Assembly (NCBI GenBank): GCA_036172245.1
Contig: JAYWIR010000033.1
Location: 1,116,001 to 1,180,000, forward strand
Direction of reading: 5' to 3'
Length of the DNA stretch: 64,000 bases
DNA from: Raillietiella orientalis
Taxonomy: Eukaryota
The notes under the pieces were generated by a model, which searched no databases, was not told the origin of the DNA, and saw only the letters and a list, made by a program, of their open reading frames with translations. Positions 1-64,000 of this stretch are shown here, piece after piece. Within the stretch, counting starts at the first letter, position 1. Each line of letters begins with the position of its first letter. A program made the translations under genes and the position numbers.

Positions 1-165
1 ATATATATATATATATAATATGAACATATATTTATTTATTTTTATAATCGTCGCACCATATATTAATCTTTACAGAAATATATGCATGTTGAGCATATCT
101 ATTTATTTTTTATATTCTTTAATACGTACATATCAACAATATCGATCAACAGCTTATTAACCATA
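1..165. repeat. AT-rich low-complexity island with (TA)n start
   Basis: Very AT-rich with TA dinucleotide runs and ATATGCAT-type motifs; abrupt switch to GC-richer retroelement sequence at ~170. Confidence 0.8.
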
Positions 166-169
166 ATGA

Positions 170-1000
170 CAACGGGGGGGTCCTCAGTCAACAGCTGAGT
201 CCACAGACGTGAGCCCTTCGCCATGGTACGCTGAGTGACGGCATTCGTCAACTCGCGGGTCTTCCAGACACCAAAGAATTTTGTCATTCCTGCAGGAAAC
301 CCCCATCCCGCCAGTAGACAGCTGTCGTCGTTTGCCCTGCGTGCAGACAGCGCTGTGGCAGGAGGTGTGGCGTCCAGGATCCTTAACTTCTTCGGGTCCT
401 GCAGCACCTCTTTACGGCTGAGGAAGAGTCGCAGGGAAGAGACGAAGTTCGGTAGAGCGCATTCCTCGGAACATGACCCAGGACATGATCACTCCCTGCC
501 GTCGAGCAGCAGACTTCATAGGGCGACAGGAGATTTTCGGATGGGCTTCTAGACAGGAGACGAGCTGCCTCAGAGGGAAGCCAAATTCCTTACGGGCGAG
601 ATCGAAGTTTCCTTGGATGGCAGAGGAAACCACTAAACGCATACGTGGCTCATAGGTAGCTCATCAGGTGATCTCCCCAGAAGATCTATGGCAGCCACAG
701 TGACGTGCAACAGTTCCTTGTTCCTCATGAGATGGTAGTCAACAGCAACGAAGCTCTTGCAGCGGCATATGCGCCACTGAGCGAACGGCGTCACCCACCA
801 TTGCACACGAGGTGGTGAATGGTGGTGTCTTTACGTCGGAGACGGATCTGCCTAGCAGTGGTCCACCTAGGCGCTCAAAGGACATCCCCAGGAACTTTCT
901 GAGGCCTCTGTTTACATGTGAGGGGTCGCCCTCTGCTGCAGAGATGACAGCATCAGGTTTCCACTGCTGCAGCACTGAAACAAGGGTTTTGGAAGAAGGA
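170..1000 (-). mobile_element. Degenerate internal ORF2 fragment of L1/Tx1-like non-LTR retrotransposon
   Basis: Minus-strand peptides FGFPLRQL, LDATPPATALSARRANDDS and FFGVWKTRE match FGFPLRQF, LDATPLAAALPVLRARDDS and LLGVWKTRE in the 16.1-17.9 kb copy; frameshifted. Confidence 0.7.
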
Positions 1001-1783
1001 CAATGATTCCACCTGAGAACAAGGATGAATGCGGATGCAGAGGTCGCAAGCGGATGACCAGTGATGCATATAGACGCATCACATACCTTCCAGAGTTATG
1101 TGTATATGTATGCATCCTTTTTTTTGGGGTCTTGGAAGGCGTACTCAATCCCACTGCAAATCCCACTGTATCCTCGCACCTCAGGAATCCTCTCTCTTTG
1201 TACATCGGAATGCTTTCTGCCCTTTTTTCCTACCAGCACGACATGGCCAGCAATCGACTTAGATGTTTCAGCTCACTTGCCAGCTTTGACGACGTTCGCT
1301 CCGTAAGCAGCTTCCATCTTCATGCTTCAGTGACTTCCCAGACCTTTAGGAATCAGCATCTGTCAACGTTAAATGCTTGTTTGAATCCTCTGGAACTTTG
1401 TACATTGAAGTCTTCCTCCCCTTGGGGAACGAAACTGCTGCAGGACGCACACCAACATTTGCTGATTCTCAGAGAGATCGACGTTTCTGCCTTTCCATTT
1501 GCTGATTAGCTCATTTCTTTACTGAGAAAGAAAGAGAACTTGGGAAAAGTTGACTCTTCACCTTGGCAACATGCAGACTCTTCTGCTCCTCCGTGAAAAT
1601 CGCCAGTTGCGTGACGAGATGTTGCTTCTTCCACAGCGCTGAATGTTGCTGCCATTAGTCTCTGGTGGTCAGTTAGTTGCCTGCGGTTCTTCATGCTTCC
1701 TCACATCGATTGCGGCCATGAGCCGGCATCATTGGTCCAAGAAGCCGAGATTTCGTGCTTGAGACTCGTGTGTTTTCGTGCGT

Positions 1784-2225
1784 TCATATGTAGAATGTTA
1801 TGCTTCTTCCACTTTTATTCTTGTAGCTGAACCAATCCTTCTGACAAAGAGCCCACAGACCGATCATCATCCACCGTGTTTTGTCTCGAGTCTGCCCTTC
1901 AAACCTCCAGAATTTTCGATGCTTCCTTTTTCTCCCTTTGAGCTGAATCTGGAATGATCTTGTTGAGAACGCTGTGGAAACCCTGGGCTCTATGCAATGA
2001 CAGTAGGGCTCGTCATGCAAGTGGAAGATCACGCTCACCTTGCACAGGGTCAGTGAGCAAACGGAAAATCGAAGCCTCTAATGATCGTAAAAGGAACGAC
2101 TTTTGGGAAAGGATGTTTTCCTTCTCAGAATTTCCTCTTCTTTCCGGAACTTTCGTTTTGATGTCTGGGCAACCATCGGATGCTGCAAATTGTCTGTTTT
2201 CCGCGGTTGCCACAAAGGGACATGG
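1784..2225 (-). pseudogene. Possible exon pair of an unidentified host gene or pseudogene
   Basis: An acceptor-like ttctcttgcag precedes an open frame at 2225-2039. A 49-nt GTGAGC...CATAG segment (2038-1990) joins it in phase to the open frame ending at 1784. No recognisable domain. Confidence 0.2.
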
Positions 2226-2804
2226 CTGCAAGAGAAGTGAATTTCTTCCTCTATAAATCGTTCACTTGGCTAAATCACAAGTGTGTGACGTCATCCGCAT
2301 CTGAATTTTTGCTTTTTGTTTTTTCATGCCGTTTACAATTGCTTGCTTCCTCCGATTTCTCTTTCCCTCCCTTTCTTTTGTTTCTCTCAGCTCTGCTGTC
2401 TTATGAGACAGCTTGTTTGACGACACCGACTGTGCTATGTGAATGTTGAGCAGCGACAGATCCTGCTTGTAACTCAAAGGGGTGAACCCTGCGCGTTCTG
2501 AGTGGAATTTCTAAGCTGGTCTGCAGCATCTCTACCTCAGGCATCAGAAAGAGTCATCGTTGCTGCGTGAGAGGGCGGATGGATCCACCTATCCGGTGGA
2601 GTCGGCCCTTTGTTGCACAGAATGATCCCAGGCTCCTGACACCAAGTTTCAAGGCATTCGCCTGCACCAGTGACCACGTGGACTTTCGCCCTCGACGGAT
2701 TAGAGAAGGAGGTTCTCCAAAGCAGCAATGGTCACTAACGACGAAGAGAGATACGGCAGCCACCAGCAAAGGTGTCGGCTCCTTGCATCGCAGGTTCAGA
2801 TTGC

Positions 2805-3440
2805 CCTCTCGTTGGCAGCCGCGCGGTTGCGATCTTCGCGCATGGTGCCAAGAGTTGCGGGTTCGATTCCAGCCGTGGAGGATCGACGCCAGCGGAATGA
2901 ATGCGTCGTGAGTTTCAATTCTCCTCCCCGCAGGAATAAGCTGGCTGGCCTATGGACTCCTAGTGCGGCACCAGTTGAAGCCAGGTGTTCTCTCTGACTG
3001 GCCCGGATTGTGAATCGACTGTCCGAGGTCCTTCCAGGGCATTGAGGAGCCCTGGTTGATACCCACATCGGGGTCGCCTCTCCGGAGTGCCAAAAAGAGC
3101 TCTGCTCGCTTTGAGGAGCGCTCTTCAGAGAGACTGGAAAGCGTTTCTCGGGGGTTCTCTTCAGAAGTCCGGGGTTCCCTTGCGGAATCCCTCCGAGGAA
3201 GAAATTCCAGGAGTGGATTCTTCCCGGATTCCATTCGAAGTTCCCTACCAAGCACGAGAGGAGAGAACTGCTTCCTCCAGAGCCCTTTCTCAATTCATGG
3301 GGTGTTTCCCTCCCGGGTTGCTCTCTAGCTTCAAGGGCTGCATGCACCCTCAAGTGGCGTGGACGGTGCTGTGAGAGTTCGTGAGCGTCCCTCAAGCAGA
3401 CGGACGGCTCTTCAGCTTTTGGGAACCAAAAAGGAAGAAA
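2805..3440 (+). mobile_element. tRNA-headed SINE-like repeat, copy A (uninterrupted)
   Basis: B-box GGTTCGATTCC at 2860-2870. Body motifs (gcgtcgtgagtttc, tggccta, gtccttccagg, ctggttgatac, caccctc..gtggcgt) are shared with other copies; A-rich end. Confidence 0.7.
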
Positions 3441-6119
3441 CCGCTTGCTAAGGGGAGTAAGAGGAGTTGGAGGAGTGGAATCTGCTATGCGCCCGCTGTT
3501 TTGCCTTCGAGACTGTTCCTCGTGTTCGCCCGTCTGAACTTGCAGTTGGTGCCCAGAGGCATTCCTGGAGGGATCCTCGTGCCGGAGAGCATCAACTTCG
3601 AGTTCGTTCATCTCGTGCTCCACTGTGCGTCGGAAGCCTCTTAGCTCACCGGAAAGCAGCCACCTTCCGGGCAGATCCTTTCTCGTGTCCCGCGCCGAAC
3701 TTGCACGGATGTACCGGTGTCCTGCTGAACGTTCGGGGACTCTTCTGGAGGAGGGTTTCGGCCTGGACGCAGCGACGCGTCGAAAACCTGGAAGCTGAAC
3801 ACGTTATTCAATGAATGCATTCCTCTCCTTTGTATGGACCGCTCTCCTCCAGGCCGGCTTTCCATTTCCATGACTACCTCGAGTCAGGAGTCGCAGTGCA
3901 GGGAGTCTCCAGTTTTTGTGCTCCCCGTGCAGAAGACCCTCAGAAGAAACGGAGATTGACTTGCTCTCCGTGGCTCGATCGCTTCCAGATTTCGGAGTGG
4001 TCCTCCCTGGTCCATTGTTCTCGAGGTTCGCTTCACGCTTCCATGGATGAATCTGAGGAAGATTCCGCAATTTCTCCGAAGCGCAGCTACTTCCCTACTT
4101 CGTGCAGGCGTGCCAGTCAACTGCCCACCAATTCAGAGCTCCCCTTTCGCACATCTCCGATTGAATGCAGGGGGAGCTGGAAACAGCACACTCCCATTCC
4201 TAAGCGAAAGATCGATCGCAACGTTCCACTCTGGAGGGCTTCTTCCATGGGAGGACGGCCTGCCCGTTCCCGCAAATGAGGTTTCTCTGGTGATGGCTGC
4301 CCTTTCGAGCAAAAGCGAATTCTGTTGTCCATGAGCCCACTTTCAGTTCCTCTTGCTTCGTTTGCCGAGAAGCACCGAAAGATACTCGCCTTTTGTCACA
4401 TTGGAGCAGAATATCCGTCCTTTTTTTTTTTTTGTTGATCTGTTTGCTTGCTCCTAACATCTCTAAGTTTGTCTGAACAGAGGCCACGTCCGCAGAGTCC
4501 TGTCTCACTGGCCTACGTCAGGAACCTCCCGGAAAGAATCAACTTTACGATTGTCGCTCCGAACATCCTTGCAGGTTGCGTATCTCTGATTGGTCGGTCT
4601 GGCGGGATTGCAGCCTCGCATGCGGAGGACGACTACGCAACTTTGGCGAGGATGGCCACGTCTCGTCTCAACAGAGGCTGACCGACGACTCATTTTGGTT
4701 CACTTGAAGTTCTGTTAGAACTGTGGTGATTCCAGGATCCACTTGTTCCCGACCGCGCTTCTGACTGGCTGCTCGAGATGCTGTGGATCCTGGGCGGCTT
4801 TCCATCGTCCGCGGTTGCCGACATCTAATCCTTCTCTCGAAACGCAAGGTCAGGAAGTCCTTCCCCGTTCTCCAGAGGAAACTTTCCGAGACCGATCAGG
4901 ACCTCTGGCGTTTCAATCGGAACGCCACTGAAGCATGAATTCCCACTTCACCGAACCCTCCGCCTTCTAACTTTCAGCTTGTTCTCTTGCCTTCATCCCC
5001 ATCCTCATTTTCAATTCCAGGCTTCATTCTCAAACAACCAATCGAAACCGCAGTCATTTCCACACAGTTAGAAGAATCCCACAAGGTCCAAGAATGCAAT
5101 GGCTCTCCATCTGCGGAGGCTGGTACGTTTGACGTACACAAACATTAGCACGGGGTACATTATGCAATCGTGGAAGGAGCTTCTGTTGAGAGCGCAATCG
5201 GTCCGGGGAAGGAGGTCTGGAGTGCTAAAAGGAAGGGGCATTGAATAAACGAAAATACATTATCAGGGAAAGGCCTCAGAGTTACCAGGCTTCAGATCTG
5301 CCGACCCTAAGTCCTAGCTCGAAATGGAAGATGCGCTTCCTCGCTGCTGGAGTCCTGTGAGACCAGCTAGCCGCTTCCCGTAGCGTGAAGTTGGCTGCGA
5401 CCTCTTGCTGCCACGAGTGCAGAACAACATGATGCCTGCTTACGTGGACGGAAAAAGTCCACCATGAACGGGCAGACCACCACACGGGTTCCCTGAGGGT
5501 GCCGTTTGAGTGCCACTATCTTCAGAGCCAAACGATAGATACAGCAGCAAGGCTGGATGCTGGATGAGTTGGCTTGAACGAATGCCTTGGAAAACCTCAC
5601 CCGAAGAAATGAAACCAAAGCCAAATATGCAGATCAGCCAAAATGGCCCGTCAACTACCTATTCCTGAGAGAGTGCACGCCGCTTTAGATCCGGACCAGA
5701 AATTGGAGTTGAGGTGGTGTCTGAGGAACACATCTGTGCAGTTTCCTGAGCTTCAAACCTCCTCATTCAACATGCCAAGCCATTGATTCACAACGAATGT
5801 GTTGACGAAGTTTGGGAATACACGAGAAGAAATAGGGAAGGGGGGGGGAGGGTATCTACAATAAGAAAGGGCTAGATGTGTTCTGGCTCCAAATGGAAAG
5901 GTGCAGACCTCACACTGGGATGGAACCAGACAGGGAATGGAGGTTTACGGGCAAGGTGAGTGAATAAAGACATCAGTAGGAGTGAGGTGGACCGAGCGTT
6001 CATAGCCATGCTCCATGGTTCCCGAGGGTTCATGTCAGGAAGGAATAGGAAGAAAGAAACACAGGAGAATGGGATGCTGTCGTTGATTTAGAGCTAGTCT
6101 GACCACAGTAGCTCCGCGG

Positions 6120-6522
6120 TTTCCTTCCATCTCCCATCTCCCGTTTGGGTCGTTTCATCGCATCTCCACAAAGGAACGGTTCCCTTTCAAGTCGAATAGC
6201 GGCGGCCGCGTCCTGGCGACTTCGAGGAGAGCGTCCTGAACAGGCTTCGAAAAGCTCGCTCAGTGTCTCCGGGATGCACGTCCTCATCTTCCCAAAACCT
6301 CTGGAGCACTCCGAAAGCGAATGCAGTTGGCGCATTCGCTGGATACTCTCCCTGTCGATGTGTGGCGTCGTTCTTGGTTTTCAGAAGGAAAGCAAGAGCA
6401 GCAGCAAAGTGGTGCTGTCTGTGGCAACAGGGAGGGAACGGAGGCGTCGCGCAGCGAGCGCGGGATCTCGAAGATTCCTCTGGGAATCGGAAGAAACTCA
6501 ACCCACCTTTGCGAGGTAAGCA
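6120..6522 (+). repeat. Dispersed ~400 bp duplication, copy 1
   Basis: Near-identical to 49889-50291 in the same orientation; the ORF-track peptides are almost identical. Confidence 0.95.
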
Positions 6523-7550
6523 AGGTCTTTGGATCTGAGCTTCGTCGACACCTGAAAGCAGGAGAGCAAGAAGCCCATTCATGGTTCTCTGGCCAGCATC
6601 ACCGTTGCACGAATCGCATGGACAGCATGGATCTCGCCAGCATCCAGGTGGACGAAACATCCAATCAGACTGCCTCCAATGCACGTAGAATGGTTGGGCA
6701 GTTGCATAACTAGCAAGTCCAATTATGAGGTGTACTTCAGTAGAGGTGCAGGATGAACCTCAGGAACCGTGCTGAGACTAGGATTATGAAAAAAAAAAAA
6801 AAAAAACTGTTTACTCTCGATTCTTTCCAAGCTTCGACAAAAGTCTTTCTTCCTACACTTTCAACACTGAAGCTGAAAATGTGCAAACCGAATGTATCTT
6901 CGTTCTGTGTGCTTTCGTGCCTGCAGGAGTTTGCCGGATTATGAAAAGGGTGTGCAAGAGGTAGCAACCTGAAGAATGCTGCGAGTTGGGACGAAGAGAA
7001 CCGACTCTGTTCCTCATCGCAACGTGCGTGGTGGGTCTTTTGCAGTCCCGTAATAGAAGCACTTGTGATTCCATTGAGTTCCCGATCTCATTTGAGATGA
7101 GTAGATTTCAGTAGAAACGAGAAAAGCGCATAACGTTTTCTAACTCTTTCCAGATTGTCGTACATTTTTATAGAAGGCTCAAGTTGTATCCTGACTTGGG
7201 AACAGTTGCGTAGGATGCTTCCTGGTCTACTTCCAAGAGATCCCAGTATTAAAATGCAAAAAATTCCTCCTCTAAGAAACCATTTTCTAGAAATCGCTTT
7301 GACGTTTTTTCCTATGGAAGCACATCGATTCTCACAAACGAGAGGACCAGCATTCAAAGAGATTGTTTCGATTCTCCTTACAAAGAACAAACTGTTTTCG
7401 CTAATGCAGCTCAGTAAAAGCTTGAGGATTCCTCCTCCCCACCCCTTTTTCCAGTTTTATCTAATTTCTGCTTTTGCACAAAAATCTGACCTCCTTCCGT
7501 TTTATCTTACCAACTTTGTTTCTTCTAGTGTGCCAGGAAGAATAAAATCA

Positions 7551-7605
7551 GATATGACGTCACTGAAGACTCCCTGAAGCATGGAGTCTTCAGTGACGTC
7601 ATATC
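7551..7605. repeat. Perfect 23-bp inverted repeat with 9-nt loop
   Basis: GATATGACGTCACTGAAGACTCC (7551-7573) is the exact reverse complement of 7583-7605. Confidence 0.95.
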
Positions 7606-10600
7606 CTCCTCGTATTCTTTGAAGCACAATCGTTAATCTCAGATTAGTCATGGCACCTCTGTATTTGAGCTCTGAGTTACGTGTTCTCAATCTTAAGAGT
7701 TCGCGGTGGTCCAGGCAAGTGCAGCTGGTAGATGCATCCGGAAAGGTTTCCTAAAAGAATTTAAGATGAAAAAAAGGCCTTCTTCTTTTGCTTCATGCTA
7801 TACAGATTCAAGAAAAATCGCGAGTTTGTGCATTTCTTCTGTCTTGAGAACAGTGATTTTACCTTCCGTTTTCTTGAGATGGGGTTTTAGAAGATTTCAT
7901 CCCACGAGCAAATTGATTCACCCTTGCTTCCAGAGCTTCAGAAAGCCGCGTGAGCAACTGTGCATAATTTCATCAGTAGGAATCTCAGCCTCCTTGTTTC
8001 CATTCCCACTTTCTCCAGAAATTTCGTTTGTTCCTTCCATGTAATTCCAGGGTTCGCTGCGGCCTTTGTCTTGGAGAAATCGGCCGTCCGAGAATTGCAA
8101 GATTTGTAGCTTGATGGGTCAACTAGTAGATCACATTTGAACTTGTTCCCGCTACCTCCATACTCATCACCTACCCCAACCTACTAATATGAATCGACAT
8201 TGCTGGAACAACCAAAATGTTTGCTTCTAATTGAAAAAGAAATGAACTCAGGAAATGATCCGTAAATTTCAGGGAGCTAAAATTGCCATGCGACGCTTCT
8301 AAAAGCTTCCCATGACCTCAGAAAGTCCCGCCACACAACAGGCAAGTCACTCTGTTCTCATAGCATCTACCTTTGGTGCATCTACATCGTGTGATGCTGG
8401 GATGGTTGCAAGGGTTCGGAGGCAGATTGCACTCATATAAAAGTGCTCTGCCAAGTGATGTCACTGCTCCGTTCGTTGTCACGAGTTCGCTTCTTGGCCG
8501 AGTTTTGTGTCGGAAATGCTGCAGCCGAACAGTCAGCAGTGATCAGAGGAAAACGATGAATCCATGGGAATCGATTTCATCATTTGAAATAGCAGCAGTG
8601 ACTGAGACGAAGGAGATGCCACCCATGTATGTGTGCAGGATTTTGCGCCTCGGCATGCTTCCTGTCTCTGATCTTTGCTGCACAAGAACTGAACCCTCTA
8701 ATTTGCACCAGGCGAAGTTTCTGCTTCTGCCCAAAGGCGTAGCTTCCTTGCTGCTTCTCAAATGCTGCAGCCTTTTCCGGAGCTGCTGCAAGAGTTAGTT
8801 GATGCAGACGGGAGAGCCAATCGAATGCTCACGAAGCTCTGACATGTGCTATCTAAACGGAAACAACGTGTTTGCCCTTGTGGTCGATGCGCTTTTCGCA
8901 CCTTTAATGAAGGCCCGGCGGTTTAGAAGCTGACCCAAGCATCTTCACGGCCATCGCATCCGTCTCCAGATTTAAGATCAAGGAACACCAGAAAAGGAAT
9001 GGCGAGAGGGTCGCTCCAAGGCAAAACCCTCGTGATTTCACTTCCCATCTCTCCATTTGAATTCTTTTTGAATCTGTGACGTGGTCCTTTAAAATGTCAA
9101 TGAAACTCAAACGGATGTGTGTATCTTAGCAAGGGATGTTTTTTTTTTTCTTTTTTGCTGAAAGACACAACAACCTGAAGACGAAGACGAACGCGACGAA
9201 CGAGCCCAAATGCTTCTCTGGAGAATTGGGTGTTGGTAGCCTCAGAAGAACCAGGACAAAATGAGAGCAGGTGTTGAGGACTGGAATTTCGTATCCTTCT
9301 ATCCTTGGAATTCTGGGATTCGGGAAAACGACGTGAAGATTTCGAACAGACAGGTGGAGCTCACCAAAAGGAAACCGCCGTGCTCAAGCACTCGGCGTTT
9401 CCGTAACATAAATCAGGAGAACCACAGGGTCACTGGCCATGCCAAAGGCACCATCAAAAATGAAGGCTTCGCCATGAAGAAGGGCTGCGGAAAACAGCCG
9501 GACCAGGAAGATGGTCGCTGTTCATTCCTGTACGCTCCTTCTTTTTAAGACGAGGCTGAAAACAACGGAATAGAAATAAATACACCGAGCTGCAATGAAT
9601 TCGTGCGCCCAACAGTAGTAAGATGTTCATCCGCGGAGTCATGGAAACGGCTGTGGAATTCCGACGTCTTCAAGGGCTCAGCTTGTATCACTTCCTCCAT
9701 TAACACGTGACCGGGGGCGGACCATTTCGGAAAGCATTCGCTCATCTCCGTAGACGGGAAGGACTGATCGCATAAACGAAAAACGGAAAAGATGCAATTC
9801 CCCGGAAACAGAAGGGCATTTGAGGTCAGAGCGCCTTCCTCATGTGTTCCGAGGAAGGAGAATGAATTTTCCTTGCGGAAAGATAAATCCCTGGCAACGA
9901 GAGGATGATTATTAGTGTAAAGGGACCAAGAGTCTTCCCGGATCGTTCGTTCAAGAGATCGCAGTGGACGGAAACACACGAAATTTACTGGTATACCGGA
10001 AGCAACTTGGATTACATGCATCATTCCGAAAACTTTCCCAGAAGTGGAGTTTATTCCTCGTGAGGAGACAGGCAGTGGACAAGACATCAAGAGTTACAGC
10101 GAGGAAGAGTCCAGTAGCAACAACATCATGATAAGTGAGATTCGGAGATGGTGGAGGGTTTGTTTGCAGACACAAATCCCCTAGTTTCTTTGGAAATAAT
10201 TTCCAATTTCCTGCCAATTTCTTGGCTGGGTTGTCTGCAAGAGCTCAGGGAAAAGGCGGAGGAGCGAAGCAGTCTCTGAAAGTTTCGTCCATCCCGGACC
10301 ATTAGCAGCCTGTCAGCCCTTCAGTAACGTCACAGTGAGATGACGAGATTTCGCCTTCAGTTGCAGGAAGGGAGGAAAAATCGAGATTTTTTCGTCTGCA
10401 GGCAGGAAGAGGCCGATTTCAGGGAGTCTCTCAACAGCAGAAAAGCATTGAGCAGGAAAAGCGCCTTTGACTCTGTCAAGCAAGAAACTTTGTAAGAGAA
10501 ATGAGAAAAGATGGAAAGTATGTCTGCTCCTACGCTGGATGTGGAGTGAAGAGGAAACGGTTCCAAGGATGAGTCGAGCAATGGATTGTACGTTGCAGTG

Positions 10601-11379
10601 AGTTGCAGGGATGGGAGGATTTCATTGTGGGGGTGGAAACGCTGTTTCACAAGACAGAAATATCAGGCGCCACACCCGTTTCAGGCGGCTCCCTCAAGAA
10701 AGAAGGCCCCATCTTGCCTTGCATTTCATTATCGGAAGATTGTGGCAGCCTCCTAAACAAATTCCAGAAACACGCAGTAAGTTCTGCACGTTTCGACATC
10801 GCCGCTTGATGGATCTGTCGGGACGAAAATCAGAAGATCACAAAACAGACTGAAGATCTCGAACCATTCCACCCTGGAAGGCCACCTTCCTCTAAAGGGC
10901 GCCACAGTTATGCTAACTAAACACTATCGCGAATCACTCGAAGCGCTCAGCTGTCAAGGAAACAGGAATGCATACATTTTCTCCTCCTCGGGCTCTCCTT
11001 CACGCTTCTGTTGCAAAATATCACGTGCTTAACTGGCGCGTGCACGTGCAGCCGAATCGCATCGACACCTCCGCTTCCTCATTATGAAGCTGAAATCCCT
11101 AATGATCCTTAATCTGCAGGAGATCGATAACCAGATGAGCTGGGCTGAGCCCTGTGAGCCTTGCTCCTTCCCAGAGAGCATCCTACTCTGGACCATCCAG
11201 CATCGAAGCCCGCTCGAATCAAACGCATGGGATTTTTTTTTGCACGGTGCATGCAGCACCAGCGGGAAGTGAGGTGTCAATGGCGCGCACCCGAAGTCCT
11301 CACCCCATGAGAAAAAGAGAAATTTCAACAGGCCTGTCCACACTTGAGCACTGCCAATGCAGACCTTGGTCACATGACC

Positions 11380-12651
11380 CCTGTTGGCGGCCTTGAGGCT
11401 GCGGTCTACGCGCGTCGTCGAATCCCTGCGTGGAGGACCAGCGCCGAGATAACAGTGGACACACACCCGAGAAATGGGAGGGGTGTGTGTGTCGTAAGTT
11501 TCGAGTCCTTCCTCCCAGGGTGACGCTGGTTTGACACTTCGTCTTGCCGGGGCGTTTATTTATGTAAAAAGAGAAACACAATGGTCAGTGCCAGGACGCT
11601 CGGTCTTCCCACTTTACAAATGTAACCATGGAAACCAGCCGAGGACTGGCACGCAGGCCGACGAGGTTTGCAGAAAGGGAGGGGAAACAACAGAAAAGAA
11701 AACTGAAACAGAAAAAAAATACACGAAAAAACTGGGAGGGTTCGAGAAGGAGTCACTGGATGCTGGAGGGCGTCCTCTACATCCTTTGCAGATCGGCAAG
11801 TTTCTGTTTTAAGGTTTCCGGATGGGTCCATCTTGACGCAATCCTCATGAGGAGGACGGCAAAATAGATGGCATTCCTATCGTCCCAGACTCCTCTGGCG
11901 TTGCCCCATGCAGCCACGGTCCCGCCGTGTAGGCAGCAAAGTGCTGCTAGGGATGCGGCCGGCGTGATGGGGTCGCGCTGGAAGAGGCCCTTCATAACGT
12001 CTCTGGGGCTGCCCTCGGTGACACTCAGGGACTCTGCAAAACGTTCCCACAGGGGCGGAGGGCAAGCAGGATGACACCAGTCGGTCCACGTGCTTCGGGT
12101 GCGTCACTGCTGAATGTTTCCGTTGACCGACCAGGATTGGAAGTTGACCCTTTGGGATACTTCCAGGCATCATCCCCTTCGGTTGTGAAAATGGAGACGT
12201 CTATCGAGTACCATGGAGCTGGTTGATACGCAGACCCTTCGTAAATCGCTTCTCCAGAGTGCGAGATGAGCTCTGCTCCCCTCGGGGAGCGTCTATCAGA
12301 GAAATCTGGAAGCGTCTTTGCGGGGTTCTCGTCAGAGGAGGAAACCAGGAGCAGTTCCTTTGCAGGTTCACTTCGGAGAAGAAATTCAGGAGCAGATGCT
12401 TTCTGGGTTCCCTTCGGATGAAGAAATGGCGAGCTTCCCGGAGTCCAGGATCCAAGAAATATGAATCTAGGAAAGGTTCCACCGGAGCCTTTCCTGGATT
12501 CGTAGACTAGTTTCCTCCAGGAGTGCTCCCTAACTCGAATAGTCAGCACACACCCTCGGGCAACGTGGAGCTATGTGAAAGGACTTCGTGGGCCCCTAGG
12601 CGAACTTGTTCTTCAATACTTAGAGACCCTTCCCCCTCAAAAAAAAAAAAA
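11380..12651 (+). mobile_element. SINE-like repeat, copy B, split by a Tx1-like insertion
   Basis: Decayed head at ~11380-11530. The body resumes at 12067 (caggatgacacc...cttccaggcatc...cggttgtgaaaatgg...ccatggagctggttgata); poly(A) at 12639-12651. Confidence 0.7.
11531..12066 (-). mobile_element. 5'-truncated Tx1-like element (ORF2 C-terminus, 3' UTR, terminal motif)
   Basis: Peptide NAIYFAVLLMRIASRWTHPETLKQKLADLQRM; terminal AATAAACGCCCCGG...GTG motif at 11560-11535. Confidence 0.8.
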
Positions 12652-12699
12652 GGGAACACCAACTGAGTACAACTTCCGGTCTCATCGTTTCTGATTTCG

Positions 12700-13868
12700 A
12701 TCCGAGTTGCCATGGACTTCCGTATTTCGGCGGGAAAAAATCAGAAGTACCGAAACTTTTGATCTCGAGGATCCATGGGCGACTTCTGCGACGACAGCAA
12801 GAGGAAACCTCGGGCGCTACCTCAATCAGAAAGCATCCAGTCCGCTCTGTGCCGAGTGCGGCCACTTGCATGCCGGGATTCATCTCCTGCTATCTCTCTG
12901 CCACTTCACGCACGCCGCTGCTCGACTGAGCCTCTTGCTCGAGAGGGAGGAGCCAACAAGGAGCGAGTGTGCAGGAAGGATCCACGATGGACCTCTGCAT
13001 GCGGCACTCCAAATTCGTGGCGGCGAAGAGGCGTGACCATTCGATCAAGCCGACCAAGGTGAAGGACGGATGGAAAATGAGAGTTCGTGGCTTCGAACCA
13101 GTCCTACCCAGAAGGCAGCTTAAGACCCCTTACAGTGGTCATGTCCAACGTCGGCCATTCGGCGGCGGAGGCCCCTCCAAAGTGCTGGACGACACCTGTA
13201 CCCAGGCAAAGGACCGAAATTTTGAGCTCGCCTCCTGAAGAACTGTTCGTCCCTCCCATGTGCCTGCGATTCTCTCAGGTGGCGACAAGGCATGGGGGCT
13301 CCTCTTCCACTGGGATCTCCCTCGCACCCAGGGGAGCGCCTCTCCGGAGCATGGCGGGTGTGGGATGATGAGACCGCTCCCGCACCTGTCTAAGAACTGC
13401 GGTACCCTCCATTGGTTGCGGGAGAGGCCACAGAATTCCTCAAGATACGCCGCCGTCCTTCTTTCGGCATCGCCGCCGTGGCTGCGATGCAATGCCGCAT
13501 CCGTGGCAACCTGAAAGCCCTCTTCTCGAGCTGGAGCTGGAAGCCATCTGCCAACGCTGTCCCTTCCGTGAAGGAGGCTCGCACGTGGTCCCACTTGAAA
13601 GAGGAAGTTTTCAAGGAGGTCGTCAACCCCTCAACTCTGCCTCCACCCTCTGTCCTTCTCTGTTCTGTCCATCCTCCCTCCCTACCACTGCTAGGAACAA
13701 GTCCGAACGAAGTCAAGCGAGTCGGCGAACCTCCGGACTGAACTCGGTACTTTTTTCATGTCTGTGTTTTTTCCCTCCTTTCCTTGTTGATTCCCGAGGA
13801 AGAACGAAGTTTTTTGTTTTTCAGTACTTTTTATGAGGATTCGTCCCGGGGAGCGGCCGGGTGAGAAG
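12700..13868 (+). mobile_element. One or two decayed L1/Tx1-like ORF2 3' fragments
   Basis: Zinc-finger-like CAECGHLHAGIHLL (ORF 12707-13036) and LLFHWDLP...GGCG...PHLSKNC (ORF 13260-13514); CCCGG...CCGGGTG end motif at ~13845-13863. Confidence 0.55.
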
Positions 13869-14517
13869 TTATCCCCGTGGGAACGCGGCAGCAGCACTGG
13901 AAGAGGCAAGATGACACATAGAACGGAGCCCAAACATAGGAGGCTGTCCGTCCAGCTCGCCAGCAAGGGACTGCCGAGCAGCTGCCGCAGGACCACTGCG
14001 GGACTTCGCTCGATCGGGAGCGCCTGCGCGGACCCGTTGGAGTCGCGTTGCTGTGAAATCCGCGCAATAACTTTTTTTTTTTTCTTTTTCCATCACGCCG
14101 GGGACGGGGGTCCCTAGGCTGGTGAGTGTTCATTCCCGAGGAGATGGACGTCCCTCGCTCGCGTTCGCTCGTCGGCTGGAATGCAGGGACGAGAGTCTCC
14201 CGGTGATCGGATGGCTCGTATCCTTTTCCTAAGACCGAAAGAAGAGCCCGTTCGCAAGGGCAGCAGCTCAGCGGGACCGGGAATGCGGAGCGCGCCGAAA
14301 AGATGAGGAACGGGACTCGGTTGCGTGGTTGAACCCGATGAGGATACGTCAGCGAGTGCTGCTCGGCGGAAAGTGAAGGGAGCGTTTTCGGGAGGGGCGA
14401 TAGTGAACTTAAGGACCACAGGCAAGGTCAGCGTCAGAGCAAAAACGCCTCGACGGGACAGCCAGCCCAGTCCCCATCAGCCCGTCACGACTCCTCGAGC
14501 TGCAAGAGAAGCGCCGG

Positions 14518-14635
14518 AGATGAGCCGAAGACACGATGGTTAGCTTATGGTGACGTAGATGAGCCGATATGATGGTAAGCCATTAATGACGTAGATAAGC
14601 CGAAGACACCGTGTCTCTACACGAAGATGAGCTGA
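14518..14635 (+). repeat. Short degenerate tandem repeat (~32-39 bp, 3-4 units)
   Basis: AGAT(G/A)AGC(C/T)GA recurs at 14518, 14557, 14593 and 14625; the first intervening sequences are related (gatggt.agc...tgacgt). Confidence 0.75.
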
Positions 14636-15859
14636 CGATCCTCTTGGCCAATATAGCGCTGCTGCTGCAGATGAAAAAAACAGAAAAGAAAGGTGACTCG
14701 CTCAGGGTGCCTGATGAGGATGGTGTGAGTGGACATTGAGCAGAGCTGGGGCACGAACCGGAGAGACATCATAGACAACCGCCAAAGAGCCTCTGGCGGT
14801 GCAACAAAGTAGAGCAAAATCTATGAAACCCATACACCGAATTTGAACAAATCCACTGTGAGATCTTCGCGGTGAGGAACCTGTCAAACTGCATCCTTCC
14901 CGCAGGAAGAGCCAAGTAAACGTTCCTCCGAGGACCCGGAGCAAAGCTGTCTGGTCCTTGGTTACAGTGGCTTTGCGAATCGAGGAAGCTGCTTGCGCCG
15001 ATGGCAACTTCTCAAATGGTTTCCCGTGCATCTCTTGTGCGAAATGGAAGAATGGCACTTGGCCAGGCACTTTGGGAGAGCGGACCTGGAGTGGAGCACG
15101 TGCGCATTCGGAAACGGAAGTCGCCAGGCAGCCCCTTGTTGAATCGTAGCTCGGGAGTGGACCTTCGAGAGGGAAATGGAGGGGGAGCGAGCGTCTGCGA
15201 AGGGGTCCTGGGCGGCCAGCACCTCAGCACGTCTCAGCCCAAGACAAGCCTCATGCTGCATGCTTTTCCCGACCGCTGCGTGCAACTTGCACCGAGCATC
15301 CTTAGAGGGAGGGCCAGGAGTCCCTGCAGGTCACCGCGAACAAACTCGAGCCGCGAGAAGAACAACGGAAAGCTGAGAAAATATCAGGGAAAGGAAGAGG
15401 AAGTCACAAAACTCGCGGGGGTGGGGTGGGGGCTTTCGAGCCTGGCTTTTTCTCCCGAATGACCTAATGGAGGCTTCCCCTCCGTCGGTTTCCACACAGT
15501 GCCTGCGGTGGGGAGGGAGGCGCACGTCTCATCCACTCGGATGAGAGCTTTGCTAAAAGACAAACAAACAAACCATTAAATGGAGCCGCTCCGCGATGCG
15601 CCGCTTTCCGCTGTTTGCTTGAAACCCCCGCTCTACCCTTTCGTTGCCTCCTCGGACGGGTTCGTTACGAAAAGCAAACTGCACAGGCTGAGGCAAAGAG
15701 CGTCGTTTCTCGCCCGTCGGATCGACAGCGTTCAGGAGAGCCATCCTGCTGGCTCCGTCCCTGAGAGAGAGGCCTTTCTCTTCGGCAGGATACGACCAAG
15801 TGGCCTCAACCCGTCTTACTGCGAGACGCAGCGAGGCGAGCCCTAGCGTCACTCCCGGG

Positions 15860-15985
15860 ACCGAGATTTCTTCTCCGAAGAGAACCCCGAAGGGACGCTT
15901 TCCAATTATTCCTGAAGGGCGCTCCCCGAAGGGAACAGCGCACTTCTGGAGGCATCTCTGGAGAGGCATCAACCAGCTCCATGGT
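15860..15985 (-). mobile_element. SINE-like repeat, internal fragment G
   Basis: Reverse complement of ccatggagctggttgat at ~15968-15984 and of the adjacent body seen at 3100-3170. Confidence 0.55.
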
Positions 15986-16119
15986 GTGCGCACAACGTGA
16001 CCACATGGCCCGCGTTGGCGACCATGTGGCTGAGAATCAATAAATATCAAGAGAAGAGGAAAAAGGAGCCTGGGAGTGCGGAGAGTCCACCAGCACCGCA
16101 CTCTCCGGAGCCACATCTT

Positions 16120-17920
16120 CCTTGAGCCCTGCCTGCGATGTCCGACCTCCCCATTGTCGACTCAGGAATGGTCCTCCTGCCCCCCCTCCCTTTCCCAAAA
16201 TCGAGGGAGGAGCGAAGTTCTGCCTTTGCTTGGATGAGGCGCAGGGGCGTCCTCCAGCGACCTGGAGGTCGCAAAAACCGCCGCCTGGGAAGCGGTCCTC
16301 CGGCACCAGCAGCTTTCCCCTGCTTAATGAGCTGCGGAGGAGCTGGCAAGCCTGCAAGAGAAGCGGGAGGTACCCAGGGACGCAGGGTAGCCTCCGCTGT
16401 TCGAAGCCGCGCCCCTTCCCGTGCAGTGACCACCGGCGTCCCCTGTACGACTGCCGTGTTGGCGCCGCCGCACGCCGACGACCTCCGTCTCCTGATCCGC
16501 CTCAAAGACTTGGTGGTTCCGCGGCGGAATGCCCGTTCGGGCATCCCGACTCTGGAATGAATCGGCTGCAAGTGCATTCCCGAATGCTGACACTCTGTGC
16601 CAAGCTGTGGACATTCCCGTTGTGTGCCCCAGCACGCATCATCTTGGGGAGACGCGCCGGAAGCAAAGGACCGTTCTCGCTGCTGCCGAGCACACACAAG
16701 AGGATGAAGGGATTCGGCTTCCCACTCAGGCAATTCGCCTCCCTAGTGAACGCCCACCGTGCATCCCCTGCCGCCCGACGAACTTCAATGCCTGGCGGCA
16801 GGACGATGTTGAGTCCTGAGCGCATTTCAAGGAATGTGCCCTGAAGATCTTTGCCCCCCTGCGACACTTTGTTGCCTCCACCTTTGGAAGTGGCGAAGCA
16901 GGACTCGGCAAAGTGGTCGACCCTGGACGCTACGCCCCTCGCCGCAGCGCTGCCTGTCCTCAGGGCAAGAGATGACAGCAGCCTACCGACGAGGTGGGAG
17001 TTTTCCAGCACCATCGCGGGAAAAAACAGACTTCTCGGTGTCTGGAAGACGCGTGAGTGAGTGGAAGCTGCCACTCCGCGTGCTTTGGGGAAAGGACTCC
17101 TTCGGTGGGGGGAACTTTTGGGTGTTGCCCCCGAAGAACTTGTAATCCTTCCCCATTGTGTGGACGGTTCGTTGTTCCCCCTTCCCTGGAAGCAGACGGC
17201 GCCGAGTTTCCGGAGGGGTTGCACCTCCGAACTGTTCCGGGTGCGGGTAGACGGAGTCGATCCCGCCGCAGGTGCTTCTGGACTGCGCTGCCCTCCAAGG
17301 ACTGTGGCGGAGGCTGGCAGCAGCACTCCTGCACTAAGGGGACACCGCTCGAGATGGACTGCGGCGGTCCTACGCGCCGAGAGGCCTCTCGACGGGCGCT
17401 GCAATCGCAGCCAAGGGTTGCATCCGCGCCGTCGTTGAGGTTCGACAGATGCTGGAAACCGCCGCTCAGCGAAGGGAGGTCACCAGGATGGCAGCCACGT
17501 ACATGAGGGCGGCTGCAAGGGGGCCTCACCTGGAAGACGATGCCAAGGAGGAGATCACCGGCATCCACCGCCGGTTGATGGACGGTTTGGAAAGGCGGAC
17601 CCCAGAATCCTCGTCACCATTCTCTCTTTATATATATATTTTTTTGATTATTTTCCATCCCCGTTGGCTCCGTGAGTTCCCTGATGCTTTCTATTTTCAA
17701 CCTGGTAAACGCGGAGCAAAGGCAAATATCCCTGCCCTTTCCCATCCACTTTGTTTGTTTTTGTTGTCCCCTTATTCCTTCCCCGTTCGGACTCTCTATT
17801 GTCCCAGCCTGGGTGCCGTTATACCCCCACCCCCCTTGTTTCTTGTAGTCTTCGGTTGGGAGCTTTTGTTCCCAAACGGTTTATTTTTAATAAACGCCCC
17901 GGCGCGATCGGGTGAAAAAC
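16120..17920 (+). mobile_element. Long decayed Tx1-like element 3' portion
   Basis: Peptides FGFPLRQ, LGVWKTRE, KGLLRWGELLGVAPEEL and PHLEDDAKEEITGIHRR; pyrimidine-rich 3' UTR; AATAAACGCCCCGGCGCGATCGGGTG at 17889-17914. Confidence 0.8.
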
Positions 17921-18299
17921 CTCCGTCTCCTGCTCACCAGCGGGGTCTGTCGAGGAATTCGTCTAGCTGCCACGTCGTCGAACATGCGTGGGAGCGAAGC
18001 AGGACGAGGTCAAAGGTCGCTCCTGCAGACGCGGGATGGCAAGCGCAGCCGGACTGGCTCCACTTGAAGATTTCCGAGGGCAGCACCATGAAATACCATG
18101 GTACGCCCTTAGTTGACTTCTGTTCCGTAGAGGTTTTGGCTGCAGTTCTCTTCGGAAAACAGAATTGCCGCTGGGGCGGTACCAAGATGGCAAGGTTGGC
18201 TTCTGGGAACGGGACTCTATTTGTAATCTCTTCCTTGTCCCCTTCTCCAGCCCTCCTCTTTTTGCTCCGCTCCCGCCATGAGGGATGAGGCGCAAGACT

Positions 18300-19330
18300 G
18301 ATGGCCTCTTGCAGAAAGCACTGTGGCTCGCCGCGAGGCCAAAGGGTCGCCTCAGAAACCTAGTTGCACCACGAAGAAATGCAAAAATCAGCGTCCCCAT
18401 CTCAAAGAAGATGTAGCTCCAGCTCCAGGTCAGGACGGTGGCTGTGATGGCCGAGAACCGGGTGCAGCTTCGGCGCCTGCCTGCGCACGAAATCCTGAGG
18501 CGCACGACCTGTTGTCAAGTGGGAATGACGCCGTTGCTACCTCGCAACCGAGGCCGCGTCAAGTCGCTCGAACTCCCACTGAGGCAGATGGCTGCCCTCG
18601 AGGAAGAACACCAATGGATCTCCTGCTGGAGCGGCATACCACAACGCTTGGCGGCAGGAGGCAGTGCGCATCCCCATCACGCGTCCTAAGCCACGCCCGT
18701 GCTTCTCATCCGCGAACTGAGGCCCGTCTTCCTGGTGGCAATGGACCACAGGAATCTGAACCACTGCCAGTTACTACTCCATCTTTCCTACGAAAAAGAA
18801 ACGGCAGCTGCCGACCGGCGACCTCGTGTTACGAAATTGATGCGTCAGTGGACGCCGGCCGATTGTCTGACGCGGTCCCTCACCCGGTGCCAGCGCTACA
18901 GGGCCGCGGCGCTGGTCGGTATACCTGGAGGTTGTCGCCGCTGCCCTCTGTCTGGAGAGCTATGCGCTCCCTCCTCTCTCCGATGGCGGCACGAGGGCGT
19001 CCCTCGAAACCAGCTTTGCGTCTCCCCGAACCGTTCAGTCCACGGGCGGGTGGGAACTCCCACGCACCTGCTGCCGACCTGCGGTGGCCTTCCGAGCGCG
19101 TGGAGCCGCCTCCCGGCTGCCCTCCTTCGACCCGGGGACACGCCGGAAGCGCTTCCTCGGCGCTGGGTCACTCGTGGCGGGCTTCCGCTTGCTTCCCCGA
19201 CCTCCCCATCCTGTGCTGCGTGAGGAGGACTGCGGCATCCCGGAACACGCAGGAGGCGCGCCAGCAAGGAAGGAGGACCACACGCTCCAGCTCGGCAGCA
19301 AGGAGGAACGTGGCAAAATTTGCCTCTGAA
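18300..19330 (+). mobile_element. More diverged L1/Tx1-like ORF2 fragment
   Basis: LELPLRQMAAL resembles the FGFPLRQ block; decayed zinc-finger-like region near 19010-19085. Confidence 0.4.
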
Positions 19331-21762
19331 GGACTCCAGAGTCAAGGAAGATGCCAGCAACTTTCCGAAGAAGTAGCGAGTATCTCTGTCCCTTCCCTTA
19401 TTTATCCATGACGTGTCCCCTCTCCTGCCCTCTTCCTGCTCATCTATGTAGCTGCACTGCCTTTTCTCTGTTTTTCCTTGTCTCTCGCTGGATTTTTCAT
19501 GGACCATTGGATTCCTTAATCCACACTGTCTGCTGATTCTTTCGGAGAAACTGGGTGAAGATGGCCGCGGCGTTGGTTGCACGGTGATTCCCAGTGCAAG
19601 GGCAGCGTTGCCACGTGCTACATTCAGGGCGGAATCCCTAATACAAATATTGGGGGAACGGTGGGCACTGCTAATCATCCAACAGGCTGCCCAAGGGTGC
19701 CTGCTCGCCAGACTATCCCTTGTAAGCGATCACGTGGTGTCGCAGCGTGCGGGAATTTTCGGCTCAGAGACTTCTCATTGCTTGCTTGACTGACACGTTG
19801 CTGCAGGAAGCCCCTCATTCACTCGGCCGTAGTTGCGGAAGAATGCTCGAAAGGATTGAAACGGAAATGATCTCATCTGACCCAGGAAGCCAAGAACAAA
19901 ATCCTTCTCATCTCTCTCATAGAGCCTCCGGGCAGCAATCAGGTGATCGGTGACCCCGTCTGTCTTTCAGACACCCTACAGTGACCTCATCACAGCGCTG
20001 CGTTTAGGAGCTTGGTTGGCTACGCCTCTGGAGTTTCTCGCTTGTTTGCTTCCTCATGATGATCAGTTGGAAACCAAGAGCAGCCCTCTCCCTGGTCACC
20101 ATCGCTAGGCTATTGGCGACAGCACCGGTCTTACAGTCTCAGCCTCTGACCTACAAGTGGACTTCCAAAACGTAGACAAACGCAGTTCCTTGTGGTGGGA
20201 AGATGCGATTGCAGCAGTGATGTCTTCGCCAGTCCACTGCAACGAACGTCAACCCGACAGTCGACTCTTCAGCGGGTTTGTGACCACGCGGTGACTGCGT
20301 TCCTTCAGGGCAATCTAGCGGGAAAAGGGGAGAATCTGAATATCAAACCAGGAGGTTCCAGCGGAAGAATTCGTAGAATTTGAGCTTGGTATGTGAAGAA
20401 GAGGAAGAAGAAGAAGAAGAAAAAACGCGCAGTTCTCCTCGCTTCAAGGACGGCGGCTGAGCACAGCGGCGATCAATCATCGCTTCAGCCCCACAGAAAT
20501 GCATGCATGCTGCCTGGAGAGATGGATGGTAAGGATTACTGCTTCACAGAAATTTCTCCGAGACCGAACTTCCGGAGGAGTGGACCGTGCTACCGACTAT
20601 CGTTGACGAATGTCTTAGCAGCAGAATTCTAAGAATTCCTTGATGAGATGGAAGAAATGTCTTCCAGTAGGTGGAGATTTTTGACTCGCTGCAGCTGAGG
20701 TAATGCAACAGCCACTTACGGACAGATAGGGGATCGGTCGTGCTTTCCATGAAGCTGCATCTTTTAAATTCACCTTCCCATTTACTAGCATCTACTTGGG
20801 ATACAATGAGAAAGGGTGTCCTCCTGTATGGGCGGAAAGCAAGTCCACCATGGATAAGGAACTCGGATCCACACGATTTGGCATCCCACGTAGCTCGTCC
20901 ACTCCTCTCTCAAGGGTAAAATCAACAGCTGTATCGCTGTCTCTTGCACTGATCATCCAAGGTGCAAGTCATCAAGCCCTTATGCATCGGTGGATACGAC
21001 ACAATGTGGTCGCGTTTTTTCTTTCTCCACATCCTTGATATCACACCTTTGCACTTGCTACGCAGAGGTCAGCATCATCACAAGATGTGGTACAGACTTA
21101 GTTCTCCAAAAATGAAGCGTTCGATTACCCTTGTACGTGACGGTTCTGAGGAGATCGCTTCGTGATGGCCGAAGTGCTGCAAAACTGCAGCAGTTATCTG
21201 GGAGTTTCTTCCCGAAACCGCTAAGACGTGTGCAGCGTGACTCACCTGAAGGAGTAAGTCACTGGTCCCGAAAAAAGGTGGCGCGCGCAAGAGCCTAGCC
21301 TACATCCGTCTCCCGTGACAGAACCGCCCCTACTGAATGCTGAACCCTGGTCCGTCTATCCAGTTTTCACTGACTCGCACTCTCCCTATCCCTTTCAGCC
21401 CACTGGTAGGAACGAAGTGGTTCCAATAGCGAAGGAGAAGTTCAGCTCCTCTCTTTGGAGACTCCGGAATTGGGAATTCGCTGAAGAGCATGCGACGCGA
21501 CCGGTCTTGGGAACGGATGGCGCTAAATCGTAAACCCTGCATCCAGCAGCTTGTTGCAGACTGGTTCCGAGTAGCTGTAGGTGAGCGTTGGCCGATCTGC
21601 CAGCGCGATGACCCTGCCCGCTGGCAGTGACGGCCTACGTAAACGACTTCCATCTCCCGCTATTCCTATCCTCTCCGGAGGCTTAGCTGGAAGAGTTCTT
21701 CTGCGGTGTTGCGGAGCGACGCATGGATCACCGGAGACAAATGCAAGGAAACCTTGGTTGGG

Positions 21763-22480
21763 TTGGCACTCGGTTGCGTCGGGGCATTTATTTACATGGA
21801 AATAAACATACAAGTCAGTGGCAGTACGCTTGGTGCTGCCTCGTTGCATACATACGAAAAGGACCCTGCCGAGAACCGGCACGCAGGCCGGCGTGGTCCG
21901 GAAGCATATGGGAAAGGGAGACAACAAAAAAGAAAAATAAAACAAAGAGCATATCAAAAAAAACATGGGGAGGGTTCGGGAAGGGATCACCGTGTGCTGG
22001 AGGGCGTCCTCTGCATCCTTTGCAGGCTGCGGCCAAGTTCCTGTTTTAAGGTTCCCAGAAGGGTATTCTCATGAAGAAGACGGCAAAATGGATGACGACC
22101 CTGTCGTTCTGACATTCTCTGGAGTTGCTGCATGCAGCCACGATCCCGAACGGGCATGGAGCCGGCGTGATGGCGTTGTGCTGGAGAAGGTGCTTCAGAA
22201 TGTCACTGGAGTTGCCCTCGGGGTTCCTCAGGGACGCGACAAGACGTTTCCACAAAGGACGGAGGGCAACACAATCTATGTGGGACTCTATGGGGAGGGA
22301 CTCTGTTTCTCCGCACCTGCTGCAGTTGGGACTTGCACCCTCTCGGGTCAAGTGGTGTCGGCAGGCGTCGCACGGGAGGCCCCAATGCAACAGCAGGGTC
22401 GCCGACTCCTGCCACTTTAGATGAAAGATTGTGCTGTTGGACGGGTGGGCTCATCTGCGAGGGTGGTGGCGGAGGACAGC
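21763..22480 (-). mobile_element. 5'-truncated Tx1-like element
   Basis: Peptide HWGLP...PNCSRCGETESL..HIDCVALRPLWKRL...LLQHNAITP; terminal motif at 21792-21767. Confidence 0.85.
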
Positions 22481-23370
22481 CACATTGTGTCCGTCTGTTC
22501 CTCTCTATGGGATGTACCTTCAAGAGCCTTGGGTCTTCCCCGACTTCTCTCTTGCTGAAGCCTACTCCCGTTGCCTTCGCAGGACAAAAGAGGCGCTTCA
22601 CCACTTCTCCATTTGTAGGCTGCTCTTGTCGGAAAAGGCTGCGGCTTGGAATTCTTTTGCTGTTGTCCTCCTCCGTTCTGTTTGATTTCTCCTTCTGAGA
22701 AATCTTCAACATTGGGAAGAAGCGAATGGCGTGCGGAGGAGCGCATTTCCGTTCGCCGTTTCGTTTTGTCATGCGCTCCGCACGGAACGGCATGGACTCG
22801 ATTTAAACCCACCAGCTCAAAATCAAAAAAGAAGCCTGGGACATCTCCTGCTTGCCTTGCATTCCTTCGCTCCGTGCTAATCAACTTTTGTGTGTTCGCT
22901 ATTGGGAGATGGGAGTATCCCGCCATTCTGTGAGGAGCTGATCTTCCGTGCAGTATCTAAGCGACCACGCTCATCATGGTGCACCCTGAAGCTGGGAAGG
23001 AGAGAGCAGAGCGAGTGACTCCGGCAGCTGAGCATCTGTGCATCTGCTGGCTTCTAGAGAGATGCAATCATTGTCATTAGTCCACGCGGGGTGCTTCCAG
23101 ACAGGAAAATGAACGTCCAAAGTAAACATCAGTCCTAAGGAACTTTCCTCGTACGCCGACTTCTAAGTCGCCTACACAGGAAAACAGGAAACACTAAGGC
23201 AAGCGAACAATCAAAAAAATGAATAAATAATGAGGGAAGGGAAGGAATCACAGCTTACATTGGCTGAGCCCTCTGTAGCCTCCCTGAGATTCAGCAGGCA
23301 ACCTCCTTTCTTCACTGCAGCAGAGTAGGCCCTTCGGCGACACTCCTCATCGTTGAGGAACCTCCTCCAC

Positions 23371-23424
23371 CTAAGCTAACCTTGCCTTACCTAACCTCAA
23401 TTTATCTTACCTAACCTAAGCTAA
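23371..23424. repeat. Degenerate CCTAA-like pentamer tract
   Basis: ctaagctaaccttgccttacctaacctcaa...ttacctaacctaagctaa shows 5-nt periodicity. Confidence 0.55.
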
Positions 23425-23439
23425 AATTCTGGAGCTCCT

Positions 23440-23960
23440 CAACGGCTCTGACGCCTCCTAAATGCCTTTCCTGACGCATCCCGCGTGTACTGGGACTCGA
23501 TGAGGGATTGACACCTGTCCGGCAGGCTGAGGTCCGCAACGGGTGAAGAAGCGACGCAGCAGCTCCTTCGGAAAGTTTTCGGGTCGGAGCAGGGCAGCCC
23601 CAGGTAGGTTCCAAGCAATCCGAAGGACACTGCGTGCCGAAAGCAGATGCGGGATCGTTCCTAATTCCCCGCATCTGGAGAGCTTCTGTTTGAGTGCCAG
23701 ATGCCGGCACAGGTTGCACGGGAACGGGCCCCAAGCGCGCGTACGGCCAAGATGCGAGGATCTCCAGCCCACCAGTGGACGTCCATGGTTATCCATTCGG
23801 ATGAAGGAGGGCGGCGATGTGTCTCAGAAGGTGGAGGTGGCCCCGAAGGTCCACTTTTCCGGGTCCTCTCTCACGTGCTTCAAGGGTACCGCGGCCCGTT
23901 TCTGGATTGCGAACTGGGAGAGCCGAGGCTGGGTCGGTCTTCGCGACGTGGTTGCTGACT
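23440..23960 (-). mobile_element. Decayed L1/Tx1-like zinc-finger fragment
   Basis: Peptide LSRCGELGTIPHLLSARSVLRIAW resembles the zinc-finger block of the other copies. Confidence 0.45.
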
Positions 23961-24429
23961 CCCACCGCTTCCGGTAGGTGAGGCAGTTCGAGATCCGAGA
24001 GCTGCCTTGATCTGGTGCACATAAGCTGCGCGAAACGTAGTAGCGCGGGATGGAATAAGTATGATTCCGTGTCGGACGCTTCGCGGTTCCCGAGTTCCAG
24101 CATGATGATGGTGAGGTGGCACAAACCGTGTTCACTGGTTGGAGGACACACTCAGACGCTTGTTCCAAAAATGAATGAGCCCCTGATCAGGAGACCAATA
24201 TCCTCTAAATATAAAAGTGTGCCAAAGGCAAAAACAGTTCATTGGGGATGACCACCGGCACGTAGGCCAGCTTTTATGGAAGTCCGGGAGGGAGAGGACA
24301 AGAGATGAAGGAGGAGCAAGAGACGGGAGAGTGGGGACAGGGGTCTTTGGTGTGACACGTTCCGTGGTTCTTGAAACCAGCTCTGTGTGGTGGTTATCTC
24401 ACTGATGACCTCTTCTGGCCGGTGAGGTC

Positions 24430-25040
24430 ACCTTGCAGCCAGTCTCGCTAAGGCGTCTGCCATGCTAATGGGCTCCCTTCTGTGCAAAAGAGACTCCAAC
24501 ACAACACCGAATGAAGGGACCGTCACCATGGTGCGGATGCAACAGACCGTTGCGATCGCAGCGCCCGTCGTCAGTCCGCCTAGAGTGAAGAGGCGCTGCA
24601 GCAAGTGCGAAGCGGGGGGAGTCCTGCGGTCGACGGAGTGTCGAAGGGAATCTCCACCACATGTCCTCCAGAGTAGCGCAGTCCAGCCTGGAACAGTTGG
24701 AGGAGGCAAATTCCCCGGAGAGAAGGCGCATGGACTGCTTGCACCGAAAGCGCCAGTGGGGGAACAGCAGAACGTCCGGTTGCCACCGTAGGGGTAGCAC
24801 CGTAGTGACCACACGCGGGGGAGGGATCGCGTGTTCTTCAGGAGGCACACACAAAGCAGGTCACTCCATTGAAGGAGTTCCTTCGCCTGGAAACGAGGAG
24901 TAACACCGTCCACCAATCTCTCGTCTTGCAGCCGCCGAGGAGTTTCTCGACTTTCGCAATTCTGCAAAAGTCCTATCCCTGCGGCTGGCTGCTGTCATCG
25001 TTTGCCCTGAGGTCAGGCAGTGCTGCGGCAAAGGGTGTGT
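24430..25040 (-). mobile_element. Decayed Tx1-like ORF2 fragment
   Basis: Peptides KELLQWSDLL and VLPLRWQPDVLLFPHW..SNCSRLDCATLEDMWWR; closely parallels the 31.3-32.7 kb copy. Confidence 0.7.
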
Positions 25041-27364
25041 GACTGCTATCTGGAACGCGGTGAGGTGGTTGTACTCTTCTCACATTTGGATGCGTCCGTG
25101 AATTTCTGTGTTCCAACCAGAAGCTGGTAGAGCTGTGTCTTTGGAGTTTTCCGTCCCCTGTGCTTCACGCGCGCAGCCCGTGAGAGCAGGAGAGCCCATG
25201 GGTCCTCGTGTGGCGACGTTGCCAAGCAGCAGCGATTCCTCGTGGCGTGAAAGCATCGGTTGCCGTGTACTCTGCAAACCGAAGAAGGGGAAACGGCTGG
25301 ACGGACGGACTTGCGACGCAGCAGAGACGAATACGGCATTGCATCTTCCTCAGGACAGTAAAAAATAAATACATAACAGGTCTCCTCAAAGAATGTGCGT
25401 TGCTGACACTCGAAGAAACTCCTAGACAGGTACCTACCACAGCCCATGAATGACGATATCAGCGTGACAAGAAACCAACTCGTGCTGGATTGCAGCACTG
25501 TGAAAGGGACAAAGAAAACTCTGTAAGGAAGGAATGCAATGGAAAGCGCTCTGCTGATGATGTTATCTGCAGATGCAGATGCTGGTGACAACTCTAGCCT
25601 ATCTGTTGCCGAAGCCATCAGTTACACAGGCAAATAGTGGACCATGAGCTTTCTCAAGTTTGAGAAGGCAAGAGTGACGAAAGGGATGTCTTTTTTTTTT
25701 GTTTGTTTTACCATTTGAGCTTTCGTTGGCTCCACATTCGACTCCCATAGCTGGAGAGAGATGAGGAAAGGATGGTAAGGAGCACCAGTTACAATGCGGG
25801 AAACGTGAAACGTTTCAAAATTCACCTTTAATTTCAAGAGAGTCGCGACTTTCCATCCAGGGATTTATACAGAGGAGAGGAGGCTGCCATGTGGTGACCT
25901 CCAAATCCGAAATTGAGACTCTTCGCAGAGTCCCTGAGGAGGCACTTCTGCAAATTCCTCTGCTGCTTTCCGGTTCGGTAATACTTTCAAGATTCATCCA
26001 TGCTGAGGTGGTCGGGCTGCTTTTAGGAGGATCCGTCTTCAGGTACAGTTTCCATAGAGTAATCCGAATTTCTAGAAGGATTTAGAAATTCGGGAATTTG
26101 CAGGGATAGTTTGTATCCAAGATGATGTGACACGCTGCTCGAATCCCACTGGGATGGTAGCATCAGGTAAAGATTCAGTAAAATTATTCAAGGAGCTCTC
26201 AGCCTCAGCTCGCACCTGGACTATGAGGATTCTGGAAAATTTTCAAGGGGGGCCTTACATAATTATGTAACGATCAAGTACATTTAATAGGTCTCCTTTA
26301 GAGGTCCCATGAAACACGTATCAGCATTCGGAGAAGCTTCTATTTGGAGCAGCAAAACCTCAACTCAATTTTTTGGAGTTTGAGAAGGTACTTCCTGTAC
26401 ATACACGCGTTACGGTTCAGGGACTCCCACGTATCCCTTCGTGCTAACAACTGGATAAGGGGATCGAGGTTTGCTTGTTCCTAAGCGCGGTGTGCTTCCT
26501 GAATGCTTCCCTGGTGGAAGGCGGGCTGTCATTGTCTGAGACACTGCTTCTTAAGACGCAACCAGTAGAGCTCTCCCAGGCCGGGTTCAGGGAGTGTGGA
26601 TAAAGGATTGATGTGGACTCGGGAACAACAACAACAACAAAAACAAAGTTAAATGAAATAAAAATAAAGAATTCGAACCCGCCAGAGAGGAGTTTTCGCA
26701 AACCAGTTATTATGCGCCAGAAGGCAGACCATTTCCTCTGGACTGCAGATTGCTCGACAGCATGCCTGTTTAGGAAATGCGCCTCAGGCAACGATTTCCT
26801 TCGTACAGCGAATGCCAATTTCCTAAAATTCAAAAGTCATCCCCCCCCCTCCCTCCTCCTCTTCCCTTTTTTCGTTACACGAATGTCTCCTCCAATTACA
26901 TAGGTCCAACTATTAGGTAAAATAGTGGATTTCAACCAGCCATCTCACATCGGGGAGGCAAATTACAATTTCGAAAAATTACCGTGGGCCACACAGGAGA
27001 ACGTTGAGGGCCGCGTACGATCCAGGAACGAAGGCTGTGGAGGCACGCAGGTTGCCTAGCTGCACAGCGTGTGCACTCCTTGAGGAGTCCTCACGAGAAG
27101 GAGAAACTGCCGCCAAAGGCCCAGACACAGGCGGGTGATCCACGAGTGTCACCATTCAAAAGCTTCTTCGCCATTCGAACGGTTACACGGGGTCCCGCTG
27201 CATCTCGGGATTTCCACAGCTTCATCTCTTTAATTGTAGCTAAAGCGATAGAACGACTTCCATCTGCATTCCGAGATTCCTTCTCATCGGTGATCGGGCT
27301 GGATGCTGTGACTGCTGCCAGTATACGCTCCTGAAGGATGGTGTTGCGTTTCCTGAATGCCCGC

Positions 27365-28384
27365 CAACTTGGAGGATGGCTCCTCCGCGCGCGGTCGTGC
27401 ACAAGCGTCGCGGGTTCGAGTCCCTCCCGGGGAAGGATAGACTCCAGGGTAATGGGTGCGTCGTGAGTTTCCAGTTGCCTCCGTAGGATGACACCTGTAG
27501 GCTTCACATGCGGCGCTGGTTGACACGCAGCCACGCCGGGGCATTTGTTTATAAAAAAAGTAAACGAACACGCCTGTGGCAGGACGTTTGATCCTGCCAC
27601 GTTACTTATAACTACGAGAAGAAATCTGCTGGGAACTGGCACGTAGGCCAAAGAACGGGGAGGGAGGTCAGGAAAGGATTACTGTGTGCTGGAGGGCATC
27701 CTCTGGATCCCTGTAAGGATGCTGGCAAGTTTCTGTTTCAAGACTCCCAAATGGGGTCATCTTGACGTTGTCCTCATAAAGAAGACAGCAGACTTCATAT
27801 GCGGCGCTGGTGGAAGCCGGAAACCTCATGATGCCCCCATGGACTGATTGGGGGTGGGAGTCGACCTCTGGAGTCCCTACAGGCATCAAGGAGCTCATCG
27901 AGGTTCCTCTCCGGTTGTGAAAATGGAACCGTCCGTCAAGTACCATGCAGCATGTTGTTGATGCCCCTTTCAGGAGGCCGCCTCTCCAGAGTTCAAGAAT
28001 CGCACTGCTCCTTTCGAGGAGCGCCTTTCAGAAAAATCGAGAAGTATCTTTCCAGGATTCTCTTCAGAGGAGTAAACAAAGAGCTGTTCTCTTGCTGGTT
28101 CCCACCGGAGAAGAAATGAAAAGCAATCCCACGAACCGAGGTTCCACCAGAGAGAATAAGGAAGAGATCACCTTCGAGTTTCCCTCCCAAGGAACGGACT
28201 CCTTCCTCCGGATCCTTCCCGGGTCCTTTCGTGATTCTCCCTATAAATTGAAGAGTTGGCACAAGCACCCTCGGGTGGCGTCGACAGTGTCAAGGAGCTG
28301 CGTGAGTCCCCCTTCCTAAAGAAGCGGACGGGTCTTCAGCAATCAGAGAGCTAACAAAAAGAAAGCCTTAAAAAAAAAAAAAAA
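27365..28384 (+). mobile_element. SINE-like repeat, copy C, split by a Tx1-like insertion
   Basis: B-box GGTTCGAGTCC at 27413-27423; body resumes at 27793; poly(A) at 28370-28384. Confidence 0.8.
27521..27792 (-). mobile_element. Short (272 bp) 5'-truncated Tx1-like element with 19-bp TSD
   Basis: Homologous to the 3' end of the 33.6-35.1 kb copy; flanked by CTTCA(C/T)ATGCGGCGCTGGT at 27502-27520 and 27793-27811. Confidence 0.85.
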
Positions 28385-28479
28385 GTTGGAAGGGAAGCAG
28401 CGAAAACAGAACTAAAGAGAACAGAGGAACTATTTCCATCATCCCAGGCATCAACACTCGCAAGTTGTTCCAGGAGATC

Positions 28480-29441
28480 GTCCGCAGAAGATGCGGTGGG
28501 CCTCGTTTACCCCCTTCCCCCCTTCTCTCGTTCTAGTGTTGCCCTGCCTGAGGGACGCAAGGGGCAGTGTAATCCCGAAAAGGTGGGAAGCGACACGCTA
28601 CATAGGAACAAAGACAAAACTTCTGGGCAGGTGGACAACTCGACACTGCGATCCCGGATGTCCCTCCCCACGGACTTGTACGCCGAGGAGAGCTGCTCAA
28701 CATCCGTACGGAGGAGGTGAAGTGGCCTTACTGTGTTGGGACAGTGGCGCCATCCCCCTCGAGTAGCAGGAGTCGGCATTGCTGGTGCTGCATGGGGAAT
28801 TCCGTGCAAAGCTCGCCTTCACCACTGGACACGGGCAGCGTGGACGCTCAGTGAGTCAGGTGCGGGAAGAAGGACACCCTCCCGCACTTGCTGCTGGACT
28901 GTGCTTCCCTCCGACACCTTTGGGATTACCTCGCGACGATCCTAGGTATCCCGGCGTGCAGCACCAGGGACATTTTCAAACGCCTCTTAGAGCGTGCCGC
29001 CAGCCGCGTCCCTCGCAGATCTCTGCTGTGTTCGCGGGATCACAGCGGCCTGGAACAGAAGAGGAACGCCAGAAGAAAAGACCGAAAGACAGGGACGCCA
29101 TCCACTGGGAGCGGATCTTCCTGAAGACCGCCTCGGGATGGCTGTACCTGGGCGTTATACGGACGGAATTTGCCGGCATCGTGAACAGGACGCAGAGCAT
29201 GCCTGGCAGCGTGCTGTGATCCCTTCCTCGTCCCCCCCTCCACGTGTACAATTTCCCCTCCCCTGTTTTTGTGTGTTTATTTTTATTTTTTGTTTTACTC
29301 TCCCCCACGCCGCCGAAACGGACCTCCGGTTTGCTCACCGGTCTTGGACAGGTTCCAAGCACATGGTAGAACCAAGTGTTCTACCACACCAATAAATTTT
29401 TATTGCTTTATGTAATAAATGCCCCGGCATTACCGGGTGAT
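28480..29441 (+). mobile_element. 5'-truncated Tx1-like element
   Basis: Peptides LLDCASLRHLWDYLATILGIP and DAIHWERIFLKTASGW; AATAAATGCCCCGGCATTACCGGGTG at 29414-29439. Confidence 0.85.
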
Positions 29442-30851
29442 AATCATCCTAAGCCAATAGCAATGCTCTCCCCGAGAGGTCGCTACTGGTCTTTTTAGCT
29501 CCCTAAGAGAGCTGCTGTCACGGACCTCGTCCAGCTGCTTTGTCTGGCTGATGACTCACACAATGCATCCAATACTCGAACGTCCAGTGCCCTTGCAATC
29601 GTGTGGACTGTGCTGAATATGGGAACGCTTTGTCTACGTGCGACTAGTCCTGCTACAGTCCATCTGCCCTCGCTCTTTGGATCCATCACACCCAGGGAGC
29701 ACACGGCTAACTCTTAGAGCTGCACCTACACCCCTCGCCTCTCTTCGTTTCAGCTTGCTCTTCCACCAGACGACGAGGTTAGGATGTCGGTCGTAGCGAT
29801 TGGACATTACGCTGCGTCATCTCATCTGCCACGAGGCATCCTCTGTGCGTACGATCTTCATGCTCCCTCGGGGGAGCTGCTCGTGTGGGCTGCAAATCAG
29901 AGCGTGCAAGGGGAACTATGCGCGTCTCCATCTTCTGCCTATGATGCCTTCTGGGTCGTCCCTTTTAGAAAGTACCCTCCAGCTTTTGAAAGAGGCGTGA
30001 CTACGCTCACTTGGAAGTCTGGAAGATTTGTAGCAGAATAGGCGTCACAACCACCTAATCTTTGCTGTTAGTCGTCGATTTTCTTGCGATCCGAGTGTTC
30101 GCTCTCCGGGAGAGTTCCTTGATCCAGCAACTTTTCAGAGACCTAACGATTTTTCTGCAGGACTCGGTTCTTCATATTCTCTGAGAAATTGCGATCACGA
30201 AAGCATTTCCCTTTGTCTTCAGGGTTTGTCATATCAAATCATCATTACGGACTTCTGGTTTTGGAAGCTCTCAAGGAACATCTGTCCCAACCAGGAACTC
30301 CTTTTTCAGTACTGCCTGTGCAACCATTCCTGGAGGGACGTTCGGTTAAGCTGATGTACTCCCCGGATATTAGGGGTTTATCCGTTCGAGGCAGAACTGT
30401 GTGAAGCAGAAGATGCCAAAGAAATGTTCGAGTCTGCTCTGTTTCAGAAAGAGGTGGGGCTGTCAGGCACCCTGACTGGAAGCAGGCAAATGACAAAGAG
30501 AACATCTCATACTGCAGAAAGGAGCATTTCCTTCAGATCAACGGGAATGAAAAGCATTTTCCCCTGCAGGCTGATTTCCACGAAGAGAGCCAAAAAAAAA
30601 AAAGCTGGCCTACTTCGAGAGAACACGATTCACAAGGGCTCCTCCAGAAAGATGAAAAGACAGCAACACAAGAATAAGTACAGGAGAACCCAAAGTGTCC
30701 CACAAAGACTAACAGACATGTGAAAATCCAAGGCTCCAAGAAAACGAAAATGCCGAAATGATTGCAAACAAAAGAGGAGCATGGCGGTTGATGAAACAGC
30801 ATATCAGAACTTCGAGCTGGGATCATTAACTTTACAGTAGGACTTTATGAC

Positions 30852-31140
30852 AAAGAGACGAAGAATGTTCAAAGACCTTTTGTGAAGCATTGGCCGATGC
30901 AATGAGAGAGGGAACGCAGTACCAAACTGTATTCGTTTACGATAGTGGAGCAGAAATTTACGTAAGAATGACTGAGGTCCAGAATGAGCATCTCTTTGAA
31001 CTCTACTCTTTCAGGAAGCCAAAATACCCTTTTTCTGTAGGGCAAGTGTCATCGCAGATGATCTCAGGGAAGAATGCAAGAAACAAGGAAACAAAACCAG
31101 AGGTCCTTTCAAAGTTTGCGAAATCATGCAGGCTGAATAA
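30852..31140 (+). pseudogene. Possible spliced exon pair of an unidentified gene or pseudogene
   Basis: Removing a 53-nt GTAAG...CTCTTTCAG segment (30962-31014) gives ...ALADAMREGTQYQTVFVYDSGAEIY|EAKIPFFCRASVIADDLREECKK...; in-frame stops on both sides; no recognisable domain. Confidence 0.2.
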
Positions 31141-31329
31141 AGTGTGGGCGGCATGCTTTTCCATGTCTTTACCGCTCCACAACTCTTGCCGCGGAGTGGT
31201 CTGGGTTTCTGTCTGATCCGTCGCTTTGGAGGGCCCACTTGACACTACAAACTCGTGTATCCGAACTCTGGCTGACGTCTCACCCCTCTAAATAGCATGG
31301 CAAGGAAGGCTGCTGATATGGGAGGTAGG

Positions 31330-32670
31330 GCAAGTTTTCATCGTAGGACTTACCATTCAGGAATCAGGGATTGCCCATACACGGAAGCAAATACTTCTTC
31401 GATGTGTTTGTCTTTCTCCCGGATGCGAATGTGCCATGCAAGTTATTTCAGCAGTACAGGGCTTCTTTCGCTTCCGCCGCGCAACCTACGCCGTGGGATC
31501 GCATTTGGCTACCCCTCGAGGCATCTGTCCTCGTTACTGTTAGCCCATCCGTGGATCCCCTGCCCCCCCGTGAGCTGGAATGCCTGGCGGCAGGGGGCTC
31601 TGGAGTCCTGGGCTGCCACTTTGGAAGTTGGCTTAGAAGTACTGCGGTCGCTTCCGGGTCTCCTACGCAAACCGCTGGAAGATCTCCTGAAGGATTGGAT
31701 GCAATGGTCACTGAGAGCCGTCACACCCTTTGCTGCAGCACTGCCTGCCCTCAGAGCAAGAAATGACAACAGTCAACCGGCGAAGTGTGAGTTCGTCTGC
31801 AGCCTTGCAGGAGTCGAGAAGTTCCTTGACGGCTGGAAGACGAGGAGGGAGTTGCACTCCTCGTTTCTGTGCGAGGGGACTCCTTCGGTGGAGTGACCTG
31901 CTGGGTGTGCCCCCCGAATAACTCGTGATCCTCTCCCTTTGCGTGGACACCTCCATGTTCCCGTCACGCTGGAAACAGGATGTTCTGCTGTTTCTTCGCT
32001 GGGCATTCCAATGAAATCAGCGCAGGCACCTGCTTTCCGGGGGAGTTGTCTCCCCGAACTGTTCCAGGTGTGGTGGGACGATGGAATCGCTCCCGCACCT
32101 GCCGTTGGACTGGTGGACCAAGGATAGGACCCTGGAGGCCCTGGAGGGTGCACTGGGGGACACATGGTGGAGACTCCCTTCGGCGCTCCGACAACCGCAA
32201 TATCCCACCCGGTTTGGACTTGCTGCGACGTTTCTTCACAGAAAGCGGGCTGAAGAAGAGCGCTGCGATCCGTGCCATGGTGACAGCCCGCCAGGTGTTG
32301 TAGTCAGGTTCGCGGCCAAGGGAGGCCACCAGCATGGCAGCAGCAGCACTCATGAGGACAGCAGCGAAGTGACTTCATGTGCCAGAAGTCGCCAGGGAGA
32401 TCGTTACTATCGGGAGCCGCTTCTAGAATGGAAGAAAGGTCTTTAACCAAGGACCTATGTCGCCATCCTCTCGTCTCTTTTTGTTTATTTATTGTTCCCC
32501 TTATTTATGTCCTCCGTTCCCTACTTTTTGGAATCCGGCCTGCGTGCCTGCTGAACTTTTTTTTTTTATTGGCATATCTTGTTTTTGAGGGGTTCTTTGT
32601 TCCTCTCCCTTGTAGTTTGTTTGTTTGTTTGTTCCTTTTAAAAATAAAACATCCCTGCGTATTGGGGCAG
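31330..32670 (+). mobile_element. Decayed Tx1-like element 3' portion
   Basis: Peptides VTPFAAALPALRARND, FLDGWKTRRE and GLLRWSDLLGVPPE; 3' UTR motif ggcctgcgtgcc; AATAAA at ~32643. Confidence 0.8.
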
Positions 32671-33099
32671 CCCTGTACTCCGATGGCGAAGGGTTGAAAG
32701 AGGCTGTCCGTGAATTGCGACAAGAAGACTTTTGGAGAGCCCCTGAAGAAAATGCGGTGCTGCCATCGATGCAGATGCGGCAGAGGAAGGGGAGCAATCC
32801 ATAGCAAACAGATACAGAAGAAATCATCATCTCTCTCGCCATCCTCTCTCTCACCGCGCCGCCCATTGCATTTTCTCGAATGCTCTGCGAGAGTGTTTTA
32901 CAACCGAGTGGGAGAGAAGAGCAGAACTTTCAGAGATGATGAAGATGGCTCCTCTTGAAATACTCCGCCATTTGTAGAGATTTGTAGCGCAGTTGAATAA
33001 TGCACCGTCTTTAGGAACGAAATACGAGGTGACGATGATTTTTGATTTATGAGCGAATTTTATCCGGTAACTAAAGCGATGAATTGAGCTGCTTTCATG

Positions 33100-35260
33100 A
33101 TAAGTGCCCAAAAACCGCTCGCCTCCTTAGGGGGCGAGCGAAGAGCCTTCAGCACTGTCCACGGCACTCGAGGGTGCGTCTTCAAGTTATAGGGGGTATC
33201 TCGGGAGGGAACTGTCCTATGGATCAGGAAGGCTCCGGAAAAGGAGTCCCTTCCCCTCTTACTCTTTGGAAGGGAATCCCTAAGGGAAGCTTCTATTCCT
33301 TATTCTCTCCGGAGGGACCCCTGGAGGGAACCATTCTTCATTTCTTCTCCGAAGGGGACCCCGTAGGGAACTGCTCTTTCTTTACTCCACTGAAGGGAAC
33401 CCAGAAGGAGATGCTTCCCAATTTCGCTGGAAGGGAGCGCTTCTTACACTCTGGAGAGCTATCAGCCAGCTCCATGGGACGCGAACCAGTTCCTTGATGC
33501 CCTGGAAGGACCCAGGAGGGTCCAACTTCTCAATCCCGGCTAGCCAGTGGGGGAGCATTCGAGGGTTTCCAGCTTCCACCATCATCGGTCCGAGAAAGGA
33601 AGTGCCTGGTGGCAGGAAACCGCTCTCCTGTGGACGAGGACCCAGGAGGCAAGCGCGGAACAGGGGCTACAGGAAAAGTCTTTCCTGCACGCGCTCAACA
33701 ACAACTGCACGCTCCGGGAGATCCTGGAAGATCCCGCGAAGCGTTGTGCTCGGGCTCCTGCTCTAAGCGTCTATTTCTTTCGCCTTTTACTAAAGAAATC
33801 CGTGGGCAGGAGCGTCTAAAAGAGCGAATCTTTGTGAGTGCCCTCTTAGGTTCTCGCCGGAACAATGGGAGTTGACCTTCGGTTCCTCCCATGAATAGAA
33901 GAGTAGGGAGTTCCCCCTCCGGTCGTGCAACGGAGAGCGGACCCCCGTCACCGAGGGACCACCTCCGGTTTCAAGATGGAGCAAGAGCCCTCACGGGCAC
34001 CTCTCCAGTTGTTCAAAGGAGTAACCCCCTCCTGTTGGGGGGTCCCTCCGAGTCGTCGCCTCTTCACAGAGTGCACAAGGAAGCAAGCGAGAGCGATTCC
34101 CTGCGGGGCAAACAGAACCTCTGTCGCCGCTGCGCTGCCTCCCTTAGGGAACACATGGATAGCAGCCCTACGGCTAGGTGGGAGGTTACTGTGGAAACCT
34201 CCGTAAGGAGGAAAGGACTGGGCGAGTGGACGAAGGGTTCGCTCACCGACTCTGCGACCCCGATTGCTCGACCTCGTGGGCTTTTGCACTGGGGCATGCT
34301 ACTGAGTATTCCGGAGGAAGAACTGCAGTGGCCCCCGGTGCTCATGAACACCCGCACCCTCCCTTTAAAGTGGCAAGGATCGGCACTTCTGCTGCTGCTG
34401 CACTGGGGCCTCCCTGGCAACGCCCGCCGGCATCTGTGGGCACGGGTGTGTGTGAACACAAACTGTGCAAGGTGCGAGGAGAGGGGAATCCTTTCTGCAC
34501 CTCCTGGTAGACTGTGTTGCCTACGGCTCCTTTGGGGACGCTTGGCCACGACCCTTGGAACCCGCGGCTTCAACGCCAGAGACGTTGTAAAGCACCTCTT
34601 CCTGCGCAATGCCTCACGCCTGATGCATCCCCAGCAGCACTTTGCTACCCATGCGGCGGTATCGTGGCTGCATATAGCAACGCCAGAGGGAGCCAAAACG
34701 ACGGGAACACCATCCATTTTGCTGTCCTCTTCCTGAGGACAGCGTCAAGATGGCCCCATCCGAGAACCATAAAACAGGAACTTGCCGGCATCCTTACAAG
34801 GATGCAGCGGGCGCCCTCCAACACACAGTGATCCCTTCTCGAACCCCCCCGCCCTCCCTTCATCTTTTTTGACTGCAGTTTTTTGTTTTGCTTTTTTTCC
34901 TCCTGTTTGTCTTCCCTTCCCTTGTGCTTCCGAGGCGCACCCTGCTGGCCTGCGTGCAAGATCCCGGCAGGCTCCTTTCCGTATTCATAAGTAACGTTGC
35001 AGGATCAAATGTCCTGCCACAGACATGTAGGTTTGTTTTATAAATAAACGCCCCGGCGTGACCGGGTGTCAACCATCACCGCACCCGAAGACTATAAAAA
35101 GGCCAATCAGTGTCATCTTGCCGGGGAGAAACTCGAAACCCATGACGAACCCCCCTATTTTCAGCGTCGAGACTCCCTCCCCCCCCGGGCAGGATTCGAA
35201 CCCGCAACGCTCGGTACTACGCGCTGAGACCGCGGCAACGCGGGCTCTTATGACAGTGGG
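33100..35260 (-). mobile_element. SINE-like repeat, copy D, split by a Tx1-like insertion
   Basis: Minus-strand head with B-box GGTTCGAATCC at 35202-35192, running down to 35072. The body resumes at 33587 (tggtggaagctgg...gtccttccagg...ccatggagctgg). Confidence 0.8.
33588..35071 (+). mobile_element. 5'-truncated Tx1-like element with 281-codon open remnant (33891-34736)
   Basis: Peptide GLLHWGMLLSIPEEEL..TLPLKWQGSALLLLHWGLP..NCARCEERG..LWGRLATTLG; AATAAACGCCCCGGCGTGACCGGGTG at 35043-35068. Confidence 0.85.
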
Positions 35261-35799
35261 CAGTCAGAGAAGTGCTCGAGGCTCACTAGCAAGAGGAGCT
35301 CTTAGGATGGCAAGTACTGTGTTTAGTCAACTGGTACTGAGACTGCATCATCCAGGCATGCTCACAAGGCGGAAGAAATTCGACCTGCAGTGATTTCATC
35401 TGCCTATTGGAGCAGAATTCGGAGGTTCGATCCATTTCATCTGATGAAGACGTGGACCACTGGCAAACGGACTTTGGCATGGAGCAGCGGAAATCCAGTT
35501 GGGCAGGCTTGGAGCTACAGGTTCCAGCGGGTCTCTGAAGCATCGTTTCCGGTCCAACCAGACGACAACCCTTGGTTTCGAGGAGGATGATTCAAATCAG
35601 AGATCAGTCGGGATGGATGATTTTGTTCCTCCCATCACTCTGAGTTGCCGCTTCCTTATCCGCCGTATGTTTTCATCCCCTAAGGCAGTGTCCTCCAGCA
35701 GAGGGCGTTTGGTCTTTTGTCCACTGATGACCTCCTGGGATTGGGTCTGGTTCGAAGCTCCGAACGCGAAATTCCCGAGCGATCGAAATACATGACGTT

Positions 35800-35854
35800 T
35801 CAATTCATATATGAATATATAGAATGAGCACATACATTTGCTTCCCATAATCTT

Positions 35855-35893
<39 letters not shown>

Positions 35894-36050
35894 CATAAAC
35901 CATACTTATTAATTTTGCTAATGAAATGCATGTCTCTGAATCTTAATAAACACATCTGTTCCGGTCATATTACCGTTAACCGTATGTATGTTAATCAGTA
36001 CGAATAACCACGCATATGGAAGTGAATGTGTTCGTGAACGTATGTAGAAT
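35800..36050. repeat. AT-rich island with (TA)n microsatellite
   Basis: (TA)n at ~35858-35886 within strongly AT-rich sequence. Confidence 0.8.
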
Positions 36051-36079
36051 GAGCACGCGTGTTTTTTTTTTTTTTTTCC

Positions 36080-37080
36080 ACGGTCCTTCGGGACTTCGGT
36101 GGGAGCCGCCGCCCGAGCGCGGTATCGCATTGGTGTCGTCCGATGGGGGGCGTCCCGGGCGCAAAGTGTCGACACGGGTCGGCGGCGTTTCTTTCCCGGT
36201 CGAGGCGCAGGTCGTTCCCGTTTCGGCAAAAGCCTGCTCCCTGTCCTGACGTCACAGCAGTTCCCGAGCGCCAAATGCGGTTGAACGCCGATGCAAGCGG
36301 AGGTGAAGTGGCCCCCAGCGTCTTGGGACAACGGCACCCTTCCCCTGCAGTGGCAGGAGACGGCGTTGCTTCTGCTCCACTGGGGACTTTTAAGCAGAGC
36401 ACGCCCGTCTCACTGGACATCGGGAAGTGTGGATGCCAACTGCGCAGAGTGCGGGGAAAGGGAGACCTTCCCTCACTGAATCATCGAGTGTGTTGCCCTC
36501 CGTCAGATGTGGGACTGACTCTTGTCGATCCTGAACATTCCGGGGGGCGACCCGAAGAACATTTTTAGACGCTTCCTGATGCAGGACGCCATGCCAGCCT
36601 CCGGGTGTGTAGCAGTGCTCTGTTGCATACGCGGAATCCTGGATAAGTGGACCGCGTCAAGAAGAGGCCGCACCAGTGGGAGTGCCATTCACTGGGCAGC
36701 CATCTCCTTGGAGAAGGCCTGCCGTTGGCGCCGACTTAAGAAACATTTGTCGGCACTTGTTCGCATCCGAAACCGGATGCAGAGGCCTCCTCACGGCGTA
36801 CCGTGATCCCCTCCCTTCCCCCCCCCCTCCCAAAAAACATTGCCCCCCCCATGAGTGTTTCTTTTTTTGTTTTTTTTTTTGTTTTTCCCGCCCCTGCGCC
36901 AGTGTGGGGGACCTTATCGGCCTGGGGGCCGGTAAGGACAAGTGCCCCAAGACAGTCGGAACGTGTGTTACGGCTGAAAAAAATCATACAAAACAGTGAA
37001 AAGAAAAGGACTTTATTATAGAATTTTTTATTGTAAAAAGTTTGAATAATAAAAGCCCCGGGTCACCCGGGTGAAAAACC
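36080..37080 (+). mobile_element. 5'-truncated Tx1-like element
   Basis: Peptides TLPLQWQETALLLLHWGL..ANCAECGERETFPH and SAIHWAAISLEKACRW; terminal motif at 37048-37073. Confidence 0.85.
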
Positions 37081-37129
37081 TCAGCGAGCGTGCCGATCAA
37101 AGTCCCGAAGGATCTTAAGGACGAATGTT

Positions 37130-37845
37130 TACTCTATGTATCAATACATAAATTTAGACATGGATTACTGCATAGATGAATATGCAAATGAATTGCCACA
37201 CACATCTCCGTTAATAGAATTAACAATATGCACTGAAATATAAATATATGTAGTAAAGATTACAAAAATAAATAATATCTGTAATAATATGTTGTAATAA
37301 TATCGCTACTAACATCGAGATACATATTAACAAATATATGCATTCATTTTTACAATCTTTATAATATATATTACTCTATATACAAATTTGTACATTATTA
37401 TGTGTGATCAACACACTATAAACTGCAATAGTAATACGTATGATAAAATGTTTGTATGCTGAAATGACATTACCATTAGTAATATGCATCTTAACAAATA
37501 TAAATAAATATGCATTTTAAAATAAATTTATACATCAATCTGCACATTAATATATACATTAATATACATAATGAGCACATATCTTTATTCTGTAAAAGTT
37601 TTAGAATGTATATTACTCTATATGCAAATGTAATAAGAATATGCATATTTATATATATAATAAGCGTGCTTACTTATTTTGTATGATCTTAATCATATAC
37701 ATTACTCTGTATGCAAGTATACGTATTCATGTATATAATGGGTGCATTATTTATTATAAATATGGATCTATTTATTGATCTATGTGTAAACTGTATATCT
37801 GCATATACAGTTTATATCTGCATATATAGCAAACGCGTGTATTGA
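37130..37845. repeat. Long AT-rich low-complexity island
   Basis: About 700 bp of very low GC, with recurring TATATGCA, TACATT and ATTACTCT motifs and no ORFs in the track. Confidence 0.8.
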
Positions 37846-39849
37846 TTTTGAAGATCTTTGGGGAATTCGGCGTTCGGACTTTTGAGCCAAACCCCCCTGG
37901 GCAGGCGCGTGTACACAGTCGCTCAATCTTCCCGGGGTTTGCTTTTTGCGTACATGCTGGACAACGGACGTCGGTCCTGGCCCTCGTCGTCTCGGAGGCG
38001 CTCTCGGAGGAATGTCTTCTCGTGTCGGATCGGTCGGTTCTGCAATTTTCCGGGGTGATTACAGCTTGACAAGTCGCTCGCAATCTCAGATTGCAGTGTT
38101 TGATTATGGAGCTGAAGATGCGGGAGTTGATGGATCCGAGTCGGAGAGGGTACGGATCTGTGATCGATGCCACGGATCCCGAATAAGATCGACAGAAGGA
38201 GATTCCTCCTGGAGAGAGCCGACAGTGAGCCGACGTTTGTGGCTGGTGAGTCCTGTCCACTCCTTGCCACCCACGGTGCCATCCATCTCAGAGATCTGCG
38301 GCTCTCGAGAACGATGATGCTGCGTGTGGATTCGCAGGGGACAGAATTCCACGCTACACGCTCGTGCGCCTTCCCGCTCTGCCTCCTGCTCGCAGCACGA
38401 CCACCCTTTGGTGGAGAGAGCAGCGGTCTCATCACCCGGGCCTACCGAAAGATTCCGCAGCAACTGGAGCCCACGGCACTTGCTGCAGGCTCGAGTTTCC
38501 AAGCAACAAGTGGGCTGCACCGACGAAGCAGCCCGAAGAAACCGCTGCTGATGCTTCCCGAAGCAGCCCGTGAGGTGGAGAGCGGGAGAAGTGTGGGAAA
38601 GACACATTCCGGTCACGATTTTCAAGAGTACCGCCTTTATGTCTGAAGGTGTTCTGGATGTTCGCTGGTGATCTCCATCCCATGCAGCACTTTCTCCGGC
38701 ATCCATTGCTCCGATGAACCCCTTTTGAATTTCCGGACTGAGCAGCAGTTCGGGTGAGCTTAGGCCATCCTTCTGGAACTTTCTGGGCATTCGGGAAAAC
38801 GACTAGGATGAGACAGAGAGGGATCAAGCTCTCCACTTCGATCTTTCTATTTAGAAAGCAAACCTACAAACAGACCTCTTTGCATTGTCCATTGTATTAT
38901 CTCAAACGTTCTACGAGAGCCTTTGTGAGCACAGAGCAAAGCTTTTTAGGATATCGAATGGCTAATCTTCGAATGTTCTACCATTTGTAGAAATCTCCAT
39001 GCGACTGAATAGTGGATCTCTTTTAGAAAGTGCTTGGTCTTTAGAAGTTGCATCGGGAGCCCGGAAGCCCGCCAAGAAAGTTCCTTTTTCAAACATCGCT
39101 CCCAGTCGGAGCAGCAGCGGGATGGCTGGTGGTCCATTTGAACAGCGAGTTTACGATACAAATGGGCAGTGCCCCGTACGCACAGGGGCTTCGTGGCCCT
39201 ATCCTCAGTCAGCACACTTTACAATCTCCTCGCCCAGGGATATTGGGGTTGTCTCAGCCCATCCAGTGACCTAGAACCTTTGCAAGAACTGCTGGCGTCT
39301 CTATGCATGCACCTTTCCTAACCTGCAGATCCTTATCTCCCTCGTTAGAGGTTGTTTTAGTGCTCCCGCGGCTGCCACATTTTGCACTCGACGATGGTCC
39401 CCCCTGCTTGCCACGGTGCTCGTGATGGAGGGTGTTGCCGTCGCAGGCACCATGGGATCGTTGCAACCCTTAGAATGATCCTCTCAGGACCTCAGTCCTG
39501 ATCTTGTCCTGCAAGTCTCACCTGCCTGTCCGCTTTTTAATCTTGGGTCCACGACTGGCAGGTGAACACCTCGAGCTGCGTTTCCCCTCCTCGCATGGCT
39601 TGCGGCGTTCTTCCGTGACACTCCCCCGTTCGGACCCGGTGCTGCACAAGAGACTTCCGTGGTAGAGCAGTAGCAGGTCGCGCTGAATTTCTGGTGGCAG
39701 TTTCGACTTCCTCGGTCGCTCTGCAGCTGACGTGGGGCTGACTGGTATCAATCACCTGCACCGCGTTCGCAGTATGACCTTCTATTCAAATTTCGCCTCC
39801 TAATCAGGGACAGGTGGCCACTTTTCTCCCTCCAGAGTCCCGTGGGTCA

Positions 39850-40567
39850 CATGCGGTCTAATTCTTTCGGTGTGTGGAAACGGCAGCATCTCGTGGTGTT
39901 TCCATACTCGCTGCGAAATGGTCCACGGCGCCCAATCCCGAGTTTTGGGCATCGGCAGGGATCCCCTGCTTCGTGGCCCGTGTTGCGGCAGGGAATCGTC
40001 AGGACCAGTCCTGCCTTCCAGAGCTTTTGGAGAGAACTGCTGCTGTTTTACCACTCTTGTCAGGCTCGCCTTTGAACTGTGCCAATTGCGGGGGAGTCTT
40101 TCCCGCACCTGTCCGTGGAGAGCATAGTCCTCAGGAGTGAGTGGAAACGTCTTGCCGCGGTCCTGCAAATTCCTAAGTTTCGACCGCCGTGAGAGGCGAC
40201 ATTCCTCTCCGCTCCAAGAGGAACTTCGTTAACAACCCAAAGGACGTTACGAAGTTCCTCTTCGAGCGGAGAGGAATGTCGCCTCTCACGGCGGTCGAAA
40301 CTTTCTGCTGCTTCAATGGCGTGCTGAGGGTCCCTCTAAAGTTCGATAAAAAACAAAACAAAACAAAAAAAGTCTCCTCTTTTTTTGGTTTTTATCTTTT
40401 TTTACTCCCCTCCTCCCTTCCCATGTTCGGCCTCTCTTGGCAGCCCGCTCGTGGCTGGAGGCGCCTCCTGAACTCCGAAAGATGCAGTGAGATTTCCACT
40501 CCCCATTACGAATGAATGGCCTTTATTTTTTATTTTTAAAAGAGACGCCCCTGCGCGACCGGGGCCA
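39850..40567 (+). mobile_element. Strongly decayed Tx1-like 3' fragment
   Basis: WRELLLFYH and LNCANCGG..FPHL remnants; T-rich UTR; decayed end motif cgcccctgcgcgaccgggg at ~40546-40564. Confidence 0.5.
40175..40303. repeat. 55-bp inverted repeat (one mismatch) with 19-nt spacer
   Basis: 40175-40229 is the reverse complement of 40249-40303 except for one C/C position. Confidence 0.95.
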
Positions 40568-40815
40568 AATCGGTCCGCTCCTGACACTAACGATGATACG
40601 ATACCACCTGACCTGTTCCCGAGTTTCAAGGAGGCCCCTATGAGCCGCGTAGGGTCTCTCGTCCCAGTTGAACGTGGTCCTCAGGAGTCGCGGCACGCGA
40701 GGAGCTGTATCATTTGTTCGCTCATTCTTCATATCTCTCTTTCCCTCGGACCGCCGATGAATCAAAATCCCGGATGTAGAACTCTCAAAAGACCATAAAA
40801 AAACAATACATTAAT

Positions 40816-41660
40816 ATAGAAAATCACCTGGACCAAGGGAAAGCCATGCACTGTGTTGGACTACACAAGGATTTTAGATAATTCCTTACTCCGGGTGACC
40901 ACATTGGCGGATTATCGCTTCATCCACGTCCTACCAATAAGAGGAACAGCAAGAAGATTACCAGCGGATCGCCTATGCCGAAGATGCAACTGTCGGGATG
41001 AAACATTACCACACGTACTAAACCATTGCGTGATGTATTTCCCGATGTGCATCTCTCGACATTAATGCAATGGTGCTGAGACTGCAAGCAGTCGCCACAA
41101 AGGTAGGAGGATGCAAGCTCGTATCAGCGGATACCTGGAGTGGACTCTCCGTTAAAGCCGGATCTCATCTTTGAGAAGACGGAAAGTGGATCATAGTGGA
41201 CGTTGACTGCCCATTCGAAGGCAAGGAAAACGCGTTCACTGAAGCACGACAAAAGAGGGAAGAAAAATATGAAAATCTGATCCACAGCATTAACCAGATC
41301 GGCACAACATCCATTGTGCAGGTCTTTATCGTTGGAGCTTCAGGATCGTGGGATCCCAAGGATGATGCATTGCTGAGACTACTGGGAATAAAAGAAAATG
41401 GCGCCAGAAAGTTAAGAAAACTGGCCATATCCTGCTGCATCAGGGCCATCAGGGACATCCGTTGGGCGCACAGACTGAGGGATGCACCCGACGATGCAGA
41501 GACCCCATCCAATACATAATGAAAGAAGGACAACCCAAGACCCAGTCCGTTGTCAACTGAACAGCAGATCATCAATCATATAGGAAGAGCTGGAAGAGCA
41601 GGCAGAGCCAGAGAGAGTGATTCTGCAGACGTAAAAAGAATTAATCCAATAAACAAAACC
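40816..41660 (+). mobile_element. 5'-truncated, frameshifted Utopia/NeSL-like non-LTR retrotransposon with restriction-like endonuclease
   Basis: Ordered motifs DQGKAMHCV, ADYRFIH, CRRCNCRDETLPHVLNHC (CCHC), RH(N), KPDLI, IVDVDCPFE, AFTEARQKREEKY, VGASGSWDP and RDIRWAH are typical of the RLE domain of R2-group elements; AATAAA at ~41648. Confidence 0.85.
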
Positions 41661-41929
41661 GCACGTGAGGGGCTTCATCATTTGTTCGTCTTCATCTCTC
41701 TCTTTCCCTCGGACCGCCGATGAATCAAAATCTGATGATGGAAATCCTTCCTTTTCTTTCTTCGCAGTTCTTCGACACGGTTCCACGCCTCCTGAGGGTA
41801 GGTAATTCTTCAAGATAGGGGGTATCCCGGGAGGGTCCGCCCTATGAATCCCGGAAGGACTCGGAGTCCCTCGGACCGCCGATGAACCAAAATCCCGGAT
41901 GTAGAACTCTCAAAAGACCATTAAAAAAA

Positions 41930-42290
41930 AATACATTAATTAATCTACATATTGGTTCATTAACGTATTGACTTTTATGATCTTGACTGAGTTTACATAT
42001 GTATTTATTTATAGGTTAATACATACGTTTTTGCATGGATTAATGCATATATTTATATATAGATTAATATAATATATATCAAAGATGATTTAAAAAATAA
42101 ACACATATTCTCATTAAGTGCATTAATATATGTATGTAGGTTACATTTTCACATACACATTCATTAATATCCATTAACATGCGCATTATTAAAGTGATTA
42201 AGAACGTGCATCAGTATATTACAACTGTGTATATTGCTAATTATGAAAAAAAAAATTGCGTATTTTTATCATATGTGATAGATCCATATT
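41930..42290. repeat. AT-rich low-complexity island
   Basis: Same composition and motifs as the other AT islands. Confidence 0.8.
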
Positions 42291-43228
42291 AACCCTTTGA
42301 GTGCTACGGATGCATCTGTGCGTCTGGCAAATGTTTTTACCATATGCACGCGACACAAATTAACACTATCAAGGTTTGAGAAAGACTTCGTGGAAGAGTT
42401 TCCAGCCTCCGAGAAGAAGCCGGCTGAAGCAGAAAAGAAGTGGACGGTGAAGAGCGTGGGTGGATAAATAAAAGAAGAAGAAAAAAAAGAATTCACGGTA
42501 AGGACGGAGAGGGGGTACCCCGGGAGGGGTCCGCCCTATGAATCCCTATTGCCTGAGGGATGCAGGTCACAGATCCCGGGGGTGCGGCATCAGGATGGGG
42601 CGCTTCCCCTTTCTGGTCGCGCCATTCTGCCGCACTCTCATGAAGGCGGCGGGGATTGCGCGCGTCCTTGCTGGGCTCTGAGGAGGAACAGCCGAGTGAA
42701 GCGAGGGGTTCCCGTGTGCACTGGGCGCATCCTCGGGGGGTGAATCCTGTCCTGACCTTTCGACCCCTCTACCGCAAATCTATTCCTGAGAGCTGGAGAC
42801 TTCCGCAAATGTTAGGCTTCGCGTTTCCACGGGATTACGGAAACTGCAGCTGAAGCTCCAGAATGCTGTGGATCGACAGTGACTCTCATCATCTAAAGAT
42901 TTTTCGCCGTGGAGCAGTAATCGCAGCGCGAAGAGCTTGCGCTTAGATTCTAGTAATTTCTCTTCGCGGGCTTCACGGTCGACGCACTGCCAATGTTTCG
43001 CTTCATCTGCATGGACTTATCCTGTTTGATTTATATGCCCGGTTGTCAAGGCGGATTAGGAGGAGGAATAGAAGTGGGAAGCCGCTCGTATTTCGAAGAG
43101 CTTGTGGAAGGTCAGCAGCGGGATAGAGTTATCGAAAAAACACGCGCCAATGAATAGCAACACGTATCGATGCACAGACGAGAGCGAAACCGCATCTTTG
43201 AGATTCACAGCTGCCGAAATGACTACAC

Positions 43229-45496
43229 GGCTCGCGCTGGCGCATATGTGGCCCCAGTTCCCGCGCGTGGTACCGAGCGTTGCTGGTTCGAATACCCGTG
43301 AAGAATCGGCGCTTTAAGTGCCTGGGAGTCCCGTTGGGGGACTTCTGCGCAGCAGAAGTCCGGTCAAGTCTATTCAATGGCAAATCCCTCTTGACCCACG
43401 AACTGCCCTGTAGAATGCTTTCTTGGCTCCCCTTCTCCGACCCCCCTGCTTGTTGTCTGCCACTTGCTCGGAGATGTGAAAAGGCGGACCGAGGACCCTC
43501 CGCGAAAGCCTTCTAAGGAATGAAGAGGTCCCGGGTCCGCTCGAAGGACTTGCGAGCGACACGTGGAGACTCTGGGCTCGGTGACCTGACGCTGGGGAGG
43601 ATGAAGCGCCAGCTCCCGTGTAGAAGATTAGCCCTATTATCCCCAGGCAAAGTTCTCGACCAGCCACTGGTGCGTCCCAGCCAGGCTCCTGGCCAAGCCA
43701 TCAGCCGCCGTCGAGGGACTCGGTGCGTTCCTCGTGCATGGCCACCGAGAGTTGTCCCGATGCACGTACCCACTCCGGCAAATGGTTGCCTTGGTTCAGG
43801 AGAACATAGGAATGTCCTGCCGCCCCACCAACAGTAGTGTCTGGAAACAGGAAACGGATCAGGCGTGGGAGGAAAGAAACGGCACAAGCCCAGAGCAACC
43901 GCGATGCCTGCGATTCTCTGATGATGCTCGCTGCCCGTTACAGAAGTCATGGACTACCCAAGAAGGACCGCCTGAGTGCGGAACGTCCCACTCGCCGCCA
44001 CGCTCAACATGATCCCACAAAGTGGGCATGGAGCTGGCCTTGAGAGATGAGAAGTACCCTGCAAAATCGCGGGGAAAAAAAGCGACTGGGATGCTGGACT
44101 GCGCGTCAGCTGGATGACGCATGTACCCTCGCCGCTTTCTCCCCCGAAGGGATTCGTCGCTGGGTGGAACTCGAAGACATTCCTCCTGAAGGGATTCCTC
44201 CAGTGTTTGTGGACAGCCCCACGCTTTCCCTGGAGTGGCAGGATTCGGCATTGCGGTTGCTGCGCTGAGCCATCTCGTGCGTTGCACGAGTCCACCTCTG
44301 GACGAGGGGAGTGCGGTCCCAGACTGTGCCAGGTGCGGGGAACGGGAAACCTTCCTTCACCTGCTGTTGGATTGCGTTGCCCTCCTGAACGTCTGGGGAC
44401 GCTTCGCTGCAACCCTTCCTACTTCCGATGGGCAACGGCAGAGAGATCTTGCGGTGCCTCTTCGCGCGCGACTCGATGTCTCCTGCAGCTTCCTCCCCTT
44501 CAGCCCCGTGCTGCCCTCATGGGGTCATGGCGACGAGAGGACGCTCCCCAAGAAGCCAGTCGAACGGTGAGATCAACGCGATTGCCTGCTCCTTCGTGAG
44601 GAAGGCGACAGGATTGCCACCTCTCCGCCAACAAAAGGAGGAAGTTGCCCACGTCCTCCAGAGGATGCTGTGGACGCCAGGAAGGAATCTGCAATCCCTC
44701 CCCATGGCCTTCCCCCCTTTTTAAACCGAACTTTTCAGTCTTTGTTTGGTTTGTTTGTTTTTGCTCACCCCCTCTTCCACGCCCCCCTGCAGATCTCATC
44801 GCAGAGCTGCTCGCGAGTTGCAGCGCCTTGAAGGCATCTCCCCTCGCAGTGGTGATGTGAAGTCACTACGAAAGGAGCCATTTTTTTTTTGTCACTATTT
44901 TATATGACTGTCTTTTTTTTGCAATGAGCTCACCCACGTGACCGGGTGAGAATAAAGGATCGACACCACAGAAAAGGGTGCGTCGTGGCTTTGGAGCCCC
45001 CCCCCCCCGCAGGATGACGCTGACTGGCCTATTCGGGTGTGGCACCTATCGAAGCCTGGAACCGGATGCCTCCATTGAATGGCCATGGAATTAGAAGTCG
45101 ACCCTCCGGGGTCCTTCCAGGACATCAAGCAGCTCTTCGGGGATTCCCTTCCGGCTGTAAAAATAGAGCCGTCCGCTGCGTTCCATGGAGCTGGTTGATA
45201 ACCCCCTCCGGAGCAAGTTGCCAAGCTGTCACCCTTCAGCGAAGTTCGGAAGCGTCCCTCCGGGCTTCTCTTATCAGGAGAGTAGCAAGGAGCGATTCCC
45301 TCGCAGGTTCTCTCCGGAGAAGAAATTCAAGAGCAGATGTTTCCTGGATTCATAGGTGCTCCCTCTTGGATTACCTCGGGTGACGTCGGCAAACGTTAAA
45401 GAGCTTCGTGAGTCTTCCCCAAGGAGGGCAACGGTTCTTGAGCACTTAGCAAATTCCTCAAAAAAAAGGAAAAAAAAACCCGAAAAAAAGAAAAAA
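43229..45496 (+). mobile_element. SINE-like repeat, copy E, split by a sense-orientation Tx1-like insertion
   Basis: A-box-like TGGCGCATATGTGG and B-box-like GGTTCGAATAC (43285-43295). The body resumes at 44953 (ggatcgac...gatgacgctgactggcctattcgggtg...ccatggagctggttgata); A-rich tail at 45459-45496. Confidence 0.75.
43313..44952 (+). mobile_element. 5'-truncated Tx1-like element
   Basis: Clearest zinc finger, CARCGERETFLHLLLDC (44325-44375, zf-RVT-like); peptides INAIACSFVRKA and KEEVAHVLQRM; end motif gtgaccgggtg at ~44938-44948. Confidence 0.85.
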
Positions 45497-48400
45497 GCTT
45501 ATGAAAGAAGGAAAGAACCACGCGCGTTTTCCGGTTTCCCATTTACCACGTTTTAAAAGCCCATGAGACGGATCGTGGGCCGTCATCCCGTGAGGCGGTG
45601 CGGGTGCGGCTCGTCGCGCACCGAGCAGAGTGGTCACACGAGACCAGGACGAGAGGCCTGCAGCTTTGAATCCCAAGGAGACTTCTAAGAAACGACAGCC
45701 CGGAGTGATGTGAGGGGGGAGGGCAGGGAGCGCTCCGAAACCCAACCGAGTGGTCCAGAATGCAACTTGGCCCCATCTTCACCGAGGCAGTGCCGACGAG
45801 GATCAGCAAGCAACGATGTGCGGGCGTTCCCGAGATGGAAGCATGCGCGAAGTTCGTGTTCGTTCGGCTCCGATCCAGTTATCCGGGAAGAAAACGGAAT
45901 TTGCGATCGGGAAGATGCGGCGGACTTCCCGGCTCTTTCCAACCTCCTCCTCGTTGCGCAGGGGTGCCCTCGAATATTCGCCATCCGTGGTCATTCATGA
46001 ATCGTGGAATGGAAATGCTCTCGCAAGGTCATGCCCCGCCTCCGGATTTTGCTACCCACCGCTTGCCTATCCGAAAACAAAAAAGGGTCGAGGGCTCTGT
46101 TGGGAAATCTTTCTTTCAGGGCGTAAGAATTCCGTGGAAGGCGCTGGCTGGTCAACCGATGCCGCCGCCTTCGTTTGGCACATCGCGAATTCTTGCCGCG
46201 CCAACAACCCTTCGGCTCTTTGGACCGCATTCGCTCTTTCGGTGCTGAAGTATTCACTGGGAAGATTCGGTGCACCAAAGTCATTCGATTGGAATCAGCT
46301 CACTTGTCTGATTGCTCCTTGGAATCCCATTATGGCGGCTGCTGTCAAACGAGTGCCGTGGCGTCGTCACCGTGATGGGAAGCAACGCGAGGAATCTTCT
46401 GGAATTTTTTATGGGAAGGCGGCGCTCCCAAAATTCAGATGAGCTTTTTTCCAGAGCATCACCAAAGTCACTGCGAACAGTTGGGAGAGTTCGTCCTTGC
46501 GAATGCGGATGCGGGAGACAGGGATGAATGGGTTCCCCCCCCCCCAAAAAAAAAAAAACAACAAGAACGAGGAATGTTGCTCGTCATTCAGTGTACGTTG
46601 CGCAGCCACCGTGCTGCACCAGAACAGCAAAAATGGTGTCCACAGCAGCATTGGTTACTTTGTAAAGAGAGAAAGATCGGTACGCTCCGTCGGTAAAAGT
46701 GTTTGGAAAATTTCAGACGTCGAAGTGTTTTGACCCTCTGCTTGCTAGCTTGATCTTGGCTGTGACAGTTATGCTTTCCTCCCTCCTCCGTCCTTCCTGG
46801 CAGTCTCTCATTCGCACTTCTGCTGAAGAGCGCGCGCCGCTGACCTCTGCCGTGAGCTGCCTCAATTCTCCTCCTCCACATTTCGTGCGCCTTCAAATTC
46901 ACCACGAAATCTTACACCGAGCGTGGTGAAGTAGTTTGCGTCTGATAATGACCTCAGCTGCATCCGAAAACCTAAATGTTTTTTTAATTTGTGTGTGTGT
47001 GTGTGCAGGTGCAGTTTAATTATGCGGCTGGCCTTTGTGCAGCTGGGCGCAGCGAGATGAACACTTCGTCTGGAATCGTATTCTCTTGGGGTCCTCGCAC
47101 TCTCAAATCCAGTTCCTTCCGTACCTCTAGGAAGCGGAACTCGAGTTGCTCCAAAATCACAGCATCGAACCCGATCCGGACGTGAGATTTCATCCCGAAA
47201 ATTTGCACTCCCTGCTTTTCGGGAAAAGACGCGTGGTTTTCACCATTCTGGGCTGGAAATAGGCGTCATTTTTTCGTCTCTTCTACGATTTGATCGATTG
47301 GACCACTAGGAGTGCCATTAAACCTACAATGAATTGTGGTATTCACAGGTGGAATTGGCACTTTCGTAAAGCATGTCCATCCGGAGCGAAGTGCACCACA
47401 GGTTGTGAGATACACCACAAAAGTACACCGTATCAGACTGGAGGATGCTATGCCACAAACAGCGCCAATTCTAACTCGCTCATTCCCGAGCACTAAACAT
47501 CCATTTCTAAGGGAAAAAAGAAAGGTGAAAGCTGGACCACAGGCTGGGTATCTCTTGAGAATGTTGCCGCTACACTTTTGCGTATTCCTCTTCTTTTTCT
47601 TGGTGGGCAGCACTGATTGCCTCTTCACCTTTCTCGAATGAAAAAGCGATGTCCAGCCCGATGGACCTGTTGTCTTTTTCTGAAGGTGGACGTAAGGACG
47701 CCAGGGAGATTCTGGCCGCTCAGCGACGACCGAAGATGGCAAAGATATCACTCTGACACCCAAGTTTAGTCATGGACTCTATTTTCCACCACTTTTTCAA
47801 TCCTATTCTCTACCACCAAGAAAATACATCCACTGCTAATGGTCCCATATCCACCAACTGCACAGTAACCCCTTTGTCTTTCAAGCTACCATGGCTTCCT
47901 CCTTTCGAATAATACCTAGCGAGCAGCCCTGCATGATGCTACCATTGCCAGGTGCCGTGTCTGTGCTGAGGGAACGCAGCGAACTTTGTCTTCTTACGTT
48001 CCCTCAAGGCTTCGATTGAGCGGCTCGCAGAGGTTGCGAGGGCTCGTGGCATGGAAACGGCGGCAGTCCTGCGCCATTTTTCTCTGTTCGAGAGCCATGG
48101 CGCCATACTCCAAGCCTCTTCCTTTTTCGACGCCGTCCCCAAGAGCAGCAGTCATGAGACGTGGAACCAATGCGCGTCCTAGCGGCGCTGCAGCTATGCA
48201 CTCCGGAAGAGGCGTCATCGGTGGGTGCGCATTCCGTCTTCGTCGCAAGAAGGAAGTAGAAGAAGTCCGCGCGCGCCGGGATCCGCAGGCGCCTCCGCGC
48301 GCTTGGACTCTCGTGATGAACTCCCAGTCTCGTCACCGGATGAATAACGGCAGCAGGAACTCTCATCCTGAGGTCAGAGAGACTGCACGCGAAAGAATCG

Positions 48401-49146
48401 CCATACTTCCCGGGTCCGGGAAGGAAGGTTCATACGGGTGCGCGCGTCCCGCTACTTTCTTCACCGTAAAGAGATGGCCGTCACCAGCGCCCTGACGGAT
48501 GATGTCTCATCAGATAAACGCCTCCATCCACTACGCTAGTACGCAGACAACGCGAGGCGATTTGAATGGAAGGAGTTGGTTCCAGTGACACCGCGAGGAA
48601 AAGCGAACCTACGCAGAGAGAACGACCTCCACTCGGGCAATCACTGAAACTCAAGCAGCTCATTCGCTCCGTGAGCGGAATGCCGCCGATACGTGCGCGC
48701 GCGACTGAGCGCCCGCAGAACCTGCGTGGTGGATGCAGCTTCCGTACCACGCGTTCGCAGCCCACGGATCTCGGTCGCATCCGTCCCAGAGGTTTCGCGC
48801 TGCCACTCCGCTCGATTCTGCCGAGGTGGCGGTCGCCTCTTTTGCTATCTGGCGCGCTCGAGTGCCGCGAAGGCGCCGGCGAACTTTCCACGCCATCAAC
48901 GTGCAGCTGGTGAATCGTAAGAAAGCGATGCGCTCGTCGACCTCGGCAGCTGGCTGACCTTGAGGCACGACGCGGTGTGTGACTCTTTCCATTTTGGCAT
49001 TGAATGATTGAGCTTCCCGTAACGATGGAAGGCTGCAGGGAGAATTCAGAGATAACAGAGGCAGCATGTGGCCTTCCTGTTTCATCTTGAGGTGCTGCAA
49101 AATCCCTGCGTGTAGAAAATTTTAAAGGCAGAGGAGGGTGAGCACT

Positions 49147-49460
49147 TTTGCACCCGGTCGCGCTGGGATGTTCATTCGAAAAAAGGATAAGCGAGCAAAC
49201 TGGGGACCCCGTTCCTAGGGGAAACAGCACCAAGTTCGGAGGTCGCTCACTCAGCAAGTCCGGAAGAGAAAGAAAGAGACAATAAATACATAAATAAAGG
49301 GAGGGCGGGGGCAGGTTTCCTTGGCGTTGTCTCCGTAGCGGCGCGGAATGCCGGCGATCTCCGACTCGACTTCTTTCTGCGAGTGAGGCCACCTCTTAGC
49401 CGTCTTCATGTAGGCGACTATCGTGCTGGAATGACCTCCCATCGTTGCGCCAAAGAATCC
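49147..49460 (-). mobile_element. Short Tx1-like 3' end
   Basis: Peptide MKTAKRWPHSQKEVESEIAGIPRR; end motif cccagcgcgaccgggtg at ~49167-49151. Confidence 0.7.
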
Positions 49461-49464
49461 AGCG

Positions 49465-49888
49465 CAAGATGGCAGTGTGGTTGCCACGCGTTGTGGGTTC
49501 AAATCTCCATGTGATGGATCGACGGCGAGAAATGGACGCGCCGTGGGTTTCGAGTCTTTCCCGCAGAATGACGCTCATTGGCCTATTCGGGTGCGGCGCT
49601 AGTGGGTCGAAGCCGGATGCCACCGTTGACTGGTCGGGATTGAAAGTGGACCCTCTGGGGTGCTTCCAGGAGTCGAAGAGCTCTTCCGGTTTCCCATACG
49701 GTTGCGAAAATGGAGCCTCCACGAAATACAGTGGAGCTGGTTGATACTCCCCTCTGGGTTGTCTCTCCAGAGTATCAAGGAGTGCCTTGATCCCTTCGGG
49801 GAGCCACCCTCGAGAGGAATTCGGAGGCATCTCTTCTAGGTTTTCTTCAGAAGTTCGGAGTTCTCTTGCGGGTTCAATCAGAAGCAGA
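49465..49888 (+). mobile_element. SINE-like repeat, copy F (3'-truncated, empty target site)
   Basis: B-box-like GGTTCAAATCT at 49496-49506; continuous body through ttggcctattcgggtgcggcgct...gaagccgg...tggagctggttgata. Confidence 0.75.
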
Positions 49889-50291
49889 TTTCCTTCCATC
49901 TCCCATCTCCCGTTTGGGTCGTTTCATCGCATCTCCACAAAGCAACGGCTCCCTTCTAAGTCGAATAGCGGCGGCCGCGTCCTGGCGACTTCGAGGAGAG
50001 CGTCCTGAACAGGCTTCGAAAAGCTCGCTCAGTGTCTCCGGGATGCACGTCCTCATCTTCCCAAAACCTCTGGAGCACTCCGAAAGCGAATGCAGTTGGC
50101 GCATTCGCTGGATACTCTCCCTGTCGATGTGTGGCGTCGTTCTTGGTTTTCAGAAGGAAAGCAAGAGCAGCAGCAAAGTGGTGCTGCCTGTGGCAACAGG
50201 GAGGGAACGGAGGCGTCGCGCAGCGAGCACGGGATCTCGAAGATTCCTCTGGGAATCGGAGGAAACCCAACCCAACATCGCAAGGTAAGCA
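49889..50291 (+). repeat. Dispersed ~400 bp duplication, copy 2
   Basis: Near-identical to 6120-6522. Confidence 0.95.
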
Positions 50292-53200
50292 GCATCTTTC
50301 ATTGCCTTGCTGACCCTTCAGTCTTCCGAGCTCCCGCTCTGCCCTATCCACGTGTTTGCGAAACAGCGGCGCCGTTGTCCAGCGTCATTGTGGCCAAGTT
50401 GTCATGGCCTCGCGCGTTCATCTCGTTCGGATGAGCACTCTCATGACCGGATGCAGGAAAATTGAACTCATTCACAGGCTGGGCGGCATCGCAGGCTCAT
50501 GCTGCCCTTGCAATTTTGGCAGGCGGAAAAAGCGAGGAACCTATTTGGAAACGGAAATTTTTCGGGAGTGTCCTTTTTTCCAATTTGGAATCTGGATTTG
50601 GACCATGTGGCGTGGTGCTCAAAGACTCGGAAGTATGACTTCTGGCTGGAGCCATTCAAAGATACTCTTGCCAGCCTCCCGATTTTTCGCAGCTTCTCTT
50701 TGGAGCCGTTTTCTCCGTCTCGATACCTCAAAGGGACCAATAGCTAATTCCGTGCTTTGGCGGGGCGCCCTTGCAGTTGTCTTAATTATGCGAAAGATGG
50801 CACTGAAGGGTGGGTTGATCCTCACCTACATGCGGAAAAGAGCACAGCTTCCTGCAAAATTAAGTGACTACCGGTCATCCCACGTCAGTTTGACGGGATG
50901 GTAGACGAACGGTGAGAGACTCGAGCTGAGCCTGAAGGAGCTCTCTCCTCGGTGGTTCGCAGTCCGCAGCTGGCGGCGCGGTGATGGCTCGCCCTCCCGA
51001 TGGAAGCTGGCTGTACGACCCAGGTCATGGAGGGCCACGCGCCTCAGGATTTCCATGTGCACCAGACACTGCCGCAGCGGCCGTCGGTGCTGGACCTATA
51101 GAAGGCGGTGGACCACTTGGTGACCCCTGCTGCCCAGCAGTAAATGGTCACTAGGCTGCAGAGGAGAATGCGTTACATCCTCTACTGATGCTGGAGGTGT
51201 AGCCATATCCTCCAAGATTAAGTTTTCCCAGCGGCACATGGCATTGAAGGGTCGGTCACTTGAGGAAGATCCACGCGTCCAGAATCTGAGCTTTCCTGAC
51301 ACCTGACGGCAGGAGGGCGAAACACTTATCCATGGAACTCTGGGATAATCGCCGTTGCTTGCATAGGTTCCCTTGTAACTCTCAGCGAGTTCATTTCATG
51401 TCGTGGCAACTTTTTATGGGGACAGTGGTGATCGCCAAGGACTCTCCAGGGTGTTGTCCAACGAGGTGAGAAAGAGCACTGCACTTCTGTTCGAAAGATC
51501 GGTGCAGCTGCTCTCACGCGGCAGGAGATCGCGGAAGAGAACACGATGGATATGTCTGCTGAGATGGAGAGGATATGTGTGAATAGGTGGTGCTGGGGAG
51601 GTTACCATCCTGAAGTTGAAGTCCTCTTCAGATGCGCAGCCATTCCTGCTGCACTTCGGGTTGGGCCAACATTCCTTGATGTGAAGGTAGTGGTAGTGTA
51701 GGCTTGGTAGTGAATACGAGAGATGAAAGAAGTGATGATATCAGTTGAAAGGGAAGAAGGAGAAACGAAATTACTTCTAGGAAGGGACAAAATGGCCACT
51801 GGACGAGGATTAGAAGTGTTTGAAGTTACGTTGTGAAGGAAGTGAATAACTGATTGTTACGAGCGCTACTTCATATCAACTAAAATTGGAAATTACCTCT
51901 TGAACAAAGAAATTTTGATGTCTTTTCGGCTTATACAGAGCGAAGCAATGGCAGTGCTGAGGGCGGTAGCAGACAGTTTGGTAATAAAGGTATGCGGTTT
52001 GAGCTGTAAGAGTACACACCAATAGCAGCGGAACGCATGAGCTTAACTCAGATGATCTTAAGATCTTTCCCTCCTTCCCTGAGGGGTGGTGAAGTTCCTC
52101 GTGGTCAGAGGGACGCGAGTACATCAGTAAGATGGAGGCATTGATGCGGATGGCAGCGAAGTTAATGGATGGATGGACGGAGCAAGGGACACGAAGCTTT
52201 GGATCTGGAAGTTGTCTCTGGAAGTTCCAAGAACAGCTGAATAAACTTTGTCCAGAGGCAGGTTTACTCTTTTCTTTCATTCACTTTACTTCCATATTGG
52301 ACCTTTGTATCCAAGTCCCTTGCACACACTCTTCACGTTGAGGATGCTCATGGGTTCACACATCAGATACACTTTTTTTGCGCCTTTGTTCATCCTACGC
52401 GAGCAAACATCAGGAAGGAAAGAACCAGGGAGAGTTTTCCAGGAAACTTGAAAATGCAGCAGGAGCAGTTCAGCCATCAGGGAAAAGAAGCAATCCGCCG
52501 GGTACCTTGAACAGGAATCCACCTGACTGTGTTTCCTGCTAAAGCCCTTGAAAACTTCGCGAGGAAAGTCAAGTTGGTCACACTTGAAAAAGACAACCTA
52601 AGCAATAAAGCAAAAAAAAAAAAAAAGCCGTTCAGCTGCTTGCTTCCCACTTGTATTATGCTGCTCATGATGTCAATGTATTTTTTTTCCCCCCTTTTGC
52701 AGACTGGTTTCAATAAAGCCTGCTGAATCATCTTTCTTGTTGCTACCAGAGAGGGTTACTTTGAAGTTCGTACAAATAAAAGTCGCAACCAGTTTTACGT
52801 GTAGGGGAAGATCGAGGATCGACGAAGAGATGGATGAAGAGGAAAGGCAGGCAAGGGGGATGAAGGAAGCCGTCTCTCCCATCCGCTCTGGTCCCCATTT
52901 AACATTTACACAGTTAACCAATTTCGAATAAAAGCCGTCTTCTCCTCTGAATTTTTCCCAGTTCGCAGTCTCTGGAACACTTGATTAGCTGCTAACCGAT
53001 TATGACCTTGCAATGGCTGCTCTCCACCTGCCGCGTGTTTCCCTTCTTACGGAAGGGGAACCATACCCTGACTTGCATACAAGATGATTCCTGTTAAAAC
53101 TCTGAATCTGCAGCCTCCACGTCTTGCGAAAACCGTGCTCGGTTCTCATCTCGTCAGTTTGTTTTCGCGGCGGAACTAAGAGGAGTTCTCGGGAGCTCGG

Positions 53201-54194
53201 ATCAATTCCTGATATTCCCCTTCCCTCGAAGTTGAGCTCCTCAGAATCTTTGAAGCCCAATAAGAACATTCCGTGCTGCTTCATTAAGGAAAAAAAATGC
53301 CTTTTTTTTTTTTTTTTTTTAAAAAGTGTTTTTTTCTTCTTTCTTTTCCTTCGTAATGGTTTTTTCTGAGAGAATTCAGTAAGCAACATTATTTATGGTT
53401 GAAGAGTCTTTTATGGAGATGCGCCATGCTTTACCATCTCTAGGATTTCTAGTTTCAACAAACGCACTTATCAAAAGATGGAGCAGGCATCCCAGATCAG
53501 ATCTTCTGTCACAGAGTTTTCAAAGCGGCGTTGCTATTTTATTTTATTTTTATTGGTAGAGGTCCTTAACCCAACCGGCCCGTTCTCGGAAACACCTCAC
53601 AAAAAACACATGCACAAAAAGATCCATAGTGTGATCTCCGGAAAAAGACAATAAAACAAGAATAGAAAACTTGTGTCCCTCCTCCCGTTTGAACTGGTTC
53701 CATGCGTTTCTCTCATTTCTTAGACGCATCAGGGAGCCGGTATTGCACTATTTGTTACGCCGAGAATTTGAGTCGGATGCTCTTTCGAGCCCCGTCCTCC
53801 GGCGCACCTTGAAATGATGCGTGTCCACGACAGATCTTCGATTCCAATGCAGTGAAGCATACTGTACTCCAGAATATGGGTACTTGGAAATATCGGAGCA
53901 GCAGCTCTCCAAGATTCCAGACCACATGCTACAAGAGGGCTCTCGACAGTGAGGAACGGCCATCCGCCCATTTATGCATCAACGATGAAGAAACTACAAC
54001 ACCAATGCAGAATGATAAAAGATATATTCAAGGAAAATCAACACGCTCAGCAGTCTTCTATCAGTAACAAGCAACGATCTTGAAGAGATTTATCCATCCG
54101 TAAATAAAAAAAACACAGCATTCATCGCCACAGAGATGCCAGAAATACATGCACCATGACGTTTCTATGTGCTTTTGGTGCTGTGCTCGACAGC

Positions 54195-54480
54195 TGAATA
54201 CAGCAATGGTATTTTCCAAGGCATCTCTTCTTTTTAGAGGAAAGGTTGACTTTACGCTGAAGATAAAGACCTCATCATTGATCTTCAAGGACACTTCTTC
54301 CAAACGATGGTCACAATTGTTCCCGCAACTAGAGAGCTGTTTCAGAGATGAGATGGGATGCACGTTGCCAAAGGTTCGCACATTTCGAGACACCACTCCA
54401 CGTGTAGTGCACAGTTGAGAAAACTTACCACATACCTTCTTGCTTATGGAGAGATTTCTGTACAGTGTGGAAAACTTCCA
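54195..54480 (+). repeat. Diverged inverted duplication, copy 1
   Basis: Aligns to the reverse complement of ~57415-57690 (ttagaggaaa.gttga.tttacgct, gatcttcaaggacact, tttcagagatg). Confidence 0.85.
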
Positions 54481-56397
54481 CACTCTACAGAAACTAGAGG
54501 TATCCGATCCTTTCTCTACCCTCGAGTATTTTGGTTTCTATGACGCAAGGTTCCCGTGATTTCCGTATACTGAAATGCGAAACCGAGTGGGATGAATGCA
54601 TTCGTTTCCGTAGCATCTTGTTTCATTTGTACGCTTTCAACGTATCATTTGATTTGCTGAGGAGACACAGGAGCACGGCTGTGATCGCACTGATATCTTC
54701 GGGGATGCCATCATCATCGTGTGAAAATGCATGGAATGGAGGAAATCATTCGCACCCATGTCGAACGATTGCATTCTGCATCCAGCCAAATCGTAATTTC
54801 TCTGAGGCGCGAAGAGACATTAGCACGAATCCAAAAGGCCACTCAACGAAATGAAAAGCTGGTAAGCAACCCATAGCCGAGCGTCGATTCTTTGTTCAGG
54901 CCAGTGCTCCAATGGGTAGCCCTTCGAAAGCTGCCTAGCAACTGTCGAGGAGGCCACGAAAAGAAAAGAAACCAATTGCAAAACACGGGCGCTCCGATTC
55001 TAGGACGAAAGAGTTCCTGTGTCAACAAGAACAATCGTGTTGGCAGAACTCGTGAAACTCTAAAACCCAGAAGGAAAAATGCAGCGTCACGAGAGCTCAA
55101 GATTGTGCGTCACTGCGCGGAACATATCAGGAAAGGATTGGTATGTTTCAAGATCCAATTCTCATGCCGCAACTTTTGGAAGTATCACCTGGAACATCTG
55201 CTGTGGAGTAGGAACTCCTCATGGAAGGTGCTTTCTGTCAATAGAGGGAATTCCCCGTCCAGCAGGAAAACTCGTAAGACCACAGACATAAGATAATCTT
55301 GAAGTAAACAAAATATAATCTACCAATGACACTTTGGGTAACTCATCGGCCTTACTTTAAAGACCCATACGGGAACCCCGGATTTGCTTGTTGTAAGTTG
55401 GCTCGTGGCACACGACGGTTCTCATTCCGCTTAAATGAATTCAACCAACATCAAACAGTCCACAATGCAGATTCTTCGAAAATCTAGGCACTCTGCGATC
55501 CGCTAATGACCCTCAATTTGCAACAGCTGGTTAAAGAAAACGTAGATAAGAAGCGGCTGACTCTTTCATAGTCCCCAAGCGTCATTTTTCCCGACGGTTG
55601 CCATGGCCTGGCATCTTACGGAGGTTTTTTGCACCCAGTCAAGCCTCTTCATATTTTAGATTCCAAGGGAACAAAATGGGTATCGGGAATACTCTAAGAC
55701 ACGGATCTCCAGAATGTTTTTCGTCCTTAAAGGGGAAAAAATGAGAACCACATTTTTCTCTATTGGATGATATTGATATTCTGTAGGAACTTTGAAATCA
55801 GGAAGCATTCCAGACTTTTCAGTCATTTATTCGTTTAGTTTTCGTGGTGCTATTCCTGCTGAAACGAAGTTGTCCGCACTTCTCATTTTCCTTAACCTTT
55901 ACTCTGTTCGTGGGAAGACATTTCGAAGATTTCCTTAGTGTTATTTGCAAATGATCCTTACAATCTGAAATTTCAAAAAAATCAATAAGCAGTCTGAACT
56001 CCTTAATCGAACTTGTTAGCTCGTTAGGTTATGCTCCAGCAGAAACACCATTTTTGACGTGCAAGTGTGCAACCTAAAAGGAATCGTTTTGAATATTTAG
56101 GAACAATAGAGTCTTCATTCACAAGCCACAAAGAGAGGAACGCATAGTAACAGAAGTTCCAGTTTCCTCTGCCGCCGTCATGCCTGAGAATACCAGGGAC
56201 ATACCAGGAGCTTCAGGAAACCCACGTGCGGCTTATTCGCATTGATATCGATGATTCACTAACATTTGACTTCTCAAGATGAAGCACATTATGTACACCT
56301 CACTGCCACGGTCTTTCTGAAAAACGGATAGCAGGCCGATCTCTCAGCGGCGAAAGGGAAAGTAATGTATTGGAACCTTAAAACCGGTCTGCCTGAA

Positions 56398-56590
56398 GTC
56401 CGGCTTTGCGGCGTGACGTCAGCGTGAGCGATCGGCACGGCGGGCAACAATGAGAGCTAAAAATACACGGTGAGCGACTTGAGAGCGGCTCTCCTCCTGT
56501 CCGGCTTTGCGGCGTGACGTCAGCGTGCGCGATCGGCACGGCGGGCAACAATGAGAGCTAAAAATACACGGTGAGCGACTCGAACGCGGC
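56398..56590 (+). repeat. 101-bp tandem duplication (about 1.9 units) carrying TGACGTCA
   Basis: The unit gtccggctttgcggcgtgacgtcagcgtg...aaaaatacacggtgagcgact starts at 56398 and again at 56499. Confidence 0.9.
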
Positions 56591-57414
56591 ACGGTTCGAG
56601 TCTGGCGTTGCACAGTAAGCTAGCGAGGCTTGGTGTCAGTCGGTGACTTAAGTCACCCGCCCCTCCTCACGTAAATAAGCGTCATCTTCCAATGCTGCCA
56701 TACTGCGGAACGAGCAACAAATGGAAGCTCAAGGAGTCATCGACGAAGTTACACTTCACCTGATCGTCATTTGTGAACACAATCGTTCTTGAAATGCCAT
56801 TGTTAGAAGAATGTTTCAATGTTTTTGATTGCGAAAAGCAATGCAGGGGCTCGAAACGAGGGCAAAGAAGCATCCTAAGGTACAGCCGAAGCGTCTGCTT
56901 TCATTCTTTTTGGGAAACATGGAACTCTTAAGTACTATTGAGGATGGAGGATGAAGGTCTTCACGCCATCCCAACCGTACACAAGGCAGCAACGGCTAGA
57001 GAGGCAAAAATTAGAAATTTCATGCTACTGGATGCCATTAGAATAATGAGAATACGTGTCATTAGAAGAAGAATTTGTTAATCAGAGTTGCCACTTGTTT
57101 CTCCTCCCAAAACATTTAAAAGGGGAGAATTTGTCACTCAATAGATTGTTTCGTAACTGGAAAACTTACTCCTACAGTAAGAACTCCGAGCTCAATGCAC
57201 AACTGTTAATCTACTGTCATCGCTGGATGCTTAGGGAGATGTCTCTTCATGAATCAAATGAAAATGAAAGCGTTTCTCTTTCCTTCCTCGGCTTTTATGC
57301 TGCTCCCTTTCTGAAACAGGAAAAATTTTGTATCAACACACAGTGCGCAAAAAACAAAGTCTTTTCATTTCGTGCCGGGAAAATTTAGAACATTTAACGC
57401 AAGATGAACTCAGG

Positions 57415-57690
57415 TCTCATTTCTTCTACATTTGGGCAAAGTAGGTTTTGTGTGAACTCGTGTGAGAAGTTTTCTGAAGGGAAGTGCCTGGATGCGTCTC
57501 GGAATGCGCAGGCCTTTGGTAACCTGCATTCCATCACATCTCTGAAAGGGCTCTCCAGTTGTGAGAACAATTATAATCATCATTGAAGGCAGTGTCCTTG
57601 AAGATCAGTAGTGAGGTTTTTTATCGTAAGCGTAAATTCAACTTTTCCTCTAAGAAGAGGAGGTGTTTGGGGGAATACTATGGCTGGAAT
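57415..57690 (-). repeat. Diverged inverted duplication, copy 2
   Basis: Reverse-complement homology to 54195-54480. Confidence 0.85.
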
Positions 57691-60600
57691 TTTTTGTTTG
57701 GGGAAATAGCTGATACTTTCATCCAACTCGATTCCTCTTTAAGAGAAGAATCCCCACCTAAAAAATGGCCATAACACTTTTGCAAACCAAGGAAACTCTG
57801 TTGCATCTCCTTCATTGCAAAAAAAGTACGTTTCCAGATCATAAGTGTGCAGAAAATTCGAATCTTTGCATTTAAACATGATAATCTTTTGCTGCGGTCA
57901 CTCGCTCTGAATGCGCTTGTTATGCAAGTTGCAAATACTCCGTTCAGTCGAAAGGAATTTTCTTCATCAAAGTTTCAGTTTCCTCAGCAGCAATATTCTG
58001 GAGGAAATTCGATATTAGAGTGTAGTCTTACAACCAACCAGAAAACTACAATGTGTCGATGACCGCAAAAGATTCTCTTGTCACGCAAAGAGTCCATTTG
58101 CAGCTGCACTTAAAGAGTAATAGATTTTATCACAGCTAACGGAATTGACTACCAGCATGCTCATTAGCAGAGGTCTGATTTCCGAATAACTCGAGAAATT
58201 CAGGGATGGAACCGAGAAAAGAATGGCAAGAATTTAGTAGCAGGGCGTAGGTTCCATCCACAACTCGAATCGAAAATGAAGGACATTGGCTTTCACTTCA
58301 CTTCCCGATATGCCACTGTTTTAATTTTTCTTATTACAGTCGTAGCTGCAATTCATAGATGAGCTCTCCGCGCGGATCTCATGAAACAGGTGAGCTCATG
58401 GAACGGGTCCAGGCACAATGAGCTCTTCTTATTGCACTGAACACTTCGAGGGGGCATCAGTTAAATCGCTATTAGAAATTTTGGGAAGGTCGATTCAGTT
58501 CTTTGCACGCATACGCTATCTCAAATTCCAATCCAGCACACCAGAATGAGCACTTGGCCGCCGCTCAGTGAACTCTTGCGGGAAACACTTGTCTCGCAGT
58601 TGGTTTTCCTTTCGCAGATTATTTGGCCGAATTCTAGGAAATTCACGAAGAGCAGCTCAGATTTCTTAGTGAACCCAAAAATGCCGTGTCCTCAAAAAAC
58701 GAATTCGGGAAAAGGATCGAGTTATTCATCTTCTAGATTGCATGTGATGCGATTTTACACTCAAGTTGCTGGGAACAAAAATGCTTCATTCTAGTTCATG
58801 CTTTACTTCATCTTTGTTTTTTAAATAATGATTCTTCATATCACACTTAAGAGATTCAAGAGAGCAAATGAAGCAATTGGTGCATTTCGTGTTGATCTTT
58901 TATCATGAAGCGTATCCTGGTCTGCTAAATTATATTACGTGAAAACTTTTGAATCCATTGAAAACTGAGTTTGAGATTGCTCATTGCTTGTTCTCTCATA
59001 GAGGCCACAATATGATGGCCTGGAAGTTCCCTGTCCAGGCGTAGCATTTGGCGGCGATACAGCGACACAGGGTCAACTGGGGGGTGTTGCTGCAAAGAGC
59101 GTATATGGCCAAGTTCTTCTGGTGGGAAGAGGAAATGACACTCTGGTCTTGGACTGAGCCGGGTTCTACGCATGCTGGGTCATTTGCATCCCGGTCCTTC
59201 CCACCCCTGTATTCATAGAGACATCTCCATGCGTTTCGTCAAGAAGGACGCGTGTAGCTGTAGCCTCGAGGACCAAAAACTCGTGACTCTTACCAGGAAG
59301 AAGATGCGGAGCAGTCGATAACTAGGATGCAATTTGCAGTGCTTCAGCACTTTCTGAAGGGATCAGCGGAAAGGAGTGCCGATGCGAAAGAGTACACGAT
59401 GCATGAGTAAGAGTGAAGACAGAGTCCCATGAACTGAAAAATACTTAGGATCCGTGATTTCCGTGAGAATTTTACGAAAAAAAATAACTAAATAATAATG
59501 GATGGGTTGAGGTATCATCTCAACACCAGGAAGACTCGTAGCTGCTAAAAACTTTGGATGTTCAAGCATTCGGTTCCGTCTGGAACTGTTAGAGCATCGG
59601 GTCTTCTGATTTGGCATTCTATCATTGTTTTGTGATGATCATTCTATGCCTGCAGGCCTTCGAATTCCACGGAGATCAGAGTGTGCATGCCCTCTCAGGA
59701 CTCTTGCAGAGGAATTGCATTTGCTGAAAGCTGCAAGAGATGCCTCCAAACACGACAAGTCGGCTGCAATTGCATTTTACAACAAACAGAATAACTCTCC
59801 CATCAGTACTCGCCTGTCCTACTGCCGAACCTTGAAAGTCCCTCGGAGCTGGCCCCGCAACGAGGGCTCACTGGGACCGCTCGGGCACCCGAGAGGAAGC
59901 ACCCGGCTCCGTGTTTCCAATGGAGAAGCCTTGCCGGTGGTGGAACGGAAGCGGATGGGAGCGCAAAACGCCGCACCGCCAGCAAACCGAACAAGAGACA
60001 AGCAGGAAATGCGTCGTTTGTGGTCTGAGGTGGTCTGCGAGGTCCGGAAGAGTTTCTTCTTTCGAGTTCCGTTTCTTCAGCCGCAGGGTTCGGATACGCA
60101 CCGAATTTTCCTACTCCTATATCGACTGAGGCACTAAATTCTGAGCATTTTCTCCAAGTGGGAGGAATTCTAAAAAGTGGACAAGCATGGAATCATGGTG
60201 ATGGTTGGCTAAAGAAGAAAAAATGACGTCGGGTGACGAAAAGCCGAATTTCCCAAAAAGCTGTGTGGAACATGCAATTCTTTCCTTTTCTTTGTTTCCC
60301 TTCAAATGTCGGTACACCTAAAAGAAAGCACCACGTGCTTGCAGACTCTTGACTTTGTCTTTTTCACAATGCAGAGATTTTTGATTCTGGAGACAGTCGT
60401 TCCTGCTCAGAAACGTCCTCAGCAAACGGACTGTGCTTTTCAGTCCGAAGATCATCCCGTCGCTAAGTTCCCGATTCCGTCCGTGCTACCTGGGTAGTCA
60501 GGCTCGTTTCCGAAAACTTTCTTCGTTCGAGCCACTCCGGCTGCAAGCTGCTTGACCTTGACATCCACCAAGCTCTTGGAGATTTTCGTCAACTCCGATC

Positions 60601-63600
60601 ACGGAATTCGCGAGTTTCCCGACCTTTTTGTGTTCTGTTCATTCTGCTACGATGAAATAAAGCAAAGATCGAAGTGCGGTCCCTGAAAACTTTCCTTCTG
60701 CTCTCTCGCGAACTCTTTAGGCAGCTTATTGGCTTCTCGGGAGCTTGGGAAAACTCCTATCGTGCATAATTTCTTCATCTGACTGCTGCTGATGCTTCAT
60801 CCCTGCTTTATTATTAGGATATGTTTTCTAGTTTTTTAAGACTACCTAACAAACAAAAAAAATCGAAAAATAGAGCACGGCTTTGGGGGCGGGATGTCCG
60901 AGGGGAGCCAAGAAATGCATCACACTTTGCACAAGGAATACCTGTCGTCCTAGCCGACTGAACGCTTCATCGGTTGTGATGGAAACCAAGAGTAAAAGAT
61001 CCTTTCGATAATAGAGGAAACTGGCGGCTCTTTTGCCCGCATGCAAAACAGAGGATTTCCATTCAGTGAAGAGGAGCGGCAGAATTGCGTTACACCCCAG
61101 TGGGAGGGGGGAAGGGGGGGGGATCAGCAGGGATAAGCTTAGCATCCCTGGTAATCTTTCACAAGTCAACTCCTGATGGAAATCAGTTGCGGAAGAGTTC
61201 TGAATCTCTTTGGATGAATTCTGTCGCTGCTAACAGGTACTGAGGACTTTTCATAATGCTAATTATTTTCGCCTCGCTCACCTTTCTGGCTGCAAGCCTC
61301 CGTCATCATCAGTAGATGGCCCAAATGTGAATCGTGCGGACACTGCCATAGAAAATCGAATCAAAGCTCACAGCGGATCTTGCGAGTTCCATTCACAATC
61401 ATCAAGAACAGATCCAGCTGCGTTCAGTAGTTGCTGATTGATAACCAAACTTTCATTTAGCCCGCTGTTGGTTACTTCCTTCAGGAAAAAATGGTTTCCT
61501 TTAACTTGTTCCGAGTACTAAACTTCGGTTTTCCCATTGCTTGGAGATTCGTTCAGAGCAAGCGAATGATCCCGGTGACTGTCGTTGCTGAGATACGTTT
61601 AGACCTTCGGAATGAACCACATACAAACTCTCGAAATGAGCTCTCCTCCCAAATCCCACGTCCCATCATCGAAAACCGAGCACACGTTCGCTCGTAATTC
61701 CATTCTGAAATGCGCTAATGCTTCCGGGTCTGTCTTTGCAGGAACCTCCTTCCTCGGCAGCGCACCATGGGTTGCGATTTGTAAGGAGCAGATGATTTAG
61801 CATCTCGATAGGAACTTTCGAAGGAGCAGATTAGACGAACCGCACGCAGCTGCTTTGTCGAGAAAACTTTGCTTTTCCCGAAGACCGAGAAGGAACTGAT
61901 CTCAGATCAGTGGGTATCTTTTCGATTTCCTGAGATCGGAGCCGACAACTTCGCGCAGATCTGAAATTAGGCGTTTCCCCTATCCACGTGGACTCAGTTG
62001 ACTAATTTTTGAAGTTCAGTAACTCCAAAATCGTGAAACGCATTCTTCGGCGTTCACTCGTGTTTGAAGACGGAGCTTTTACGATCCAGCCTGATCTCCA
62101 TCTGCAACATTGAGAAAGATATCCAAAAAGCATACTGCAGAAGCTTCTGCTGCCCTCCGCGATGCTGTATGCAAGCTTTTGTGCGCGCTTTTAAATAAAA
62201 GATCGTGTGTAATGATGGAAACCATCATTCCAGAGTCACGATTTTATCAAGGTACCACGATTCGATCCTAGAACCACATGGTGATACCAAAGGTGGCTGT
62301 CACAGGCAAAACTACCATGACTTTTATTAATTGCCGCTTTGAGAAAGATACGTCATATTGTGCTGTTACGATACATTACCCTGCAATATGTTATTCTGTC
62401 CATTATGAAGAAGTAGGTATTGCTTGAAGTATTAGTGTGTCTTGTTCTGTTGACATTTCATTCATCAGTAACATTGCACAAGCTTCCTAGAAATGGATAA
62501 GAATAAGACAGCCTTATTATCAGATGAAACACCAATCCAAATGCAAGAGTGACCCCAGAGGTTGAGAGAGCACAAATTATTCTAAACATGCACAATCTCC
62601 TTGATTGCCGGACACACATGAAAACTGCAACCTGCTTGCAGCACAGCAGCAACACTTTATCAGTTGCTAGGGCAACACGGATGACTGTTCATTCCTAGGT
62701 CATCTAAATTTCTAAATGTGTATGTCATTTGGGATGCTGGAAGCGATGGGTGCATTTTGGCGCGAGAAGGCCAAATCAAGATTTGCAGCATCATTTACCA
62801 CATCCGCTTAGTTCGGACCGAGACATTTGTTTTCCAGCTACATAGCTGGAAGAATTGCATCTGCAATGAATTTTGTCTCAAATATCCTAATGTAGCATCA
62901 CCCGAAGTGCTCAATCCTGCATGAAGTAACTCTGGAGCACAGTGACCCTGACGCTTTCCTTACCCGAAACTCAGATATGCTTTTTTTTTTCCTTCCAGTG
63001 CTAAAAAGCGTTCGAAACTTCTGCGCCTTTACAATTCCAAATTTTTCCGAACGTGGGCATCGCTGAGGTTCCCTCTTCCCTACGATCGTAAGCAGGAAGT
63101 GCTAAGAGCCGAAACTTCGCACTCTTTCTGCAAGACCGGATGAAAGAAACTCTCTTTGCCTTAAGACCCCATCTCTTTGTATCCAGGGAATCAAACTGTT
63201 GCAAGAGCAAGTTCGTCACGATCTGCTTTCGTTTTCGTCACGACGTGAACGGGAAAGAAGATCGCGAACGTGGGACTCCACATTGGGTTCAGAGACCACG
63301 TTCCGGGGAAGCAGGGCAAAACGAACCGGAAACGTTGGGATGAATTTTCACGGCGGTGGCGTGGCTCGGATGCAGCATCTCCCTTCTTATAAAAAAAAAT
63401 GCGCTTCTCCGAGCGGCAAAACGAGGGCGTTTTTGTAACCGGATCATGGAGGACGCTTTCGTAAAGACGCGTTTCATCCCAATGGCCAAACGATACAGTG
63501 GGCTCTCCGCTGTATCATTTTCTGTTCTTCAAACCGAGCTGATGTGTGCGCTCCAAGCAGGTGGGAAGGCGACATCCTGCGGGTGAACTCGGAACCTCCA

Positions 63601-64000
63601 GACGGTGCCGATGGCACCCGAATGACCGTCGTAGCACGGGTAACGAAGGAGGCAAAAGATCCACGGGACCAGCAATATACACTCACCACCACTGTGCACA
63701 CCGTGCAGCTCTGCTGGGAAATCGGCCCGAAGGCAATCTTGCGAACACCTAAAGTGACGTTCCTACCAGGCAGGATGTGAAAGAATAGGCCAACCGGATG
63801 AAGAGCGGGAAGCATGAAGCTACACTGAAGTGTTCATTGCCACCATCATGGGAAAGGCAACGGTTAGGCACTTTGCTCTGAAAAAGGATCTTCTTTATCT
63901 CTTCCATGTTCTCTCATCAAAAGTATTTCATTTTCAAGGTAAATGTTTTCAGTTAAACTGTTTAACCAAATTGGCTATTTCTTAAAAACTTTAGTCTCAG

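Follow-up and report, generated by a model that had tools for sequence, protein, structure and literature searches.

The window, that is, the whole stretch of 64,000 bp of DNA that was analysed, contains a family of SINE-like repeats of about 700 bp and a set of LINE fragments, some of which are nested within the repeats. A SINE profile was built from six copies (A to F) and then run over the whole window, where it returned these six head-bearing copies, each about 500-700 bp long, and one additional fragment (15867-15989). SINE DNA accounts for 4295 of 64000 bp (6.7%). The copies are pairwise 61-67% identical in a star-like pattern, and A-rich 3' ends are seen in the alignment of A, B, C and E. 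In being short, non-coding and dispersed, and in their A-rich 3' ends, the copies resemble tRNA-derived SINEs, which end in A-rich or LINE-like sequence.

Copies A (2813..3480, plus strand, profile positions 3-599) and F (49440..49941, plus strand, profile positions 6-581, without the usual 3' part) each form one uninterrupted piece and show the empty sites, as the preliminary description had stated. Each of copies B, C, D and E is interrupted once; beyond the insert the profile match continues, overlapping briefly with its first part, and this overlap is the target site duplication (TSD). The head of copy B (11385..11530, plus strand) ends with the left TSD in its last 15 nt (11516-11530, CAGGGTGACGCTGGT), and its body and A-rich tail (12067..12660) carry the right TSD (12067-12081, 11/15 matches). 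Copy C, also on the plus strand, consists of a head (27363..27520, left TSD 27502-27520, CTTCACATGCGGCGCTGGT) and a body with A-rich tail (27793..28400, right TSD 27793-27811, 18/19). Copy D lies on the minus strand, with the body at 32990..33587 (TSD copy 33578-33587, ACCATCATCG on the plus strand) and the head at 35072..35248 (other TSD copy 35072-35081, ACCATCACCG, 9/10). The head of copy E (43238..43312, plus strand, left TSD 43299-43312) is followed after its insert by the body and A-rich tail (44953..45560, right TSD 44953-44966, 10/14). Re-reading of the sequence reproduced the TSD pairs and the insert lengths of 536 bp (B), 272 bp (C), 1484 bp (D) and 1640 bp (E) that had been claimed.

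The repeat had been credited with a Pol III B-box and a tRNA-like head. What stands of this is the motif, which is exact in three of six copies (A, C and D) and has one mismatch in E and F, together with a visible T-arm-like hairpin (GCGGG-TTCGAAT-CCCGC); ARAGORN found 0 tRNAs in the window, and Rfam reported none either, whether over the window (E<=1) or on the head of SINE D (E<=10). With 35 matches in the window where 33 are expected, the B-box pattern shows no enrichment. The location of all four insertions just downstream of it was confirmed, at about 25-105 profile positions past GGTTCGAnnCC.

The LINE sequences in copies B, C and D belong to one subfamily with a GTGTCAA-type tail, which has a fourth member, X, elsewhere in the window. 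Fragment B (11531..12066, minus strand, positions 155-694 of a 694-position LINE profile) has its 3' end at 11531, reading ...GCCCCGGCAAGACGAAGTGTCAA and followed by ACCAGCG. Fragment C (27521..27792, minus strand) covers profile positions 352-694. Fragment X (21763..~22519, minus strand, about 760 bp, 5' end approximate) has the tail GTGCCAA and lies outside any SINE, with no SINE profile match nearby; its candidate TSD is ACCCAAGGCTCTTG (~22522-22535) and ACC..AAGGTTTCCTTG (~21745-21762). The LINE part of D (34120..35071, plus strand, 950 bp or more, tail GTGTCAA) comprises an ORF2 C-terminus with CX2C...HX4C (~34440-34530), a stop at ~34735 and the 3'UTR, and the same order, with a 3'UTR of roughly 340 nt, describes the coding part of the subfamily. 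In their last 270 nt, B, C, X and D share 64-78% identity with one another, and all end at the same base of the profile (...AATAAAYGCCCCGGCGTGACCGGGTGTCAA, without poly(A)), while their profile starts (155, 352, 2 and 2) reflect a variable 5' truncation. The LINE part is antisense to its host SINE in all three of B, C and D. At least 10 fragments in the window are connected by tblastn, with E-values as low as 7e-17. The constant 3' end, the variable 5' truncation and TSDs of 15 bp (B), 19 bp (C) and 10 bp (D; 9-10 bp), within a range of 9-19 bp, support the view that the inserts behave as LINE 3' fragments from target-primed reverse transcription.

The insert in D had been taken for a plain LINE, which is not borne out. 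Its 1484 bp begin with 158 bp (33588..33745, plus strand) that gave no match in self-searches of the window, followed by a full-length U5 snRNA-like sequence (33746..33854, plus strand, same orientation as the LINE part; Rfam RF00020, 69.3 bits at a gathering score of 40, model positions 1-117 of 117) and by a SINE-body-like segment (33837..34102, plus strand, profile positions 175-433, opposite in orientation to host SINE D); LINE similarity begins at ~34120. The SINE-like segment is absent from the results of the whole-window profile search. It is seen in a local profile match (18.9 bits), in a single-sequence nhmmer comparison with the body of SINE C (27854-28134, E=5.1e-5) and in a score of 17.3 bits, where none of 300 dinucleotide shuffles exceeded 3.3. 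A full-length U5 copy thus lies upstream of a 5'-truncated LINE inside one TSD, as in snRNA/LINE chimeras.

Fragment E (43313..44952, plus strand, 1640 bp) differs from the subfamily. Its last 270 nt match those of B, C, X and D at no more than 47-53% identity; it ends in GTGAGAA and is in sense orientation to SINE E, with a TSD of 14 bp (10/14). It is a different LINE lineage, and its insertion into a SINE fits chance (P=0.46 for at least one of nine other LINE ends in SINE DNA). The idea that the same LINE family had entered four SINEs accordingly holds for B, C and D, with X as a further member, but not for E. Fragment G (28450..29443, plus strand, tail GTGATAA) is of a sister lineage and lies directly downstream of SINE C, not within it, bounded by a TSD of 12 bp (10/12; ATCATCCCAGGC and ATCATCCTAAGC). 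Eleven LINE ends, which represent seven lineages or more, have a terminal box in common, GCCCCGG-N5-CCGGGTG-NNAA, and poly(A) is missing. An 8-bp stem upstream of the box has two compensatory pairs, and no covariation backing a hairpin in the box itself was found. Recognition of this 3' end by the reverse transcriptase (RT) would be consistent with the shared box.

ORFs of at least 70 aa were scanned for domains (450 of the 457 in the window, the other seven lying at 63004-63762), and neither RVT_1 (E<=0.01) nor an endonuclease domain was detected among them. The fragments comprise at most 1.6 kb of the 3' end, where an RT is not expected; that the window lacks one is no argument against a LINE family. 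The CX2C...HX4C motif is readable in X, D and E. Matches to Pfam zf-RVT (PF13966) stay below the 27.5-bit cut-off (15.6 bits, E=0.026; 17.1 bits, E=0.0088), including that of fragment E (E=0.026), and of the Atlas features 24 of 30 matches fall in zf-RVT clusters (score 0.93), which is evidence at the level of a lead. Searches with phmmer against 1.84 billion representatives returned 0 matches and no database relative, and a metagenome scan gave chance matches only. The C-terminal zinc knuckle suggests an L1/Tx1-like lineage, the clade being unproven.

In SINE profile coordinates the nick lies at ~159 for C and D and at ~134 for B, which means that C and D were inserted at the same SINE nucleotide and B about 25 bp upstream. 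The sites read GGCGCTGGT^GGAAGC (C), GGTGATGGT^GGAAGC (D) and GACGCTGGT^ (B); all three end in GNTGGT^, and those of B and C in CGCTGGT^. The D target differed from the C target at 2-3 of the first 10 bases. The motif is present twice in the SINE consensus, on the same strand, and TGGT has been lost at these two positions from those SINE copies in which they are empty. Neither the hexamer nor the heptamer suffices to define the target, since no insertion is ever seen at GGAGCTGGT^TGATAC, a SINE site conserved in four copies and the fragment, and since the window has six other CGCTGGT sites, all empty. Six of nine mapped LINE 3' flanks begin with ACC, equivalent to GGT^ (P about 1e-9), or six of 11 when the ends P and Q are added; GGT^ also occurs at non-SINE sites of other lineages (H and I).

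Three of the four subfamily copies lie in SINE DNA; with landing uniform over the window, of which the SINE occupies 6.7%, this has P=0.0011. The excess concerns four subfamily copies and three SINE events in one window picked for showing the pattern. The probability of a coincident pair among three insertions is 0.0023. With TGGT as the only rule (445 sites in the window, 7.2% within SINE), at least three of four copies in SINE have P=0.0012. For the nick motif, which was defined after the sites had been seen and whose null P values are therefore post hoc, the excess is modest, with P=0.0077 (GMTGGT) and 0.031 (GCTGGT). Among 70 pre-insertion GMTGGT sites, 3 of 9 are filled in SINE vs 0 of 61 elsewhere (Fisher P=0.0015), and for CGCTGGT the figures are 2 of 3 and 0 of 6 (P=0.083). 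A preference for the SINE or for Pol III-proximal DNA had been proposed from the nesting. The former part is retained as probable in view of the excess and of two insertions at one nucleotide; the link to Pol III accounts less well for the clustering, E is of another lineage and fits chance, and the motif-null P values of 0.008-0.03 temper what is retained.

The reading preferred here, with a probability of roughly 0.6, is that a nick preference for ...GNTGGT^ makes the SINE a frequent but non-exclusive landing pad for one LINE lineage, with at least three separate antisense integrations into old copies. The process would be ordinary target-primed reverse transcription. The endonuclease of the element would cut the SINE-sense strand directly past ...GNTGGT, and the freed 3' end could then prime cDNA synthesis on the ...GUGUCAA end of the RNA with an overlap of 0-1 nt. 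The second strand would be cut 9-19 bp off, and reverse transcription would halt early, at variable points; in D it may have switched to another RNA containing the U5 snRNA copy. Since one strand of the consensus offers the motif at two places, insertions would recur, always in the same orientation, in those SINE copies where it is retained, and since it is the short sequence carried by the SINE that would be preferred, the SINE would be a frequent but not the exclusive target, as copy X elsewhere illustrates.

The three insertions could in principle descend from a single ancestral SINE+LINE composite that was duplicated or retrotransposed, and C and D do share the SINE nucleotide and the LINE orientation. 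The preliminary description had named this as the case that would undo its claim, and it is rejected as extremely improbable. The 5' ends of the two inserts differ (272 vs 1484 bp), as do their TSD lengths (19 vs 9-10 bp), with each TSD exactly bounding its own insert. Identity between C and D is 63.4% for the SINE parts (585 positions), which makes these no closer than other copies are (61-67%) and much less alike than the LINE parts, at 79.2% (269 positions; z=4.6, P=2e-6). From the differing truncation points and TSD lengths, and from inserts that are closer to each other than are their host SINEs, it follows that the three insertions arose independently and postdate the SINE burst, the host copies being already old. 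TSD mismatches of 1/19 (C), 1/10 (D) and 4/15 (B) suggest events at different times. Chance combined with abundance, i.e. a weak generic GGT^ habit in a region where the SINE is common, seen through a window picked on a coincidence, is an unlikely account of the whole. It fully explains E, and it draws on the GGT^ sites of H and I outside SINEs, on the many TGGT sites of the window and on the post hoc selection of the latter; against it stand the TGGT-only result, to which the pair at one nucleotide adds its own improbability, and the antisense orientation of all of B, C and D.

Tethering to Pol III, in which the element would be guided downstream of a TFIIIC-bound B-box and any Pol III-type head would be attractive, has a precedent in TRE3 of Dictyostelium discoideum, an L1-type element with APE, RT and zinc finger that uses the B box to insert at a distance of 40-150 bp downstream from tRNA genes (PMC5911963). 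The two systems resemble each other in the C-terminal zinc finger, a putative one here, and in the position of the insertions, all four interruptions here lying within about 100 bp (~25-105 bp) downstream of the B-box-like GGTTCGAnnCC, in the first quarter of the ~700-bp repeat. They differ in that TRE3 inserts in tRNA-gene orientation over a broad window (PMC5911963), whereas B, C and D are antisense, at fixed nucleotides and with a shared nick motif. C and D coincide to the exact nucleotide, and B has the nick heptamer of C. No B-box-like motif lies closer than a few hundred bp to the junctions of X, G, H, I and J, the SINE heads are not recognised as tRNAs, and the host copies were already old when struck. 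A TRE3-like, Pol III-tethered LINE was rejected as an assignment on the fixed nucleotides, the antisense orientation and the distance of the five ends from B-box-like motifs, and tethering as such is judged quite improbable. Given the shared GNTGGT^ and the location of X and other LINE ends away from such motifs, a short nick motif accounts for the clustering better than proximity to a Pol III promoter does.

Known landing pads of target-preferring LINEs are rDNA, snRNA and tRNA genes, microsatellites, DNA transposons and LTR elements. Preferring a particular target is a known habit of some LINEs, and it is the landing pad that is unusual here; a SINE-like retroposon as a target type was not found in the literature searches. 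The nearest parallels (Kojima 2015, PMC4494074) are Tx1-clade LINEs that target mobile elements: Tx1-Mar in Mariner-N4_AMi, Tx1-9_AMi in Harbinger, and Tx1-8_Crp and Tx1-4_AMi, which prefer LTR retrotransposons. As in these, a defined spot in another interspersed repeat is preferred without being exclusive, and sister lineages insert elsewhere; unlike these, the host is a SINE-like retroposon with three insertions, and Tx1 membership is conjectural here, no RT or endonuclease sequence being found in the window. A conserved 3' stem-loop marks the stringent-type LINEs, which are reported to include a monocot L1 lineage (PMC3472496, PMC4176376), and the missing poly(A) and the terminal box shared by 11 LINE ends recall them; in contrast to them, the box hairpin has no covariation here, and RT recognition of the 3' end is putative.

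The case within the window rests on three events. If the preference held genome-wide, as is proposed here, the SINE would join the landing pads of target-preferring LINEs. The locus would then be a compact natural example of how a nick motif and a multicopy host repeat lead to 'safe-haven' nesting, and the endonuclease of the element would be a candidate for studies of sequence-directed integration. More tentatively, a guild of related LINE lineages might share one 3' recognition box while each has evolved a short landing sequence of its own, one lineage having settled on the SINE as a safe pad, and the same machinery might stitch U5, SINE-body and LINE-tail RNAs into new composites such as D, in which case a SINE-like element would have been caught as it arose; this broader picture is considered possible, with the odds against it. 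Chimeric retrocopies of snRNAs and LINEs formed by template switching, U6/L1 and others, have been described (Buzdin 2002, Garcia-Perez 2007, as cited in PMC4494074). Like these, and like SINEU elements, the insert in D has a full-length snRNA (U5) before a 5'-truncated LINE 3' part within one TSD; it differs in the 158 bp that precede the U5, in the SINE-body-like segment of about 260 bp between U5 and LINE, and in being present as one copy. The succession of U5, SINE-like segment and LINE tail in this chimera bears on the assembly of new SINE families.

Within the window, which is repeat-rich eukaryotic DNA of about 50% G+C, one LINE subfamily shows a real association with one SINE-like family, for which a short nick motif is the best explanation. 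The SINE-like family claimed in the preliminary description is genuine: a six-copy profile search of the window recovered six head-bearing copies (A to F) and one internal fragment. Copies A (2813-3345, profile positions 3-599) and F (49440-49941, profile positions 6-581) are uninterrupted, and copies B, C, D and E gave two profile matches each, the second resuming in register. The element is about 700 bp long, running to an A-rich end, and its copies occupy 6.7% of the window (4295 bp in total). They are old, with a pairwise identity of 61-67% in a star-like pattern. The head carries a T-arm-like hairpin and the motif GGTTCGAnnCC, exact in A, C and D and with a single mismatch in E and F. With 35 occurrences where 33 are expected, the motif shows no enrichment in the window, and no tRNA was called in the heads by ARAGORN or Rfam; a tRNA origin of the family is plausible but unproven. 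A-rich runs end SINE copies at approximately 3440-3480, 12620-12660, 28360-28400 and 45500-45560, whereas all LINE lineages seen in the window lack a poly(A) tail, so that a different, poly(A)-recognizing element not seen there probably mobilized the SINE.

The subfamily is represented by two 3' fragments within the like-named SINE copies, B (11531-12066) and C (27521-27792), by the 3' part of the insert in SINE copy D (about 34120-35071), and by a fourth copy, X (21763-~22519), outside SINEs. All four share one 3' end, ...AATAAAYGCCCCGGCGTGACCGGGTGTCAA, without poly(A), and differ solely in their 5' reach. In the shared part, a CX2C...HX4C zinc knuckle is encoded ahead of a stop and a 3' UTR of approximately 340 nt; by tblastn, this part is related to at least 10 other fragments in the window. 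Two zf-RVT matches (E=0.026 and E=0.0088) both lie under the Pfam cut-off, and zf-RVT clusters take 24 of the 30 matches in an Atlas feature search, used as a lead only. The coding remains point weakly but consistently to a putative L1/Tx1-type ORF2 C-terminus. The E=0.0088 match, at 40820-41062 (+), marks another LINE C-terminal fragment, near which lie the short repeats 40742-40815/41867-41940 (96%) and 40693-40769/41661-41732 (87%).

The window has 457 stop-to-stop ORFs of at least 70 aa; a Pfam scan of 450 of them found no recognizable protein domain and no reverse transcriptase or endonuclease, as expected for fragments of 1.6 kb or less. Its yield was a single zf-RVT match below the threshold (E=0.0088) and four weak matches of unrelated kinds; the E=0.026 match came from a separate search. 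A phmmer search of the 196-aa ORF of D against 1.84 billion representatives gave 0 matches at E<=0.001, a negative weakened by the frameshifted query; a word-based search of longer proteins with the 134-aa ORF of X gave 150 candidates, none at E<=0.01, and phmmer against PDB with the 286-aa ORF of D gave 0 matches at E<=1. In a metagenome scan with the 3' box of the subfamily, 80 of 112 stretches were compared; none reaches E<=1e-3 with the profiles of either the LINE or the SINE, and they are thus chance matches.

All four pairs of target-site duplications (TSDs) proposed previously proved correct on reading the sequence. For B, C and D, the nick falls on the SINE-sense strand. The insertion in C follows ...GCGGCGCTGGT^GGAAGCC at profile position about 159 (^, inferred first nick), that in D occurred at the identical nucleotide (...GCGGTGATGGT^GGAAGCT), and that in B lies about 25 positions upstream, at profile position about 134 (...GTGACGCTGGT^CGGTCC). 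GNTGGT^ ends all three sites and CGCTGGT^ two of them; in SINE copies empty at these two positions, TGGT is no longer read there. Outside SINEs, the site of X is ...CCTTGGGT^. ACC starts 6 of 9 mapped LINE 3' flanks (P about 1e-9), or 6 of 11 with the later ends P and Q, and the wider LINE group shares the GGT^ habit. A further SINE site, GGAGCTGGT^TGATAC, conserved in four copies and the fragment, was never filled, which disfavors a pure hexamer rule.

The most likely mechanism (probability about 0.6) begins with a first nick that is directed by sequence and placed after ...GNTGGT, and would continue with ordinary target-primed reverse transcription. Further sequence context would probably also matter for targeting. 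Two GNTGGT sites are present on one strand of the SINE, and this would account for the fixed orientation, the insertions at the same nucleotide and the existence of the non-SINE copy X. A landing by chance combined with the generic GGT^ habit is unlikely. Under uniform landing, the probability of at least three of four copies falling within 6.7% of the DNA of this one 64-kb window, selected in the preliminary description for showing the pattern, is P=0.0011, and that of a coincident pair among three SINE insertions is P=0.0023. The excess is smaller if the element needs a short motif alone: P=0.0077 for GMTGGT, of whose 70 pre-insertion sites 9 are in the SINE, and P=0.031 for GCTGGT. GMTGGT sites are filled in 3/9 cases in the SINE and 0/61 elsewhere (Fisher P=0.0015), and CGCTGGT sites in 2/3 and 0/6 (P=0.083); as the motifs were picked after the sites had been seen, all motif P-values are indicative only.

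Guidance of the LINE to DNA downstream of a B-box, as in TRE3 of Dictyostelium, is improbable, and less likely still than chance: the insertions in B, C and D are antisense and at fixed nucleotides, and no B-box-like motif lies close to X or to the other LINE ends G, H, I and J. Of the preference proposed previously, the association with the SINE within the window stands, but it is better explained by a short nick motif than by Pol III proximity. Duplication of a single SINE+LINE composite, named in the preliminary description as what would overturn its reading, was tested and rejected on differing truncation points, TSD lengths and the divergence of the host SINEs, and retains a very small probability. 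Each TSD exactly flanks its own insert in B, C and D. Between C and D, identity is 79.2% for the LINE parts (269 positions) and 63.4% for the host SINEs (585 positions), a difference with z=4.6; these two hosts resemble one another no more than other pairs of SINE copies do. The decay of the TSDs, with 1/19, 1/10 and 4/15 mismatches, suggests that the insertions were not simultaneous and followed the divergence of the SINE copies.

The length of 1484 bp reported for the insert in D holds, but the insert (33588-35071) is a chimera and not a plain LINE. It comprises a 5' segment of 158 bp from 33588 for which no match was found, a U5 snRNA sequence at 33746-33854 that is full-length (69.3 bits over model positions 1-117), a segment at 33837-34102 with homology to the SINE body (profile 175-433), and a LINE tail of approximately 950 bp starting about 34120. 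The SINE-body segment, about 260 bp and opposite in orientation to the host SINE, matches SINE C with E=5.1e-5, gives 18.9 bits in a local profile search, and scores 17.3 bits where none of 300 shuffles exceeded 3.3; it is not listed by the whole-window profile searches. Every part of the insert is in the orientation of the LINE and all lie within one TSD, and the insert is most simply read as the product of one retrotransposition event involving template switching or a composite RNA. A second, U5-bearing insertion at the 5' junction of the LINE is less likely, since no second TSD is visible when 33575-33587 and about 34100-34125 are compared. According to a passage in PMC4494074, such chimeras are known for mammalian L1. 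The head-body-LINE-tail layout is that of a SINE, and the insert may have arisen from a single template switch or may belong to an unrecognized non-autonomous family.

The four inserts had been assigned to the same LINE family, which applies to B, C and D and not to E. Over the last 270 nt, E is 47-53% identical to B, C, X and D, versus 64-78% among those four; its tail is GTGAGAA and its orientation sense to the SINE, versus antisense for B, C and D. One of nine other LINE ends lies in a SINE (P=0.46), and the landing of E is as chance predicts.

Eleven LINE 3' ends are present, at 11531, 13867, 17918, 21763, 27521, 29443, 35072, 37077, 40568, 44952 and ~49143. They represent at least seven lineages, between which identity over the last 270 nt is merely 38-61%, and the sole feature common to these is the terminal box GCCCCGG-N5-CCGGGTG-NNAA; the last 4-5 bases vary between lineages. 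A hairpin in the box was considered in two pairings; 76-78% of cells are paired, with no compensatory change and no better than shuffles. Covariation was not found in the box, which is best regarded simply as conserved. Two compensatory pairs occur in an 8-bp stem lying about 50 nt upstream. The GTGAAAA-tailed lineages H (37077) and I (17918) both lie at ...GAGGT^. LINE fragment G (28450-29443), whose lineage is sister to the SINE-hitting subfamily, lies about 40 bp past the A-rich tail of SINE copy C and is flanked by a 12-bp TSD of its own (ATCATCCCAGGC / ATCATCCTAAGC).

Preference of a LINE for another mobile element is of an already known kind. Kojima 2015 (PMC4494074) describes Tx1 families preferring DNA transposons (Mariner-N4_AMi, Harbinger) and LTR retrotransposons, with U2/U5 snRNA, 5S rRNA, satellites and microsatellites as further targets (Fig. 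3 legend), whereas the target here is a SINE, seen in one window. No description of a SINE as preferred LINE target was found in literal full-text searches of the literature, a weak absence, with subscription journals and Repbase reports outside this coverage.

A 411-bp pair (6120-6530 and 49889-50299) with 96% identity is far younger than all else in the window. It begins within the last ~55 bp of SINE copy F and extends into the flank of F, which makes a recent segmental duplication the probable origin. Towards its right end, where it is richer in AT, the window contains a tandem duplication (56398-56611, period about 101 bp, 89% identity) and an inverted repeat pair (54201-54391 with 57686-57496, 79%).

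Follow-up and report, generated by a model that had tools for sequence, protein, structure and literature searches.

An extinct LINE of Raillietiella orientalis, referred to here as family A, was very probably inserted by TPRT at a single bond of an older, tRNA-headed SINE. The insertions into this SINE are independent of one another, in line with the genome-wide data, and do not form a hitch-hiking composite.

LINE insertions within the window

The window (the whole analysed stretch of 64,000 nucleotides) contains two LINE copies inserted antisense at the same SINE nucleotide, and the junction sequences were re-read exactly as the sequence-only reading had given them. At the first locus, the tRNA-like head of the host SINE extends to the cut site (27382..27520, plus strand; nhmmer, model 70-213) and includes the B box/T-arm GGGTTCGAGTCCC. 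It ends in the first copy of a 19-bp TSD (CTTCACATGCGGCGCTGGT, 27502..27520, plus strand), followed by a 5'-truncated family-A 3' end of 272 bp (27521..27792, minus strand; 84% to the family-A consensus). On the plus strand this insert begins with TGACAC, i.e., the LINE ends in ...GTGTCA, without poly(A). The second TSD copy (CTTCATATGCGGCGCTGGT, 27793..27811, plus strand; 19 bp, one mismatch between the copies) precedes the SINE body and its A-rich tail, which resume with GGAAGCCGGAAACC at 27812 (27812..28482, plus strand; model 202-884, E 7e-113). The nhmmer SINE model was built from 22 empty SINE copies. At the second locus, the host SINE lies on the minus strand and is represented by a body/tail segment (33093..33577; model 210-784, E 1e-91) and a tRNA-like head, GGGTTCGAATCC (35072..35251; model 48-206, E 1e-34). 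These segments enclose a family-A insert of 1484 bp (33588..35071, plus strand; 91% to the consensus), flanked by a 10-bp TSD with one mismatch, ACCATCATCG at the LINE 5' junction (33578..33587, plus strand) and ACCATCACCG at the 3' junction (35072..35081, plus strand). The LINE part comprises approximately 1.12 kb of the 3' part of ORF2 and the 3' UTR, is colinear with full-length copies and retains a C-terminal CCHC, CARCEERGESFLHLLVDC, frameshifted in the translations.

The insert lengths of 272 and 1484 bp had been read as two 5' truncation points; the lengths are correct, but neither is a plain truncation length. The short copy has lost approximately 80 bp internally in the 3' UTR, and approximately 360 bp of the long insert (33746-34105) is a secondary, chimeric piece. 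Its 5' part is a full-length U5 snRNA retrocopy (33746..33854, plus strand; Rfam RF00020, 69.3 bits, model 1-117), followed by a 250-bp internal piece of the younger SINE subfamily, SINE-Y (33856..34105, plus strand; 94.4% to the SINE-Y consensus), without poly(A) and without TSD. The chimera is a one-off, as a SINE or LINE followed U5 in 0/11 other U5 copies inspected. A U5-headed SINE family was rejected, given that the join between U5 and the SINE body occurred only in the window copy among 40 scored matches and the 11 other U5 copies. In U6/L1-type chimeric retrocopies, a full-length snRNA is likewise joined to the 5' side of a co-oriented retroposon piece; here, in contrast, the retroposon piece is internal to the SINE, lies inside a LINE, lacks a TSD and is a single case.

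The two window insertions have separate histories. Two kilobases on each side of both loci showed no common flank, and the sole strong flank match was an unrelated LINE fragment, located downstream of the first SINE and upstream of the second. The proposed divergence of the host copies was confirmed (SINE-SINE identity of 67-79%, depending on the aligner). The LINE-LINE identity was 79-82% by aligner (79.5% between the short and the long copy), which makes the LINE-SINE comparison a weak test for this pair alone. The short copy is not an internal-deletion derivative of the long one, since it retains consensus bases at positions mutated in the long copy, and its 5' end is bounded by a TSD of its own. 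A third LINE-in-SINE insertion belongs to a sister subfamily, R (11531..12065, minus strand, antisense; host SINE 11370-11530 and 12066-12707). It was cut at the near-cognate GACGCTGGT, which lies approximately 28 nt upstream of where family A inserts.

Genome-wide targeting and independence of the insertions

The exact 16-base family-A end was followed by A[CT]CA in 87/126 cases genome-wide, where approximately 1% is expected for random bases; the window junctions are thus not due to chance. We then considered 57 family-A 3' ends sampled regardless of their flanks. The SINE adjoined 48 of them (84%), on both sides in 31, whereas target specificity in the Tx1 clade is assigned when one sequence type makes up >20% of flanks (Kojima 2015). 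The two-locus claim of independent insertion at a sequence-defined site therefore extends to the genome. The sequence immediately at the junction matched the target (TGGT^GGAAG, antisense) at 10 or more of 15 bases in 43/57 ends. The on-target share was 21/27 in the position-ordered and 26/29 in the similarity-ranked subset, the latter without the window copy. The sample favours well-preserved copies and includes a near-identical duplicate pair (L094/L095) and two pairs sharing a host (L085/L086 and L110/L111). Copies located through the start of the RT, which lies 2.5 kb from the 3' end, ended at the site as well (7/7 with a 3' end, L063-L070). Nick-adjacent bases were kept in 54, 51, 53, 47 and 47 of 57 ends, and those in the rest of the target in 33-41 of 57. 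The target 14-mer was traced to SINEs or SINE-LINE junctions at 29/30 loci, the remaining one being a headless SINE body.

The tabulated truncation points and TSD lengths revealed the hallmarks of TPRT: variable 5' truncation, a constant 3' end and TSDs. Among 33 loci with a TSD of at least 5 bp, the TSDs measured 5-20 bp (mode 15) and the inserts 36-1546 bp, and each 5'-truncated copy was bounded by its own TSD. Tandem family-A copies were also present, i.e., the regenerated site can be re-used. Nine of the 57 ends had no adjoining SINE, and two off-SINE copies with TSDs were found at near-cognate words (GTGGT^AGAAC in L092, CTGGT^GGGTG in L007).

Variable truncation, varied TSDs, scattered hosts and the lack of co-divergence together support independent insertions. 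LINE pairs were 82% identical, compared with 65% for the host heads, and LINE and SINE divergence were uncorrelated (Mantel r -0.02, p 0.50, 37 loci). Filled hosts were scattered across the SINE tree without forming a clade, and host identities were similar for filled-filled (0.647), empty-empty (0.675) and filled-empty (0.659) pairs. The comparison of filled with empty SINE cores was left out of the evidence, as the rule used for selection biases it. It is highly improbable that one LINE-carrying SINE was amplified as a composite, by retroposition or duplication, with later deletions producing the different lengths. Such a history would fit the few duplicate loci, e.g., L094/L095, whose LINEs are 99% identical, and the 5' end approximately 1.1 kb from the 3' end that is common to L001, L012, L015 and L017, including the long window copy. 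However, this common end falls on a stretch inside the LINE, GTGCCGCCCC, that shares microhomology with the TSD, and the four hosts are unrelated. Moreover, the hosts are interspersed among equally divergent empty SINEs, without co-divergence with their LINEs, and every truncated copy has a TSD of its own.

The family-A element and its choice of site

Family A encodes a knuckle ORF1 and an ORF2 with an N-terminal APE endonuclease, RT and a C-terminal CCHC, which is the layout of the L1/Tx1 group; the best PDB matches were L1 ORF2p. Pfam detected RVT_1 in family A (PF00078, E 2e-6) and Exo_endo_phos in the sister family B (PF03372, E 6e-14), with the same region present in family A. ORF1 carries two CCHC knuckles in families A and B (zf-CCHC E 0.02, below the cut-off), and an ORF1 with CCHC zinc knuckles is a Tx1-clade feature. 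By its domain content, family A is an extinct L1/Tx1-type non-LTR retrotransposon of approximately 5 kb. All the copies examined were dead, with no sign of a host function among them. The best protein relatives, named or unnamed, were only approximately 30% identical; the nearest atlas clusters were eukaryotic, with a few members from arthropods, chordates or cnidarians. The 3' stem-loop folded only modestly (z -1.76).

The endonuclease of this lineage appears unusual. The characterised APE retrotransposon endonucleases (L1, Tx1L, R1Bm, TRAS1) bear a protruding minor-groove hairpin, betaB6-betaB5, between anchors T192 and S202. Families A, B, B', C and D lack this segment, with approximately 20 residues missing where the hairpin would normally be. 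The GDFN-IDH spacing was 37 residues in 23/27 lineage copies measured and 107-110 nt in the other four, compared with 56 residues in human L1 (19 more) and 55-65 in 91/101 measurable homologues. Since each family-A endonuclease copy seen is broken, the modelled fold is that of family B, which retains an open endonuclease in L062 (2322-2987, minus strand). The model contains a loop and a short helix in place of the hairpin, and aligns with L1-EN with a Z of 26 and an rmsd of 2.2 over 209 residues. The predicted fold and the catalytic motifs (N, QE, Y.P, GDFN, ID, SDH) match those of the human LINE-1 ORF2p endonuclease (PDB 7n8k, 1vyb). The lineage differs from it in its long specific target, as opposed to TTTT/AA, and in a 3' end without poly(A). 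No natural hairpin-less retrotransposon endonuclease was found in the literature searched.

The first nick falls in the sense strand of the SINE, at ...GCGGCACTGGT^GGAAG (one base ambiguous), so that the LINE always lands antisense, and the second nick follows 5-20 bp away, most often 15. Under the favoured explanation, we infer that the endonuclease itself, or the whole ORF2p, reads a word of approximately 9-10 bp spanning the nick (CTGGT^GGAA). The SINE is the main genomic source of this word, so even a moderately specific nuclease would direct approximately 80% of insertions to it, and the SINE may have served as a harmless and plentiful landing pad. The specificity would have tightened from a relaxed ancestor, comparable to subfamily R, and the target would be read without the usual hairpin, missing throughout the lineage. 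What weighs against reading by the nuclease is that deletion of the loop nearly abolishes nicking in human L1-EN, according to PMC1950540.

Two other routes to the same site were weighed. RNA polymerase III factors on the SINE A/B boxes could recruit the LINE complex, leaving a weak nuclease to take the nearest TGGT^GG, much as Dictyostelium TRE elements are recruited near tRNA genes by Pol III factors. A nuclease without the usual DNA-probing hairpin would suit such tethering, as would the position of the cut, which in most hosts follows the B box by approximately 100 nt, and some SINE enrichment even of the relaxed subfamily R (5/25, at two sites). We nevertheless consider it unlikely. The distance from B box to cut varied between 45 and 149 nt (29/34 within 89-120) while the nucleotide stayed constant; some indels may postdate insertion, but the site is set by sequence and not by this distance. 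Near-cognate sites outside the SINE were also used, and the fixed targets of sister families B and D are in LINE coding sequence, where there is no Pol III promoter.

Somewhat less probable still is RNA assistance of the kind described for R1/R2-type elements, in which the LINE RNA, through a read-through or co-transcribed flank, would base-pair with the target and so provide the specificity missing from the trimmed nuclease. Full-length family-A copies do start with a degenerate version of the target, GACGCCGCAC, one family-B copy inserted off target (L080) has sequence derived from the target at its 5' end, and all but two of the off-SINE family-A ends begin with ACC/AC. Where both junctions were seen, however, ACC(A) was also in the left TSD and hence already in the target, and the off-target family-A sites sampled showed no longer target-like extension. 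TPRT guided by the endonuclease remains the explanation we prefer.

The target SINE, sister families and known systems

The target SINE is older, abundant, dispersed and non-coding, approximately 800 bp long, with an A-rich tail in old copies; its family consensus holds the B box/T-arm GCGGG-TTCGAAT-CCCGC. ARAGORN and Rfam made no tRNA call on the heads of the window SINEs and eight further loci, the heads being too decayed. The possibility that the LINE was really aiming at a host RNA gene was rejected, since no tRNA or Rfam family was recovered from these loci (best E approximately 1, chance) and the target 14-mer loci were SINEs. The opposite SINE orientation was also rejected, on the basis of premature poly(A) with a TSD in the SINE-Y copies L144 and L156. 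The SINE tail showed no homology to families A and B, which speaks against its derivation from either; the LINE that mobilised the SINE was thus probably not the one that targeted it.

Family A occupied 24 of the first 100 old SINE upstream motifs listed. In SINE-Y, the target is rewritten and 0/80 carried a family-A insertion (Fisher p 2e-7). SINE-Y diverges from its consensus by 2.3-7.7%, compared with 6.6-19% for family A. With an exposure of only 1-2%, 0/80 has a probability of 0.2-0.45. Timing can thus explain the count, and escape by SINE-Y was not established.

Related families share 72-77% DNA identity; one is relaxed and several have differing strict targets. The relaxed one, the older sister subfamily R, shows a preference only for approximately ACC/CC following its 3' end; its TSD search scored at least 10 in 3/25 only. 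The younger sisters target sister LINEs. Family D was found at the SINE B box in two cases (L169, L240) and in none of the first 100 of 353 B-box matches listed, a search pattern that excluded SINE-Y. These families could be seen as a radiation of hairpin-less LINEs that repeatedly gained long specificities for other retroposons only (A for the SINE; B, B' and D for sister LINEs, and D for the SINE-Y B box as well), inserting antisense in almost all cases and through non-hairpin recognition, with SINE-Y escaping by rewriting its target in an arms race. We regard this broader scenario as doubtful.

LINEs that target other mobile elements are known, but a SINE landing pad is unusual; the literature searched contained no LINE targeting a SINE. 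Tx1L of Xenopus laevis, likewise an APE-type L1/Tx1 LINE, occupies a fixed site inside the dispersed piggyBac-type Tx1D and makes a sequence-specific first nick, as described in PMC4494074 and PMC1950540; the resemblance of family A lies in domain content and targeting. The latter source reports that Tx1L-EN nicks its own target almost exclusively. Tx1L-EN has an 11-residue betaB6-betaB5 hairpin, a segment that our lineage lacks. PMC4494074 (Kojima 2015) further describes Tx1-Mar and SINEU-3 in Mariner-N4_AMi, Tx1-8_Crp/Tx1-4_AMi in LTR elements and Tx1-9_AMi in Harbinger. These systems share with family A the transposon-in-transposon arrangement, antisense orientation, a single site and tandem insertions around a TSD of approximately 15-16 bp, and sister families have different targets in both groups. 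The on-target share reported for SINEU-3 is 90%, compared with 84% for family A. The targets there, in contrast, are DNA transposons and LTR elements rather than a SINE and sister LINEs (PMC4494074).

With family A, SINEs join, at scale, the repeats that serve as safe landing pads for sequence-specific LINEs. The related families offer a natural series in which to study how the specificity of APE endonucleases is determined, a question that loop grafting in L1 reportedly did not settle. A lineage without the loop thought most important for specificity also bears on the engineering of site-specific retrotransposon insertion.

Independent insertions at one SINE nucleotide

The window contains two copies of family A, a dead L1/Tx1-type LINE, each antisense within a tRNA-headed SINE: a 272-bp insert (27521-27792; host SINE on the forward strand) flanked by 19-bp target-site duplications (TSDs), and a 1484-bp insert (33588-35071; host on the reverse strand) flanked by 10-bp TSDs. 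The sequence-only reading had proposed two independent insertions at the same SINE nucleotide (27502..35081), and both of its junction pairs were recovered when the sequence was re-read. In LINE orientation, both copies end in ...GTGTCA followed by ACCA, and ...CTTCC precedes the 5' junction. No flanks in common were found beyond the SINEs. The 272-bp insert did not arise from the 1484-bp one by deletion: its 5' end is bounded by a separate TSD, a private deletion removes approximately 80 bp, and consensus bases are retained at positions mutated in the longer insert. The divergence comparison also suggested in that reading did not separate LINE-LINE from SINE-SINE values for the window pair alone, as the ranges overlapped, but was informative across 37 filled loci, where LINE and host identities were uncorrelated (Mantel r -0.02, p 0.50).

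At these 37 loci, mean identity was 82% for LINE pairs versus 65% for host heads. Host-head identity was 0.647 between filled copies versus 0.659 between filled and empty ones, and filled hosts were interspersed among empty SINEs in the tree. The 33 loci with TSDs of at least 5 bp carried inserts of 36-1546 bp and TSDs of 5-20 bp (15 bp in seven); the tally of independent events is blurred by a duplicate pair (L094/L095), two pairs each on one host and four copies with a common 5' end at microhomology. Kojima applied the truncated-copy test to SINEU-3, with the same outcome (PMC4494074).

Approximately 360 bp of the 1484-bp insert is a secondary piece (33746-34105), in which a U5 snRNA retrocopy is joined to 250 bp of the young SINE subfamily SINE-Y; it entered the LINE without a TSD, and all parts share the orientation of the surrounding LINE. 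The SINE-Y piece lies 5.6% from its own consensus and the LINE around it 8.9%. The chimera arose either by template switching in the LINE's own reverse transcription, in which case SINE-Y and family A would be contemporaries, or later, by microhomology priming. Elsewhere, the window holds a near-perfect 55-bp inverted repeat (40175-40303), a 411-bp direct duplicate (6120-6530 and 49889-50299; 96% identity, 43.8 kb apart) and a 101-bp tandem duplication (56398-56611).

Genome-wide targeting by family A

A DNA search of the 210-Mb, 491-contig assembly, queried with a 204-base stretch from the LINE 3' end, returned 746 candidates, of which 40 were scored and 30 fetched. One fetched copy extended into the RT domain and led to near full-length copies of approximately 5 kb, encoding an ORF1 with two knuckles and an ORF2 with an APE endonuclease, RT and C-terminal CCHC. 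The closest solved structures were those of human L1 ORF2p; the best database proteins shared approximately 30% identity and all but one were unnamed, so family A was placed only as far as L1/Tx1. Its 3' end lacks poly(A), and every copy seen carried stops or frameshifts. One 3.07-kb copy (L031:6165-9239), with intact ends and a 15-bp TSD, lacks the entire endonuclease region through a deletion between ORF1 and RT.

Exact matches to the terminal 16 bases of family A numbered 126, with A[CT]CA next in 87, a fraction that near-complete targeting would leave given copy divergence of approximately 10%. We compiled 57 loci (the 30 from the 3'-end search plus the first 30 of the 16-base matches, minus three duplicates; the window's long copy included). 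A SINE head lay immediately downstream, antisense, at 41/57 and a SINE tail at the 5' junction at 38/57; head or tail was present at 48, both at 31 and neither at nine. In 43/57, 10 or more of the 15 target bases were found at the junction. Among the copies retrieved via the RT start (L063-L070), all seven family-A copies with a 3' end terminated at the site. From the SINE side, the upstream 14-mer pattern occurred at 251 places; a LINE end followed in 24 of the first 100 listed, tallied by eye, and the first 30 fetched loci comprised three 3' junctions, three 5' junctions, 23 empty sites and one headless copy. These counts put occupancy somewhere between about one-eighth and one-quarter. Tandem insertions into the regenerated target were seen at L003, L008, L085/L086 and L110/L111.

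Host SINE and site recognition

The host SINE, defined from 22 empty copies, spans approximately 800 bp: its tRNA-like head (T-arm GCGGG-TTCGAAT-CCCGC) is followed by a body of repetitive sequence and a tail rich in A. Its orientation was fixed by premature poly(A) with TSDs in two younger copies. It shared no sequence with family A or the related LINE family B, and no Rfam family matched. At L140 and window 15989-16030, the SINE 5' end stands head-to-head with its own inverted copy (GCCACATGGCCGCCAACGCGGG-CCATGTGGC), perhaps by 5' inversion at insertion.

The first nick of target-primed reverse transcription falls at the fixed junction on the SINE sense strand, TGGT^GGAAG, and the second nick accounts for the variable TSD. 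The distance from the B box to the nick ranged from 45 to 149 nt in 34 hosts, so the site is defined by sequence rather than distance, although some indels postdate insertion. The five nick-adjacent bases were conserved above the remainder of the target, and two off-SINE copies with TSDs lay at 7/10 matches to it. By rough extrapolation from 184 kb, the genome should hold only approximately 7,000 occurrences of a 9-mer such as TTCCACCAG, comparable in magnitude to the number of SINE copies; recognition of approximately 9-10 bases would thus be enough. As a control, the relaxed sister subfamily R (window copy at 11531-12065) adjoined a SINE at 5/25 loci (two at the main site, two approximately 28 nt upstream, one unclear), and its other loci were scattered, with only ACC/CC in common.

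In SINE-Y, reached via the secondary insert, the target is rewritten to CGTGGC[AC]CCGGCGGTGGATA (L144-L171), and none of 80 such motifs carried a family-A end. We hypothesise that SINE-Y escaped family A by target rewriting; timing alone can also yield this absence, since the bulk of SINE-Y postdates the bulk of family A. Divergence from consensus, in samples biased towards well-preserved copies, was approximately 20% for the old SINE, 8-19% for R (one outlier at 33%), 6.6-19% for A, 2.3-7.7% for SINE-Y and 2.5-7.5% for B.

A hairpin-less endonuclease and related LINEs

Spacing between the GDFN and IDH motifs was approximately 37 residues in family A and the related families B, B', C and D (30 loci, 27 measurable; exactly 37 in 23), versus 56 in human L1; among 157 homologues, it was 55-65 in 91 of the 101 that could be measured. 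The HP..R.YTW motif within this segment is absent from all five families. The L1-EN fold is retained (Z 26, rmsd 2.2) in an AlphaFold model of the family-B endonuclease (pLDDT 94, 50 sequences), with a short loop and helix predicted in place of the betaB6-betaB5 hairpin. The model does not sharply distinguish complete loss of this hairpin from a residual stub. In L1-EN, the hairpin inserts into the minor groove (PMC8565326) and its deletion nearly abolished nicking (PMC1950540); both papers also describe it as insufficient alone to account for sequence choice. With the hairpin absent, specificity must be read via other protein surfaces, or aided by RNA pairing or protein tethering.

The related families have targets of their own. 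Family B (approximately 5.55 kb; L071-L082) is younger than A, with 92-94% identity between copies; it lies antisense immediately behind the endonuclease region of family C (L073, L075, L076, L079, L081), and at L080, an off-target insertion bounded by a separate TSD, the 5' end carries sequence derived from that family-C target. Family D, ending in ...GGGTGAAAA followed by TCGAA, was antisense at the SINE-Y B box in two cases (17-bp TSD at L169), with other copies at the end of ORF1 of sister LINEs (D loci: L169, L240, L244, L249, L077, L078). B' (L250, L251) lies antisense within a sister-LINE ORF1. More 3' ends of the lineage occur in the window (17884-17923, 37043-37082, 29409-29448, 44930-44955 and 21761-22419): two are followed by ACCTC, a possible further target, one is sense, ahead of SINE position ~116, and one belongs to the relaxed subfamily, not in a SINE.

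The literature searched, mostly open-access, yielded no SINE-targeting LINE, nor did the available text of PMC3747384 or PMC8869645 contain one. Transposon-targeting LINEs are described in PMC4494074, namely Tx1L in Tx1D and Tx1-Mar in Mariner-N4_AMi, together with Tx1 families that target LTR and Harbinger elements; its supplements give further targets. Like Tx1L and Tx1-Mar, family A uses another mobile element as its target. The strategy itself is already known, and the evidence supports well a reading of family A as a transposon-targeting L1/Tx1 LINE in which both target class and nuclease are unusual.
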